Shown: positions 1 through 64,000 of the stretch, piece after piece | Layout of the letters: each line of letters begins with the position of its first letter | Position numbering within the stretch: the stretch's first letter is position 1 | The notes under the pieces: model-generated | Told to the model about the DNA's origin: nothing | Database searches by the model: none | Seen by the model: only the letters and a program-made list of their open reading frames with translations | Translations under genes and position numbers: made by a program | Source of the DNA: Adineta vaga | Taxonomy: Eukaryota; Animalia; Rotifera | Assembly (NCBI GenBank): GCA_021613535.1 | Contig: CP075492.1 | Span: 17,360,001-17,424,000 of the forward strand | Length of the DNA stretch: 64,000 nt | Direction: 5' to 3'

Positions 1-143
1 CTTTATGGATCATTCTATGCGATGAAATAAAAAACAAGCAATCAGCAACAAACCAGCATTCATATCAAATAGCCTTAAAAAAACAATATTTTCAATGTCG
101 GCTATCTCTTATTTGCAATCATAAGAAAATATGATCTTTTTTT

Positions 144-211
144 AGGATGTGGGTGCGGGTGATGGTGTAGATGTGAGTGAAGAAGCTACACTCACACCCT
201 CACCCACCCTC
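144..211. repeat. Telomere-type inverted-repeat (hairpin) element
   Basis: AGGATGTGGGTGCGGGTG...spacer...ACACTCACACCCTCACCCACCCTC. Confidence 0.8.
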
Positions 212-1162
212 GTGCTCTTGTTGCCTACGATACAACAGCATCCGTTAGTGGTGCTCAAACGTCCAGTTGATCCGGTGATATAAATCAAGGATGGGGTGTC
301 TGATAACATTGGTGTCATTGATCTAAATGACAATAATTCTGAAAACTAGATTTTAAGCAAGATCTAAACTATATAACACTATCATTATTCATCATGCAGT
401 ATAATGATTTACAAGTCACTGATTGTTTGTTACATGTATTAATTCGGCATAGTAATAAAATTGAAAGAAACCGTTTGAAAAATACGATGTAAAATACTGC
501 TAATATATAAAAATTTGCTTTCTTAAAACAAACGATGAATTCTGTATACACTCCTGTGATTGAAAGAAAAAAATATGGGGATTTTATTATTGTACTGAAT
601 TTTTATCTTTTCTTTGTCGTCGAGATAGTCTATCTATTTATTTATTTCGTTATCCCATTACGTTTATTCTAGAATAAAATACCATGAAAAACAGTGAATT
701 GTCTCATCAGAGGTGATGCAGAGGAATAAAAAATCAAAATGCATACGTTCATTGCTTCACATAACGTAAACAGAAAAGAATTGGTGTGTAATCAATTCTA
801 TAAAGTCTTCATACTTAGAACAATCCAAGAATATTGTCACAGGCTCTGAAATTCCTCATAAAAAGCTTTAAGAAACTTTCTTTGTATAAAGTCTAACAGA
901 AAAAAGAACGCTCTATTCTTCTACGCTATTTCATAATACTTCAACTAATATTATAATAATAAAATTTTGATAAGATATGTTTTGTGCGCCTGTGTCACGG
1001 TACCATCAATGCTCATTCTAGAAAAAAGGTGGGGTGTTTTTTGAATAATTTGTGGTTGAAACAAAATAGAGAACTACCGTTTTCATCGTTGGAAAGAAGA
1101 CATAAAAATACATCAAAACCTATATTCCAGACTTTCTCAATCTGTTTGTTGTAAGGTTTTCA

Positions 1163-1226
1163 AGGATATAAGTGTTGGGTGTGTGCATTCTGATTATCAT
1201 TTCAACGCATATCCACATCCACATCC
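1163..1226. repeat. Degenerate hairpin element
   Basis: AGGATATAAGTGTTGGGTGTGTG...ATCCACATCCACATCC. Confidence 0.5.
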
Positions 1227-1356
1227 AATGTCAACCTATAGAAAACCCCTTTATAAACCTTTTCTGAGACTATATTGAATTGAAAAAAGGCCTAGAGGAG
1301 AGTCTGTGTGTTAGTTAACAAACGATCCTCACAATCCCACACCGACCTAACCCATT

Positions 1357-1810
1357 TTTTGGGTCATTTTAGGCTGTTTTGATCGATTTTCGGAACGAAC
1401 GAGAAGAGCTAAAAGAAATTTGATGATAGCACAGAACGGAACTCGTCGAACTCGATCTCAAACCAGTTTTAGAACCGTGTTACATAAGGAAGACACGAAT
1501 CCGTAAAGGATTTAATAAACTTTGGGGTGATTTGGGTGTTTTAGAGGATATTAATCTAGAAGGAGGGCTTAAGGAGAAATCTGATCATTGTAGTCGATGG
1601 ATCTCATCGAGTTCGATCTGAAACGAGTGTTGGAACGGTGTTGCGCGTTAAAGACGCTAATCGGTAACCGTTTTAATGAGTTTTGCGGGGGATTTGGGTG
1701 TTTTAAGCTATTTTTAGAGTGAAGGAGTGGACATACGAGAAATCGGATGGTTAGAATCCACGGATCTCCTCTAACTCGATTTTAAACCAGTGAGACCAGA
1801 GTTTGAACGC
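1357..1810. repeat. About three diverged tandem copies of a ~160-bp unit
   Basis: The blocks GATTTGGGTGTTTT, GAAAT(C/T)(T/G)GAT and GGA(A/T)CTC..C(G/T)A..TCGAT..AAAC recur from about 1357, 1521 and 1681. Confidence 0.65.
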
Positions 1811-2312
1811 AAACATGAGCGAATCCTTTGAAGAAAAGTTAGCGTCCGTGTCTTATATATTCTACGTCTCACCGCTTATTGAAAGCAATCAGTTTTCTCT
1901 TATTTGATTTTCACGTGACTAACCTATCATCATTACAATAAGCAATCCTTTTCCTCGATTTGAAGGACGGTAAACAAAGACCATAATAAAAAAATAGATT
2001 GTTTCTTTTTGTACGAAAGAAATCAGCATTATTTATATATATTGAGAGGTATTACTTATAGACGATAGAAAGTCGCAACGTTCATTAGATTATGAAGATT
2101 TTATTTCACTTAAATTTGGTTAGTATAAATGAAAAATCGGAAATAAAAAAAAGAAGGAACTTTTGAATGAATGTTATCATCGAACAAAAAATTTGTTGGA
2201 AAGAGAAATCACAAGTGATTAAATAAAATATAAAAAAGAAAGAAAAAATAATGTTATTGATTCATAGTTCGAATAGTTTATGCTTGTTGAAAGCCAGATG
2301 GGATATTTACCA

Positions 2313-2786
2313 TTAGCCAGTACTAAAATCAGTGCAGCAGCGATCACCAAGACCATCGGGAGTACCATCACTACGACAGCAACGACGACCATCACTACGT
2401 TTATTACAACAAGCACTATGACAAGGAAGACCATTAGCATTATTATTGCAAAAACTACCACAACAAGTATCACCATCACCATCAGGTCTGCCATCATTAC
2501 GACAACAAATAGTGCCATCAGCAGTAGTAGGGCAATTAATGTAACGAGTAATAGAACAATGAAAATACCGGCAATCACGATCATTAAACATAGTAGAAGA
2601 GTAAACAACACTGCAAGTACCACCACGACGATTAACAGATAGTTTTTGCAGGAGATTGCGAACAGCTGAGCGTTGAACTAGGGGAGCGTTGTCTTGTTCA
2701 TCGCTCTCTACTTGTAATCCCATGGATAAGTTTGCGATCATGGCCAAAACAGCAATGTAAAATGCAATGGTGTTGATGCGAGCCAT
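2313..2786 (-). CDS. Secreted cysteine-rich prepropeptide (toxin/antimicrobial-like layout)
   Basis: Signal peptide, acidic pro-segment, dibasic RR site, then a 16-Cys mature region with an internal repeat DGxxCCRxDGxPDGxGDxCC (two copies); TATA-like motif near 2850-2858 on the minus strand. Confidence 0.85.
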   Translation of the reverse strand: MARINTIAFYIAVLAMIANLSMGLQVESDEQDNAPLVQRSAVRNLLQKLSVNRRGGTCSVVYSSTMFNDRDCRYFHCSITRYINCPTTADGTICCRNDGRPDGDGDTCCGSFCNNNANGLPCHSACCNKRSDGRRCCRSDGTPDGLGDRCCTDFSTG

Positions 2787-3525
2787 CGTTAGCGATTGGT
2801 GTTGGTTGATTTGAGAGTCGGTAAGTGATACAATGGCGGCTTCGTACGTGTTTATATACCATCGATCGTGGAAAGAAAAATGTTTGAATAAACAAAATCT
2901 CTCTCTCGTTTGAAGTGCATTCAGCGGAGCGTGTCGTCGTTTTACATATTGTTGTTGTTATTTCTCAATACTTGATAATTCTGTTTTTTCCTTTGGTAAG
3001 AAAGCGAAGTAAACTGATTTATTTCGCTCCAAGGCCTTGGATATTATCGTTGAAACAGAAAAAATGGTTGATTATTACATGAATGATAGTTGAGTAACTT
3101 TTCTTGCATTTAGCGGGTAGGCATACAAGATATATGAAAATCATAACCCCTTTTGAAATACACCTACCAAGGTATTGATGGTATTTCAATAACAAATAAT
3201 ATTGATCTACCACTAGTATGTATACGGAAGACTTCAAAAGTACTATCTGACATTCACCCATTCTTCTTTCGTACCTTACTATTGGAAGAAACTGTCTCTT
3301 TATATCTTGCCGATGTCCTCTTTTTGATCCGTGGTATGCAACAAAGAGTTAGTGCTCAAGTCGTTATTTATTTGCATAAATGAAACTTGTTTATAATGAT
3401 TTATATTTTAATCAGTTTATGCAATCTTCCTTCATTTTATAAACTATAAATAATTATGTCATGGTTGGGTATAAACTGTTGAGGATTACTTGGAAAGAGT
3501 AACAGAGCATAATAATGGTTGTCAG

Positions 3526-3593
3526 TGAAGGATGTGAGTGTCGTTTATTTATTGATCAATCCCACCATCACTCACGTCAGCACCTACCCTCAA
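3526..3593. repeat. Hairpin element
   Basis: TGAAGGATGTGAGTGTC...CACCTACCCTCAA. Confidence 0.7.
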
Positions 3594-3843
3594 TTATAAT
3601 GAAAACAAAAAAAGAAAAATGAGTTCTCGTTTGCTCGTTCTGCAGCTATGCTTCAATAATCTTCATATTCTCTTTGTACACATGAATACATATCACGAAT
3701 ACACCTGATTATGTGATCAATATTTGATGGTGTGGATGAAAGGTTGAAAAAACACTTTCTTCAAAAGTGCACGTAATATCGAAAATCGATAGTTGATGGA
3801 CGATGAATATGGATGGTTAGGTGGACGGCTGAGAGGATAAAGA

Positions 3844-3912
3844 CCTTGAGGATGTGGGTGTCATTTATTTATTGATCAATTCAACCATCACCCACGCCAA
3901 TACCTATCCTCA
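3844..3912. repeat. Hairpin element (duplicate of 3526-3593, same spacer)
   Basis: CCTTGAGGATGTGGGTGTC-ATTTATTTATTGATCAAT...CACCCACGCCAATACCTATCCTCA. Confidence 0.75.
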
Positions 3913-4840
3913 TTTATGATGAAAACAAACAATATAGGTAGGCTACTCTGTACGCTCGTTATATCATTAGAAACGTTAGCTTAATATGTTGCGATGACAA
4001 AGAAAATAAAGAAAAAGAAAAACGAATTTTCGTTTGCTCGTTCTGCAGCTATGCTTCAATAATCTTCATATTCCCTTTGTACACATGAATACATGTGACG
4101 AATACACCTTATTATATGATCAATATTTCACAACGTTGTATTTTCGTTAAATGCAATATCCACAATGGTGAAACTAGCTATTGAGTATCAGCTGAAGGTT
4201 GAAAAAACACACTGAAATTAACAATGCAGTAATCTGTTTCAGCTATTCTGTTGACCAAATTGATGCAGGTAAATATTTCAAGAGTGCTTTCTATTTAATA
4301 TAATGTAAGATAGACCAATAAGAAAATTTACATCATGATGTGCTTGAGTAGTTTTGCTTGTTGACACATCCTAGAATGATGGTTCTGATGTCCAAAACCG
4401 GGTGTTTATGTTAGTTCATATCACAAATCGAACCCAGAAAACAAGGTTGGTCTATTTTTATACAGATATTGGTCGAATTGAGGGAATTTCGACACTGAAC
4501 TTTATTAATCGCGAAAACAGCTTTAAAAATTTCACTACAACTATTAATACCAGTTGACACAAACACTTCAGACCTCCTTAGATTTCGAGTTCTGGTCGGT
4601 ATATTTATTTTTTGCCTGTACACTCATATCCTATATACACCATTTTGTCGCTTTCAGCTTGTTACATGGCTTAACATACCGACACCCCTAAGGGAGTTGA
4701 GAGCTGGGGGGACTAAGGAAGCCTACAGGAATTATGTTAATGATTGAAGTGCGAGTAACAATTCAATCATGCGGTAGAAAATACAGTGAATTATATGTAG
4801 CGGACGAGGCTTGATTTATAAAGTGGCATACGCTCTGAAA

Positions 4841-5028
4841 AATAAAGTAATATGATCGAACCCATCAAAAAGATTTCGTATGTATACAAAAGCTTCTAAA
4901 TGCATCGACAGACTCAAATAAAATAGTTTTCGAAATCTACGAAGCCTAAAAAGGATTTGATCGCGGATAAACGCTCCGAACTATATCTTATGAAACCTTT
5001 TTGATGGGTTCGATCATATTACATTATT
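4841..5028. repeat. 40-bp inverted repeat pair (MITE- or TE-remnant-like)
   Basis: 4841-4880 matches the reverse complement of 4989-5028 with 3 mismatches. Confidence 0.8.
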
Positions 5029-5742
5029 TGCTATGAGTGTAGTAATATATGGTACAGAAAGTAGTTACTGTTTTCTGACAGACATAAATTTCTGAACTAG
5101 ACATGCACCCCGTACCAGTCGGACGGTCCTGGCGTATGCCTATGCTAGAAAAAGACTTTTTGGTAGACACTTTCATATCATGTAGATATAAAGGTGCCTC
5201 GAAATGAATGAAAATGTTGACTTATTAATTGCTAAATTTTTATATGATCAGACACTGGGCAGTCTGAAATGGTTGCTGATTGACACCGGTTACCGATGGA
5301 ACGGCACCGAATCATACGATTAAACGATGACTGATCGTCGCCGTTGCATCCTTACTCCGCAAGGCATTCTAGGTTATTTTGATTCTTCAAAGAAATAGTC
5401 ATAAATGTATCCAAATATTCTAATCAAGGGGAGTGGGGGAGAACCGAGACTTCTATACTTCGAAGTATCGCGGAAGTACTGAAGTATGGAAGTCTTGCTT
5501 TTCCCCCCTTGATTCTAATGCAATTTTTTTCCATTGGAAACTATACATATCACAACAGCTATTGAAAAAATTGTACAATGAAAACAGTGAGCTGCTCACC
5601 CATCAATCCAGCTACTGGCAAAAAAATTCCAACAACTGTACTCATGACACAGACTGAAACCAATCTCGATAAATGGCTGAAACTGAAGCATTACTGCATT
5701 TCTGAACAATGTACTATAATCAAGGCCGTCTTACTTTGTCAA

Positions 5743-5764
5743 ACCCATTCTTACACCCTCAAGA
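5743..5764. repeat. Right arm only of hairpin element
   Basis: ACCCATTCTTACACCCTCAAGA. Confidence 0.55.
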
Positions 5765-5846
5765 TGTGTAGCTAGAAGCCAAATTTATATAATTTTAGCA
5801 GTTTCTTATCCATAATATGATGAATTTTTGACTCAGAGACGCGTCA

Positions 5847-6255
5847 GCGACACCCTGGGTTGCTTGCTACTAACAGCGGGATGTGTGGTGTCTATCATTG
5901 ACGGCACCCGGGGCTGCTTGCTACTAATAGCGGGATGTGTGGTGTCTATCATTGACGACACCCGGGGCTGCTTGCTACTAATAGCGGGATGTGTGGTGTC
6001 TATCATTGACGGCACCCGGGGCTGCTTGCTACTAACAGCGGGATGTGTGGTGTCTATCATTGACGACACCCAGGGCTGCTTGCTACTAACAGCGGGATGT
6101 GTGGTGTCTATCATTGACGACACCCAGGGCTGCTTGCTACTAACAGCGGGATGTGTGGTGTCTATCATTTACGGCACCCTGGGTTGCTTGCTACTAACAG
6201 CGGGATGTGTGGTGTCTATCATTGACGACACCCAGGGCTGCTTGCTACTAACTGC
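5847..6255. repeat. 54-bp minisatellite, about 7.5 near-identical copies
   Basis: Unit GACACCC(A/G/T)GGG(C/T)TGCTTGCTACTAA(C/T)AGCGGGATGTGTGGTGTCTATCATTGAC; CACCC recurs at 5851, 5905, 5959 and on to 6229. Confidence 0.95.
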
Positions 6256-6734
6256 GCTGTGAGTTGCCAATAAAACGATTTATAAGTCAATATAAAAATA
6301 ATTCCCTCGAATGGTTAGCTATAGTCTGCTCAAAATATTTGACATAGTTGTATCAGTGCTTAGTTCAAATTTTGAATGATTGTTTCAACCGTTTAAGCAT
6401 TCAGTTCAGCTCTTAAAAATCATCGCCAGTCGTAACATCTTTCATCAAAATTATGGCTATACGATATGGTACTCGAATAATTTCCTTCTCACCAGTTTTC
6501 GTCCAATCTTCAGTTCAATGGAACGAAGCTCGTGAACCTTAGCTTGTCTATCCCTTTTCGCAAAATACTCTTTTGTTGAAGAATGCATATCAAGTAATGC
6601 TTACTATTCGACAATAATTGATGAAAGTAAAATTATTATTTTATGAATACGAATATGTTTGAGTTTATATGACAAATACCAGGGCTCCAAGTATTTATCT
6701 GCCAAGGTAGGTCAACACGATTGGACCAAACAGT

Positions 6735-6786
6735 TCTGAGATTTGGATATACGGAATCTGAATCTCAACCACACCCACACCCTCAA
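6735..6786. repeat. Hairpin element (strong right arm)
   Basis: ...ACCACACCCACACCCTCAA. Confidence 0.7.
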
Positions 6787-7498
6787 TTCATTACCTTCAC
6801 CATTTCCACGAACAACAATTTCAGTTTCATTTTTTTCCTTCACCCCAACGTATTATTAGAGCATTCCCACAATCTGCTACATAGATTTGACCAAAATCAT
6901 CATTAATTAATCCTTGATTATAAGAAAATTGATTAGGATAATTTCCTCTTCCATGTTCACCAACAACGACTACATCTTCGTTTGCATCTTTTTTCCATTT
7001 CATTACACGATGAGTGTTCCACTCTGATACATAAACAGATTGTTCAGCATCAACAAAAATAAAGGAAGATTTATTGAGTTAATTAAGTTTATTTCCACCA
7101 GCCAGTAATGTTCCTTCTTCTCACTTCATTGTCCTCCTCATCACACGCGTAAAGAAACCCATATTTATCCATTGTTAAAGCCCAACAATCAATATTCATA
7201 ATGAGAATTGCTTGTTGACTTTCACCCAAGAGCCATCGAACTGCTCGTTTGCTTCCTTGATCAGCAATTATTAATGTATTGTTTTGTTCATCAACAATCA
7301 CATCTGTTGGACGAATCAGTTGATCTATCTGTTATGTTGCCTCCTTGATTTTGCATTTAATTTTCATTCAACAATACGATGATTATTACAATCAGGAATA
7401 AAATTAATTTCATTATTATCAATTAAGATTCCATTAGGGGAAAAGAGTTGGATTAATCCGCTTCCACGTCCATTTCCTCCCACAATCATTTTCCCCAG
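6787..7498 (-). pseudogene. NHL-repeat beta-propeller gene fragment, frameshifted
   Basis: GGNGRGSG..QL..PNGILID, PTDVIVDEQNNTLIIADQG, IFVDAEQSVYVSEWNTHRVMKW, GQIYVADCGN, GNGEGNEL; frameshifts and stops; an element on each side. Confidence 0.85.
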
Positions 7499-7558
7499 CT
7501 TTGGAGGTGAGTGCGGGTATTCGTCTATTGAACATGCACACCCATCTACCCTCCAAAG
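7499..7558. repeat. Hairpin element
   Basis: CTTTGGAGGTGAGTGCGGGT...ACACCCATCTACCCTCCAAAG (9-bp perfect terminal inverted repeat). Confidence 0.8.
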
Positions 7559-7970
7559 TTCTCCTTCAGCGAAACGATATCATTTTAAAGCTAAGTAATT
7601 TATCATGAATTCATTTTTGAAATTTATTTTCTCTCGTGTTTTTTCATACAGATTCAATACCGATACTAATCAAATTAATATCATAACTATAACAGGATAA
7701 ACAATAATTTTCTATTGTCTTCCCTCGTCTATGTCATGCGCCACCAACGGACTCCTCATACAGATGTCTATTTGAACTGTTGCTAAACATCAAGTGACGA
7801 AAGCTTAAATCAAGATAATTAGAGTCAAGCGCCAAAAATCAGGAAGTTGTTAGAGCGAATTTTATTCATGTAATTTCAAAAGACATACTCTACTATCGGA
7901 CTATCTCATTACAACAAAAAGACGCCACGGTAGCGGAGCTTGACTTTAGACTATATGACATTATAGATAT

Positions 7971-9785
7971 CTATAAATCTTCATGGACATTATTGCTGAC
8001 CATCCTAACCCGTTTTATATCATCATGTATTTGCTGACGCAATTCATGATTGGATGGAATGTATTTTTTATACGTATTCTCTGCGGAAAAGTAATATAAT
8101 AATGCTTGCCAAGTTTGATTTGATTTTTCATAAATTTGACCTTTACCATGATAAATAAATCCAAGTGAAAGATAATCCGTTTCATTAAGTTTTTCAATCA
8201 TTGAAAGTGCTGTTGTCAAAGCATTAAGAGCAAACCAATATTCTTCAGCCGATGATTGACTTAAGCCAATACTGATAAATATTTGTGCATTATTTCTGTC
8301 TAATTGAAGTGCTTTTAAGAAGTATGGTGCAGCTTGAGCATATTCACCATAATATTTCCAATGAATTTTGGCAATAATAATAAAAACTTGTGCTATAAGT
8401 GTCTGTTTATGTGCATCGTCTTTGATTTTCAAATATGCATTATATGCTTCTTGACAGTATTGAGAAGCTTCGAGGTAGTTTTCTTGTTCATATTGAATAC
8501 GTCCCAACTGGTTATTAATATGACCCAGAGTCAAATAATATACATAAGCAACTCTTGAATAATAAAACATAGGCTGATGTTCAAAATCAAAATCTTCCGG
8601 TGACTCAAGCTCTTCTGCCAAGACTTTTTTATAGTAAAACTCCGCTTTTTCATAATTTTTGACAATAACTGATGAATAATAATCACCGATAGTAACAAAC
8701 GTGGTGATAGTGAGTGGCTCAAAATTTACTCTTGCTTGTATACCATTGTAGAATGTTTCTTGACCTACTATCTTTGATAAAAAATAGTTAGTAAGATTAG
8801 TCAAATGTTCAGTTTCATTTGTTCGAAGCACTTCAAGATAAACAGACCAAACTCGAGTGACTTCATTTTGAATCATTGATGTAATCTTAAATATCTGACC
8901 AATAGAAAACATCATTTCAAGTTCATGCGATGTGCAACTAATGAAAGTAACATCAGCAAATGGCTGTACTAATTGTTGAATTTCGTCTTCATCGTGTCCT
9001 TGAATTATATACAAGACAATCGCTTGTTTTGTATAATCGACACCAGTTTTATTAACAAATCTTAATGCTTGGCTCCTGTCTGTCGTTGTTGATAGGAAGG
9101 ATTGAAATGTAATATACTTGCTGATGCCTTGCTTTAATAAATGGAGTTTATTTCGTGACATGATCTCGGCCTTGTAAAAAGGTCCGTCCATATTAGATGT
9201 ATCAAGGAACATATTACCTAATTTATATTTTAATATATTATGTAAATCAGTAATAACCAATCGAAGTTTAATGAGATCATCCAAGTTGTCCGACAATTGA
9301 AAGGCATCATTTATCAATGTAAAAATAAATGATTCACATGTATAATAACGGATAGAAAAATCTGGTCGATAATGCTCAATAAAATCCTGAATATTTTCAT
9401 CATTAGTTTGATCTGTCAGCATACCAATTTCTTTCAACATTTTCGAATTGTAAATTTGATCGTAGAAATCACTATTCATTCGTAAACCTTGAATTATATA
9501 CGAAGTACTTTCACCTTTTTCTGATGGTGGTTGTTTGAATACCATCAAATTTTTTGCATTTGCTTCAGGAAGTCGAAATAAAATTTGTAAAAATACTTGA
9601 TATGGTACTAGATCTGGTATTTCGGCATGAATCGATACGGAGATGGTATTACTAAAACGTTTCATTTGTATATCATCAGAAGAAAATTGACCATTGGAGA
9701 CTGTTTGTTCACTTGGATAAACAGTTACTATCCAGATGAATAATAGCAACGTACATGAATGTATGTTATTCAATTGATAGATCAT
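7971..9785 (-). CDS. ADP-ribosyltransferase-like domain plus TPR repeats, with signal peptide and C-terminal HEDL
   Basis: RYYTCESFIF..IN, FYKA, FQSFLSTTTDR and HELEMMF match the R-S-E ART layout; C-terminal TPR helices; hydrophobic N-terminus. Confidence 0.85.
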   Translation of the reverse strand: MIYQLNNIHSCTLLLFIWIVTVYPSEQTVSNGQFSSDDIQMKRFSNTISVSIHAEIPDLVPYQVFLQILFRLPEANAKNLMVFKQPPSEKGESTSYIIQGLRMNSDFYDQIYNSKMLKEIGMLTDQTNDENIQDFIEHYRPDFSIRYYTCESFIFTLINDAFQLSDNLDDLIKLRLVITDLHNILKYKLGNMFLDTSNMDGPFYKAEIMSRNKLHLLKQGISKYITFQSFLSTTTDRSQALRFVNKTGVDYTKQAIVLYIIQGHDEDEIQQLVQPFADVTFISCTSHELEMMFSIGQIFKITSMIQNEVTRVWSVYLEVLRTNETEHLTNLTNYFLSKIVGQETFYNGIQARVNFEPLTITTFVTIGDYYSSVIVKNYEKAEFYYKKVLAEELESPEDFDFEHQPMFYYSRVAYVYYLTLGHINNQLGRIQYEQENYLEASQYCQEAYNAYLKIKDDAHKQTLIAQVFIIIAKIHWKYYGEYAQAAPYFLKALQLDRNNAQIFISIGLSQSSAEEYWFALNALTTALSMIEKLNETDYLSLGFIYHGKGQIYEKSNQTWQALLYYFSAENTYKKYIPSNHELRQQIHDDIKRVRMVSNNVHEDL

Positions 9786-10493
9786 CTAAAATAACAACAA
9801 ATAGGTAATAAAACTTTTAGATTTTTATGTCAAGAAAAAGTATGATTATCAATTCGTCATCAGTTATCATGAGATAATATGTATGTCGGGCTACTTCTGG
9901 ATCACGCTGTAGATATATCATTTCGTGACAAAATATATCGTTTTTTCATAAATAACTCGTGTACTCCTACTGTTTTTTTCTTCGAAAAACCTGTGTCTTC
10001 CAAACTGAGCATGGTTTTTAATGTTCTTATCTATGCCAGTTATTTCTCACTGTGATGAAATTTGAGATTAACGAATGTGGAGAAAAGAGAAAAATGTTGT
10101 AGTAACGAACTTTTTTGACTATTATGTTTTGCGTTCTTCAATGAATTTTCTCTTTGACATCATGTTTCTTTCGAAAAATGTAGGTTTTTTCCTAGCTGCG
10201 TTGTGTATTTAAAGATTGCACACTTAACAATAAATTCAGAGTGTTTTTTTTCTCTCGATAAGTTGAAAGTAGAGACAGTATTCTCAATTTTTGTCCAGTT
10301 TATTCTTTCATTCATATGATTTAATTTTATCAATAGTTATAACAGTTAGAATAGGAAAATTTTGAAAAGAGAATTCATTTTTCCAGATTTATGAGAAAAC
10401 TGAAGAGAAAAGAAACTATTAATATATCCAAAGAAGTATACAAACCTTTTTTAAATGTATGTCTTTTTTTTAGCAGAAGAACAATCAAAACTT

Positions 10494-11459
10494 ATGCTTC
10501 TCTTCATTCTTCTTATACTCGCATGGTAAAAATTCTTTGAAAAAAAGAATAAAATAATTCATTAAAACTTTTCTTTTTCTTCTAGCTCAAATTTTCACTA
10601 CGTAACAAGCGACATCACTCAGTTGTTTATTGATATTGATCCTCTCTTAGATGAACTCGACGATGTCATTGCTTCTAACTCTACTCCATCATCAGACTTA
10701 CTTGAACTCTGTACTAAAGCACTTCTCGTAGGATCTCTCATTTTATCAGATATCTTTAAAACTGTAATTAGCAATAATCAACATGTTATGTATACGACAC
10801 GACTCACACTATATCGTTTGGAAACAGAAGAAATCGTCCAAAAATTAAAACAACTACCAATAAAACCTCAGAATAGTGAACAAGGTTTTATCCGTGATAT
10901 GTTTCAAGTCACATCTGAGGAACGGAATGCTAAATATTTGATTGTCGCAAGGGAATATTATTCTGAAGTTCAATTTTATAAAGATTCAAATGACATTATG
11001 AAACTATGTGAATGGAAAGTTTACAAACTAGAATCGTCACTACATGATCTAAATATTGAAAATTTAGGAAAACTAAAAATCATTTCATACTACAATTTAG
11101 AAAAAAGTCAACGCAAAGATGGTACGCCGACGTATGTATTTGGTAGAACAGATATGGAGGATGGTACACATGTTTCACTTGTTATCTATGGAACAAAGCC
11201 TGGTCCAGAAATAGATGGATATTATCAAATGAAATTACTTGTCATTAAAGATCTACAATTATTGAAAGGATTGCCAGTTGTAGCGAAAACAATACGTAAT
11301 CCAGAAAATGGAATTAATACCGTTATTGTTCCCGGTTTCACTCGACAAATTCAAGATCATCTCGGAATTGAAGTTGATAATGACATCTTATATGATGATG
11401 ATATAGTGATGAAGTATGACACAGAAACAAAAGAAACAATAGAAAACTCAGATTTGTAA
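10494..11459 (+). CDS. Secreted or ER protein of unknown function (2 exons, intron 10526-10585)
   Basis: ATG at 10494 (MLLFILLILA) splices in frame through a 60-bp GT-AG intron into ORF 10623-11459; ends ENSDL. Confidence 0.8.
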
Positions 11460-12269
11460 GACAAAAATATTTTTACTTCTAAAAAGCATTTCGAAAAATG
11501 CAAAATTTTTTTTATTATAATTGTAATACTTACAATAAACTTTTAAAGAAGTCAATTCCTATTGCTATTCGTTTACATCAATATTACATATGTGTATGTA
11601 CGGATGAATACTCACTACGATAGATCTTTGGAGGAATCAAATAGAAAATCAAGCAGCCGTTTGGTAGTACCATTTGTTTTATGATTTCTGTCAAATATTC
11701 ATGAGAAAATGAATGCATAATTTACGCAGATTATACCAAAAACAATGGCACGCAGTTATGTCATTTCCTGACAATAGGAAGCTTTAGTAGATGTTCTTTC
11801 TTATATAATGATAGAGGAAAAACTAAAATATACAACAAGATATAATCCTAACGTTAACGTTCATTTTTGACGAAAAGTTTTCGATGCAAAGAAACAAACA
11901 TAAAAAGACATTCAATTTGTACTTGTACTGAATAATACAATAACATTTGCAGCCAGATTTTCTAACGTTATTTTCCTAATAAGTTTATACCACTAAAACT
12001 GACTACTTAAAGTCACAGTATGTCATAAAAATATTTTCTTATCGATCAAAACTAAATCTACCATGATCCAACAACATAGGAAGTAGGAAAAAACTATGTT
12101 GTAAACAATAAGGATCTATTGATTCACAACGTATAATAAACGTCTTCTTCTGTCTCTTCAAGTATTTCATAAATCTTATTTACATTTATGAGATCATCAT
12201 AAACGATTTTATCGTTGGTTATTCATCATTTCTTTACAGTGTGGAAACGTGTGATTTTTAAATAAAAAA

Positions 12270-12317
12270 AGAGCGTGTGAGTGCGGTCTTCTGTATTCAC
12301 CTACACCCACACCCTCT
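12270..12317. repeat. Hairpin element
   Basis: AGAGCGTGTGAGTGCGGT...ACCTACACCCACACCCTCT. Confidence 0.8.
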
Positions 12318-13079
12318 CTATAAATATAACGATCTACGTTCATTGTCCGTATATCCAGCTATATCTGTACATAAATGCATACATATATACTTTTGGTGTT
12401 TTTCAAACGCACCTACAGGAAAGAAAAAGTGAGCAAGAGGACAAACATAATTAATACCAACTTCAAAGACAACATAGAAATCTTACCAAAAAACTTCGTA
12501 TTTATTTCAGAATATTTTTGTGATCAAACTATTTTCCACATGGTTCCTCAACATCGAACTTTTTCACTATATTCCTTAAGGATTTTAACCATCCAACACA
12601 GCCCCATAAACAATCAGTCCATTAAATATTCTATTTTCAAAGGTTTCTCTTGTATAAAAACTTGCTGCCAGAAGAATAGACAGATGGTAACTATGCCCCT
12701 TTGTAGCGCGTGAAAAACTGCATCAAACCATGTAGATCAATAGTGCCATTGTAAAGAACTTTTTGTTCGCCTTTGGAGTGGCAATATCTCTATTGGAGAA
12801 CGAAATACTAGTGGCAGTACCATTTTGTCTCAGAGATTTGAGTTTTATTTCTCTTTCAAATGATACTATTTGCAAGCTTATAAAAGCATTTTTTCATTAC
12901 ATTCTGGTCAAAATTTGGCGTAGTTCTTCTATGGAAATTAAGTAAAACTACACTACGAAATTATCCAATGGAGACTACTGATTGATCTTCCAAATGGATT
13001 GAAAATGTAATCGTTTCATACATATTTTTGGTTAATTGAAGAACGAGCCGATTTGCGTTCTTATAGACGCCCCAGTCAT

Positions 13080-13622
13080 TTTCCCTTAGATATAATATCT
13101 TATATATCTCGACGTATGAATGAAGATGTAGATTGGAAGTCACTTATTGTAATATTATCAGATGCCACTGTACCTGGCGAAGGTGAACATAAAATTATGG
13201 ATTTTATACGTACAGAAGAATTTTCAAATTCCAAAACAAATCATGTTTTATTTAGTGCTGATTCCGATGTGGTATTACTTAGTTTAACTAGGCATTCAGA
13301 TAATATTCGAATAATGCGTCGAAAAACAGACACAATAACAGAATCATATACATTTAGAGATTTAAAATTATTACGTGAAGAAATCAAGAATGAGTTCAAA
13401 GGCGATTTGGAACGAATAATTGATGATTGGATATTCATGTGTCTTTTAGCTGGAAATGATTTTCTTCCAAATATACCATCTATTGAATTTAGTCAAAAGG
13501 ATGTGAATGATATTCTTTTTAATACTTACAAAGAATATGTACGCAAGGAGAATGACTATTTAATTGAAAATATGACACCGAATTTAATGTATTTAAAGAT
13601 TCTTTTAAAACATATTGGTGAC
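13080..13622 (+). pseudogene. 5'-3' exoribonuclease XRN1/XRN2 catalytic-region fragment
   Basis: VILSDATVPGEGEHKIMDFIR, HVLFSADSD, ERIIDDWIFMCLLAGNDFLPNIP; the frame runs straight into (GGGTGT)n. Confidence 0.9.
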
Positions 13623-13692
13623 AGGGTGTGGGTGTGGGTGTGGGTATGGGTGGGGATACAGTAAGATGCAACCACACTCTCACCCACATCCT
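13623..13692. repeat. Hairpin element
   Basis: AGGGTGTGGGTGTGGGTGTGGGTATGGGTGGG...ACCACACTCTCACCCACATCCT. Confidence 0.9.
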
Positions 13693-13785
13693 AGAAGGAA
13701 TTATCAAAGAAATGAACTTTCATAGTGTAGCATTTATTTTTCACAAGGAAAGTTTTCATAAAACATGGTTTTATGTTGGAAATCT

Positions 13786-16271
13786 TTAGTTATTTTTAAG
13801 TAATTCATCAATTGTTCTCAAGGTATCATCAGAGATTTTGTTATGTGCAAGTTTCAATGAAACAAGTTGCTAAACAAAAAATAAAGATAGAAATATGATG
13901 GATAACAGAAATGAAGGATTATACTGTATGGTTTCGTAAGACAGCAATGGAATGTTGTCCTTCAGATTCGGCAATATTGTTATAAGTAAGATCGAGTACT
14001 TTTAATGACTAAACAGACAAAAGCAGTACACACTTTTTCGAAATTAAAATAAACGAAAGGTCATATTACCGTATTGGATAATAGTATATCTGCTATCGCG
14101 TGTGCTCCTTCGTTTTCTATTTTAGTCTTCGCAATATTTAGTGCAGTAAGTGTCTACATCGAAGATGGAATTAAAAGTGAAGAGTTAACATGAAAACTAT
14201 ATCTACTGTCATATGTGGTAGTGCTTCAGCTAAGACTTTTGCTCCTTGAACACCAAGATTGTTTCCTCGAAGATCGAGGCTAGTAAGTGTCTATAAAAAA
14301 AGAATAAAACTTAGTAGGAAAGAGTTCGAAAAACACATAATACTAACACGATTGTGTATGAGTGCCGTAACGAGGTATTCTGTTGCTTTTGTTCCAAAGT
14401 AATTATCACGAAGATTCAATGTCAAAAGTGTCTAATTGTGTATATTTTTAGAATGATATATAAAAAAATTCCGAAGGAAATAAATTTTACAGTTTTTTTG
14501 ATAATATCATAGCTAGATATTGTACTTCACTGTCTTCAATTCCATTCGATTGAAGATCTAATGTAGTAACTGTCTAAATATACAAAATATATCACTATAA
14601 TACCAACAAAATGAAAATTGTGCAGAATATACTCGATTATCTTCTAATCCGTTCATTAGATATTGAAGTGCCTCATTTCTAATTCTATTTGATGGAAGAT
14701 AAAGTGTTTCAATTGTCTAGATGAAAATAAAAAGTCAAATATGAATATATGAAAAAGTACAACCAAACAAATCTACTGATTTATTTCTTAATAAACGAGC
14801 CACATATTGTGCTCCAAATATTCCAATTTGATTGTTGCCCAAATGAAGTGTAGTCAATTTCTATATATGAAATATATATATATAAATAACAAACTTAAAG
14901 AAGAAAATAGTAATGGTATTTACTGTGTACTTCTCTAATGCATCAGTTAATTGTTCTAAGCGTTCAACGTCAAGATTCGTTCCTTGAAGATCAAGTACTT
15001 TGAGCGTCTAAGTTTAGAAAAATCATTACAGAGGTTAAAGAAACAATAAAAAGTGAATTTACTGTATTATTTGATAATGCATCAGTTAAATCACATATAA
15101 CTTGCTCACCCATAGAAAGCCCGTGAAGATTCAATGTAGAAATATTCTACGTGAAAAAAGATAGGAAAGAATCGTTTTATATGAAATAAATTTATACTTC
15201 TTCAGTAATCAAGTTATCGTCAGTAGTTCTATATTCAATCAAACGGCAAACACTATTGATAGGCATAGCATCATATCTAATCGAAAGTTCATGATCATTC
15301 AGATAAATTGGTATTGTATAAATGGCAACATATGATGATTTGATAAGATGATCACAAGTGGTAAACCATTGTTTATTATAGAGCCAGAATGGTGTTCGAA
15401 ACGAAGCAATAATTGAATTAACAGTATGTACACGAGCATCTTTTCGAATACGATAAGTAAAACAAAATTCAAATTTTTTTAATTTCGATAAACGAATTTG
15501 TATCAGTTGTTCCCAAAATGAACCATCAAATACGGGACCATAGACTGATCTAAAGGATATCAATTTTAGATAGGTTAAAGATGGAACAGATATCAAAATC
15601 AATCGAATGTATTCAATTAAGAGTTGACAATCAAGTATAGTTAAAGATATTAATTGTTGATATTTTTCATCAGCTCGTGATGAATCGTTGACTTCATCAT
15701 TACTAGAAAGCTCGAAATAACCTATGACGAATGTTTTTAAATTTGGTAAACAGTGGAGAATATGACGATATTGAGAATAATTACAAGCAAGAAGTGTTAA
15801 ATGTTGTAATGTAGAATGTACTGATGAGAGTATGTTTTCGATCAAATTCTCGAGATTATTGAAATATAATTGAGTAGGAATATGTTGATTGCTGTCACAT
15901 AAAACAATGGTATGCCGTGCTTTGCTCCATCTATCGACTCGACCGAAAGTTAACGAGTTAAGTTTCGAGAATTGTTGTATATCAAAAATGGAAGAAAATA
16001 AACCAATTATATGTTCACGACTTGCATCCCTATCAGAGAAAACGATCGAACGAATATTTTCCAATGAAACTAAATGAGTCACCAATAAAATATCATTTTC
16101 AGACATTGAAGAAAAATCAAGTTGAAAATTCTTATAAGATCTAATTACATTATAGAATCTTTTACATACTGGACGTAGCGAACGAAGAATAGTAATCGTA
16201 TCCAATCGATCGAGAATACTACAAAGAATTTCAGTTGGAAAATTAATAACATCCATGATGTTACTCTGCAT
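13786..16271 (-). CDS. F-box protein with C-terminal RI/NLRC3-like LRRs (one large exon plus about 10 single-LRR exons)
   Basis: F-box (FPTEILCSILDRLD..LRPVCKRFY); exons of about 84 nt such as TLTSLDLRGNNLGVQGAKVLAEAL separated by introns of about 55 nt; stop at 13786. Confidence 0.85.
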
Positions 16272-16495
16272 CGTATTTTAGGTGAATAAATGAAGTAACT
16301 TAAACTTTCAAAACATTAGTCAGAGATAAAGTCTGTGGGAAAAAATGAAAGAATAAAAACAACACATGGCATAAGTTGTAAAAACAAAAGAATGAAAAAA
16401 TATTAATAGAAATTTTTTCTTTTCTTTTACTCAAGTTCTCCCATGATGCTTTACTCGCATCATTCTACAGAGCGGCGAGAATAAAAATCTGACGT

Positions 16496-16543
16496 GGTGT
16501 GGGTGTGGGTGAATACAAGAGATCCTCACCAACACCCTCAAGA
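16496..16543. repeat. Hairpin element
   Basis: GGTGTGGGTGTGGGTGAATACAAGAGATCCTCACCAACACCCTCAAGA. Confidence 0.9.
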
Positions 16544-16635
16544 TGTTTTTATCAAGTTAAGCCTAGTTCAAACAAAAGAAAAAATGAAAGATTTTATTTA
16601 TGATTTGCATTCAATAAGAGAAACCGATTATACAG

Positions 16636-18850
16636 TTATTGATTAAAACACAATTCAACATAATCATTTGATATATGTATATATTCCAAGCAACAATTTT
16701 TCTTTTGTATATCATTCATATTTTCCAATATTTCTCTGTTAAACGGAACATCTTTGCTAAAGTCGATAGACATAACTTTTAATTTTCTTATATTTTGACA
16801 GATCGTATGTATAACCATGAGTAGATCGACAGTCTTCAATTGAAAATTTCCTTTATATTGTTGTATACGAACAGCATATAATGAAGATGATGTACCAAGT
16901 TTAGTAATGAGTGTCAATGGTTCAATAGTAAGAATATTCTTAGTTTGACGAATAATTAATACCTCTAAAGACGAAAATTTATCGAGATCTAGTTGGGATA
17001 AAAGTTCATTATCAATATTTCATATTCGTAGATGTGGCATCCAATTAAGCCAAGTTTTAGTTGTATCAAAAAATTGATCACCTATAAATACATTTGAACA
17101 TCATAGACTGCATATTTTGTTCATCAAAAAGAAAAAAGTTTACTTGGCTGATTTTCATAACATCTTTGAATTTCTAATCTATCAAACTGTAGCAAAGTAT
17201 TATTATTCTGTGGTAATCGATAAACTCCATTTAGTTTTATCTTAATTGATTTCACTATACATAATACGTTTTTATTACACTATACATTATCGAATAGAAA
17301 GAAAAATACTCAACTTTATGAGAACCTAATGTTAACATATGAAGAAATTGTTCACAGAGTAATTCATTTTTATCTATAAGTAAAAGAATTCTTGGACTTC
17401 TGTGATATAACATTGGTATTAAACATTCTAAACGATCATTCATTTGATTGAATTTCGTATTTATCATATCGTTCATGACTATAAATGGGAGATCAAATAT
17501 ATAAGGTAATGTAAATATAACATAAACACAACTAAGATTATCATAATGACAACCAATACGCATGTTTAACCAGTATGCTATATAGAAAAAGGATTGAGAG
17601 TTTCAGTGGAAACGAAATGATTTTTTATAAGAGAGAAAGATGATACTCACTCGTCTGAAATGATCGAATAATATGATTCATTTGTTGATTACATAAACAA
17701 GTTGTTTCATTTAAGAATGAAAATTCTTTCATCATTGTTAGCGGAAGAATAATTTCTTTGAAAATACAATCGCCATCAATATATGTCAATGTATTTCGAA
17801 CATTTGGATGCTGATGAATAAGAGCCATATGAAGAGTAATCAGACTATTACGAAAAAGATGAGTAAACTTAACGATACTCGTGAAATCTTGCACAACCAT
17901 ATGTCTTAATCTAAATATATAAGATACACATTAGATGAGTTGTATATTTTGTTATACCTCAAAATCAGTTTAGTTAAATGAGGACATGGATTGAATGATA
18001 ATGGAAATAGATGTTGATCATTTGTTGTCACATCAATTCCGAGATGAATATCTACATTAGAATAGAATCATATGCAGAAATGAGCGTTATGAAATAAAAC
18101 TTACCAAGTATGGATAATTTTGGGAGAAACATAAGTAAATATTTCAACGAAGCAAAATCTCGAACATCAATTCGAAGATAAACAAGTGAATGTTGAGGTT
18201 GATACAATGATGAAATAGGTTCTTCAAGAAAAAAACCATCTTTTTCATTGGTATCATGAAGTATACAATTCTTCAATCGACTATCAATCGAATTATTTAG
18301 AAGATGTTCATAAGTACATTTCGATATTTTGTGTAATGAACATTTGATTAACACAAATTTTTCAAGAAACAGTATCGTTGACAAATAAGATGCGAGTTCA
18401 TTTGTATCCGATTCATGAATATTACGTAGAACGAGCGTTTTTAACTGTGGTAATACGTCAAGAAGTGATAAAGAAACTACAAAAATGGATTTCATTATAT
18501 ATTCTGTGAGTTGAAGATATGATACTTCACTGCACTGTCAAAACTCACTTAGACAACATCGTGAAAAAATACGTATTTGAGAATAAGAATCTCGGTGACC
18601 AAGCTTCAAAATATTGATATTGGAATCGAAATTGATCGATCATACAAGTGCAACACAATCGAAATGTCGATAAAGATGTAGTATGAAAATCAATTGATGT
18701 ATAACAATACTTTTCTAATAGATAAATATATCGACCACATTTCATTGAACCAAAACTTTTTATCGCTTCAGGATGAGTTAAATACTTCCAAATAATTAAA
18801 ACAATCTCGTTAGGTAGAGATGTAAAATGTGTTGTTATCGTATTTTTCAT
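16636..18850 (-). CDS. Multi-exon F-box/LRR-like gene, possibly frameshifted near 18625
   Basis: FTSLPNEIVLIIWKYL F-box; successive ORFs joined by short introns; the protein-like continuation INILKLGHRDSYSQIRIF lies in another frame. Confidence 0.7.
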
Positions 18851-19385
18851 TGAAAGTTCATATCAAGTTGAAATATAATAAAATAACAAAAATTCATCTA
18901 CAATGATGATTAAAGTTTTATTCGTACAAAATACGTTTTCTTTTGTTATGATTATCAACAAAGTCTCTCCTTCTTCCCATATGAAACACATGTATATAGA
19001 TCGAAAATTGAACAATGAGAAGAGTGACCATTTACATTCAGGTCAAGAGATACATGGAAGGGAATAAGGCAATCGTTACAATGATGTCTATTGGAATCTA
19101 ATTTGATTATATTGAATATATCGACGAATTACGGTTTGATAATGAATACTAGTTTTTCGAAATTCTCTCATATATATATATATATATAGTTATGATGGCA
19201 TGATGAAGACAGCAAAATAAGATATAAGAATACGCGGAAATGAAAGTATAAATAAAATGATTGAAGCAACAAATAAATGTGTTCTAAATTTGTAATCTTG
19301 GCGAATAACAAACAATACACCATGTTCGTTGATTTACAGGATCATGAATCACTGTTCCAGTTATAATAATGATGATGAAAAAAAT

Positions 19386-19432
19386 AAGGGTGTGGATGTG
19401 GGTTAAAGATCATACTCACACCCATACCCTCT
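19386..19432. repeat. Hairpin element
   Basis: AAGGGTGTGGATGTGGGT-TAAAGATCAT-ACTCACACCCATACCCTCT. Confidence 0.9.
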
Positions 19433-20179
19433 GAATTTTTCTGATTATTGATACAGCAAGATAGTCACCTCTCTCCCTGTCACATTTCATTGGTCAGTTA
19501 TTTTGACATATAAGAACTTGTGTTGAAAATGAGGCGTTAGCTGTCGAAACGTCGACTAATTTTGTCAATTTTTCTTTTCTGTAAATTAACATTATTTATT
19601 ATTTTTAATTAAAATTTAAAATTAAATATTAAATGAAAAAATTTAAAGGTGCTGTAATAATTATTAAATTTGTTGTCGATCCCATAAACATGAATTGAGA
19701 AAATGGGAATTTGTTTATCTGTCCAGCTCAGGTCAATCGATCCGATAGAATCGTGTAGGATTCCGTCACAAGGATGGTGATAAAAGTGCGGATAACTATG
19801 ATCGTTATGTAGATCGACACTTACATCCATACAGTCTCACCATCAAAAATAAATAAATAAATATTGCCGCATTCCCCAGGAAAAAAGAATAAAGCAAAAA
19901 CCGCTGCCATTCAATAGCCTTCGAAACCACGGTTTTTGAGAGTTGCGGTTTGAGACGGTTTCTGATAGCTTCATAATTGGTCTGATTTTTGCTTTATAAA
20001 AAACCCGCTGAAAATCACGATTTCACAATCCTCATCTGTCTGGGGTCACTCGAGACCACCCTGTCACCGTCTCTTGTCTACATTCTAAGAAAGATTGTCT
20101 TTTGAGGGGCTTTGTAGGAACTTTTCCAAGTCTCACTCCTCATTGACATACAATTGTAGTGTAAGAGAGATATGTGCTA

Positions 20180-20232
20180 TGTGGATGTGGGTGTGATTGA
20201 ATATTCCTCACTCATCCACACCCTCACCCTCA
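20180..20232. repeat. Hairpin element
   Basis: TGTGGATGTGGGTGTG...CACTCATCCACACCCTCACCCTCA. Confidence 0.85.
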
Positions 20233-20442
20233 TTTTCAGATGATATATAATCCCAATGAAATGAGATAAGAACAACAGTATTGTATTTTGTTTTATTTAC
20301 CTGTATTATGATTAGTTTATTTCTTAGTTAAAACGATACAGTTTTGATCACGCCATTTTCAGCCGATCGATATGATTCAATATTCTAATTGAAACTTAAA
20401 CACAAAAAAAAGAATAAATATTGCAACTTAAAAGGAAATAGT

Positions 20443-22000
20443 CTAGTAAATATTTAAGACCGTTTGCATAAGTGGTTCAATTTTATCCACAAGATTTGAT
20501 GTGATAAATCGCGTACGAAAAACGTTTCGAGCTCTATACGACGCTTTTTGTATACGAAAGATAAGATTTAATAATTGACTAAAGTATTTATAAGCTTGAT
20601 GTTCATCTTTTTTATTAATTATATAATTCCAAAGAATTCTTGTATAATGATTTTGAGCTCGACTAACAGCTAATGCATCGTTTAGTGATGGTTGTGTTTC
20701 ATCCATTGATAATTGATCGGTGAAAAGAAGAATTACTAGGAGAAGTGATAATATTCCTGGATCGTGTTCAATGAATTCAAGAAGTGCAAGTTTTGTTTCA
20801 GCAAAACCACTTAACATATTACTCGAATCACCCCATAACTTACAAAATTGACGAAATCTTTCTTCTTCTTCTGCAATTGTACAATGATTATCTTGTGTTT
20901 TATGTCTGTAACATTTAAATATTACAGAAACAAATAAAAGATTAAATTTGATTAATGAAAGTCGATCATCATTATCAATGAGATTTTCAAATTCATCAAT
21001 TTGACGAAAGAAATCAATGAATGCTAAAGCAATCTGATTGGTATTCTCTGACCATGAAACAAGAGCTGAAGCTTGATCAGATGTATCGATAGTAAATTGA
21101 TATAGATTTAGATTTTGAAATGTTGATAAGAATGATGATCGAACACTTTCAATTGTAAACCAATCTTCAATCGATAATGTTCCAAAGAGAATATTTTCCA
21201 TTCCATTTAAATCTTCATTTTTTGTTTGATCTAAATCTAATAATAACTAAACAAAGAGAACATTTTTCTATAAAATTGATTCTATAAAAACTTACACGAT
21301 CGAAATCATCAAGTGATTCGACATTGGATACAATTGATGGTGTTAAAGATTGTTGTAATGTTGCATTTCGATTTTCTTCAAGACGTTTTTTACGTTGTTG
21401 TTTTTCTTCTTCACTCAAAATAAAATCTTTTCTCATTCCAACGGCAAAACAACGATCTAATCGACATCGAGCACATTTTCTATGTACATCATGAGCTACT
21501 GAACATTGACCTTGATTTGTACAGCATTTCAATTTCTCCTAGAAAATACTCAGACATAGAATGATATCAGTGAGACAAAAAAATTTACTCGAGATTGCTG
21601 AGCATTACGACGAAAAAACGCTTTACATGATGCACAAGACAGAGCATTATAATTAAATCCAACAGCACGATCACCACAAACAGCACAAACAAAATCTGCT
21701 GATTTCCTTGCAGATTTCATTTGTTTTGATCGAGTTTGATGAGGTGAAGTGAGTGCTCGTTTATATACTTGATCACTTTTCGGATTCTAGGGGAAAAAAA
21801 GATATTTAAATCATAAAATCTTTGTCAAGAAAAATACGCACAAGTGTAGAAAATTCAGCAAAAAAAGCTAAATCCATCATATCATTTCCATCTGGATGAT
21901 CTAACTCCACAATACGTGTATTTGGTTTTTTATGTAATGCTACTTGACGAATCAAATCTTCATCAGACGTAATAATAATCATTTTCGTTTGTGTAGCCAT
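20443..22000 (-). CDS. Nuclear hormone receptor (NR1I/J, HR96/VDR-like), 4 exons
   Basis: C4 zinc fingers CAVCGDRAVGFNYNALSCASCKAFFRR...CARCRLDRCFAVGM; ligand-binding domain with FFRQIDEFENL..DDRLSLIK. Confidence 0.9.
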
Positions 22001-22259
22001 ATTTTTCCTTTTCTATAAATGATTATAGAAGGATCTGAGTATTTTTAGAAGGTGAAAACAACTACGATAAGTAGAAATGAAAAAAGAAGTCGCCGTTTCA
22101 GCCGCGTGAGAAAGAAAAAAACACACTATGTTACTTTTTTTTTTCTTTTCTTCCTGCTTCTATGACACTTTTGTTAGTCTTTTCAAATGTGTCATCGTTG
22201 CGAGCATAGATGATGCAAGTCTATGCTATTTTTAAAGATTTTCTATTCTGCTTGTATCA

Positions 22260-22750
22260 ATAGTGCCATTCTACCAGTTGATTGAATTTGAATAATAATA
22301 TTTATTAAACGAGTAAAATATTTGTCAGTTTCACCTTGTCCACATTTCCAAAGAACTTTGGTATCATGGTGGTTGATATTCATTCATAGAAACATCTTAA
22401 CACTATATGAATCATCACATAAATTAAAGAATTGGCGACGGTTTTGAGCCAAGATATTATCTTTACAGGAATAACATTTCGATAAGACAAAGTGAGAAAA
22501 TATTAGATTTGATTAATAGAAATCGATCATCATGGTATAAATTTTGAAATTCTTCAATATTACGAAAAAGAACAAATATGTTCAATCGTTTGCCAGTCTT
22601 CAGTTGATCATATTTAGCAATAACTAAACGATAATAGAGTTATCTTTAAAAATTTGAACAGAAAAATAATTTACTTGATCGATATCATCAAAAGATTCAG
22701 TTGTAGATGAACGTTTCGATTTTCTCATTCCAACGGCCGAACAACGTTCT
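22260..22750 (-). pseudogene. Decayed nuclear-receptor paralog fragment
   Basis: ERCSAVGMRKSKRSSTTESFDDIDQ followed by gt parallels the neighbouring gene; downstream sequence is disrupted. Confidence 0.6.
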
Positions 22751-22953
22751 ATAATAGTTTTTCAATAAAATTTTCATCGCAACATAGCCATTAGAATTTC
22801 TTATTTACCCGATCACGCACTGTTCGAGTATGTCAAAATAAAAAAATATTGTGAAATCATAACTAAAAGTTTACAACATATTCGTCGTATTGATAATGCA
22901 GAATTTAATATATCAAATGGGATCACTATAATATTGTATATTACGAAATATGA

Positions 22954-23013
22954 TGAGGGTAAAGGTGTAACTGTGATGTCAGTCCATGATCTGTCTCCCA
23001 ACCTCACTCACCC
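22954..23013. repeat. Degenerate hairpin element
   Basis: TGAGGGTAAAGGTGT...CCCAACCTCACTCACCC. Confidence 0.6.
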
Positions 23014-23603
23014 GTTTTTGTCGTGGTATCTCGTGAACCGATCCTCATTTATCCTATCAAATGTAAGTACAATATGCACTGGCTATAATTCCTTATATTA
23101 AATCTTAAAAGTCTCATAGTTGGTTTCTTAGTAAATTCGCGATAATCGTGTAGTAGTGAAAATATTTTTCTCCTCGTTGTGTTGTACAATTTTGTTTATT
23201 TTCTAACAGTAAAACAGTTTTTATTTATTCTCGTTGTTGACAATAGTCAAAGTTTATTTCCAGACACTCTACAATCCAAACTTATTCAAAAGATTCATTA
23301 CTTTGCTGAAGTTCGTATAAATAGAATTGTTCCATGTTTCCCTGGACGAGAAGAGAAACAGTTCATATTTTATTTTTCTTTTAATTCGTTGCAATTCCTG
23401 TGTAAATTCTCGATGAGTATTATTATACATTCCCCGTTGACCTTTTTGACCTAATTTAATTCGACATTTTGTTAATGTTGAAAATCGTTCGAATAGTTTA
23501 CACCATCGTTTTTCCATCAAAATAATCCAATTGTGGAATAGTACTTTCACTATAAAGTTCTAAACGTTTTAAATTATTTTCAATACAACCATTAAGTACA
23601 TAT

Positions 23604-23647
23604 TCTAAGGGTGTGGGTGGGTGTGGGACCCACACCCACACCCTCAG
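23604..23647. repeat. Hairpin element with essentially no spacer
   Basis: TCTAAGGGTGTGGGTGGGTGTGGG-ACCCACACCCACACCCTCAG. Confidence 0.95.
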
Positions 23648-23848
23648 TTCGTACTTTTTTATATACCTAGTTTGTTTTGATCAGGTGATCCAGGGGAGTT
23701 CCCTTTGATCAGCTGATCAGATATGGTGTGATACTAGATATTCCTCCTACTATATAAAGGATGAGGAATAGATAGTAGCGTGTGCTCTTTTATCAATAAA
23801 TATATATAGTACCAGCATTTGTACGTCGAATCCAGTTCACAAATCGTT

Positions 23849-23866
23849 ACACCCACACCCTCTCAA
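23849..23866. repeat. Right arm of hairpin element
   Basis: ACACCCACACCCTCTCAA. Confidence 0.8.
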
Positions 23867-24442
23867 TTTAATGAATTTATTTGCTACTGTATAGTTTTTC
23901 GTTATTGTTATTTATTTTCAAGTATGGAAAAAGATTAAAAAATTTTCGTTTATATGTTGATAATTTGAATTCAATAGAGTTTTCGTATTGATCTACCAAT
24001 AAAGTCAGCTTGTTATCGTGGTCAAACATCATCATATCTAGTAAAATTGCCTGACACGTCCAACATTTCAATTATTCTTCAAACGGCACTTGCTTCAAAT
24101 TTATATATTATATCACAGATGTTATCAACAAAGTATGCAGGAAATATTCTTATTGATTTAGTAGGTATTTGAACCGATAATAGTAAACAACATTTACATC
24201 CAATAGGTGGTTTATGTTATTATTTAACACCACCAGAATCATTTCAAGATATGCTAACTAAATATATACATACACTACTTTATATTGTATTTATGCTTGG
24301 TTCATGTGCATATTTTTCAAGAATATGGATTGATATACCAGGACAAAGTGCAAAAGATGTTGCTAGACAATTGAAAGAACAATAAATGGTTTTGTATGGT
24401 CCTCGTGAAAAATCCACTATTTATGAACTTAAAATAGATAAA
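23865..24442 (+). pseudogene. SEC61A: Sec61-alpha internal fragment with a retained intron (23922-23977) and 3 premature stops
   Basis: NLMNLFATV*FFVIVIYFQ, then [16 protein letters not shown]...[18 protein letters not shown]...[14 protein letters not shown]...[35 protein letters not shown]. Confidence 0.93.
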
Positions 24443-24506
24443 TTAGGGTGTGGGTGTGGGTCTTAATATAACAGAGAAAACTATACTCACACCAACACCT
24501 TCAAGA
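24443..24506. repeat. Hairpin element (followed by a mini copy at about 24514-24541)
   Basis: TTAGGGTGTGGGTGTGGGT...ATACTCACACCAACACCTTCAAGA. Confidence 0.9.
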
Positions 24507-25401
24507 TAGTTGGAGAGTGAGCATGAAACCCACCCTTAGGATAGAATATCTGAAGACTGAGTTGTTCTTATTCATCAATATCAGTAGTTTTTATTGAATA
24601 CTATAAAAGTATCTGCAATTTATCAAGTCATGATAATACGTATTCAGGAGTGTTCTGTTTATGGAGTTGTGGTAGATCTATATGTGCATCTCGAATCTAT
24701 TCAATATATTTGATGATTAAAATAGAAATGAAAATGAATATCTGTTATTTTTTATTAAAGTTCATATATGATTGATATTAATTTATGTATCAAATCAGAA
24801 TCGGATAACAAGGACAAAGGAATCAAAAAATGATTTTGAAATGCAATATTTTAGATGTATTTCAATGAAAGATAATATCGTTTATAATTGATTTTTGAAA
24901 GTTACTAATCGCTACATAGAATAAAATAATTACAATTCTAAGCAAAAGTGCTATTCAATATTTTGTTTCAAATGAAAAGAACTTTATACAGACATAGTAA
25001 AAGATTAGAAATCTAAAATGACTTTTTTCTAAAAGATATAGCAACAGGAAAATAAACTTTTTGACATTGTTCCGCCAATATCTCAGGATTAATTTAAGAT
25101 AACCTAGCGATTTTTGGATGATAGTGAGGACATCCTAGTAGAACTCGAGATACTGCAATTTGACCTTGGAAAATATGACAGTACAATAAATTTGCAATCC
25201 ACTCAGGTACATATTTTGCTCGATTTTCTTATAAATCTTAGTAAAAAAAAGTATTAAGAATAATACCATTTTGACACAGATGCTATTTTTAATTTAAAAA
25301 ATAATCTGACTATAAGGTATAAAATAATTTTGTAAAAGTTAAAGCTATACCGTAAGTAACTCATTTCTTCTTTGCTATTATTGTCTCTGCTATTCGATAC
25401 A

Positions 25402-26275
25402 ATGTTGGTTTCATTTTATGCTTGCTTGGTACTCAATTTAATCGTTGTTTCTCAGCAACAATGTTAGTATTAAACATAAATTTGAATATTTGAAAGGTAG
25501 TCGGAATAAGTATAGGAAAAAGAATACGAAGATTTGAGAAGCATCATTATCATCTTATGAGGAATATTAATAAGGATCACAAGAGAATTTAATTTTCATT
25601 GGATAATTGATTATTATTTCTTAATATGTTTTATTAGCGACAAATTTGATACTTGGCTTGGGTGATTCGTTTACATCTAATGGTGGTTCAAGTGGTTCTT
25701 ACCCACGCGTTGCTGCTAACTTACTTAATTGGCAAGCGCGTAATTATGCCGTAGGTGGATCCAGAACGGGAAATATACCAACACAACTATCGTCAGCTGC
25801 ATCTGTATTAAACAATGTAACTCATGTTGTTTTTACAACGGGTGGTAATGATATAGGTCTTAGCAATTCAATTCAAGAAGTTATAGTAAATAATAATTAT
25901 GCTGTAGTAGAGAACAAAGTGATAGCTCTTAAGCCACAACTTGTATTTACTTATAAATTAATCAAAGGAGCTGTTCGTCCACATACTAAAATCTATGCTT
26001 TACCTTATGTTGATTTGGTCGATGACTACAGTGCAGTTTCTAATGGAGGGCAGGTATCTCGTTTGATGAATTTCTTTGCAGATACAATTAAAGGTGCTGC
26101 ATTCGAAGCTGGCATTGAATTTATTGAACCAATGAGGAATGCATTTGCCGGCCATGGAATGTTCTCTGATGATCCCTATTGTGGAGGTTTAACTGGAAGC
26201 AATTCAGGACACCCAAATACAAAAGGTTATTATAGAATGGGTGAAGTTGTTGCTGATTATTTAAAAAACAATTAA
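25402..26275 (+). CDS. Secreted SGNH/GDSL hydrolase (microbial SEST-like), intron 25463-25637
   Basis: LGDSFT (block I), AVGGS (II), TTGGNDI (III), GHPN (V); the signal-peptide exon splices in frame. Confidence 0.9.
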
Positions 26276-26497
26276 TCATCTACATGATATGAATTATAGA
26301 TAAAAACAAGAAAAGTGACTATATATTCATGTTATTATGATCTTTAATTGATTTTTATTTTCAATAAAATCAATGCTTAAAATATCGATGTGAATATTTA
26401 TGTTATTTAAGACGTATTGTGCAAATAAATGAATGCATAATTTCTAGTTCGAGATCTATTCAATGATATCAGTTACTTTACATTAGAAAAAGTATTA

Positions 26498-26555
26498 TAG
26501 GGTGTAGGTGTGCGTGTGGGCGTTCATATCTTCTATCACCCACCCTATTTCAAGA
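26498..26555. repeat. Hairpin element
   Basis: TAGGGTGTAGGTGTGCGTGTGGG...TCACCCACCCTATTTCAAGA. Confidence 0.8.
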
Positions 26556-26649
26556 CTCATTATTTATTATATTATAACATCAAAATTATATATTCCATTA
26601 ATGATGTCTTATTAAAAGTCTTCAACGTAAGATGAAATATTGTTGTACT

Positions 26650-27633
26650 CTATGTTAATGGTGGATACGCTGTTGTTGTAATTGGTATATTAATATCTTC
26701 GTTTACTGAAGGTTCAACTTGATTAACGCGTCGAATTCGAAATATCTTTTGCATTAATCGAATAAGCTCTTCTCTATAGATACGGCCAGATAGAAGATAT
26801 AAAAAGAAGGATGAGATATAGGAACAATTAAAAAATAATTGACAAACTGTAGCTACAAAGGAAAAGGTTGATGTAGTACTAATTGTATTAGGTAAATCCG
26901 ATATAAGATAAATCACGCTTGATGGTAGAGTGAGTAATACATGCACACTCACTTGAAATATAAGCATTCGAGCTAATTGTTGTTCAGTGCGATTATAATA
27001 TGAAATTACCACTGGAACTATACGCTGTCGATTTGTATTTCGAATAGTCATAAGACCAAAAAACATCATAAAACTAGGTGGAATGATAGCATAGAGAATA
27101 ATTTGTGTAATTATATAAACTTGACTGTAGATAGTGTTAGCTTGTAAAGCACAAATAAATCCTCTAGTTGGTTGTAAATCGAACAGAACCAGAATATGGA
27201 TGAAAAAAAGTGAAGATAGAACGATAACGATAAAGATCATCCATGTACTGATACGAACACAACTAAATTTACGTATTTGAACATTTGTTGAACTGGCACA
27301 ATAACGATCAATCGAAGCAAATACAATCAAATAAGGAGAAATAAATGAACTTATAGAACTAATATAGTAAATAATTCGGCATGAGACAATTGAATAATTC
27401 GCTAGATTAGTTTGATATCCACTCGTTAATAAATTATGAACTGAAACAATAATTGAATAAAATAGATTATTTATTGCAACAGCAAGAAAATATCGAGAAC
27501 ATGAATGATTATATAATGTACGTCGAGTAAGTACAGCAATATTAAGTGAATTACTCACAATACCAACAATGATGATTATAGGTGCGATAGTTCGTATAAG
27601 TTGTATACCAATTTCAATTAGTGAAATCGACAT
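26650..27633 (-). CDS. Orphan rhodopsin-family GPCR, intronless
   Basis: Seven hydrophobic segments; SNSLN, ASIDRY, FFLYLLSGRIYR. Confidence 0.9.
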   Translation of the reverse strand: MSISLIEIGIQLIRTIAPIIIIVGIVSNSLNIAVLTRRTLYNHSCSRYFLAVAINNLFYSIIVSVHNLLTSGYQTNLANYSIVSCRIIYYISSISSFISPYLIVFASIDRYCASSTNVQIRKFSCVRISTWMIFIVIVLSSLFFIHILVLFDLQPTRGFICALQANTIYSQVYIITQIILYAIIPPSFMMFFGLMTIRNTNRQRIVPVVISYYNRTEQQLARMLIFQVSVHVLLTLPSSVIYLISDLPNTISTTSTFSFVATVCQLFFNCSYISSFFLYLLSGRIYREELIRLMQKIFRIRRVNQVEPSVNEDINIPITTTAYPPLT

Positions 27634-28219
27634 TGTGAATTTCTCTTCTCTTTTATTATATGAATATGTTTGATGCTTTTATGGAACTTAAAAAGATGAT
27701 TGCCGGACCTTCGTCATCGTCTTAAAGCTTTAGGTGAAAAAATTTGCTTTAGAATATTACAATTTCTATATTGATATTTATTTCATCACAAATTAATATC
27801 TATATATGACTATAATAGTAGAAGAAAAAACTAAAGAGAACGCTTTAAGTGCAGAATATTCTAGAGTACGTCTATGTATGTTTATTATAGGATTTAACTT
27901 TCTGAACTTATTTTATCTTAAATAATAAATGAGCATTCACAAGTTTTTGAATATTCTTTTCATAAAAACGAAATAAAGGATATTAATGACACGGATTGAA
28001 GATCTTTGAACAATGGCTATAAGGTTTATTCATACAAAATAAACGAATTGAAAAAGTTCAATCAAGTAATAGACATCTTAGTAAACAACATTTTAACACG
28101 TTCATATGAAGGCATAAGTTTTTTTTCTGTAGTTGTTATTTCTATTACACTTGCTATATGTTATTAAATACTAAATGAAAAAGATTCATAAGCGAAATTA
28201 TATAAGAAAATAAAAGCGG

Positions 28220-28460
28220 ACATTACTGATCGTTTGAGACATATCTAGGCAACTTAATTTCGGAATGCAATTTTTGCACAGTTAAAGGCTTTTTCTTTAG
28301 GGATCATTCTCATCTTCGAACTCGACCGAGATATTGATGAGACTGAGTTGTGCAGAAAATTTCACCACGATCTGTTTCTTCTTTTGAAAGTTATCGTGTA
28401 AACGGCCGGACACACTGATCGATTCTAGTAGTGTACTCACTTTTTGATTACACTAAAAAT
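28220..28460 (+). mobile_element. Short non-autonomous interspersed element (Helentron/DINE-like)
   Basis: Internal TTCGAACTCGACCGAGATATT...AAATTTCA block and a 3' stem-loop TAGTGTA...TACACTA followed by an A-run. Confidence 0.4.
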
Positions 28461-28958
28461 GTCTTGTTTTCACTTGAACTAATATTAAGTATGAATTTTT
28501 ATGTTTTTAATTTATCTTGAAATTCATGTATAATATAGGTTTGTATCATTTTCACCTACAGGAACAATTATCCTTTTCCTCTACATTTTATCTTTTGTCC
28601 TTGATAGAATAGTTTTCGATGACATAAATAAATGAATAACGCCCGTCGAGGTTGACTTGCTCAGCCATCGACTGAATGAGTAGCATTGAATAATGTTTTC
28701 TGTTGATGAAATCATTTATAATAGTTTGAACTTTATTTTTATATACTCCTTAGTAAGCTTCTTTCAAATGACATTGACCCGAACTCTGCAGATAGCTGTA
28801 AGCAAATTTATTGTTAAAATATTCGTTCGCCTTTCTTTTCTAAGCAGGCATTAGATTTTTTTGCACTACTTCCTTTCTACTAACACACAAATCAATAGCT
28901 TGAAAAACGAAGATAAATACAATGTTTTAAATAGTAATAGAGCATAATGTTCTTCAAA

Positions 28959-30448
28959 TCAACCCTTATTTTCCGCCATTTCAATAGCAATTTTTGTGTA
29001 CTCGTCCAAATTCTCTTTAGGCAGGCCTAGAATATCATTGTGGAGACCCTTGGTTGCTTCATAATTGCCACACTTGTCCGGATAAAACGATCTCGCGTAT
29101 AGCAGTTTGGCAAAGCCGAGCCTATTGCCTTTCTGAAATTCTTCCACCCCGGATTTGTAGCGCTCTTTGGCTGGCTCACAGGTTACTTTCCAATCTTTTA
29201 AACTAGTACCGGTCACGCGTAAGACAGAATCTAACATATCTTTCTGACTGATGTTGAAGGACGAAACGTAGACATAGTTGTTTCTGAAATCGTTCAGACA
29301 TGCGCTCTTGTCATTCGCATTGTCCTTATACACCTTCAAGCTAAGTAATTTGGCGACTGCACGACCAGTTTGAGGCCAGGTAGTGGTATTAATGCAAGTG
29401 TTGCCGTCATCATAGAGAGTGACCGTGCGAGTTTTGAAGTCAAACCCGTACAGTGAATCACCACCACTCAGACTGTATTCGTACCAATAGTTGCAGATAA
29501 GTCCGATCCAGGAACTCTTACCCAACTTTTCTATGTGATCACGGTATTTTGCTTTTCGCTCACCAAGAAAGTTGTCCTTTTGCATTTCCAATTCAGTAGG
29601 ATCACCTCCGAACTCGTTTGGTAAGATCCATGGCACACCTGCGGCTGCTGCAGCGTCGATGAGTTTAGTCTGCTGATCTGGAGATGCTGTTACTGCCATT
29701 GTGATAATCAAAGCATCTTGGCCTTTAAGAGCGTCGATGAGCGACGATGGATCATTGTAATCGACTTTCACGACTTTCACACCGGACGGTATTTTGTTTG
29801 TGCTATCTTCGCGAGTAAGCGCGGTGATTTGATGCTTTCCAATCTTAAGCAGTTCATCCACAATGAATTTACCGACTTGACCACCTGCCTGTTAGTAAAG
29901 CAAAAAGCTACACATTTCCGACTTTCAGATTCTTAAAGTAGGCAAAATTTACCAAGCATTCCACTGAAACAATACTCCATGGGACTATATTTTCAGACTA
30001 TGAATAACCCACTAAATTTTGAATAATCAGGTCGAGATTTCCGTCTATGGGATTTCTTAACTCCAAAAACGACTTCAACTGAATTCTGACATCATCAGAA
30101 TATTAAAAGCAACCTTGAAAATCTGCATGGTTTCAAAATGGGAAGTAACTGAAGTTTAGCTCTTTGGGTGTGAGAAGAGCATACTAAAAAAGAATCTTTT
30201 TTTAACAAGAAAAGTGACAAAATATTGATAGACTAAGTTTCCTGATTATTCAAAATTCGTTGAATCGTGTAAAACTGCAAATGTAAAGGTTTTTATTGTT
30301 TTGAACTTATTTGATAAACGGCTTTGTCCAGTCCTTTTCTGCAATCACTAATTGTCCTAAGTGAATTTCAACTTACCCCAACAATTGCGACTTTTTCGAT
30401 ATGATTTTTTAAACCTTGAGGCTGTTCGCTAGCGTACTTCTGTGCCAT
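28959..30448 (-). CDS. NmrA/isoflavone-reductase-like oxidoreductase (fungal CipA-like), intron 29889-30376
   Basis: Exon 1 MAQKYASEQPQGLKNHIEKVAIVG joins AGGQVGKFIV (Rossmann GxxGxxG); AAAAGVPWILPNEFG; visibly higher GC than the flanks. Confidence 0.9.
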
Positions 30449-31059
30449 TTTTTTCGTTCAAATCTGAAAGATAGTAATATGTCTATCTGTGTCGAAAATA
30501 GGCGAAATAAAATTATCTAGAGGTAAAAAAGTGGGTGTCAGTCAAGTCAACCAGTAGAAGATATCTCGGACCAGAGACCTAGTTGCTCACATCTAGATTT
30601 ATCTGAAATAAAACCATTGAAGAAGTACATCGTCTGCCGAGATTAAGATACATTAAACTCTCCGATCCTTAACTACGATCTACACACTGTCTCAATTTGA
30701 AAGTATTAGTGGTTAATTTGTGATAATAATGAGAACAGTAGCAAAGAAAGTAAGCTTTTTATACATAAAAATGCAGAGTCACTGTGTGATGAGCAGAAAA
30801 AGTAATTGCGAGGTTAATATGTGATGACGAAAGCACCTTTTTTACTTCTCGACGCTTCTATATAGTGTGTACACCCTTTAATGTCTTCATACAAAAAAAT
30901 TAATGAAAGAAACAAAAAAATTGATTTGAGCGTTCTCTTTATCAATGAAAACGCGAGCAAAAGAGATGTCGTATATATCTTATGGAACAAGTCTATTAAG
31001 ACAAAAAAAAACTAGACAACATAAGGTATTTATGAGAAATTCACAGAATTTTTGTAACA

Positions 31060-31445
31060 GAAATATTTCTACAATAAGTACATTGATATATGCTTCTTAA
31101 AATGTCTCTCGATTCATTAATATTATTTGGATGCTTGGTTAAATGCATGTACAGCTGTTGAACGTGCAGTTAATGTTTACAAAGGAGTGAGTTTTGATAA
31201 AGTAAAAAGTAAACGTATTGATTGACGAATCGGGAGAGAGAGAGATATTTGGTGTACAACTTCTTATTCTAAAACAGTTCAATATTACAATACAACTATT
31301 TTATTCATTCATGTTCTTGGTTCATTTATTGCAAATCTTCTGTTTGCTTTATTTATTATTATTGGAAGTGCACAACGACGAGCAGAAGCTAAAAAAAGAC
31401 AAACTTATGAAGAACATAGACAACTTGTGATTAGTCCTATGATTT
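31060..31445 (+). pseudogene. Decayed 7TM/GPCR fragment
   Basis: LDAWLNACTAVERAVNVYKGVSFDKVKSKRI (TM3/ICL2) inside disrupted frames. Confidence 0.6.
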
Positions 31446-31493
31446 TATTTTTTCTATCAACACCATCAATACTTAAGTATGTTTTTATGGTTT

Positions 31494-32486
31494 TTATCTC
31501 ATTAATATTTCTGGACGAATAGTTTGTCTCCTTCGACGATAATAGGAAAATAATCTTTCGCATTTGAATTTTCGCTTTGGTATTGATTTTAAAGTTAGAA
31601 AAGGTAATAAACATATAACATAGTACGAGAAAAATTGCGCATGTAATTGAAAATCTGCACCAAACTCTTCGGACAAACAACATTGTTGCAAAAATTCGAC
31701 CAACATCGGTGGAATATAAAGAGCAAGATAAAGAATTGATATCGACAATAGTTGAATCGTCATTTTTCGATGTTTTCGCCATTGAATCTGTTGACGCATA
31801 CGATGTTTTCTTACTAAAATTTTTACGAGAAGAACAATACTAAACCAAATAATAGTTAAAGTTGGTAAAATATTATGATTTACAGTATCCCATAAACCTA
31901 TTATTTTCATTTCATAATAACAAATAGGACGTCCACATAATGGTAAATTATATTGAAAAAGATTTTCACATGGTGGAAATAGAATAGTCATTGTATAGAA
32001 TAAAAGACAATAAATACCTATGGCAACTAAAGGAAAATAATGAATAAGAAAACGTTTCTTTCTCGTTCTTATCCAATTGTCATGAAAAATGAAAATATAT
32101 TGTTCAATTGAAGCCCATGAAACATAGAGTAATGCAAGTGTAAAGAATGCTCCATCAATAAACATCCAAATTAAACAAGTCTCTGATATTGATGGCCAAA
32201 CAAAACCTAAGTAATAATAACTAAGATGGAAAGGAATACTTGTCAATTCATAGAACAAAGTATTCAGTAAAAGAACAATGATAACATGATTATTGAGATT
32301 TCGACGTAGTTCTGAATCGAAAAGTAAATGATAAAGAACAACTAAACAACAAATAAATGATAGAAAAAACGTGACGAAAAATATCCAAAATTGAGCAAAT
32401 AAACTGAATGAAAGATTGACAAGTGTGTATGGATGATGATCAATCATTGTTAAAATGTCTTCTACTAAATTGTGTCTGCTCTGCAA
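31494..32486 (-). CDS. Orphan rhodopsin-family GPCR
   Basis: 7TM; LNNHVII, WASIEQYIFIFH, WRKHRKMTIQLLSIS; true start uncertain. Confidence 0.88.
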   Translation of the reverse strand: MQSRHNLVEDILTMIDHHPYTLVNLSFSLFAQFWIFFVTFFLSFICCLVVLYHLLFDSELRRNLNNHVIIVLLLNTLFYELTSIPFHLSYYYLGFVWPSISETCLIWMFIDGAFFTLALLYVSWASIEQYIFIFHDNWIRTRKKRFLIHYFPLVAIGIYCLLFYTMTILFPPCENLFQYNLPLCGRPICYYEMKIIGLWDTVNHNILPTLTIIWFSIVLLVKILVRKHRMRQQIQWRKHRKMTIQLLSISILYLALYIPPMLVEFLQQCCLSEEFGADFQLHAQFFSYYVICLLPFLTLKSIPKRKFKCERLFSYYRRRRQTIRPEILMR

Positions 32487-32696
32487 AATAAAGAAAGTTC
32501 ATATTTATAGTTATAAATATTCTTCATATAAGTGCTTTCACTAATTACAAAAGAAAAATCACATGATTTAATCCTATGATAATGTAAGCTGCTAAATATA
32601 AAAGATAATTAACAGTTGACTTTTTCTTAGACAGAAATGTCATATATTTATACTTGAAGAGAAGAACATAGACATGAAACAATTTGATTATGATAA

Positions 32697-32756
32697 TCTT
32701 GCATGTGGCATATTTAATATTCATAAAATGGTCCATACCCACACCACTCACCCTCA
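32697..32756. repeat. Hairpin element (left arm decayed)
   Basis: ...CCATACCCACACCACTCACCCTCA. Confidence 0.6.
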
Positions 32757-33039
32757 GTTGATGGTTAAATTTGTATTCGCTTTTTAAGTTTTACTTATAA
32801 TTCATTTTATTTACTTACATTTTATATGTTGTCTGTTGTTTTTTCAAAAAGCTTTACTTGATTTTCCGCATTTTTCTTTTTCTTTGTGAATATTTTCATT
32901 TTCATGTACTGTAAAGTGAAACAATGATGTGAAGACATACATAAACATTGGAAACTGCCAAAAAAACTGATGAAGTATAAAATGCACTATTTTTTTAATT
33001 TCATTTTTGATAGAAATTACAGACATTGTATGGTACAAA

Positions 33040-33267
33040 ATGAAAGTTACTGTAAGAACATTGGATGATCATCGAATTACAGTCGAGGTAGAACCATCAG
33101 ATACAGTAAAACAATTGAGAATTAAGATTGAAAATGGACTAAATCTCGAACCTGGCAGACAGCGCCTTTTATTTGATGATTATAAGCTCGAAGATGATAA
33201 ATTGCTTAGCGACTACAACATGATGGACAATAGTTTAGTGCGTGCTACTGCTCGCATCAGACGTTGA
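33040..33267 (+). CDS. Stand-alone ubiquitin-like protein lacking the C-terminal GG
   Basis: MKVTVRTLDDHRITVEVEPSDTV..QRLLF..KLEDDKLLSDYN; ends ARIRR. Confidence 0.85.
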   Translation: MKVTVRTLDDHRITVEVEPSDTVKQLRIKIENGLNLEPGRQRLLFDDYKLEDDKLLSDYNMMDNSLVRATARIRR

Positions 33268-33432
33268 ATATTGTTAGAATCTGGGTAAACTATATATGTT
33301 GTCAAGAATTTTTTATATTTCATAATAAATAAATATTGATCGAAGTTTATTTCATATTTAAACAATTGATTTTTCATAAAAACTTTTCTCAAAAGTATTT
33401 CAATATTTGTTTGAAAACGAATTTTAGAAGAA

Positions 33433-33534
33433 CTTATGGGTGTGGGTGGGCGTGAAAGAAGTAGTAGTGTCAAACGTGAAACTTGAATTCAAATGAGATT
33501 ATCCAACCCTTCCGCACTCTCACCCACACCCTCA
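33433..33534. repeat. Hairpin element, long spacer
   Basis: CTTATGGGTGTGGGTGGG...CACTCTCACCCACACCCTCA. Confidence 0.85.
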
Positions 33535-35817
33535 CTTGGATCCTACCCTTTCCGCATCTGATCCGAAATAGTCAATTGAAAATAAATTTCAAGCTTGGCA
33601 TGTATGTCAAATTTGAGATTAACAAATATTCGTCGCTTTTAGTTTTTGCTTTAGTTCTTTTTTGTAACTTTCTAATATGTCTGTTGTTCAGATGTATTTT
33701 GTGTATTTTTTTGTGTTAAATCTTGGATTCGAAGATATCTGTACAAATTATTCGAGATATCGAGTATTACTTAGCATAAGATCTTTGCCATCTGTACCAA
33801 AGGTCTGACCACAGCTCTTAATAAGTATAAGATAATCCAAATATCTGCACCTAAATTTTCAAGATCTGTTCACTTATCTGTACCCTGTATCTTGGTCAGG
33901 ATCTTGTTCACAAGATGTTCGACTAGGACATGTTTCAAGAGTACCACGAATTCATTAGTCAATGATTTGTTATATATTTTTTATTTCATATATTCTATTT
34001 ATATTCGGATTGATGATTCAGTTTTGATTTTCTATGTTATCTTTGTTTTCTACTAAGTATATATAAAATTAATCATGAAATAAACATTGTGAAACTATAT
34101 TTCTATCGATCTGTATTTACTTAAAGAAAAATTTTCATCATTGGTTTTAAAGGAAAGACTATGAAACGTTTTCGTATTTATATTCGTAATCAATAAAAGT
34201 TAAATTACATCTAGTTACTTGTAGCTAATAATATACAGTGAGATAATTGAGATATGACGTTGTTTCTTAGAATAACTTCATTAATTAACAAAACATATTT
34301 CCAGATTCTATGATCCCTGATGTGGATTAAATAATCAGGAATAGCGTGTTTAATGTCACATGCTATTGTTAATTGTAGCTGATAGAGCAGAAAACGATTA
34401 GTTTTGAAAATAATTGACGTTTGTTAGTGTGTACAAAACTATATCACATTTACCATTAGAAGTGAACCATTTAATTTACACTTAATTAATTCATTAACGA
34501 ATAAATAAAAATAAAATCGTATTATGAGTGCAATTTGTTTTCTTTTAAATAGGTTGACGTCTTTGCAATAGCTATTATGTCATTCTATGAGAATGATAAC
34601 GTTAATGATGATATAAAATCATATTTACGTTGATTCTATCTCATGATACAAGAGAATCGTAAATTCTAAGTTTGACATTGAATGTTATTTACTGGTGACA
34701 ATCATTAGTGATGCTAAATATTCTTTATTAAATAGGTCGTTCGTAAGATTTTATTCGATAAATATAATCACTGTATTTTGCGACAGATATTCTAACAGAA
34801 AAGGTTTGCACTTCTAGTTGTGTTTTGACAAAAGTATAAAAAATAACGGATAGGTATATAATTCTTAGAAGATTTTAGTTTGTGTATGTGACATTATCGT
34901 AGCATTACGTTTTTTGCTTTTTAAATTTGGATTACAAGTCTAAGTTTGAAAATTGTAGGAAGTTAACCGACGTCTTAGATTCACAAAAAACTTAGTTTAT
35001 ATTTGTAAAGAAAAAGTAAGCGTGCTGCTTTGTCGCTAGATTATATAAAATACACTTGCTGATGTTCTGGATATAACTCATAGTTTGTGAGTCTTTATAC
35101 GAATGTGTTTATGCCAATTGAAATAGTTTGCAAAACTTTCGAGTCATTTGTTTTTCTATTTAACGCGTTGCTTCGCTTAATTGGATAAGGTGATTTCTCG
35201 CGATATTTTATAATATTGTTATTTGTAAAGTTTCAATATATTTAATATTTTAGTTTTTCAACTGTGCTATACAAGAGCACGCCAAAAAAACTATCTTGAT
35301 AATAATAACTATATGATTAAAACTCACAAAAATAGATAATGAAGACACATTTTTAAGGAAAATCACTAACCGTTAATTTTAAATTAACGGAAATACGTCA
35401 CTTTTAATTTACCATATGAATTTAGTTGCTTTACTGTAAACGTGTTTTTTTTTCTTTTTTTCTTATTAGACTTATCTTATTTCTCAAACTATCATATATA
35501 TATAATGAGATAGTCGACAGCACGATGTCTCTCGAATTTAGAGATTATAGTTTTTATTAAATAGAAGAGAATCTCCATCAAAATATTCTCGACAAGACTT
35601 TCGAGTATCGTCAGTTCACAGTCGAACTAAAATAGAACTGTATATAGCTTTGTGTATGATACCGTTCTTGAGAACAACATCATAGGACTACATACGAACT
35701 GTCTCGTTCGAGCCATTTACTTCTATTTTACATTGTATTTTAGATTGTGAACGTTTGTAAAACTCAAAAAAGCTCGTTTTATCTCGATTATCAAAAGATT
35801 TATTCCGGATCTGAAGA

Positions 35818-36777
35818 ATGTCACTCGTCGAAAATAACACAATTGTCACTCCTGATTTTAAAACTCTTCCTGAGAAAATATCTCTTTATTTTTACTCTAC
35901 TCTCTTAGCCTTTTCTACTCTTTGTTACTTCTTCGTCTTCTATCATTTTGTAACCATTCGTTCAATTCGTCGAACATTGAACAATCATGTAATGATTCTC
36001 ATGCTTATAACTTTCTTTATACAAGCTACAATTGATACCCCAATTCATCTTGACCGTTACCGTAGAGGTTTTTACTGGCCACCAAGTCTGACGTATTGCT
36101 TAGTTATGTATATGCTTGATTATATTGTCTATTTGATTGGTGCTCTTCTCATGGTATGGGCATCTTTTGAACGACATTTTATCATCTTTAATCAAAATAT
36201 TTTCAATACAAGTGTTCGGCGACTTCTCATGCATTACATGCCGATGGCTTTCTGTATACTTTATCCGACAATCTATTATACGTACTTTATTATATTTTAT
36301 CCTTGCGAGAGCTATTTTGACATGGAAAATTTGAATTGTGTGGCTGCTTGTTTCGTTTGGACAAGTAATATAATGGCTTTTTACGAGCTTCTTGTCAATG
36401 GTTTCTTGCCCGTATGTCTAGTCGCTATTTTGAGTACTGCTCTTTTGGTACGAGTCATTTCGAAGAAACAGCAAATGGGTCGACAAATGACCTGGCGGAA
36501 AAGCCGTAAAATGGCAATACAACTATTAGGCATATCCACGTCATTTCTCATTTTTAACGTTGGATACTTTGTACTTGCTATTGGTCAAATGGTATACGAT
36601 TCAAGTTTTGGCGCCAGTCTTATGTTCTGGTTTGCACCAATAAATCTGTGCACGTTACAAATGGTGTTTCCTTTTTTTTGCCTTGGAACTATACCTCATT
36701 TAAAACAAAAGCTTCAACTTTTGAATCCATGGCGTCGCCGTGCTGTTGTCCACCCGACTGAATATGGAAGAACATGA
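35818..36777 (+). CDS. Orphan rhodopsin-family GPCR (same subfamily as 31494-32486)
   Basis: 7TM; LNNHVMI, WASFERHFIIF, WRKSRKMAIQLLGIS. Confidence 0.9.
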   Translation: MSLVENNTIVTPDFKTLPEKISLYFYSTLLAFSTLCYFFVFYHFVTIRSIRRTLNNHVMILMLITFFIQATIDTPIHLDRYRRGFYWPPSLTYCLVMYMLDYIVYLIGALLMVWASFERHFIIFNQNIFNTSVRRLLMHYMPMAFCILYPTIYYTYFIIFYPCESYFDMENLNCVAACFVWTSNIMAFYELLVNGFLPVCLVAILSTALLVRVISKKQQMGRQMTWRKSRKMAIQLLGISTSFLIFNVGYFVLAIGQMVYDSSFGASLMFWFAPINLCTLQMVFPFFCLGTIPHLKQKLQLLNPWRRRAVVHPTEYGRT

Positions 36778-37292
36778 AACTCTCCTCACTCTGTGTTGTA
36801 TTTTTTTGAATAGTTATAAACCTCCCTATCAATATGATTTTTTGTTTAATATATACGTATGCTTTTTCATAAACCAACTGCTGTTTGGATTAAGTATAAG
36901 TCTTTTTAAATTTGTGTAGCCTTTGAAGCTGCACCACACCGTTGATTAGTTACATCGAATGCTTTTCATTTAGAATGCTTTATTTATTTGAAAGTATCGC
37001 TATTCTTCGCGGTGTGATGTATATAGAATACGTGAAAAGAGAATTTCTCCAAGACTTCTTGCCATTTATCGACAACAGGAATTGAAATTGAGAACACTAT
37101 ATAATCATATCCATCTTCGGAAAATAATTCGAATATTTAGTATATCTGAAGTTTCTCATATTGAACACTTATCTAAGATTAGTTTTGGACAAAATAAACA
37201 AGCATATGCTATATTATCACATGAGACAACTTAATCAGTGCAGAGAGAGTACGGATAAGGCACAACATCTAAAACCATAGATAGCCACTTAC

Positions 37293-37354
37293 AGGGTGTG
37301 GGTGTGGGTGTATGTATCGCTTCTTCTTTCACACCCATACTCACACCCTCAAGA
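37293..37354. repeat. Hairpin element (near consensus)
   Basis: AGGGTGTGGGTGTGGGTGT-ATGTATCGCTTCTTCTTTC-ACACCCATACTCACACCCTCAAGA. Confidence 0.95.
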
Positions 37355-37495
37355 TTGTTTTTTTTATTACTTTTTTCTTTAAATCGAAAGGTTTGGCGGC
37401 AATAAAATGAACGAATAAGCAGAAGAAGAAGAAGCTAAAGCAATGATATTGTTATAACTTGTAATTAATTATCCGATTTGTTTTTGAGATATAGT

Positions 37496-40400
37496 TTATT
37501 TTGTTGAACATTTACATGTATTTAACAAAATATCCATGATTTTAGATATAAGATTTATCATAATTATATCTTGACAACCATCATTATTGAAATCAGTAAC
37601 ATCGGTCCAAAATGATGAACCATGTATACTATTTGAATAAATAATTTGCGCTTGAAAATTTCCTTTTCTATTTCGAAAAAAACCATAAATATTTATATTC
37701 GTTTTAGTACCTTCACTAATAATAATGTCTAAATATTTATCACCATTTAAATCACCTGTAACTACTAAATCAGATATGATAGGATGTTCCAGAAGAATTT
37801 GTTTATTTACATGAAATGTACCATTGTTATACCGATATAACAAACAAGTAGTATTCATTTGACTATAAGGAAAAACGATGTCAATTTGATTATTGTTATC
37901 AAAGTCACCAACTACTAATTTACTAGAATCAACATTGATTGCAGTGAAAATTTTTTTTTGTGTCTGATAACTTCCATTAATATTTGCAAAATATACATGA
38001 ATATGTAGAGAATTTTTATTCATCACTGCAATATCTAAATAATTATCATTATTAAAATCCATAACAAATAATTGTTGTGCATCACTCTCATCTGCTATAT
38101 ACAAGGACATTTCTAATGAAAATGTTCCATTATCACTTGCTAAATATATATAAACATAATCCACAAATTCAGTTATAACGATAATATCCAACTTATTATC
38201 CTTATTAAGATCAGTTATAGAACAATCGTATGGTACTCGATTTGTGATTAATAACTTCATAAATTGTTCTTGAAATGTTCCATTACCATATCCATAGAAA
38301 ACACCAATAGTCAGCGCATTATTAACACTAGATGAGAAAATCAGATCGACTCGTCTATCATTATTCATATCGGCGACACGAACAAAACGTGTAAGTAAGG
38401 AATTTTCTAAGTACATTTCAAGCAGTTCTATAAATGTACCGTTACCATTTCCAAGTAAAACATTTATTGACGGATAACTATCACAATAAAGTATTACATC
38501 AATTCGATTATCAAGATTTACATCGGCAACTGTACTGAGAAATAAACTATACGCTCTGCAATACACATTAAATGATAATTGTTCAAATTGAGGATGACAT
38601 ATTGGTTCTAAACATAGAAATTCATATAATATACTATTCAATTATTTTATATCTTTATGAATTAACCTGATGTGCTCGAAGATGTTAATATAGTTGTAGT
38701 CATAGTTGAACTGAAATCAGCAACTAATGACACATGTGTTGTCGAATCTATCAAAAAATAAACATACAATCGTATTAATATCGATAGAAACTTTTATTCT
38801 TACTTTGTTGAACATAAAATATTGGAAAAACAATAATACCTAGAGCCAAACATAGTAAAAGTACGATAACATATATCATCTTGGAAAATAATCGAATACG
38901 ACGAGACATAATATTATTTCTGAATAGAAAAGGAATTTATGATTAAAAATAGATTCAAACAAAATAATGATTTACTGTGATATTATATTCATTTGTGTCA
39001 TCTCAATATTTTCATTAGTATTTTGAATTACATTACATGACATTTCAAGAGAATCAGTTGGATGAATAGAAGTTATCTGTCGTCTTCGATTATAATAGAT
39101 CTTTGATCCAATTCGAATAAGTTTTGGACAAATCCATTTAAGAGCAATCGTTAAACCACCTTGAATACTAAGTATAACACTAATTGTATAAAATATATTA
39201 AACTTTGCAATCGTAGTATGAGAACATATGGAAGGTAAACAGTGTTCATAATATGTCGAATAATTGATTTCTGTTGACAATTTTTCAATAAATAAATTCT
39301 TCATAAGTTCATTTATTGTTGTATTTGGTAAAAAACGACTAAGATTTGTTGTTGAAAGAGGATTTAAAGAATTTTTATAATTTGTATATTGTTGAGTAAG
39401 ATTAAGACATGATTGATCATAAAAACATTCAAGAGTTGAAAGAAGAAATGATTCACTTGGTGTACAACCCATTTTTATACCTTTAATAGTAATATTTTTC
39501 GATGAATTTCTTTCAATAAATATTGCTTGAGTTGTACAATTTGATGATAATCCACAAGAACATTTGTTATCATAAATTATAGCTTTTGTTGGCATATAAA
39601 GAAATTTATACAAAGCTACTGTTCCAGTATATTCGAAATTAGTTCCATACATTGACATAAAAGCATTTCCATGAAAAATACTTTGAATAAAAATGAGAAG
39701 TCGAGAAAATAAGACAGGAGTATTGGATTTACTCTGTTCAATTAATACATCAATACGATTTTTAAAATTGATTTGTGAAAGAAGTTCGACAGTGACTAAT
39801 GATGATGTTAAAAGTTCATTAATAGAATTATTCACTGATTCTATAGACATTTGACATAATCTTTGAAGAAATTGTAAATGAGCTGGAAGAAATCGTCGAT
39901 AATCTTTTTGTTCATATACAGTTAAATTAGGAACAAGATTACTTAAGAAATCGAGTCGCCATGCTTCGGAAATAAATTCTCTTGTACAAACCTATAGAAA
40001 TAGAAATAGAAGAAAACATAATCGAAATGATTTTCTCTCTTACCAAATGAAATACTAATTCAATTTTAACAAATTGAATATATGTCGATGATATTCTTGA
40101 ACATGTACATTTTAATTCATTACTATAGATTTCTTTTAAATGATTATAACGAGTAGAAGATGGATAATCAAATTTTGTTGTTAAAACTTTTGGTTGAATC
40201 ATTGTATAAAATGTAAGAATTGTGAGACCAGTTAGAAATAAGACAATATAAAGACGAGTTGCCCAGAGACCATAAGTTCTAGCTGTTACTCGATCAACAT
40301 TACTTCCAATCTCATGTGATTTGAATATATTCAATCCAACTAATTTATTACGTAATCTTTGAATTATATTTTGGATTCTGATCTTTAATTGATCAAGACA

Positions 40401-43400
40401 ATTACGATGAACTAAAATTGAAAAAAAATCATTCTTTTTTTCCAAATATATTTATTGTATATCGAATGCATAGAAATGATATTACCTTGTTCTGTTGTTT
40501 TTTTACAAATTGTAGTCATTTTGAAAATGAGTTTTACAAGATAAGGTGTTAAAATACGTAGTGAAACTGCAATACCACCAATCATTGACACTAATATTAT
40601 AATTACGCCAACAAAAGTTGTTTTATTACTTTTTTGAAAATAAGAACAATATATTGGTGCACAAGATTCATAAAAAAGTTGATATGACGAAAAAGAATTC
40701 CATTGTTCTACCATCAGTAGTTTCATCATGGTTGAAATCGATGTATTAGGAGGAAAACGACTTACTGTTGGATCATAAACGAGAGGATTTATAGGAAGAG
40801 GAAGTGGTGATGATTCAGAAACGACGTGACTAGTAGATGTTTTTCTTAAATAGCTTAATAATAATATAAAACAATCTGAATCGATATATAAACATTGAAG
40901 TGTTGAGAAAAAAAGAGAATCAATTATAAGACAACCTCGAACCGAACCAGACATATTAACAATAAGATTTTTATGATTGTTACTGTTAAAATCAAAAAGA
41001 TGTTTGTAAATAACAGCCGGCATTTGACTATCAGGATTTATAGAGCAAGAATACTTGATCAATGTTGAATTGATTTCTTGTATTCCGTTTGGAATAAATA
41101 AAAGCTAGAAATATAAGTTTTTTTAATTTATATTTTCAAAATTGTTTGAATAGACAAATGATATTCTTATTTAGTCACTACTTATCAATCGTTTTTGATG
41201 GAATCTAACTTATATCATATTTGAAAATAATATTCAACATTTTCATATGACATGCAAATTGTTCTTCTCACTATACTCATATTGATAAGATAATAAAATG
41301 AATAGGAAATTCTTTAAATTCTCTTTGAAAATGTTGTAAATCAGCAGCGAGTATCTCCTTTATAGTACTGAATTAGTTTTAGAAAGTCACATACTCGTAC
41401 TGCTTGATTATTTGTTGTCTCATCCATTATTACTTCTACAGTCAGATCAGTTTTTAAATCGTTCATGTCCGTTTTTCCTACTGCTCCGTAAAATTGATCA
41501 ACTTGGATAATAAGAGGTACGATCTCTTTCAAGAGATGAAAGTTATACTCTGTTGATTGATAAAATTGTTTGAGACTTGTAACGAGTTGTTCATCAAAAT
41601 TAATTTCATTTATCATAGAAGAAACGATAAATACTTGTGAAAGAAATCTCTGAATAGCATCATAAATTGTTTTATTAGCTAATTGACAAAGATCAGATAA
41701 AATTTGAAATTGTACATATGCTTGTTGACGCCAATCATTAATTATTTGATCACCTGAACTTATCTTTAATATCGAAATCCAATGCTCAGTGACGAAACCA
41801 CTTGAACATATTTGATGAAAAGTAGGAGAAAATGATATAAATGTTTGAAAAGATATTGTTTTATTCGAACATGGACATTGAACTGCAGTTGAATAGATTC
41901 TTTCTAATGATTTGTAAGTTGTTAATGAAGGATTTAATTCTGTTATGGTCACGATTTCATTGTTTAATGTTGTGAACAGACAAAGAATACATATCGAAGC
42001 TAATTTTTAAAAAGAAAAGTATTGAAGATGATCGAACATGTTCTTTTTTTATCTCATATCTTCTAAAGTTATTTTAAACAATTTTCTTTACTATTTAACT
42101 ATAATTTTCAGATTTGACACTTCAAATTGAATATCTCTACGCGAGTGAAATGCAACATAGAAGAAAGTCAATGTTATGTGTAATGAGAAAAAACTTTACC
42201 AAATAATAAAATTAAATAAACACGAGTAATAATTCTTTGCTGTTTGATATTTTCTTCTGTTCGGTGATGAATTTTTTTAAATAAATTTAATCGTTTCATT
42301 GATTGAATTACTGTGATTGTATTCGTATTTTGTTGATCTATAAAATACAAAAAAAAGAAGAAATTCAATCAATTAATAATGAGAACCAGATTTTATTAGA
42401 AATCTACTTGAATTTTCATTTGAACAAGCTTTAGATTCGAATATGATATCAATGAAATATGATGCAAACAATCTAAGTATAATGATGAGGCCACCATAAA
42501 GACTAATGAAAAGAGTAATTGCATAAGATAAGACTACAGGAGTTTTTGTTGTATAAGTACACATTGATGGTGAACATTGATTAAAATATGCCGAATAATT
42601 GATTTTTTTTGACCAATTGACAACGAAAAGATTGTTTAAATAATTAATAACAGACATATTTTCATGTTTTGAAGATAAAATTGAATTATTCCAATTGATA
42701 TCCATCTGAAGAAAGAGAATATATTTAATAAAAATCTCCCATCATATTTTACAAACTTGGTTCAAATTTGGAAAATATTCCAACAGTAATTGAACACATT
42801 CTAATTCGTATAAACAATCTAATGTGCTTTCAAAGATTGCTTCAAGTGGAATACATCCTGCAAAGAAACCTTTAACGATTGTAGATTTCGGTATTGCATA
42901 TAAATGAATTCTCTGCGAAAATTCTAATGGATCAGAAGTATTCACAATTATAGAATCAGTTAACAAGCATTTTAAATTCATATCATTATTAGAAGTATAT
43001 TTTACTGATGATGTCGCTGTGTGATACGTTTGATCCGTAGTCTGTAATATGGTAATTATCCTATTAGTGCCGAGAGCTGAGACAAAGTTGATTCCTCGAA
43101 TTGCCATTCTCAAATAATCCACGAATGACATGATTCGACCACGTGCATCGTTCTTCTGAAATTCAATGGTACCGTTTACGTTCAGTTCAACTTGTCTCTC
43201 AGAAAAAAGTTCAATGGTAACAAATTCAGTATTGTAAACATTGGTTTGAATTTGAGAAATTAGTTCTTCCGAAAAGGAACAAAACTTTGACAAAAGTTTA
43301 AACTAAATGAAAAAAAAGAAACTGACTTTTAGAATATGAGGGGTGTGGGTGTTCGTCGAGGTATCTCTTCTATACCCACACGCTCAAGATGGAATATATC

Positions 43401-43916
43401 TATGACTAACCTGCGAAAAGGCCGTTGTTCGAAAATCTATGGGCAAGAAAAGACTTGCCTTTTCAAAATATAATCGTTCAATCCATTGTTTATCAACGAA
43501 AACACTCGAACATACTGAATGCATTGTAATATTGTTAAAAACAAAACTTTTATATGGTATTGTAATTGTTGTACATGGACATGAAAGTGTTTTACCATGT
43601 TCAAACGATAATTTAGCAAAAATATCAGGTGTTATATTTGAAATAACAATCGTTTCAGATTCAATTTTTGTTATAGTAATGTAAAATAATATATAAAGAC
43701 ATACTAAAAGAAAAAATATCACTTTGTTATTTCGTTATGTCTTGTATGTTATTTACCTGTGAGAAATATAACGTACAACCAAGTTTTATATTTCTGATGT
43801 TTAAGAACTAAAATTGGATCTTTGATATCTTCATCATAATCATCTTTGTCTAACATAAAAAGATTATAATTGCGAACTTTTTTTAAAATCCATTCAAAAC
43901 TAGCTTTTATCTTCAT
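37496..43916 (-). CDS. Large multi-exon membrane protein: three repeated TM/Cys-rich ectodomain modules plus C-terminal FG-GAP/VCBS repeats
   Basis: A module (CPC..., GCxPxE...STLxCxY, Y..C.P..C.Y, GGL) occurs three times; DxNxDxxxD repeats in 37496-38641; ATG at 43916; short introns. Confidence 0.8.
43337..43389. repeat. Hairpin element inside intron 43303-43410
   Basis: TGAGGGGTGTGGGTGT...ATACCCACACGCTCAAGA. Confidence 0.9.
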
Positions 43917-44169
43917 AATATTCAGTAGATTTTTTCAAACTGATTCAAATACTTTAATCTATAATGAAAATGTTCTTTTACTGTATAAATTATATGAATA
44001 AGAATTATTACAAGAAAAAAATCCAGTTATATTTACCTATATACCTACTAACATGCTTCATGATACTTGTTTTTACTTGCATATGAGTATTTCACATTAG
44101 GAAAGTAGAAGAATCAATTTCAGTTAGAATAAATGTATGCGTTTTGCTTGCATGCTTATTTTTCCTCAT

Positions 44170-44963
44170 TTATATTTATGCTTAAGTTTTTTACAGCTGT
44201 TTAATATTATTTTTTCTAGATCTTATTTACAAATATTTGCAGAACTAAAAGCAAGCCTTGTTGCCTATACCATATGCGATGAAAATTCATTAGAAAAATA
44301 ATTTTTTCTCATTTTTTTTATTATTTTCTGTTACTAAAACTAGCTATAAACTTGAAACTCTGTGTGTGCTTAGTATCAGTTGTCCTTCAGAAACTGTTAA
44401 AGTTTTAAGAAAAACTCGTTGATGTTAAATAGATAAGCGAACTATTAGAGAAATCATTGCAGAGGTTGTGCAACATCTCTTAGAAATATCTCACGTAGTT
44501 TATCCAAGAGGATTTTTTATCATCTCTATTTATTATACTTAGTGCAAACTTTCATTAAACAGAAAATAATGTGCTGGGCTTAGTAAATTTGAAAGAAAAA
44601 AATTCTGTGTTGTTTCTCTTATGATATTTGACATAGGATCTGTTTAAGCGTTTTACAAAATAAACTAAAATCAAGAAATAGATCTCCAAGAATGCTAATT
44701 GCACTCTTTCATTGTAAAACAAAATTCGGACAATTTCGCGTGAACACAGATACAAATCTGATTCATACGCTGGTGAATACGATTTTATGATAAAATAAAA
44801 AATGGATATGAAGACTCATAAATATCCTCTAATTAGTAATATAAAGAATGTCCATCCTATACCGCAGTGTTATAGATATTCATGATGCACACGCTCTTAA
44901 AGATATATCATGAATACCGCTAACACCGCTATGAGTATATCGTCATGGTTTTAGAGGTATAGT
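44170..44963 (+). repeat. Segmental duplicate, copy 1
   Basis: Near-identical to 50475-51234. Confidence 0.95.
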
Positions 44964-45015
44964 TGGGTGTGGGTGTGGGTATCTCCTTTTCTCGTATACC
45001 CACCCACACCCTCAA
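44964..45015. repeat. Hairpin element
   Basis: TGGGTGTGGGTGTGGGTATCTCC...ATACCCACCCACACCCTCAA. Confidence 0.95.
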
Positions 45016-45053
45016 CACATTGCTGATAGATCTATAACAGTATATTCATTCTA

Positions 45054-45415
45054 ATGGCAAAAGCAAATAATAAACAAGGTTGTCTTAAATGTGGAAAATT
45101 CAAATCTACATCAAAATGTACTGAATGTTCCGATGATTTTTGTTTTGATCATCTTGCACAACATCAGCAAGATTTAAGTTTATTGTTAGATTATATTGAA
45201 AATGATCGTAATCTCTTCATACAATTATTTAACGAATACAAAGACACAATGGAAATCAATAAATTTACTGAATAAATGGATCAATGGGAAAAATAATCAA
45301 TTAGTAAAATTCATCAAACAGCATATGAATATAAACAATTAGTAATAAAATATATGAATGAAAATATACAAAAAATTGAAATGGATTTTAATGAACTAGA
45401 TTTAAAAGAACTTGA
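45054..45415 (+). pseudogene. B-box-like zinc finger plus coiled-coil N-terminal fragment
   Basis: CxxC...CxxCxxxFCxxHxxxH, then DQWEK*SISKIHQTA with in-frame stops; ends at an element. Confidence 0.8.
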
Positions 45416-45463
45416 TGAGTGTGGGTGTAAATATAACACCCACACCCGCCCACACCCTCAAGA
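45411..45463. repeat. Hairpin element
   Basis: CTTGATGAGTGTGGGTGT-AAATATA-ACACCCACACCCGCCCACACCCTCAAGA. Confidence 0.92.
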
Positions 45464-45755
45464 TTAATGAACGGATTAAAAGACAGCTATCATACGTGCT
45501 GTAACATAGTAAATCATGTTGGCTATCATACATCTATGTCTAATTGATTTTCCACTCCTCCTCTATGAGTGCATTTTGTCATGCATTCGCAAACCTTTAA
45601 ACCACATAAACTTCAACATATCACTAAATCCATTTTTGAAAGACTAGCAATAGTATAGTCGTCAAATGATAAAATTCAAAGAACTGACGGGAGAAAATAT
45701 TTTCGTTTTCTAGATTAATTTTATCATGATTGAAACGAATATCTTCAGTGAAATC

Positions 45756-45800
45756 GAGGGTGAGCATGCTTTTTTACGCTCCATCCTCACCCTACACCCC
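45756..45800. repeat. Hairpin element
   Basis: GAGGGTGAG...CCTCACCCTACACCCC. Confidence 0.7.
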
Positions 45801-45824
45801 TATTATTCATATCGATATCTTTGA

Positions 45825-48800
45825 TTAAATATTGTAGATATTCAATAGTCCTTTTTTATAGTTATCAATAACTGTCCCGAGAAGTAATCGTGTTGGTCCC
45901 ATCCACCGAAAATGAATTGGTGCAATTTTGCTAAAGGAAAACCGAGGATCTTCCTCATTATCACCAAAAGAGACTTCTCTTGGAGCCATACCATCATTAT
46001 CTAGAACATCACATAAATATAATTTATTTGGATTACCACGAACGAAAAGCCAATGACTCGATGGAGAAAACATTTGTAATTTATGATGAAATCCATCAAT
46101 ACGTTTTCGTTGTGTTAATTTATCATCTATAAAACGTATATCAATAGACCATGTATTACCATTTTCTCGAACATTCAGCACAAGATATTCTCCATTTCTA
46201 TCTATTATCATGTCTCGTATTTCATCGTTATCTTTATAATTTAAATTGATCTTTGACCATTCACGATGTCTAGTCCAATCGGTCATTTTATATTGTTGAA
46301 TTGTATGATAACCACGATTAAGAAATAAATAATCATCAGTCGACCCACATGTTATAAATCTTAATCTCGTTTCAGTTTTTTCATCCGATGCATAGATAGC
46401 TCCATGTTTCTTTCTTATCAGTCTATTATTTGAATATTCCATTGAAAATAATGCTCGATTTGAAAGTATTAAGAAAGAGTTTAAATATGTCGACCAAACG
46501 ATTTGTGCAATGAAACCATGATTCTTATAATCATTTTGATTCCACCGCCATTGACAAAGGTATTCACCATTTCGATGAAATAGTCCGAAAGTATAGTTTT
46601 CATACAGAAGAATAAATTCTTGAGAACAATCGAAGCAACCATGTGCAATATCGGGTGTTTTGAGATGAATTTGGTTATGCAATGTAGCAGAAGTAAGAAA
46701 TCTGTCAACATGTATACCTCTTCAAAAAAGAAACATACATATACATAATGATAAATAAGTCGAACTTACTTGATTAACCGACGAAATGTTTCATTGTTTA
46801 ATAAATCTTTTGCTCTGGGTCTTTCAGATGCCAATGGTTTCAACAACCATAATATTATAGATTCATACTAAAATTAAATATTTAATTATTTTTTAAAGAA
46901 TTGGAATGATTGTATTACTATTTTCTGTCTATTTATTATAGTTTTTCTTCAATACACTTACCGATAAATGAAAATCGACGGCTTTTTCATAGCTTTTTAA
47001 TATTGGAGTGATATCTAAATTCTTCTCTGTGGATTTTCGAATCTTGTCTAAAACCTAAGATAAATGTTATTCGGATACAATTGAGTATTTGTCTCATAAT
47101 CAGTTTCATCGTTACCGAATATCGTTCTGACTGCGTTTTGAATGGAGCTAATACTTCGAGAAAGACAATACCCATCGCATAGATATCAACCTTTTCGTCA
47201 CAGGAAATTCTTCGTTCTTTTTTTCGCTAAACTCATTAAAATTTTATACTGTGCATGCTTGAATGAAATAATATAAACTCACTAGTTCTGGTGCGATATA
47301 CCAATGTGTACCTTGATTTGTTCTATTGGTAATCTCCATCTCATTATTGTCTAACAGTTCAGCAACGAGACCAAAATCACCAATTTTAATGAAATTCTCA
47401 GCAGAAAAGAAAATATTCGCTGGTTTGATATCACAATGAATCTATGGAGAAATCTAAAGTTATAAATCTTATCTCAATACAAAATCTGTCTATCTCACCA
47501 ATCGTTCTCCATGAATATAAGCAATACCTTCAGCTATTTGTTGTACAATATTACAAGATTGTTCTTCAGTTAAGTTATATAGATTCAATCGTTGTTCAAG
47601 TGATTCACCTTCGCATAATTTCATTGAATAATAAAGATAAGATGTTTTTGCCGGTATTTTGCTATTATTCTCTTCAGTCTGAAAGGACGATCTCTTCAAG
47701 ACAATTATTAGGATGATACTTTATTAAGTGATTAAACTATTTACCATCTCACTGCGATTTGTTGCATATGGTTGAACTCCTATGGAACTTACTAATGAAT
47801 GGGAAGTGTTTGTATTCTTTGTAGAGGTTTTCTGAGATGATTCTTCAAAACAAATATCATCGTCTTCTTCAGTAGTTGTTGTTCGAGAAATGCTATCAGT
47901 TGTGTTTGATGTATCTTCCTTTATAGCTTCAGAATCAGTCGTTGCATATGTTGTTGCTCTAGAATACATCAATGATGTTAATATTCAAATTAAAACTATG
48001 TCTATCTATTCTTCTGCTTGTTCAAACAATTACTAATTCAAGTAGATGACCGTAGATATAAAAAAATATGTTGGCTGTCTATATTTCAGTGTGGTATCAT
48101 ATAGAGACTTGCCTGCTCAAATCTCTCCAGTCGTAGGTCTTATCTTCTTGTCGTTGCCAGCCAACAGGTGGATTTTCAATCCAAGTATGATAATATGGAA
48201 TGATATATGGATGATCTAATCGGACCAATGCTCGCACTTCTTTGATAGCCATTTTCTGTTCACGTTCACTAAAACGATCAAACAAGTAAATAGAAAAATT
48301 CATGCAGATACGATTAACATACTTCTTAAACGAGATACGTTTAACAGCTAAGCGTCGACCATCCAGTTTATTGATTGCTTCGAAAACGTATCCAAATCCT
48401 CCTTTACCAAGTACTTTAATAGTCTGATAATCTGTCGCATATCTTACAACGAAAATTACTCATATAATAACATCATTACTAAAAATGTTTGTGTGCAATA
48501 TTACACTACCTACCGAGATTCGAAGACGTCGCTTTTTGCGCCTGCCATTGTACGTATTTCTGTAGAGGCAGCATCGCCAAATTGAAGCTCGCTGTTTATC
48601 TGTAATTGAGGATCAAGCGCTCTATTCAGTTCTTCGGTATCTTCATTTTCTGTATTTATTTCATTTTCTTCTGGTTCTAAATCAAAGTCAAAGATACAAA
48701 AGTTCAAATTTTCTACAAAATTTCATATCGAAAGCTATCTCACAAAAATAGATGTTCATTAGGTAAATCGAATATTGTAGTTACTTACGTGAATTAAAAA

Positions 48801-49667
48801 TACTGCATAGAACAATGTTTCGATCTTTTAACGAACAATTGATCCAAGGGACTTGTGGAAACAATTTATCCATAGTCTCATTTTGAACATCTCGAGCAAC
48901 ATCTCTTAAAATCATTGCTATGTCTTGATCTGGTTTTGCAATATGTTGAAGTAAATACCAGGTAAACAAACTATTACGACCATTAGCACACATATCGGAC
49001 GCTATCTGTCCTTCAGCACAAGGAAATGCGATGAGAACATTCGTAAAATGTGAAGAAATATAGATTTTCTAAAAAACAATATTTGTTGCTTAGCAATATA
49101 TGAGCATTCTTCTTACTTTTAGTCCTTGTGGAAATTCCACGTCATATAATCCACTACCAATATTTTTCAAATTATGATGTCTTAAATGGTATTTCCGACA
49201 ACAATCTAATAAAAGTATGGCAGCAAAAGGTCTTTTTTTTGTGATGCTATTTAAAATTTCTTGCGTATGTAATGCAACTTTTTTGAGCGTTTCATCTTCA
49301 ATATCGCCATCGTTTGATGGAATCAAATAATTTTGATCCTAAAGCATTGAATGAGAAGATTTGACACTTAGATACACACAATAATACTTACTTCCCATTG
49401 ATGCCCGTGACCGGCAAAATAGAATAATACGATATCGTTTGATTCGATTCTTTTTACAAAAGTTTCCAGTGATGATTTCATGTCATTGAAAGTAGCATTT
49501 AATCGTTGTGTGACATCAAAATACATAGTCTTCAATTTCTCAGACATATCCTGAGCATCGTTGACTGGATTTTGTAAATAATTTTCAAATCTATAATCAT
49601 TATTTCCAATGATCAATGCTAATTTGTTTCGTTTATTTGTTGTGGAAATCGAGCCTGCAACATTCAT
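45825..49667 (-). CDS. Multi-exon fusion: caspase-like (peptidase C14) domain, eIF2-alpha-kinase-like kinase, and a C-terminal putative beta-propeller
   Basis: KLALIIGNNDY..LQNPVNDA, FYFAGHG, LLDCCR; RYATDY..LGKGGFGYVFEA..AVKRI, LDHPYII.YYHTWIE.PP.GWQ, kinase insert, IHCDIKPANIF, DFG, GTHWYIAPE, KVDIYAMG; all gaps are short GT-AG introns. Confidence 0.8.
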
Positions 49668-50418
49668 TATATTGATGGGACAAACAGCAAGCTTTTAAAT
49701 CTAAAACTATGTGAGAATGAGAATAGACAGAAACTTTTAAGGTCATTAATTATTTCCACCTAATCCGAATGCTACTATTTAGCCTTGTGCAATCATATCA
49801 TTCTAAACTTTTCTGATAAAAACTTTAAATCAAAGTCAATACTAAGCATTTATCACCAAATAAAAAATCTGGTCGATAAAGATATGAAACAGAGAGAAGT
49901 AACAGATTTCATAGTCGAGTGAGTCAGGTGAGTGCAGTAAGAGAAGTATTTACTTTGTATACACTGAATCATAATTAGATGGACGAAAAGGAAGTTTTTT
50001 TATTCCCACTATAGAAGAAAGGCTGTATTATGTTAAAATAATAGTAATAGATGAGAATGTTTTTCTAAGTGTTCTGGTTGCTTTTTTCCATTCTTTCAAA
50101 AAACGAGCGTGTTTTTTATGATACGCTTTTCAATCTATTCTTTCCTAATGCAAACAAAAGAAAACTTGCGTTTTCATTTCTTCGTCAATATAAGACTGTT
50201 ACAAAGAAAGATACACCAATGAAGGAGAAAAACAGCGTCAGATGTTTGCTTTAAGATGGAATTTTTTTCTCGAGAGTATGCATGAAGACGGTGTTGGGAA
50301 CAGTGTGATAACGTCTAAAATGTTGGCATCACAAACACTCCGAACACTACCGAAGTGTCTATATGAAGTTTACCTTCAAAATCATCAATGTTCCATCACT
50401 TCTATTGCATCTAGACTG

Positions 50419-50474
50419 TTGAGGGTGTGGGTGTTAGACAGATGTAGTATCCACACCCTCACCCACACCCACCC
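50419..50474. repeat. Hairpin element
   Basis: TTGAGGGTGTGGGTGT...TATCCACACCCTCACCCACACCCACCC. Confidence 0.95.
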
Positions 50475-51234
50475 TTATATTTATGCTTAAGTTTTTTACA
50501 GCTGTTTAACATTATTTTTTCTAGATCTTATTTACAAATATTTGCAGAACTAAAGGCAAGCCTTGTTGCCTATACCATATGCGATGAAAATTCATTAGAA
50601 AATAATTTTTTCTCATTTTTTTTATTATTTTCTGTTACTAAAACTAGCTATAAACTTGAAACTCTGTGTGTGCTTAGTATCAGTTGTCCTTCAGAAACTG
50701 TTAAAGTTTTAAGAAAAACTCGTTGATGTTAAATAGATAAGCGAACTATTAGAGAAATCATTGCAGAGGTTGTGCAACATCTCTTAGAAATATCTCACGT
50801 AGTTTATCCAAGAGGATTTTTTATCATCTCTATTTATTATACTTAGTGCAAACTTTCATTAAACAGAAAATAATGTGCTGGGCTTAGTAAATTTGAAAGA
50901 AAAAAATTCTGTGTTGTTTCTCTTATGATATTTGACATAGGATCTGTTTAAGCGTTTTACAAAATAAACTAAAATCAAGAAATAGATCTCCAAGAATGCT
51001 AATTGCACTCTTTCATTGTAAAACAAAATTCGGACAATTTCGCGTGAACACAGATACAAATCTGATTCATACGCTGGTGAATACGATTTTATGATAAAAT
51101 AAAAAATGGATATGAAGACTCATAAATATCCTCTAATTAGTAATATAAAGAATGTCCATCCTATACCGCAGTGTTATAGATATTCATGATGCACGCGCTC
51201 CTCAAGATATATCATTATGATTTTAGAGGTATAG
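50475..51234 (+). repeat. Segmental duplicate, copy 2
   Basis: Near-identical to 44170-44963, with an indel near the right end. Confidence 0.95.
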
Positions 51235-51339
51235 CTGTGTTAGCGATGTTCGCAGAATGTTAATGTACTACTTCTATTCTAGGACCAATCAAAATTGGTA
51301 TTCGCAGATATTCGTGGTAATAACTCGATAAACTTTACC

Positions 51340-51384
51340 TGTGGGTGTGGGTTGTTGGTATCTCCTCTTCTTTTACACCCTCAA
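51340..51384. repeat. Hairpin element
   Basis: TGTGGGTGTGGGTTGTTGGTATCTCCTCTTCTTTTACACCCTCAA. Confidence 0.85.
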
Positions 51385-51597
51385 TGCAATCTCTAGTTCA
51401 TGAATACAACGATAAGACAGTAAATATCGACACAGTAATAAGACAATCGATCAATATCTTTCGTGAAAATAAGTTTATAGGTATAATCTTATTTTATTAG
51501 TATCAATTTGTGAAAACATTCATGATTAAATAATTTGATTAGAAAATAAAGCTTGATAGTCAATTCTGAAGGAGAAATGTGATCTTGTAAATATCTG

Positions 51598-52304
51598 TCA
51601 GTATAATTGAGCACTATTCAGAATACTACTGCTATTCCATCCACCAGTGACTAATACTTTTCCATTTGATAGTATGGATGCTGTATGAAAAATTCGTTCA
51701 CCATTCATGTCTCCTATAGTTGTCCAACTACTTGTTGATGGATCATACAATTCCGTACTATTCAGAATACCATTAATACCATATCCACCAGTAATTAATA
51801 TCTTTCCATTTGATAATGTGGATGCTGTATGACCATATCGTGCGAAATTCATGTATCCTGTAATTTTCCAGGTACCTGTTGATGGATCATACAATTCAGT
51901 GCTATTCATCTTCAGATAAGCTTCGGTCAATCCACCAGCAACTAATATTTTTCCATTTGATAATGTGGATGCTGTATGAGCAGATCGTGCATAATTCATA
52001 TTTCCTGTAATTGTCCAAGTATTTGTTGATGGATCATATAATTCAGCACTATTCAAAATCTCAGAAAAACCATATCCACCAGTGACTAATATTTTTCCAT
52101 TTGGTAATGTGGATGCTGTGTGAGTAGATCGTGCAAAATTCATGTTTCATGTAGTTGTCCAAAAACCTGTTGATGAATCATACAATTCAGAATTATTCGG
52201 ATTAGCACTATTAAATACACCAGCAACTAATATTTTTCCATTTGATACTATGGATGCTGTATGACCATATCGTGCGAAATTCATGTTTGCTATCTTTGTC
52301 CATC
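51598..52304 (-). pseudogene. Kelch-repeat (galactose-oxidase-type, bacterial-like) exon with a frame break near 52145
   Basis: Repeats such as MNFARxxHTASxLxNGKILVTGG...SAELYDPSTxxW; adjacent ORFs 52147-52383 and 51598-52143 are out of frame or stopped. Confidence 0.8.
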
Positions 52305-52317
52305 CTAAATATGAAAA

Positions 52318-52401
52318 CGAGGATATGTGTAGGTAGTTGAGGTTGTGTAATGGATGACGCTGAGAATGATACACCCTAGTCATTTAACATTCTCACCCAC
52401 C
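52318..52401. repeat. Degenerate hairpin element
   Basis: CGAGGATATGTGTAGGT..TGAGGTTGTG...ACACCCT...CTCACCCACC. Confidence 0.55.
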
Positions 52402-52689
52402 GTCAGTTTTTTGCTATTAGGGATACAGCGGTGACAGGTGGCCACCGTCACCATAGCACGCCTAGTCGCTATAAGGTGTTCTTAATACATATTCTTTCAT
52501 GCTTGTCACTTTAATCTGATCAAGAGTTGCTGGAAAGAATCAAAGACAACGTATACAGATTGGATTTGATAGGAGTTGTGATTTTCCGTTTCTTTTCCAT
52601 CTCCTACGTTATTCTGAATTATTTTGTTTTAGTCTTATACGAGTGTGTGCTTTAATGAAACTATGATACTGATTCACAACACAAGAAAA

Positions 52690-54027
52690 TACTCACAAGT
52701 TAGTTGTAATCTTGCCCAACAGTACTAATATTTACAGTAAAAAATAAGATTTTCTAGTGCTGACATTTCATAAGTACTTATTTAACTCCCGAAAATGGCT
52801 GCTATCCTGAACTGCCAATATATAATCTCACATGAATATTAGTTGTGTGTGGCATCTGAGAGAAAAACCTTAGTCATCACTGTTGCTATATGTTTAGAAA
52901 AAAACAAGTTTCAGCTATTATATGCACCGTAATAATATTTTGTTTTAACATCATAATAATACAAAACAAATGATGTAGTGTATCACTCACCAACTGATGT
53001 TGAGTTTGTTGTTGTTGCTGATGTTGAGGATGTAACCGGATCTGTTCAAAGAAGAGATATTTCAACAAAAGAGCAAGGATGTGTGGAATTGCATCTCCCA
53101 GGATTTATTTTATCTCCTAATCTTGCAACATATTTCTAGTCACACTCGCACTCTCAACACTCAGATTTAGAATGTATATACATATGGCTACTATATACAT
53201 ATTAGATTTACATACTCACATCTTGACGATAGACAATCGATCAAGATTTCACTTACTCTTTGTTGTAGTTTTAGTTGTGTTTGTAACACTTCCTACACGT
53301 GCTATAAAATGAAATATAAAATATAAGTAAAATCAGTGAGTAATAGAAATTTGTCTTGGTTTTATTTGTAAGAGAGAAACTACTTACTGGTTGTTGAAGT
53401 TCGTATTGTTGTTTTAGCTGTCGTCTTAGTTGTGGCACGTGTTGTCGTTTTAACTGTCGTCGTAGTTGTACCTGTTCAAATAAAACATAAGAAATCGTTT
53501 TTTTTCTACACTTTAGTGAATGGAGAATGGCTTAATAAAACTGTTTTTACTTGTGATCTTTTTTGGACAAACGAGTTTATTAGCCATAGCTAGTGGATAA
53601 CATATAGGTTGACCACAACGTGTACTATTAACACAGACTGTATTTTCGATTGGACATGTCTTATTGACTGCATTGCATAGTACAACACTCGCACAAGAGA
53701 AAACAACTGAGCCACAAATTCCTGTATTTGTATTTGATGCCAATGAAAAACATTCACAATCAGAATTCGATGAGCAAGGTGTTCGTTGAGAATTACATGT
53801 TGTGAAATTACATGTAGCAATTGTTGTGTTATCTCAACAAAGAAAAACAATTGTCGAGAAATAAAACACTATTTTATGTATCTACTTATCACTTGTTGTT
53901 GAGAAGTTTTCCTATTAGAAAGAAGAAAAATCTTATAGAATGTAGAAGATAATCTTACGAATACTTACACTAAAACCACTGTATATAATATAAATATGAC
54001 GAGTAAATTGGAAAGTCTCATCATCAT
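52690..54027 (-). CDS. Secreted Cys-rich plus Thr-rich-stalk exons (probably the 5' part of the Kelch gene; may be a pseudogene)
   Basis: MMMRLSNLLVIFILYTVVL signal; CSSNSDCECF...CVNSTRCGQPICYP; small TTTTTVKTTTRATT exons. Confidence 0.65.
53074..53157. repeat. Degenerate hairpin element, intronic
   Basis: CAAGGATGTGTGG...TATCTCC...CACACTCGCACTCTCAA. Confidence 0.55.
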
Positions 54028-54292
54028 GGTACGAATTAAATAGAATTCAAAATTGAAAAGTTGTGTTCGTTTTTACTTCTTTCGACACTTCTTTGATAGA
54101 TTTCTCGAAGCAGTAGAAAAAAACAGCATGTTTTGATTATTCCAGCACGACATTTTTGCATGATTTCATGATAGAATAATCTATGACACCACACACACTC
54201 TGTTTTTTTTTACAAACGGCGTTCTTTTCAAAGTTCAGAGATGTTTATTCAGGCAAACATTAAGAAAAAAATCATAAAATTAAAACAGTATT

Positions 54293-54457
54293 TGTGAGTG
54301 TGAGTGTTGGTACCCAAGCAGACAAACCGAAAAAAAGCGTTAAATAAGTCGGTGTGCATATGAGTTTAGTTCAAGAAAAGTGTTGAAACACAAAGTCACA
54401 CCCATCTACGCACACCTTACTCATATAGGACCTTACACTGTCGCACCCACAACCCTC
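54293..54457. repeat. Compound or degenerate hairpin element
   Basis: TGTGAGTGTGAGTGTTGG...CACACCCATCTACGCACACC...CACCCACAACCCTC. Confidence 0.6.
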
Positions 54458-54498
54458 TTCATCATTCAAGAACGTCTCTTGTTTGTATTTCACTTTGT

Positions 54499-56322
54499 TT
54501 ACCACCATAAATGAATAGTTTTATACTGATCCATTACATAATCGATAGGCATATTTTGTAATTGAATTAAACTTTTTAGCTTTTCATATAAAGATGAATC
54601 AACATGTACGATTGATAATAAATGTAAATATGTTGTTTTCTCAGTAGCTTTTGATAATAAATATTCGATAATTTCTATGAAATAACCTTTGATCATTGAT
54701 ATGGTCAACTGTTCCATTCGTGGAAAAAGATCTATCAATAATTTCATATCATCATACGAACATTGTTGTATAGAAATTGTCACATATTTTATTTTATTTT
54801 CAATAGACATCGTATTAAATATTTCATCGTATTTCGGTAATTTTACATTTGTTTCATCGAAACCAGTTCGATGAAGACACAATTTTTGGATATTAGGCAA
54901 AGAAATAATTAGGTGGATTAAATCTTTAAAATATTCATAAGAAATGTAAGTATTTAGTTCAGTAATTCGTTCCAGAGAAAGAAGATTTTTAAGAATAGTT
55001 GGCGGGATATAAATCTGTTTTTCATCAAAAGGATTTTCAAGTTTTAAAGTGAGTTATTTAACATTTGGAAAATAGTTCGTCCAATTGACTAAATTCGTTT
55101 CGTTTTGTAATTGAAAATGATGCACTGAATTCATGTACGATTTTTCTTTCATAACTGAATTAGTTGTTTTTCGTAGTTCTAAATCCAATGTAAATTCTCT
55201 TTTCCTTTAAAACAAAATACAAAAATATCCTTATTTTGATCATATTAATAAAAAAATTAATTTCTACCTATATGGATACATTGAATAAATGTATATTTGA
55301 CAGAAATTCTCTAATTCTTTCATATGATAGGCAAAAAACCATTGTCGTTCAAATCAAAATGAAGATTGAAATTGTTCAAATAGTTTCAAGTATATCGCAG
55401 TGTGTATTTTTTCTGTATAGATATGTTGTTGTAAATCAAATATTCTTAAATGGGGCATATACAATGGAATAAGTGATTCCCATCGATTTGCATTCAAATA
55501 CGATTTATCTGCTGGTGTTGAAAGATGTAAAACTTGAACATGATGAAAAACGTATTTAATCAAAGGTTCAAAACTATCAAAATACACATCTCCAAGATTC
55601 AAATAAACATATGTCAAATGATTTGGAATAATCGAACTGATTTTCGATTGTGCATACAGAGTAGATAGTGTATTAATTGATAAACGATGAAGTTCAGGAG
55701 CATTTGAAAGAAGAGGAGCGAATTCATCAAAGCGAAATTCTTCATCAACAACCAAATGTGTAATGGTACTAAATGTATTTGTTGCAAATGGTAAACATTC
55801 CGAATAAGGATATTTATGTATGGAAAATTTACAATATTTCAATGAAGGTAATTTAAATATTCGTTCATATAAAAGATTTCGATTGGGAAGATAATACTTG
55901 AAAATAATGATTAATGAAGAAAGGTTTGGTAAGACCGAAAGATTATTGAAGAGATTATCCATATTACTCGATGGAATAGAATTAATAACAAATGTTTGAA
56001 GATGAAGAAATTTCGGAATAATCGAAGTGGATGAAAGAAAGAAATCAATAATAAATGGATTTGTTAAATGAAGTGATTGAATTCGATGTGCATGTGAGAG
56101 AATGATATTGTTATAATAAAAAGTAAAAATTGATTTTGATATCGAACCAAGATTAATTTTAATTCGTGAAGTTGAATTAGTGAAAAGATTTCGAAAACGC
56201 TGATTCAAATTAGCAAAAATTTCATTGCACTGAAAATAATCGAAGTATTCGAATATTTCATAGAGAATTTCATTAGCGAGATCTTCGAGTTTCGTTTTTT
56301 CGTTCATAATATCGACGAACAT
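54499..56322 (-). CDS. F-box/LRR-like protein (intron at about 55207-55268)
   Basis: LEDLANEILYEIFEYF..F.NLNQRF; RWESLI..MPHLRIFD; terminal IHLWW. Confidence 0.85.
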
Positions 56323-56826
56323 TTGAAAAATAACTTGGCAGTATCTGCGTTACTTGGTAAAAGCCAACTAAATAACTTGCCGTGTATTATTTTGAAAAAC
56401 AAATGTGTGCACAAGTCAGACGATAGCAACAGACTTGTTTTGCTTTTTGTGTTCTGTTGATAAGACGTGACTCATTTTGAGAAGGTGAGAACAGTAAGTC
56501 TCATAAATTTTAGTTCATAAAGAATAAAATTAAAACTCATTTCATATTAGCATTGTATTCAACAAAGATTTTTTGACGAAAAAGAAATTCTCACTAACAA
56601 AATTGTACGATAAAAATAAGTTTATTAATGATTATTGAGTTTCATCGTCACTACTTTCTCTGTTTTTTTTTCGTTTTGATAATTAATTCATGGAAATATA
56701 GCATTCTTTAAGTTGATAAATCGATAAATTGTGTTCTCGTTTTCAAGTTCACGATATAAATACGTCACAACAGTATGTGCATGTTCAACAAAATCTTATA
56801 AATATCTTGATGATTGACGATGTGCT

Positions 56827-56892
56827 CGAGGGTGTGGGTGCGAAAGAAGTAGTGGTATCCTCACTCATCCACACCCACATCCACCCACACCC
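56827..56892. repeat. Hairpin element
   Basis: CGAGGGTGTGGGTG...TATCCTCACTCATCCACACCCACATCCACCCACACCC. Confidence 0.92.
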
Positions 56893-57033
56893 TGTTATGA
56901 TCCAAGCACACATATATGTTCAGAAACTGGCACTATTGTATCATGTTCTAAGGCATGTGGAAATAAATGTTACGATGCAACAATAAACATTTGTATTAAT
57001 GACACCATACGTAATATCGGTGAAGATATCTGC
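56893..57033 (+). pseudogene. 47-codon Cys-rich repeat coding fragment (galaxin/CBM52-like CYD motif)
   Basis: CYDPSTHICSETGTIVSCSKACGNKCYDATINICINDTIRNIGEDIC is open from edge to edge between two elements. Confidence 0.8.
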
Positions 57034-57101
57034 GAGGGTGTGGGTGGAAGATAAGGTCTCTGTTTCATTGCTCACCCTCACCCACACCCACACTCTCAAG
57101 A
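57034..57101. repeat. Hairpin element
   Basis: GAGGGTGTGGGTGG...CTCACCCTCACCCACACCCACACTCTCAAGA. Confidence 0.93.
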
Positions 57102-57325
57102 ACAATTTGAAAAGGCTGAAACATCATTATATACCATATTTCTCTGATTAACTATTCGTATTTCGATAAGGAAATATTCATTCAAAAAAATGAAGAAAAA
57201 CATTATTTTAACCTATTTTACATTTGACAAATAATTAATTACAAATATAGTACGACAACAAGTTTACATAAGATTCAAAAATGCTTGATTATAATAAATA
57301 AAGTGACTTGACGAAGTTAGAAAAT

Positions 57326-58291
57326 TTATTTGCACATTAAAATATTTTTAGCTTCATGCCGAAATGTTTTTGATACAAACAAATTATTATAAAACGTAAT
57401 ACAAAATGGAATAAAAACGAAGAAAGTACTTACACCAATCATAAACTTCTGAACTTGGCTGTCAACAACACTTTTTGAACTAATGGGACTAATTTGTCCA
57501 TATACTAAAAGAATGGACAGCATTAAAGAGAAAAAAAGATAGACACTGGTATCGGCAAGTACAATTCGAATTAGTAGACGATCCTTGGAATGAATAGCTC
57601 GCATACCAGTATTGGTTGTTGTTTGAATGCTTCTCAAAACAAAAACAGGACCAACACGACCTATATTCCGAACATTTTTTATGGTCCATAATCCAAAAAT
57701 TAACATCAATAAAGGAATGAGAATTCCTTTGACTATAGCTGTGTAATAGCTTATAAATCTGTAATAGTTACCAAACTGGAAAAAGCAAAAATTAACACCC
57801 GGCGCAGTCGGTTGAATACGAACCAGGGCGAATGTATGGCTTTCAGCTAACAAACAAAATAATGTCACACACGTAATACATAAATAAGCAAAACGATGAG
57901 TACTGCGTTGTCTTGTGAGAGCATTTCGAGAGGTCACTAGTACTCGATCAACCGAAGCCAATATTATGTAAGATGGACCTAGTATATCGAACAAAAGCAG
58001 TGCATAAAAACGAAAACGACAAAGAGTTAGATTGTACAAAGTAGGATCGATGTTATAACCCATTGATAGTGTTTGTGGTAATATAACTGTATATATTCCA
58101 AGTAAACTAACAGTATTATACGCTACGAAATAGATTGAACATGGATTTTTACGAAGATTCTTTTTGGTGAAAATAACCAAACTAAGTATACAACTGACAG
58201 TACCTAAACCCATCAGAATTGGTCCACCAAGTTTGTATAAAAATTGTTGAGCTAATGTTAATAAAGCGATGAAATCAGATTCCGAAGACAT
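57326..58291 (-). CDS. Orphan rhodopsin-family GPCR
   Basis: 7TM; LRKNPCSIYF, LASVDR, FVSKTFR. Confidence 0.9.
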   Translation of the reverse strand: MSSESDFIALLTLAQQFLYKLGGPILMGLGTVSCILSLVIFTKKNLRKNPCSIYFVAYNTVSLLGIYTVILPQTLSMGYNIDPTLYNLTLCRFRFYALLLFDILGPSYIILASVDRVLVTSRNALTRQRSTHRFAYLCITCVTLFCLLAESHTFALVRIQPTAPGVNFCFFQFGNYYRFISYYTAIVKGILIPLLMLIFGLWTIKNVRNIGRVGPVFVLRSIQTTTNTGMRAIHSKDRLLIRIVLADTSVYLFFSLMLSILLVYGQISPISSKSVVDSQVQKFMIGVSTFFVFIPFCITFYNNLFVSKTFRHEAKNILMCK

Positions 58292-58754
58292 ATAGCAATC
58301 GATTTATCTAGAAAAAATATGATAAAATCTGTTCCATGAATGAAAAAAAAATCCGAGTGCTGCAAAAGATGGAAAGAAAATGAAGATTTATGTTGTGCAT
58401 AATGAGTTTTCTATTTTTGACTAAGGCTATTAGTTTAATGAAAATGATGTCACAAGTGTCCACAAGAAAAACTAAGCAATTATTTTTCATTTTATATGAT
58501 GCAGATAAAACGTTTTTTCACAAATAAGATTATAAATATTCTCCTTATCATCGGAGAAAATCTCTCGAGATACAGTAAATGAAATGAGAAAAGAAATTGA
58601 ATACTCAGTAATCTTTATTCAGTAAAAGATTAAATTTTAGCATAGTAAATAATTTAAAAAACTCTGTAATTGGTTGAAAAAGGATCACTATTTAATTTAA
58701 TATAGGTTAGTTTCTATTAGTTACTACGAGTAAAATTGGATAATTACAATTACA

Positions 58755-58807
58755 GAAGGGTGTGGGTGTCGGTTGACATATCCTCTCATACTCATACTGA
58801 TACACCC
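58755..58807. repeat. Hairpin element
   Basis: GAAGGGTGTGGGTGTCGGT..ATATCCTCTC-ATACTCATACTGATACACCC. Confidence 0.85.
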
Positions 58808-59042
58808 GAAAATTCAAATATGTTCAAGTAATCTAATGTAATAGGATGGAGAAAAAACAGCGCGTGATCTGTGTTTATGTTAGACTATATAAGATAATAG
58901 AAAAGATGTGTGCATTTTTCTTATCATTTTGAGTTTCGATCAACAGAAACATACAAAAAAAGGTAAATAATAATATTCTCAAAGTACTGAAAACATACAA
59001 GATCCATAAACATTCTTGAATTAATTTTTGTATTTAATCGAA

Positions 59043-60767
59043 ATGGTATCGATATTCAACTGGTTAACCTTTATTTCGTTGTGTATAAAATGCTTATCGA
59101 TTCGAGGAGAAATATTTTATGTTTCAACATTTGGTGCTTTTTCCGATGACAATATTGATGACACAACTGGAATTCAATTAACTATCAAAACAGCCATTAA
59201 TTATGGACCAAATAATATAGTTATCTTTGGTTTCGGTATATACAATTTATCATCATCAATTATCATATCGAATGCAACTAATTTGACAGTTCAAGGCCAG
59301 GGAATCGATCAAACATTCTTAATTGGCAACTTACCATTGGAGATATTCTCGGTTCAAAATTGTGAAGAATTAACAATTAGTTTGCTATCGATTGATTTTG
59401 ATCCATTGCCTTTTACAGCTGGTTATATTGTTAATGTCAATGATACGTATATTGATGTTAAGATTCAACCACCTCATCGAGCTGATGTTGATAAACAAAT
59501 TCGATCTATCCTTCGATACGATCCCGTACATATGAGACCGGCTTTTGGTCAAAATACGTATGAAATTTATCAGGTTCCACCAACTAATGTGAATACCAGT
59601 CTTGTATCTGCCAATATATTGAGTATGCCTTTAAGATTACCTTCGAAATTTGCTATAGGAGACGCTGTTGTTGCTCGTTACAATAATCCATACAACGCTA
59701 TAGCTGCAATCAATGTGACAGCTTTTACTGTACAATCAATAACTATATATACATCTTGGTCAATGGGTCTTGTTACAGTAAAATCGCGACGTTTAAATAT
59801 TATTAATTTTCATGTTCTACGACGCAATGGACGTTGGTTAAGTTCATCGACAGATTGTATGCATTTTATAAGTATTAAAGAATATATTAATTTAATCGAT
59901 AGTAAATGTCAAGCAATGGGTGATGATGGATTTAATGTTCACTCGACGTTTTTACTTGTTACGAAAATTATTAGTTCAAAGACAATCATTGTTACAGCGA
60001 TGAATGGCACTGATTCTTATGTTGAGAACGGAACACATCTAGAATTTAGTAGTAATGAACAACCATTTACAGTTCGTAAAATAGGTATCGTTGCTTCATC
60101 AACACGTTATAATTCAAGTTCACGTTTATTGACCTTTACTACTTCGATAAATGCCAGTCTTAATTATTTTGTTTCGAGTGCTGATACACCTGTATTAACT
60201 ATAAGAAATTTCACTGTAGAAAATAATCGAGCACGTGGCGTTCTATTAGGAACACGAAATATTGACATAAGAAATTCAGTATTTAATCGAACAAGTGGTT
60301 CAGCCGTTCTTATTCAACCGTCATTATATTGGTACGAAGGACCTGTAGCTCGGAATATTACATTAATTAATAATCTTTATATTAATTGTAATGAAGGTAT
60401 TGCAAAAGATCAAGGTATCATAACAATTCGACCAAACCCAACTCAATTAGTACCAGTTATTAATGGTATTCGAATAGAATCATCGACATTTCTCTTCGGA
60501 AATTATAGTCTAGGTCTTATTCGATCTACTAATGCTGATAATGTGTTTCTTAGCGGTAATTACATCACTACAAACATCACAACACCTATCATTTTATTGT
60601 GTAACAGTCGAAATATTACTGCAAGTAATAATACAGTTTTTAACCATCGAGCAAAACCTAATCAATATTATACATTTGATACAATGTATCCATGTCAAAT
60701 GAACTTAAGTAGTCTTATTGATTTACCTTCATCCGCATTTAACTCCTCATTTGCTCCGCCTGTTTAA
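59043..60767 (+). CDS. Secreted right-handed beta-helix glycosidase (GH110 alpha-1,3-galactosidase-like, bacterial type)
   Basis: FGA..DD..DDT..IQ, LSIDFDPLPFTAG, STDCMHF, MGDDGFNVH, NNRARGVLL, WYEGP; intronless. Confidence 0.8.
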   Translation: MVSIFNWLTFISLCIKCLSIRGEIFYVSTFGAFSDDNIDDTTGIQLTIKTAINYGPNNIVIFGFGIYNLSSSIIISNATNLTVQGQGIDQTFLIGNLPLEIFSVQNCEELTISLLSIDFDPLPFTAGYIVNVNDTYIDVKIQPPHRADVDKQIRSILRYDPVHMRPAFGQNTYEIYQVPPTNVNTSLVSANILSMPLRLPSKFAIGDAVVARYNNPYNAIAAINVTAFTVQSITIYTSWSMGLVTVKSRRLNIINFHVLRRNGRWLSSSTDCMHFISIKEYINLIDSKCQAMGDDGFNVHSTFLLVTKIISSKTIIVTAMNGTDSYVENGTHLEFSSNEQPFTVRKIGIVASSTRYNSSSRLLTFTTSINASLNYFVSSADTPVLTIRNFTVENNRARGVLLGTRNIDIRNSVFNRTSGSAVLIQPSLYWYEGPVARNITLINNLYINCNEGIAKDQGIITIRPNPTQLVPVINGIRIESSTFLFGNYSLGLIRSTNADNVFLSGNYITTNITTPIILLCNSRNITASNNTVFNHRAKPNQYYTFDTMYPCQMNLSSLIDLPSSAFNSSFAPPV

Positions 60768-60804
60768 AATAACACGATGAATAAAGTTTTAAAAAAAACT
60801 TTTT

Positions 60805-60831
60805 TTGAGGGTGTGGGTGTGAATGGGTATA
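60805..60831. repeat. Left arm of hairpin element
   Basis: TTGAGGGTGTGGGTGTGAATGGGTAT. Confidence 0.8.
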
Positions 60832-61037
60832 TCATTATGTGCTTTTATAATATTACGGTAGTCTCTATTGATCCAATATCTTTGTTATCAACTAAATACT
60901 TCAATCATCTCAATAATAAATTAATCACATCTGAGTATATTAGTATATTCATTTCATTTATTTGTTATTAAGCAGAGTTTGTAGCGAACGCCTCGAGTAA
61001 ATTAACTTCAACAAAAAATTGTGCAGCAACATTTTAT

Positions 61038-61358
61038 CTAACTAAAACCAAGATGACAATCACAACAATAATCACAAGAATCTTGGAAAGCTTGACAAAT
61101 AGCAAGCAAACAGCAGAGAATGCCAAGTATAACAATAACAGCACCAGCAATCCAAGCATTGCGAGCGTGAAAATTACTCTCATTGTTGCTATGAACAATA
61201 ACACCAACAGTCGCAACAATAACACCAATAGTAATGAAAACACCAATAAAACAGAAGGTCTTACAATGATCACGACAAGCTCCACCACCTCGAAGAGGAG
61301 GAGATTTCTTCATCTTAACTTCAGATGTATTACATGTTGAAACAGGTGCTGTTGGTTC
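61038..61358 (-). CDS. Small two-TM, Cys-tailed membrane protein (last exon)
   Basis: Two hydrophobic helices and a CC/CDYCCDC tail; probable splice acceptor near 61359. Confidence 0.55.
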   Translation of the reverse strand, partial: EPTAPVSTCNTSEVKMKKSPPLRGGGACRDHCKTFCFIGVFITIGVIVATVGVIVHSNNESNFHARNAWIAGAVIVILGILCCLLAICQAFQDSCDYCCDCHLGFS

Positions 61359-62280
61359 TAAATAATCAAAGGAAATATTTTCAGTTTACTTTTATTAAAG
61401 AACTTAACAAAATAGACAATACATTTTGATATTCAACACCATACGCAATTACTTAAGATGATAAAGAAATATTTGATCTACTTATATGTTATTTGTCTAG
61501 TCTTGTTGCAATATTTATCGACATCAATAATCACCTGTTAGAAATCAAAACATTCCCTGATTCGAGCACGACTTATTCGCATTGTAGTGAAGTACATGAT
61601 AACAGTCTTCAAAAAATATTTTATGCAGAAGAACAAATCATTACAAAATATAGCCTATTAGTTTTTATAGATTGTTTCTAAAGTATCTTAGGAAAAGCAT
61701 ATATAGTATCTGGCGTCTTGTTAAAGAATAATCTGTACAGATGGTGTAAGTCACTAGTAAGATCGATGGAACCAAACTGATTTAAAATGTTTAAAAGTTT
61801 TTTTTAGATTACCGAATATTAACGTAAAATGAAATAGTTTTCTTTTCGTGAACCCCTCTTAACTCGAGTATAAGTGATGATTGTAATTTAAGGCACGTCT
61901 TTCGATGAGCTTATACACGCCTGAAAATAGAAGAAGAATATTCAGAACACTTTTCATTTTACCTTTCATTTCGATTTTGGTTTCCATATCGATTGAGCTA
62001 GGAAGATAAAAGAGGCATTGAATAAATATCTACGTACTTTAAAAAAAGAAAAACTAAGGAACTCAGCTAAATGCTTTAATACAGTTGAAAGAAAAGAAGA
62101 AATCAAAACTTACCTTTGCAATTACAAATCTCTTCTATTATATTTTCAACTTGTTGTTTCAACAAACAACGGAACAGTACGCTTTTTATACGTGCATTCT
62201 CTCTCTCTTATTTTTTGCTTTCTTCCTTGCTTTCCTAGAATTGTGTAACTCGGTAAAAACCAACTATAACTCGGTAGTAA

Positions 62281-62336
62281 GGATGAGTGACGATGAGGGT
62301 GAGAATTTTCTCTCAACATGCAATCATCCTAAAAGA
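62281..62336. repeat. Degenerate hairpin element
   Basis: GGATGAGTG..TGAGGGTGAG...TCATCCTAAAAGA. Confidence 0.45.
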
Positions 62337-62714
62337 TGCAATGAATCTAATTGATATCAAATTTAATTCTTAAATCTTATTGGATTTAACTGGATCTTCG
62401 GACCACTCCACCACACTAAGACGGATTTGGACATATTGAAGGTGTGAAATAACGTGAATGTCCGTATGAATCAGGGTGAAAAAGAGATATCTACCATTTT
62501 GCAATAACATCACTGACTTGTTCCTTCTACTTCATCTGACAAGAAGTTATCAATATTCAATCCCATGAAATTTATCAAATGATACATTTTAAATGGGGGA
62601 ATACATAACTAAGGTAGAAGGAGAAAAAAGAGTAAAAAATATGTTTAAAGCAAGTAGCATTATCTTTTTGTATTAAACGAAATATTGATATTATTTTTTC
62701 AATTGATGAAACAT

Positions 62715-62870
62715 AGATAGCATTTCGATAATCTTTGTCATATCCGCTGTTAACGAATTGAAATGAACTTGCTCGAACACCATCGATTTTTTTTCCACCA
62801 TAGTATATATTACATGCTTTATCTTGCGATGGTCTTCCACTAACATTGACAACTTGACTATCGACGAGTG
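62715..62870 (-). pseudogene. DKNYY-repeat-like fragment
   Basis: NIYYGGKKIDGVRASSFQFVNSGYDKD. Confidence 0.5.
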
Positions 62871-63473
62871 ATAGAAGAAGAACCGTAGTGTAGTAACGAT
62901 CAGAGAGATGCAATGGAATTGCATAATAATAATTATCGATGAATGAATAGAGAGAAAAAATGAAACAGATATTTTCTATGCCACGTTTCAACTATGCACT
63001 AAGTAAGTATTAATGAAACGGATTATTGGCATTGACTCACCATTCATCATTAAATACTAAATACTATCAATTCGTAGTAATCTGCACTATCTGTGGTTAA
63101 ATCTTAGGCATACAAAAATGAACCAATACTATTATTGAAAATTGATATTGGATTTTTTTAATATCTGCTTCATAAAGAAAAGTACACATTCAGCACAGTC
63201 AGTTTCAATATTTTGTAATATTTTGGTAGGAATTTTTAGAATCTTCTGAAGAAAATCGAGAACTTTTCCACAAAGATTACAGACAAATATGGTAAAAATA
63301 ATTCTTTTTCCAATTTTCGACCAGAAAACTACCTTTAATCTAGTCTCGTATTTGTATCCATTTGATAGTCTTTATGAATTTCTTGAGCCTTGAATGTTTA
63401 TGTTTTCAAGAAAGTATCAATATATTGGAAAGAGAAAACATATATACGTGTCATAATGTATTCATGTAATATT

Positions 63474-64000
63474 TCAGCAACTATCCTCCTGTTTCTCGTC
63501 TAAATCATCGTCAGTAAATGTTGAAGATTTTGTGCCATGACGTGATCTGGTTAATACAACTTCATCGATACTAGCACGACTACTTTGACGACTACGAGGA
63601 ACATGTACAGCTGGTATAAATTGAATGGATGGTTGAAAATGTTCATTTGAATGATCAAAGAAAATTGCCGGATCTATAACACGTAGAAAAGGTGTCTTAT
63701 CTAATCCATTCAAGATGTGTGTTTCATCTAGCTCAAGGCCCCATTCTTTCAAAGTATTGATCACTCGTTTAGCACTAGCATCAGTACTTGCAGTAACTAA
63801 GAAAGTGCGTATACGCCATCTATTATTGTCACCTAGTGCTCGACGCACATTTTGCAATTTGAGAGCAAACGCTTGCATTGGTCCTTTTGCTAACGAAACT
63901 GGATCTGTTCGCCGATCAGATTCTGTTGGTTGAGGTTCTTCGAAGAAGAGTACACCATCTCCATCAAAAACAATACGAACTTGATCTTTAGGCCATGTTG
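63474..64000 (-). CDS. Cytosolic 5'-nucleotidase I-like (cN-I family), 3' part; continues beyond the window
   Basis: QVRIVFDGDGVLF, LAKGPM..F, IRTFLVTA, RVINTLKEWGLELDE, K.PFL..I.P.IFFD. Confidence 0.85.
   Translation of the reverse strand, partial: TWPKDQVRIVFDGDGVLFFEEPQPTESDRRTDPVSLAKGPMQAFALKLQNVRRALGDNNRWRIRTFLVTASTDASAKRVINTLKEWGLELDETHILNGLDKTPFLRVIDPAIFFDHSNEHFQPSIQFIPAVHVPRSRQSSRASIDEVVLTRSRHGTKSSTFTDDDLDEKQEDSC

Follow-up and report, generated by a model that had tools for sequence, protein, structure and literature searches.

What process could place short hairpins of telomeric repeats between genes and gene fragments inside a chromosome? The question is raised by a stretch of 64,000 nucleotides from chromosome 3 of the bdelloid rotifer Adineta vaga (contig CP075492.1, positions 17,360,001 to 17,424,000; hereafter, the window), whose hairpin units are internal, about 2.9 Mb from the right end of the chromosome and not at its terminus. 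Bdelloids survive massive DNA breakage, and no other animal is known to have as many foreign genes. The explanation toward which we lean treats the units as scars of DNA-end joining, and not as conventional mobile-element insertions, left by telomerase-type capping of the ends, their head-to-head joining and a templated linker.

The Hairpin Array

The units are 40−70 bp in size, consist of a G-arm, (GGGTGT)n, followed by a short spacer and a C-arm, (ACACCC)n, and form stable hairpins (−11 to −17 kcal/mol, as DNA). A fuzzy scan for a G-arm, 0−90 nt and a C-arm found 19 matches in the window, against none in 10 shuffles, none in the reversed sequence and one for the opposite order, C-arm before G-arm; a looser arm detector returned 53 arms versus 0−8 per shuffle. 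The hairpin array described in an earlier, sequence-only reading of the window is thus borne out, with 18 clear G-then-C pairs and about 11 partial units where the shuffles gave none. Five of the sites that it listed (22954, 45756, 52318, 53074 and 62281) are weak or degenerate.

Among the clear units, that at 16494..16540 ends in ...CCCTCAAGATG and lies just past an F-box gene (15192−16271), the one at 45415..45461 has a very short spacer, and those at 56827..56894 and 57032..57098, the latter ending in ...CTCTCAAGA, together bracket a micro-interval of 137 bp. The unit at 33434..33536 has a long spacer of 60 nt. The partial sites, at which one clear arm has a degenerate or absent partner, are 1163, 3526, 5743, 6735, 23849, 26498, 32697, 51340, 54293, 58755 and 60805. 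They include a degenerate, old copy (1163..1227), a solo C-arm that also ends in ...CCCTCAAGATG (5743..5785), a clear C-arm behind a degenerate G-arm (32697..32760), a degenerate G-arm whose C-arm is distant and likewise degenerate (54293..54455), and a clear G-arm with a short C-arm that adjoins a GDSL lipase and a GPCR gene (26499..26545). The site at 3526−3590 is the diverged sister copy of a unit at 3847..3900, which has a CTTGA prefix and a degenerate C-arm. Upstream of a GH110-like gene lies a unit whose G-arm is clear and whose C-arm is degenerate (58756..58830), while 38 nt past the stop codon of the gene's ORF (59028−60767) there is a solo G-arm with a TTGA prefix (60805..60825).

Such repeats are short and occur in large numbers, and contigs built from short reads frequently break at the units, as would also be expected if reads had been mis-joined at short telomere-like repeats during assembly. 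However, contigs from three independent DNA studies (2013, 2015 and 2022) run through the units at 20180, 23847 and 24443 and into the flank on either side, assemblies of A. steineri and Rotaria contain the same structures, and old, mutated copies exist. An assembly artefact therefore has a negligible probability. The unit at 24443..24500, which is clear and ends in ...TTCAAGAT, also has an alternative contig form with diverged flanks and 126 extra letters at 24444−24452.

Polarity and Structure of the Arms

The order of the arms is strict. A genome-wide pattern count gave 209 G-arm-then-C-arm occurrences (and 87 more in another phase) and none of the opposite order, while a 264-kb stretch held 49 G-then-C pairs versus a single C-then-G pair. 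Each interval is therefore a C-arm, cargo and a G-arm, which is the polarity of linear DNA capped at both ends and the (ACACCC)n-cargo-(GGGTGT)n module that had been proposed from the window alone.

The two arms of a pair range from 12 to 62 nt and their lengths are uncorrelated (Spearman 0.15, p = 0.29); in half of the pairs they differ by at least 6 nt, and the arms of a single spacer family (family C) hold from 2 to more than 8 repeats. Arms of such variable and uncorrelated length are best regarded as separate tracts. The outer ends, in turn, are conserved, as had been noted, but they are longer than stated, since they extend into ATCTTGA: (C)ATCTTGA precedes GGGTGT on one side and TCAAGAT(G) follows ACACCC on the other. 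Of 108 arms, 31 have TTGA directly before GGG, and A occupies position −1 in 68%. The prefix is also present at Athena/Terminon 3' ends.

Arms at Homology Breakpoints

The cargo lies on both strands and comprises spliced genes with introns as well as internal, often amputated gene fragments. Such fragments had been suspected in the intervals, and those of XRN, Sec61-alpha, NHL and Kelch do end at arms. An internal XRN exonuclease fragment (13130..13621, plus strand), 80% identical to C1:13.477 Mb, stops short at 13621, a point beyond which the parent gene runs on, and is capped by the unit at 13622..13692, whose G-arm has five repeats. The Sec61-alpha fragment (23864..24440; 78% identical to C6:0.216 Mb) has an arm at either end, the left one being a solo C-arm (23847..23864) for which L005 has a full unit at the equivalent point of the same repeat. 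The NHL-repeat fragment begins at 6786, directly after a unit whose G-arm is degenerate and whose C-arm is clear (6735..6786), and its homology ends at 7480−7495, where a degenerate unit (7499..7545) closes it.

Other homologous blocks behave in the same way. A repeat family found at many loci (76−88% identity) stops at 12272, the start of the G-arm of the unit at 12271..12318. Blocks homologous to C1:12.43 Mb and to C1:10.789 Mb (83%) begin at 19430 and 20230, at the ends of two clear units (19387..19431 and 20179..20232, the latter being one of those spanned by contigs of the three studies). A near-perfect unit with almost no spacer (23606..23647) separates a block that stops at 23608 from another that begins at 23646. 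A recent duplicate of 742 bp (50475−51215), copied from 44170−44911 and 99.2% identical to it, is capped at its left breakpoint by the C-arm of a clear unit (50418..50475; spacer family B, sense on the minus strand).

At base level, the parent sequence can be seen to run on where the arm begins in the junctions of XRN, Sec61 and others, and telomeric repeats start where homology ends for the XRN and Sec61 fragments, the blocks at 20230 and 23608, L035 and the 99%-identical duplicate. In the genome-wide comparison, an arm in telomere polarity directly adjoins 9 of 44 homology-block ends, where 0.4 would be expected (P = 2e-10), and the polarity at abutting ends is right in nine cases and wrong in one. 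A self-comparison of the 264-kb stretch, in which partial paralog matches dominate, placed 3 of 226 block ends at arms. Solo arms and pure telomeric tracts likewise cap breakpoints: a 93%-identical copy located elsewhere is truncated by a tract of about 100 nt of TGAGGG/TGTGGG, while the window copy carries on past this point, and two cargo copies of about 93% identity have different boundaries. Because arms lie exactly where homology stops, they are as expected for telomere-type healing of breaks. Together with the capped polarity, this fits the earlier suggestion of a system that joins telomerase-healed DNA fragments.

Spacer Families and the Search for Their Source

The spacers had been described as mostly different, a view that does not hold: although many lie outside any family, many others fall into a few conserved, oriented families that occur at unrelated loci on all six chromosomes (44 copies of family C and 26 of family D). 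Family members have unrelated right flanks, and the families resemble diverging lineages. In the window, clear units with a C-like spacer (144..209, sense on the minus strand), a family D spacer (37292..37351, sense on the plus strand, ending in ...CCCTCAAGAT) and a D-like spacer (44962..45016) are accompanied by a unit with a clear G-arm, a family D spacer and a short C-arm that ends in CCCTCAA (51338..51385). A motif of the ...TCTTCTTCAC type beside the C-arm is also present in A. steineri and Rotaria, consistent with the occurrence of the units in these related bdelloids.

One genome carries hundreds to thousands of units, and they are concentrated within about 3 Mb of the chromosome ends, a contrast between core and subtelomere that is based on pattern matches. 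The subtelomeric clustering is clear for family C, with 35 of 44 copies less than 3 Mb from an end (P = 3e-9).

A search of the genome for the family D spacer and template without an upstream G-rich tract gave no stand-alone copy, and a hammerhead (CTGATGA...GAAA) lies upstream of none of the approximately 83 family C and D copies listed; hence, no source gene was identified. Rfam gave no match in the window, and a metagenome scan with a family C 31-mer gave none either. One candidate for the RNA source gene, at C5:734.6 kb, has a spacer and a C-arm and no G-arm; it was rejected, as it is a half-unit behind the 3' end of a gene. The idea that the spacer and C-arm are the 3' self-cleavage product of an Athena RNA was also abandoned, because real hammerhead ends carry different 3' segments. 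An origin from the Athena hammerhead is thus retained as possible solely for the ancestry of the spacer.

Proposed Origin of the Units

In the explanation by end joining, the capping of broken ends is well supported by the junctions described above, while the joining mechanism with its bridging step and the identity of the enzyme and RNA (telomerase RNA or an Athena-like RNA) are what we infer. After a DNA break, the 3' end of either side would be extended by a telomerase-type reverse transcriptase. Copying may often start in the RNA immediately 3' of the template, which would give the prefix ATCTTGA, and GGGTGT or GGGTGA repeats, in varying numbers, would then be added. On one side, copying would overrun the template into the adjoining 15−25 nt of the RNA, the putative spacer, and the run-on end, ...TACCC, could pair with the G-rich tail of the other end. 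Fill-in would finally yield left DNA, G-arm, spacer, C-arm and right DNA. Against this explanation, the existence of more than one spacer family would call for several template RNAs or for copying at the DNA level.

Rejoining of the same break would resemble an insertion of 50 bp. The single clean case of this kind is the unit at 43339..43386, which sits in an intron of an intact gene on the minus strand. This intron lacks the unit in two paralogs, and the empty site is taken from these paralogs, which are about 70% identical and not orthologous. The joining of unrelated ends would instead produce a mosaic of capped genes and fragments, presumably tolerated chiefly in the last ~3 Mb of chromosomes.

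The same intron unit, read as one simple insertion into a pre-existing intron, is also among the observations that suggest a tiny nonautonomous mobile element, either a foldback or MITE-like DNA or a retro-element of about 50 nt moved by the Athena reverse transcriptase. Such an element would have been inserted whole, including its termini CATCTTGA...TCAAGATG, and the neighbouring genes would have been truncated later by deletion or by ectopic recombination between copies. The conserved spacer families at unrelated loci, the symmetric 8-nt termini, the stable hairpin and a copy number as high as that of a transposon family agree with it. However, flanking direct repeats show no excess over random flank pairs (a small sample of 12 units with both termini defined), which gives no sign of a target-site duplication, and the free arm lengths, even within one family, are not those of an element inserted whole. 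Moreover, at least nine units lie at homology breakpoints with the gene absent on the far side, breakpoints are capped also by pure telomeric tracts and solo arms, and the window has neither an autonomous partner nor a transposase. A mobile element is therefore unlikely, and the units do not behave as the ordinary MITEs foreseen in the sequence-only reading. Integron-like cassettes, with the hairpins as attC-like sites and a site-specific recombinase moving whole genes, had been suggested by the imperfect inverted repeats between single genes. This analogy is highly improbable: a Pfam scan of all 30 window ORFs of at least 120 aa found no integrase, recombinase, transposase or reverse transcriptase, the cargo has both orientations, introns and often the form of an internal fragment, the boundaries of the two ~93%-identical cargo copies differ, and the arms are telomeric repeats of free length and strict end polarity. 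No sign of whole-module movement was seen.

A further alternative accepts the capped ends and differs in the linker, which would be copied from DNA. A G-tailed end would anneal to the G-arm of an existing unit, copy its spacer and C-arm, dissociate and, through its new C-rich end, pair with the other G-tailed end by synthesis-dependent annealing, so that units would spread as lineages without a master gene. This would account for families that look like diverging lineages and for the fact that neither a master gene nor a copy linked to a hammerhead was found for families C and D; subtelomeres offer thousands of potential templates, and homology-driven break-induced repair is reported for A. 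vaga (PMC13564844). On the other hand, the spacer motif common to Adineta and Rotaria suggests a constrained template and not neutral drift, the origin of the first units is left unexplained, and the unrelated right flanks mean that copying must stop precisely past the C-arm. We consider this route quite unlikely.

Implications

If the units are indeed scars of end joining, they are sequence-level footprints of this process that lend themselves to counting, dating and comparison. They would mark thousands of past junctions, suggesting that repair by reverse transcription at DNA ends is frequent and not a rarity. More tentatively, it is possible that bdelloids use a routine "cap-and-bridge" repair, in which a telomerase-type reverse transcriptase caps any DNA fragment at both ends and an RNA-templated linker stitches the capped ends; this might build their subtelomeres, rich in genes and in foreign genes, and capture broken or foreign DNA. 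For annotation, the consequence is that many "genes" in such regions are capped fragments. The prefix and the spacer are predicted sequences to be compared with telomerase RNA, and the units offer a signature for new junctions that follow irradiation or desiccation.

Comparison with Known Systems

Human 2q13 is the relic of a head-to-head telomere fusion, a single large event involving whole chromosomes. The arrangement of a G-strand tract followed by a C-strand tract, head to head, is shared with it, whereas the units are only 40−70 bp, very numerous, provided with a putatively templated spacer and located between genes and fragments. MITEs and foldback elements are likewise short, palindromic, of high copy number and grouped in families, but the units differ from them in the absence of a target-site duplication, in their free arm lengths and in their position at homology breakpoints.

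The 3' ends of Athena/Terminon elements carry a hammerhead ribozyme and then (ACACCC)n or (TCACCC)n, which attaches to G-rich overhangs (PMC6431247). The C-arms match this tail, which in both cases comes after a short T-rich segment, and ...CCCTCAAGA closes both the units and two hammerhead-bearing Athena/Terminon 3' ends; both also occur in subtelomeres, where host genes are trapped between units. Unlike these elements, the units have no hammerhead and no ORF and possess an inverted G-arm, and they are inverted where the known model predicts direct repeats. The 264-kb stretch has two hammerhead-bearing ends versus 49 units.

The sequence-only reading knew of no described eukaryotic system with this structure. 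That statement overlooked two close precedents: neotelomeres and pieces of Athena have been reported from deletion breakpoints of A. vaga (PMC13564844), and vertebrates have TERC-ITS loci (PMC8537989). As in chromosome healing, the telomeric repeats begin exactly at the breakpoint with 3'-end polarity; a healed end, however, normally stays a chromosome end, whereas here two capped ends are joined, internal and separated by a recurrent linker. TERC-ITS are interstitial telomeric repeats with a fragment retrotranscribed from telomerase RNA, found at sites of double-strand breaks (Nergadze 2007, PMC2246262; Sola 2021, PMC8537989). They share with the units short telomeric tracts and a non-telomeric piece at break sites, TERC-ITS being inserted in one step. 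In a Xenopus locus, the TERC fragment corresponds to the stretch directly adjoining the template, and for the head-to-head tracts present in 3 of 41 loci the authors invoke telomerase on both sides of the break (PMC8537989). TERC-ITS amount to tens of scattered loci over 30 vertebrate genomes (PMC8537989), whereas a single bdelloid genome has hundreds to thousands of units, nearly all head to head, subtelomeric and often joining unrelated DNA; moreover, the extra piece of TERC-ITS is telomerase RNA, an origin that is putative for the spacer. By analogy, the head-to-head units of A. vaga resemble these rare vertebrate loci, here apparently on a massive scale.

Units and Their Polarity

The sequence-only reading described a recurring element in which a G-arm, (GGGTGT)n, and a C-arm, (ACACCC)n, stand head to head around a spacer. 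This array was recovered by a scan for a G-arm followed after 0-90 nt by a C-arm, which returned 19 matches in the window; shuffled and reversed sequence gave none, and the opposite order gave one. A looser arm detector found 53 arms in the window, against 0-8 in shuffles, and these include 18 clear pairs. Beyond the clear pairs, about 11 more of the sites originally listed have one clear arm, and 5 are weak.

The order of the arms is nearly invariant. Across the 264 kb formed by the window and the 200 kb that follow it, pairs at most 60 nt apart are G-then-C in 49 cases, C-then-G in 1, C-C in 4, and G-G in 3, and the strict pattern occurs genome-wide 209 times as G..C (with 87 more in another phase) and never as C..G. 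As DNA hairpins, the units fold with -11 to -17 kcal/mol. An assembly artefact is ruled out because contigs of three independent DNA studies cross the units together with both flanks. At 24444-24452, contigs of three DNA studies also show an alternative form, in which the G-arm start carries 126 additional letters and the flanks have diverged; it is probably the other haplotype.

The first GGG is preceded by a conserved prefix, (C)ATCTTGA. Of 108 arms, 31 have TTGA as the four bases before it, and the single positions are A at -1 (68%), G at -2 (64%), and T at -3 (66%); the best copies read CATCTTGA-GGGTGT... at one side and ...ACACCC-TCAAGATG at the other. The same prefix is found in A. steineri and Rotaria. 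Arm lengths range from 12 to 62 nt, are uncorrelated between the two arms (Spearman 0.15, p=0.29), and differ by at least 6 nt in half of the pairs; the two arms of a unit are independent tracts.

Many spacers are not random and form oriented families that recur at unrelated loci. Family C, ...GGGTAT-ATCTTCTTCACTC-ACATCTAC-ACCC, has at least 44 copies, and family D, ...GGGTATCTCCTCTTCTTTCAC-ACCC, at least 26; families B and A are further examples, and the remaining spacers fall outside any family. A. steineri and Rotaria have a related ...TCTTCTTCAC-type motif beside the C-arm.

Genomic and Taxonomic Distribution

The genome comprises 100.8 Mb in six contigs, and about 2.9 Mb separate the window from the right end of chromosome C3 (20,354,754 bp). 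Clustering toward chromosome ends, a point raised by the sequence-only reading, holds for family C, with 35 of the 44 listed copies less than 3 Mb from an end, a zone that makes up 36% of the genome (P=3e-9). All 42 strict matches listed for C1 (18.1 Mb) fall either at 0.13-0.68 Mb or past 12.1 Mb, the stretch between being empty of them, and a few copies are present in chromosome cores. Among related bdelloids, units with the same polarity (G-then-C 13 vs C-then-G 1) occur in contigs of A. steineri and Rotaria sp., but the single A. ricciae contig inspected and two further ENA contigs had none.

Units at Homology Breakpoints

When 44.5 kb of the window was compared with the whole genome and the matches were merged into blocks, 9 of the 44 block ends adjoined an arm with telomere polarity, where 0.4 would be expected (P=2e-10), and one adjoined an arm in the wrong polarity. 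Degenerate arms adjoin two additional block ends. At base level, the internal fragment of XRN (Pfam XRN_N 161-240 and XRN_M 3-73) matches its relative until ...TTGGTGA, after which the G-arm begins while the relative runs on as a gene; a Sec61-alpha fragment has arms at both ends; an NHL fragment begins at 6786, directly behind a C-arm, in more than 12 matches; and the blocks at 19430, 20230, 23608, and 23646 likewise have their homology limits at arms. The duplicate at 50475-51215 of 44170-44911 (742 bp, direct, 99.2% identical) has its left breakpoint capped by a perfect C-arm. At another locus on C3, a copy of 57308-58036 with 93% identity breaks off at ...GATTGTA, where about 100 nt of TGAGGG/TGTGGG repeats take over; the window copy runs on past that point, and the upstream units of the two copies are at different positions. 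Junctions overlap the prefix by 0-3 nt.

Several other intervals are worth recording. The right end of the 742-bp duplicate (51215) is uncapped, and the next G-arm lies 123 nt further. The 206-bp repeat at 23646-23851, probably a transposable-element end, shares 97-99% identity with copies on both C3 and C6; it has a C-arm on each side in the window and a full unit in L005, another genomic stretch. The 137-bp interval at 56895-57031 is bracketed by two full units and had no genomic match in the search made. The mixed TGAGGG/TGTGGG tract of about 100 nt that truncates a gene copy on C3 (176,300-176,405, stretch L035) is directed centromere-wards and is followed by non-telomeric DNA without a C-arm.

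Genes between the Units

The cargo, carried on both strands, includes TPR, F-box, GPCR, FG-GAP, NmrA, GDSL lipase, nuclear-receptor-like, and GH110-like genes and a Kelch fragment. The gene with a nuclear-receptor ligand-binding-like domain (20349-21983, minus strand) is matched by spliced contigs that define three introns of 50-62 nt and end about 117 nt before the neighbouring unit; at least one cargo gene would thus be spliced and expressed, the contig run being, at a guess, RNA. At 37496-43916 (minus strand), an FG-GAP gene precedes a tandem array of genes for related transmembrane proteins, a pairing that recurs in A. ricciae contigs, other ENA contigs, and many A. vaga loci. The intronless ORF at 59028-60767 (plus strand) resembles bacterial-type GH110 alpha-1,3-galactosidases (PDB matches down to E=3e-21), and paralogs with about 70% identity are located in chromosome cores (C4:9.4 Mb, C1:4.5 Mb); it is likely an old horizontal acquisition.

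No integrase, transposase, or RT was found among the 30 window ORFs of at least 120 aa. The proposal of an integron-like cassette array with attC-like sites had to be abandoned, since the analogy fails on every feature tested: no integrase among these ORFs, cargo on both strands, and a spliced gene.

Origin of the Units

The fixed 3'-end polarity, the arms at breakpoints, and the independent arm lengths point to additions that were template-directed and made to each DNA end independently, and the fading of the prefix with distance from the repeats fits such a process. Each end would be extended on its own to give an arm, and the spacer would arise by run-on copying into the RNA segment adjoining the template; a run-on product ending ...TACCC could then pair with the G-rich tail of the other end and be filled in. 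The template RNA would be expected to read spacer (such as ...TCTTCTTTCAC), then ACCCACACCC, then UCAAGAUG. The position of the spacer next to the C-arm and its defined far end, ...GGGTAT, fit this run-on, as does one half-unit that consists of spacer plus C-arm and lacks the G-arm, its partner end having been left uncapped in this scheme. Of the earlier suggestion that telomerase-healed fragments are captured, the capping of DNA ends is well supported, whereas the bridging step, like the acting enzyme and the RNA, is what we infer. The capping step does happen in A. vaga, because its deletion breakpoints carry neotelomeres and Athena fragments (PMC13564844).

The genome search found no source gene for the linker, which would be accounted for if the linker were copied at the DNA level from existing units, although a spacer motif common to Adineta and Rotaria fits less well with such copying. 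Insertion of whole units by an element would explain their symmetric termini and also the unit at 43339-43386, which lies inside a 110-nt intron of an intact gene while the corresponding intron of two about 70% identical paralogs is about 55-60 nt long and lacks it; however, it leaves the breakpoints, the solo arms, and the free arm lengths unexplained. The suspected ATATTC duplication at this unit is imperfect, and the 12 units with both termini defined gave no target-site duplication signal. An ordinary MITE fails on this feature, on fixed repeat length, and, the intron unit apart, on contiguous flanks.

Comparison with Known Systems

A literature search of limited coverage did not turn up any account of bdelloid units made of G-arm, spacer, and C-arm. 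The telomeric repeat of A. vaga is (TGTGGG)n (PMC8494291; PMC7943196), and tails of the form (ACACCC)n or (TCACCC)n have been described for Athena/Terminon retroelements (PMC6431247). Genuine hammerhead-bearing 3' ends of these elements are present in the genome, two of them within the 264-kb stretch, about 550 bp apart at C3:17,498,206-17,498,830 (stretch L020), 74 kb past the window end. Both consist of a hammerhead, a T-rich segment of 16-21 nt, a C-rich tail, and TCAAGA, an ending that they share with the units. For the units, in contrast, no hammerhead was found in the window or upstream of about 83 listed copies of families C and D, and the segments linked to true hammerheads are unlike the spacer families. 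Moreover, the known Athena model leads to direct repeats, whereas direct arrangements of the arms are rare (7 vs 49 in the 264 kb). A precedent is offered by the vertebrate TERC-ITS loci, of which the head-to-head cases have been attributed to telomerase action at the two sides of a break (PMC8537989).
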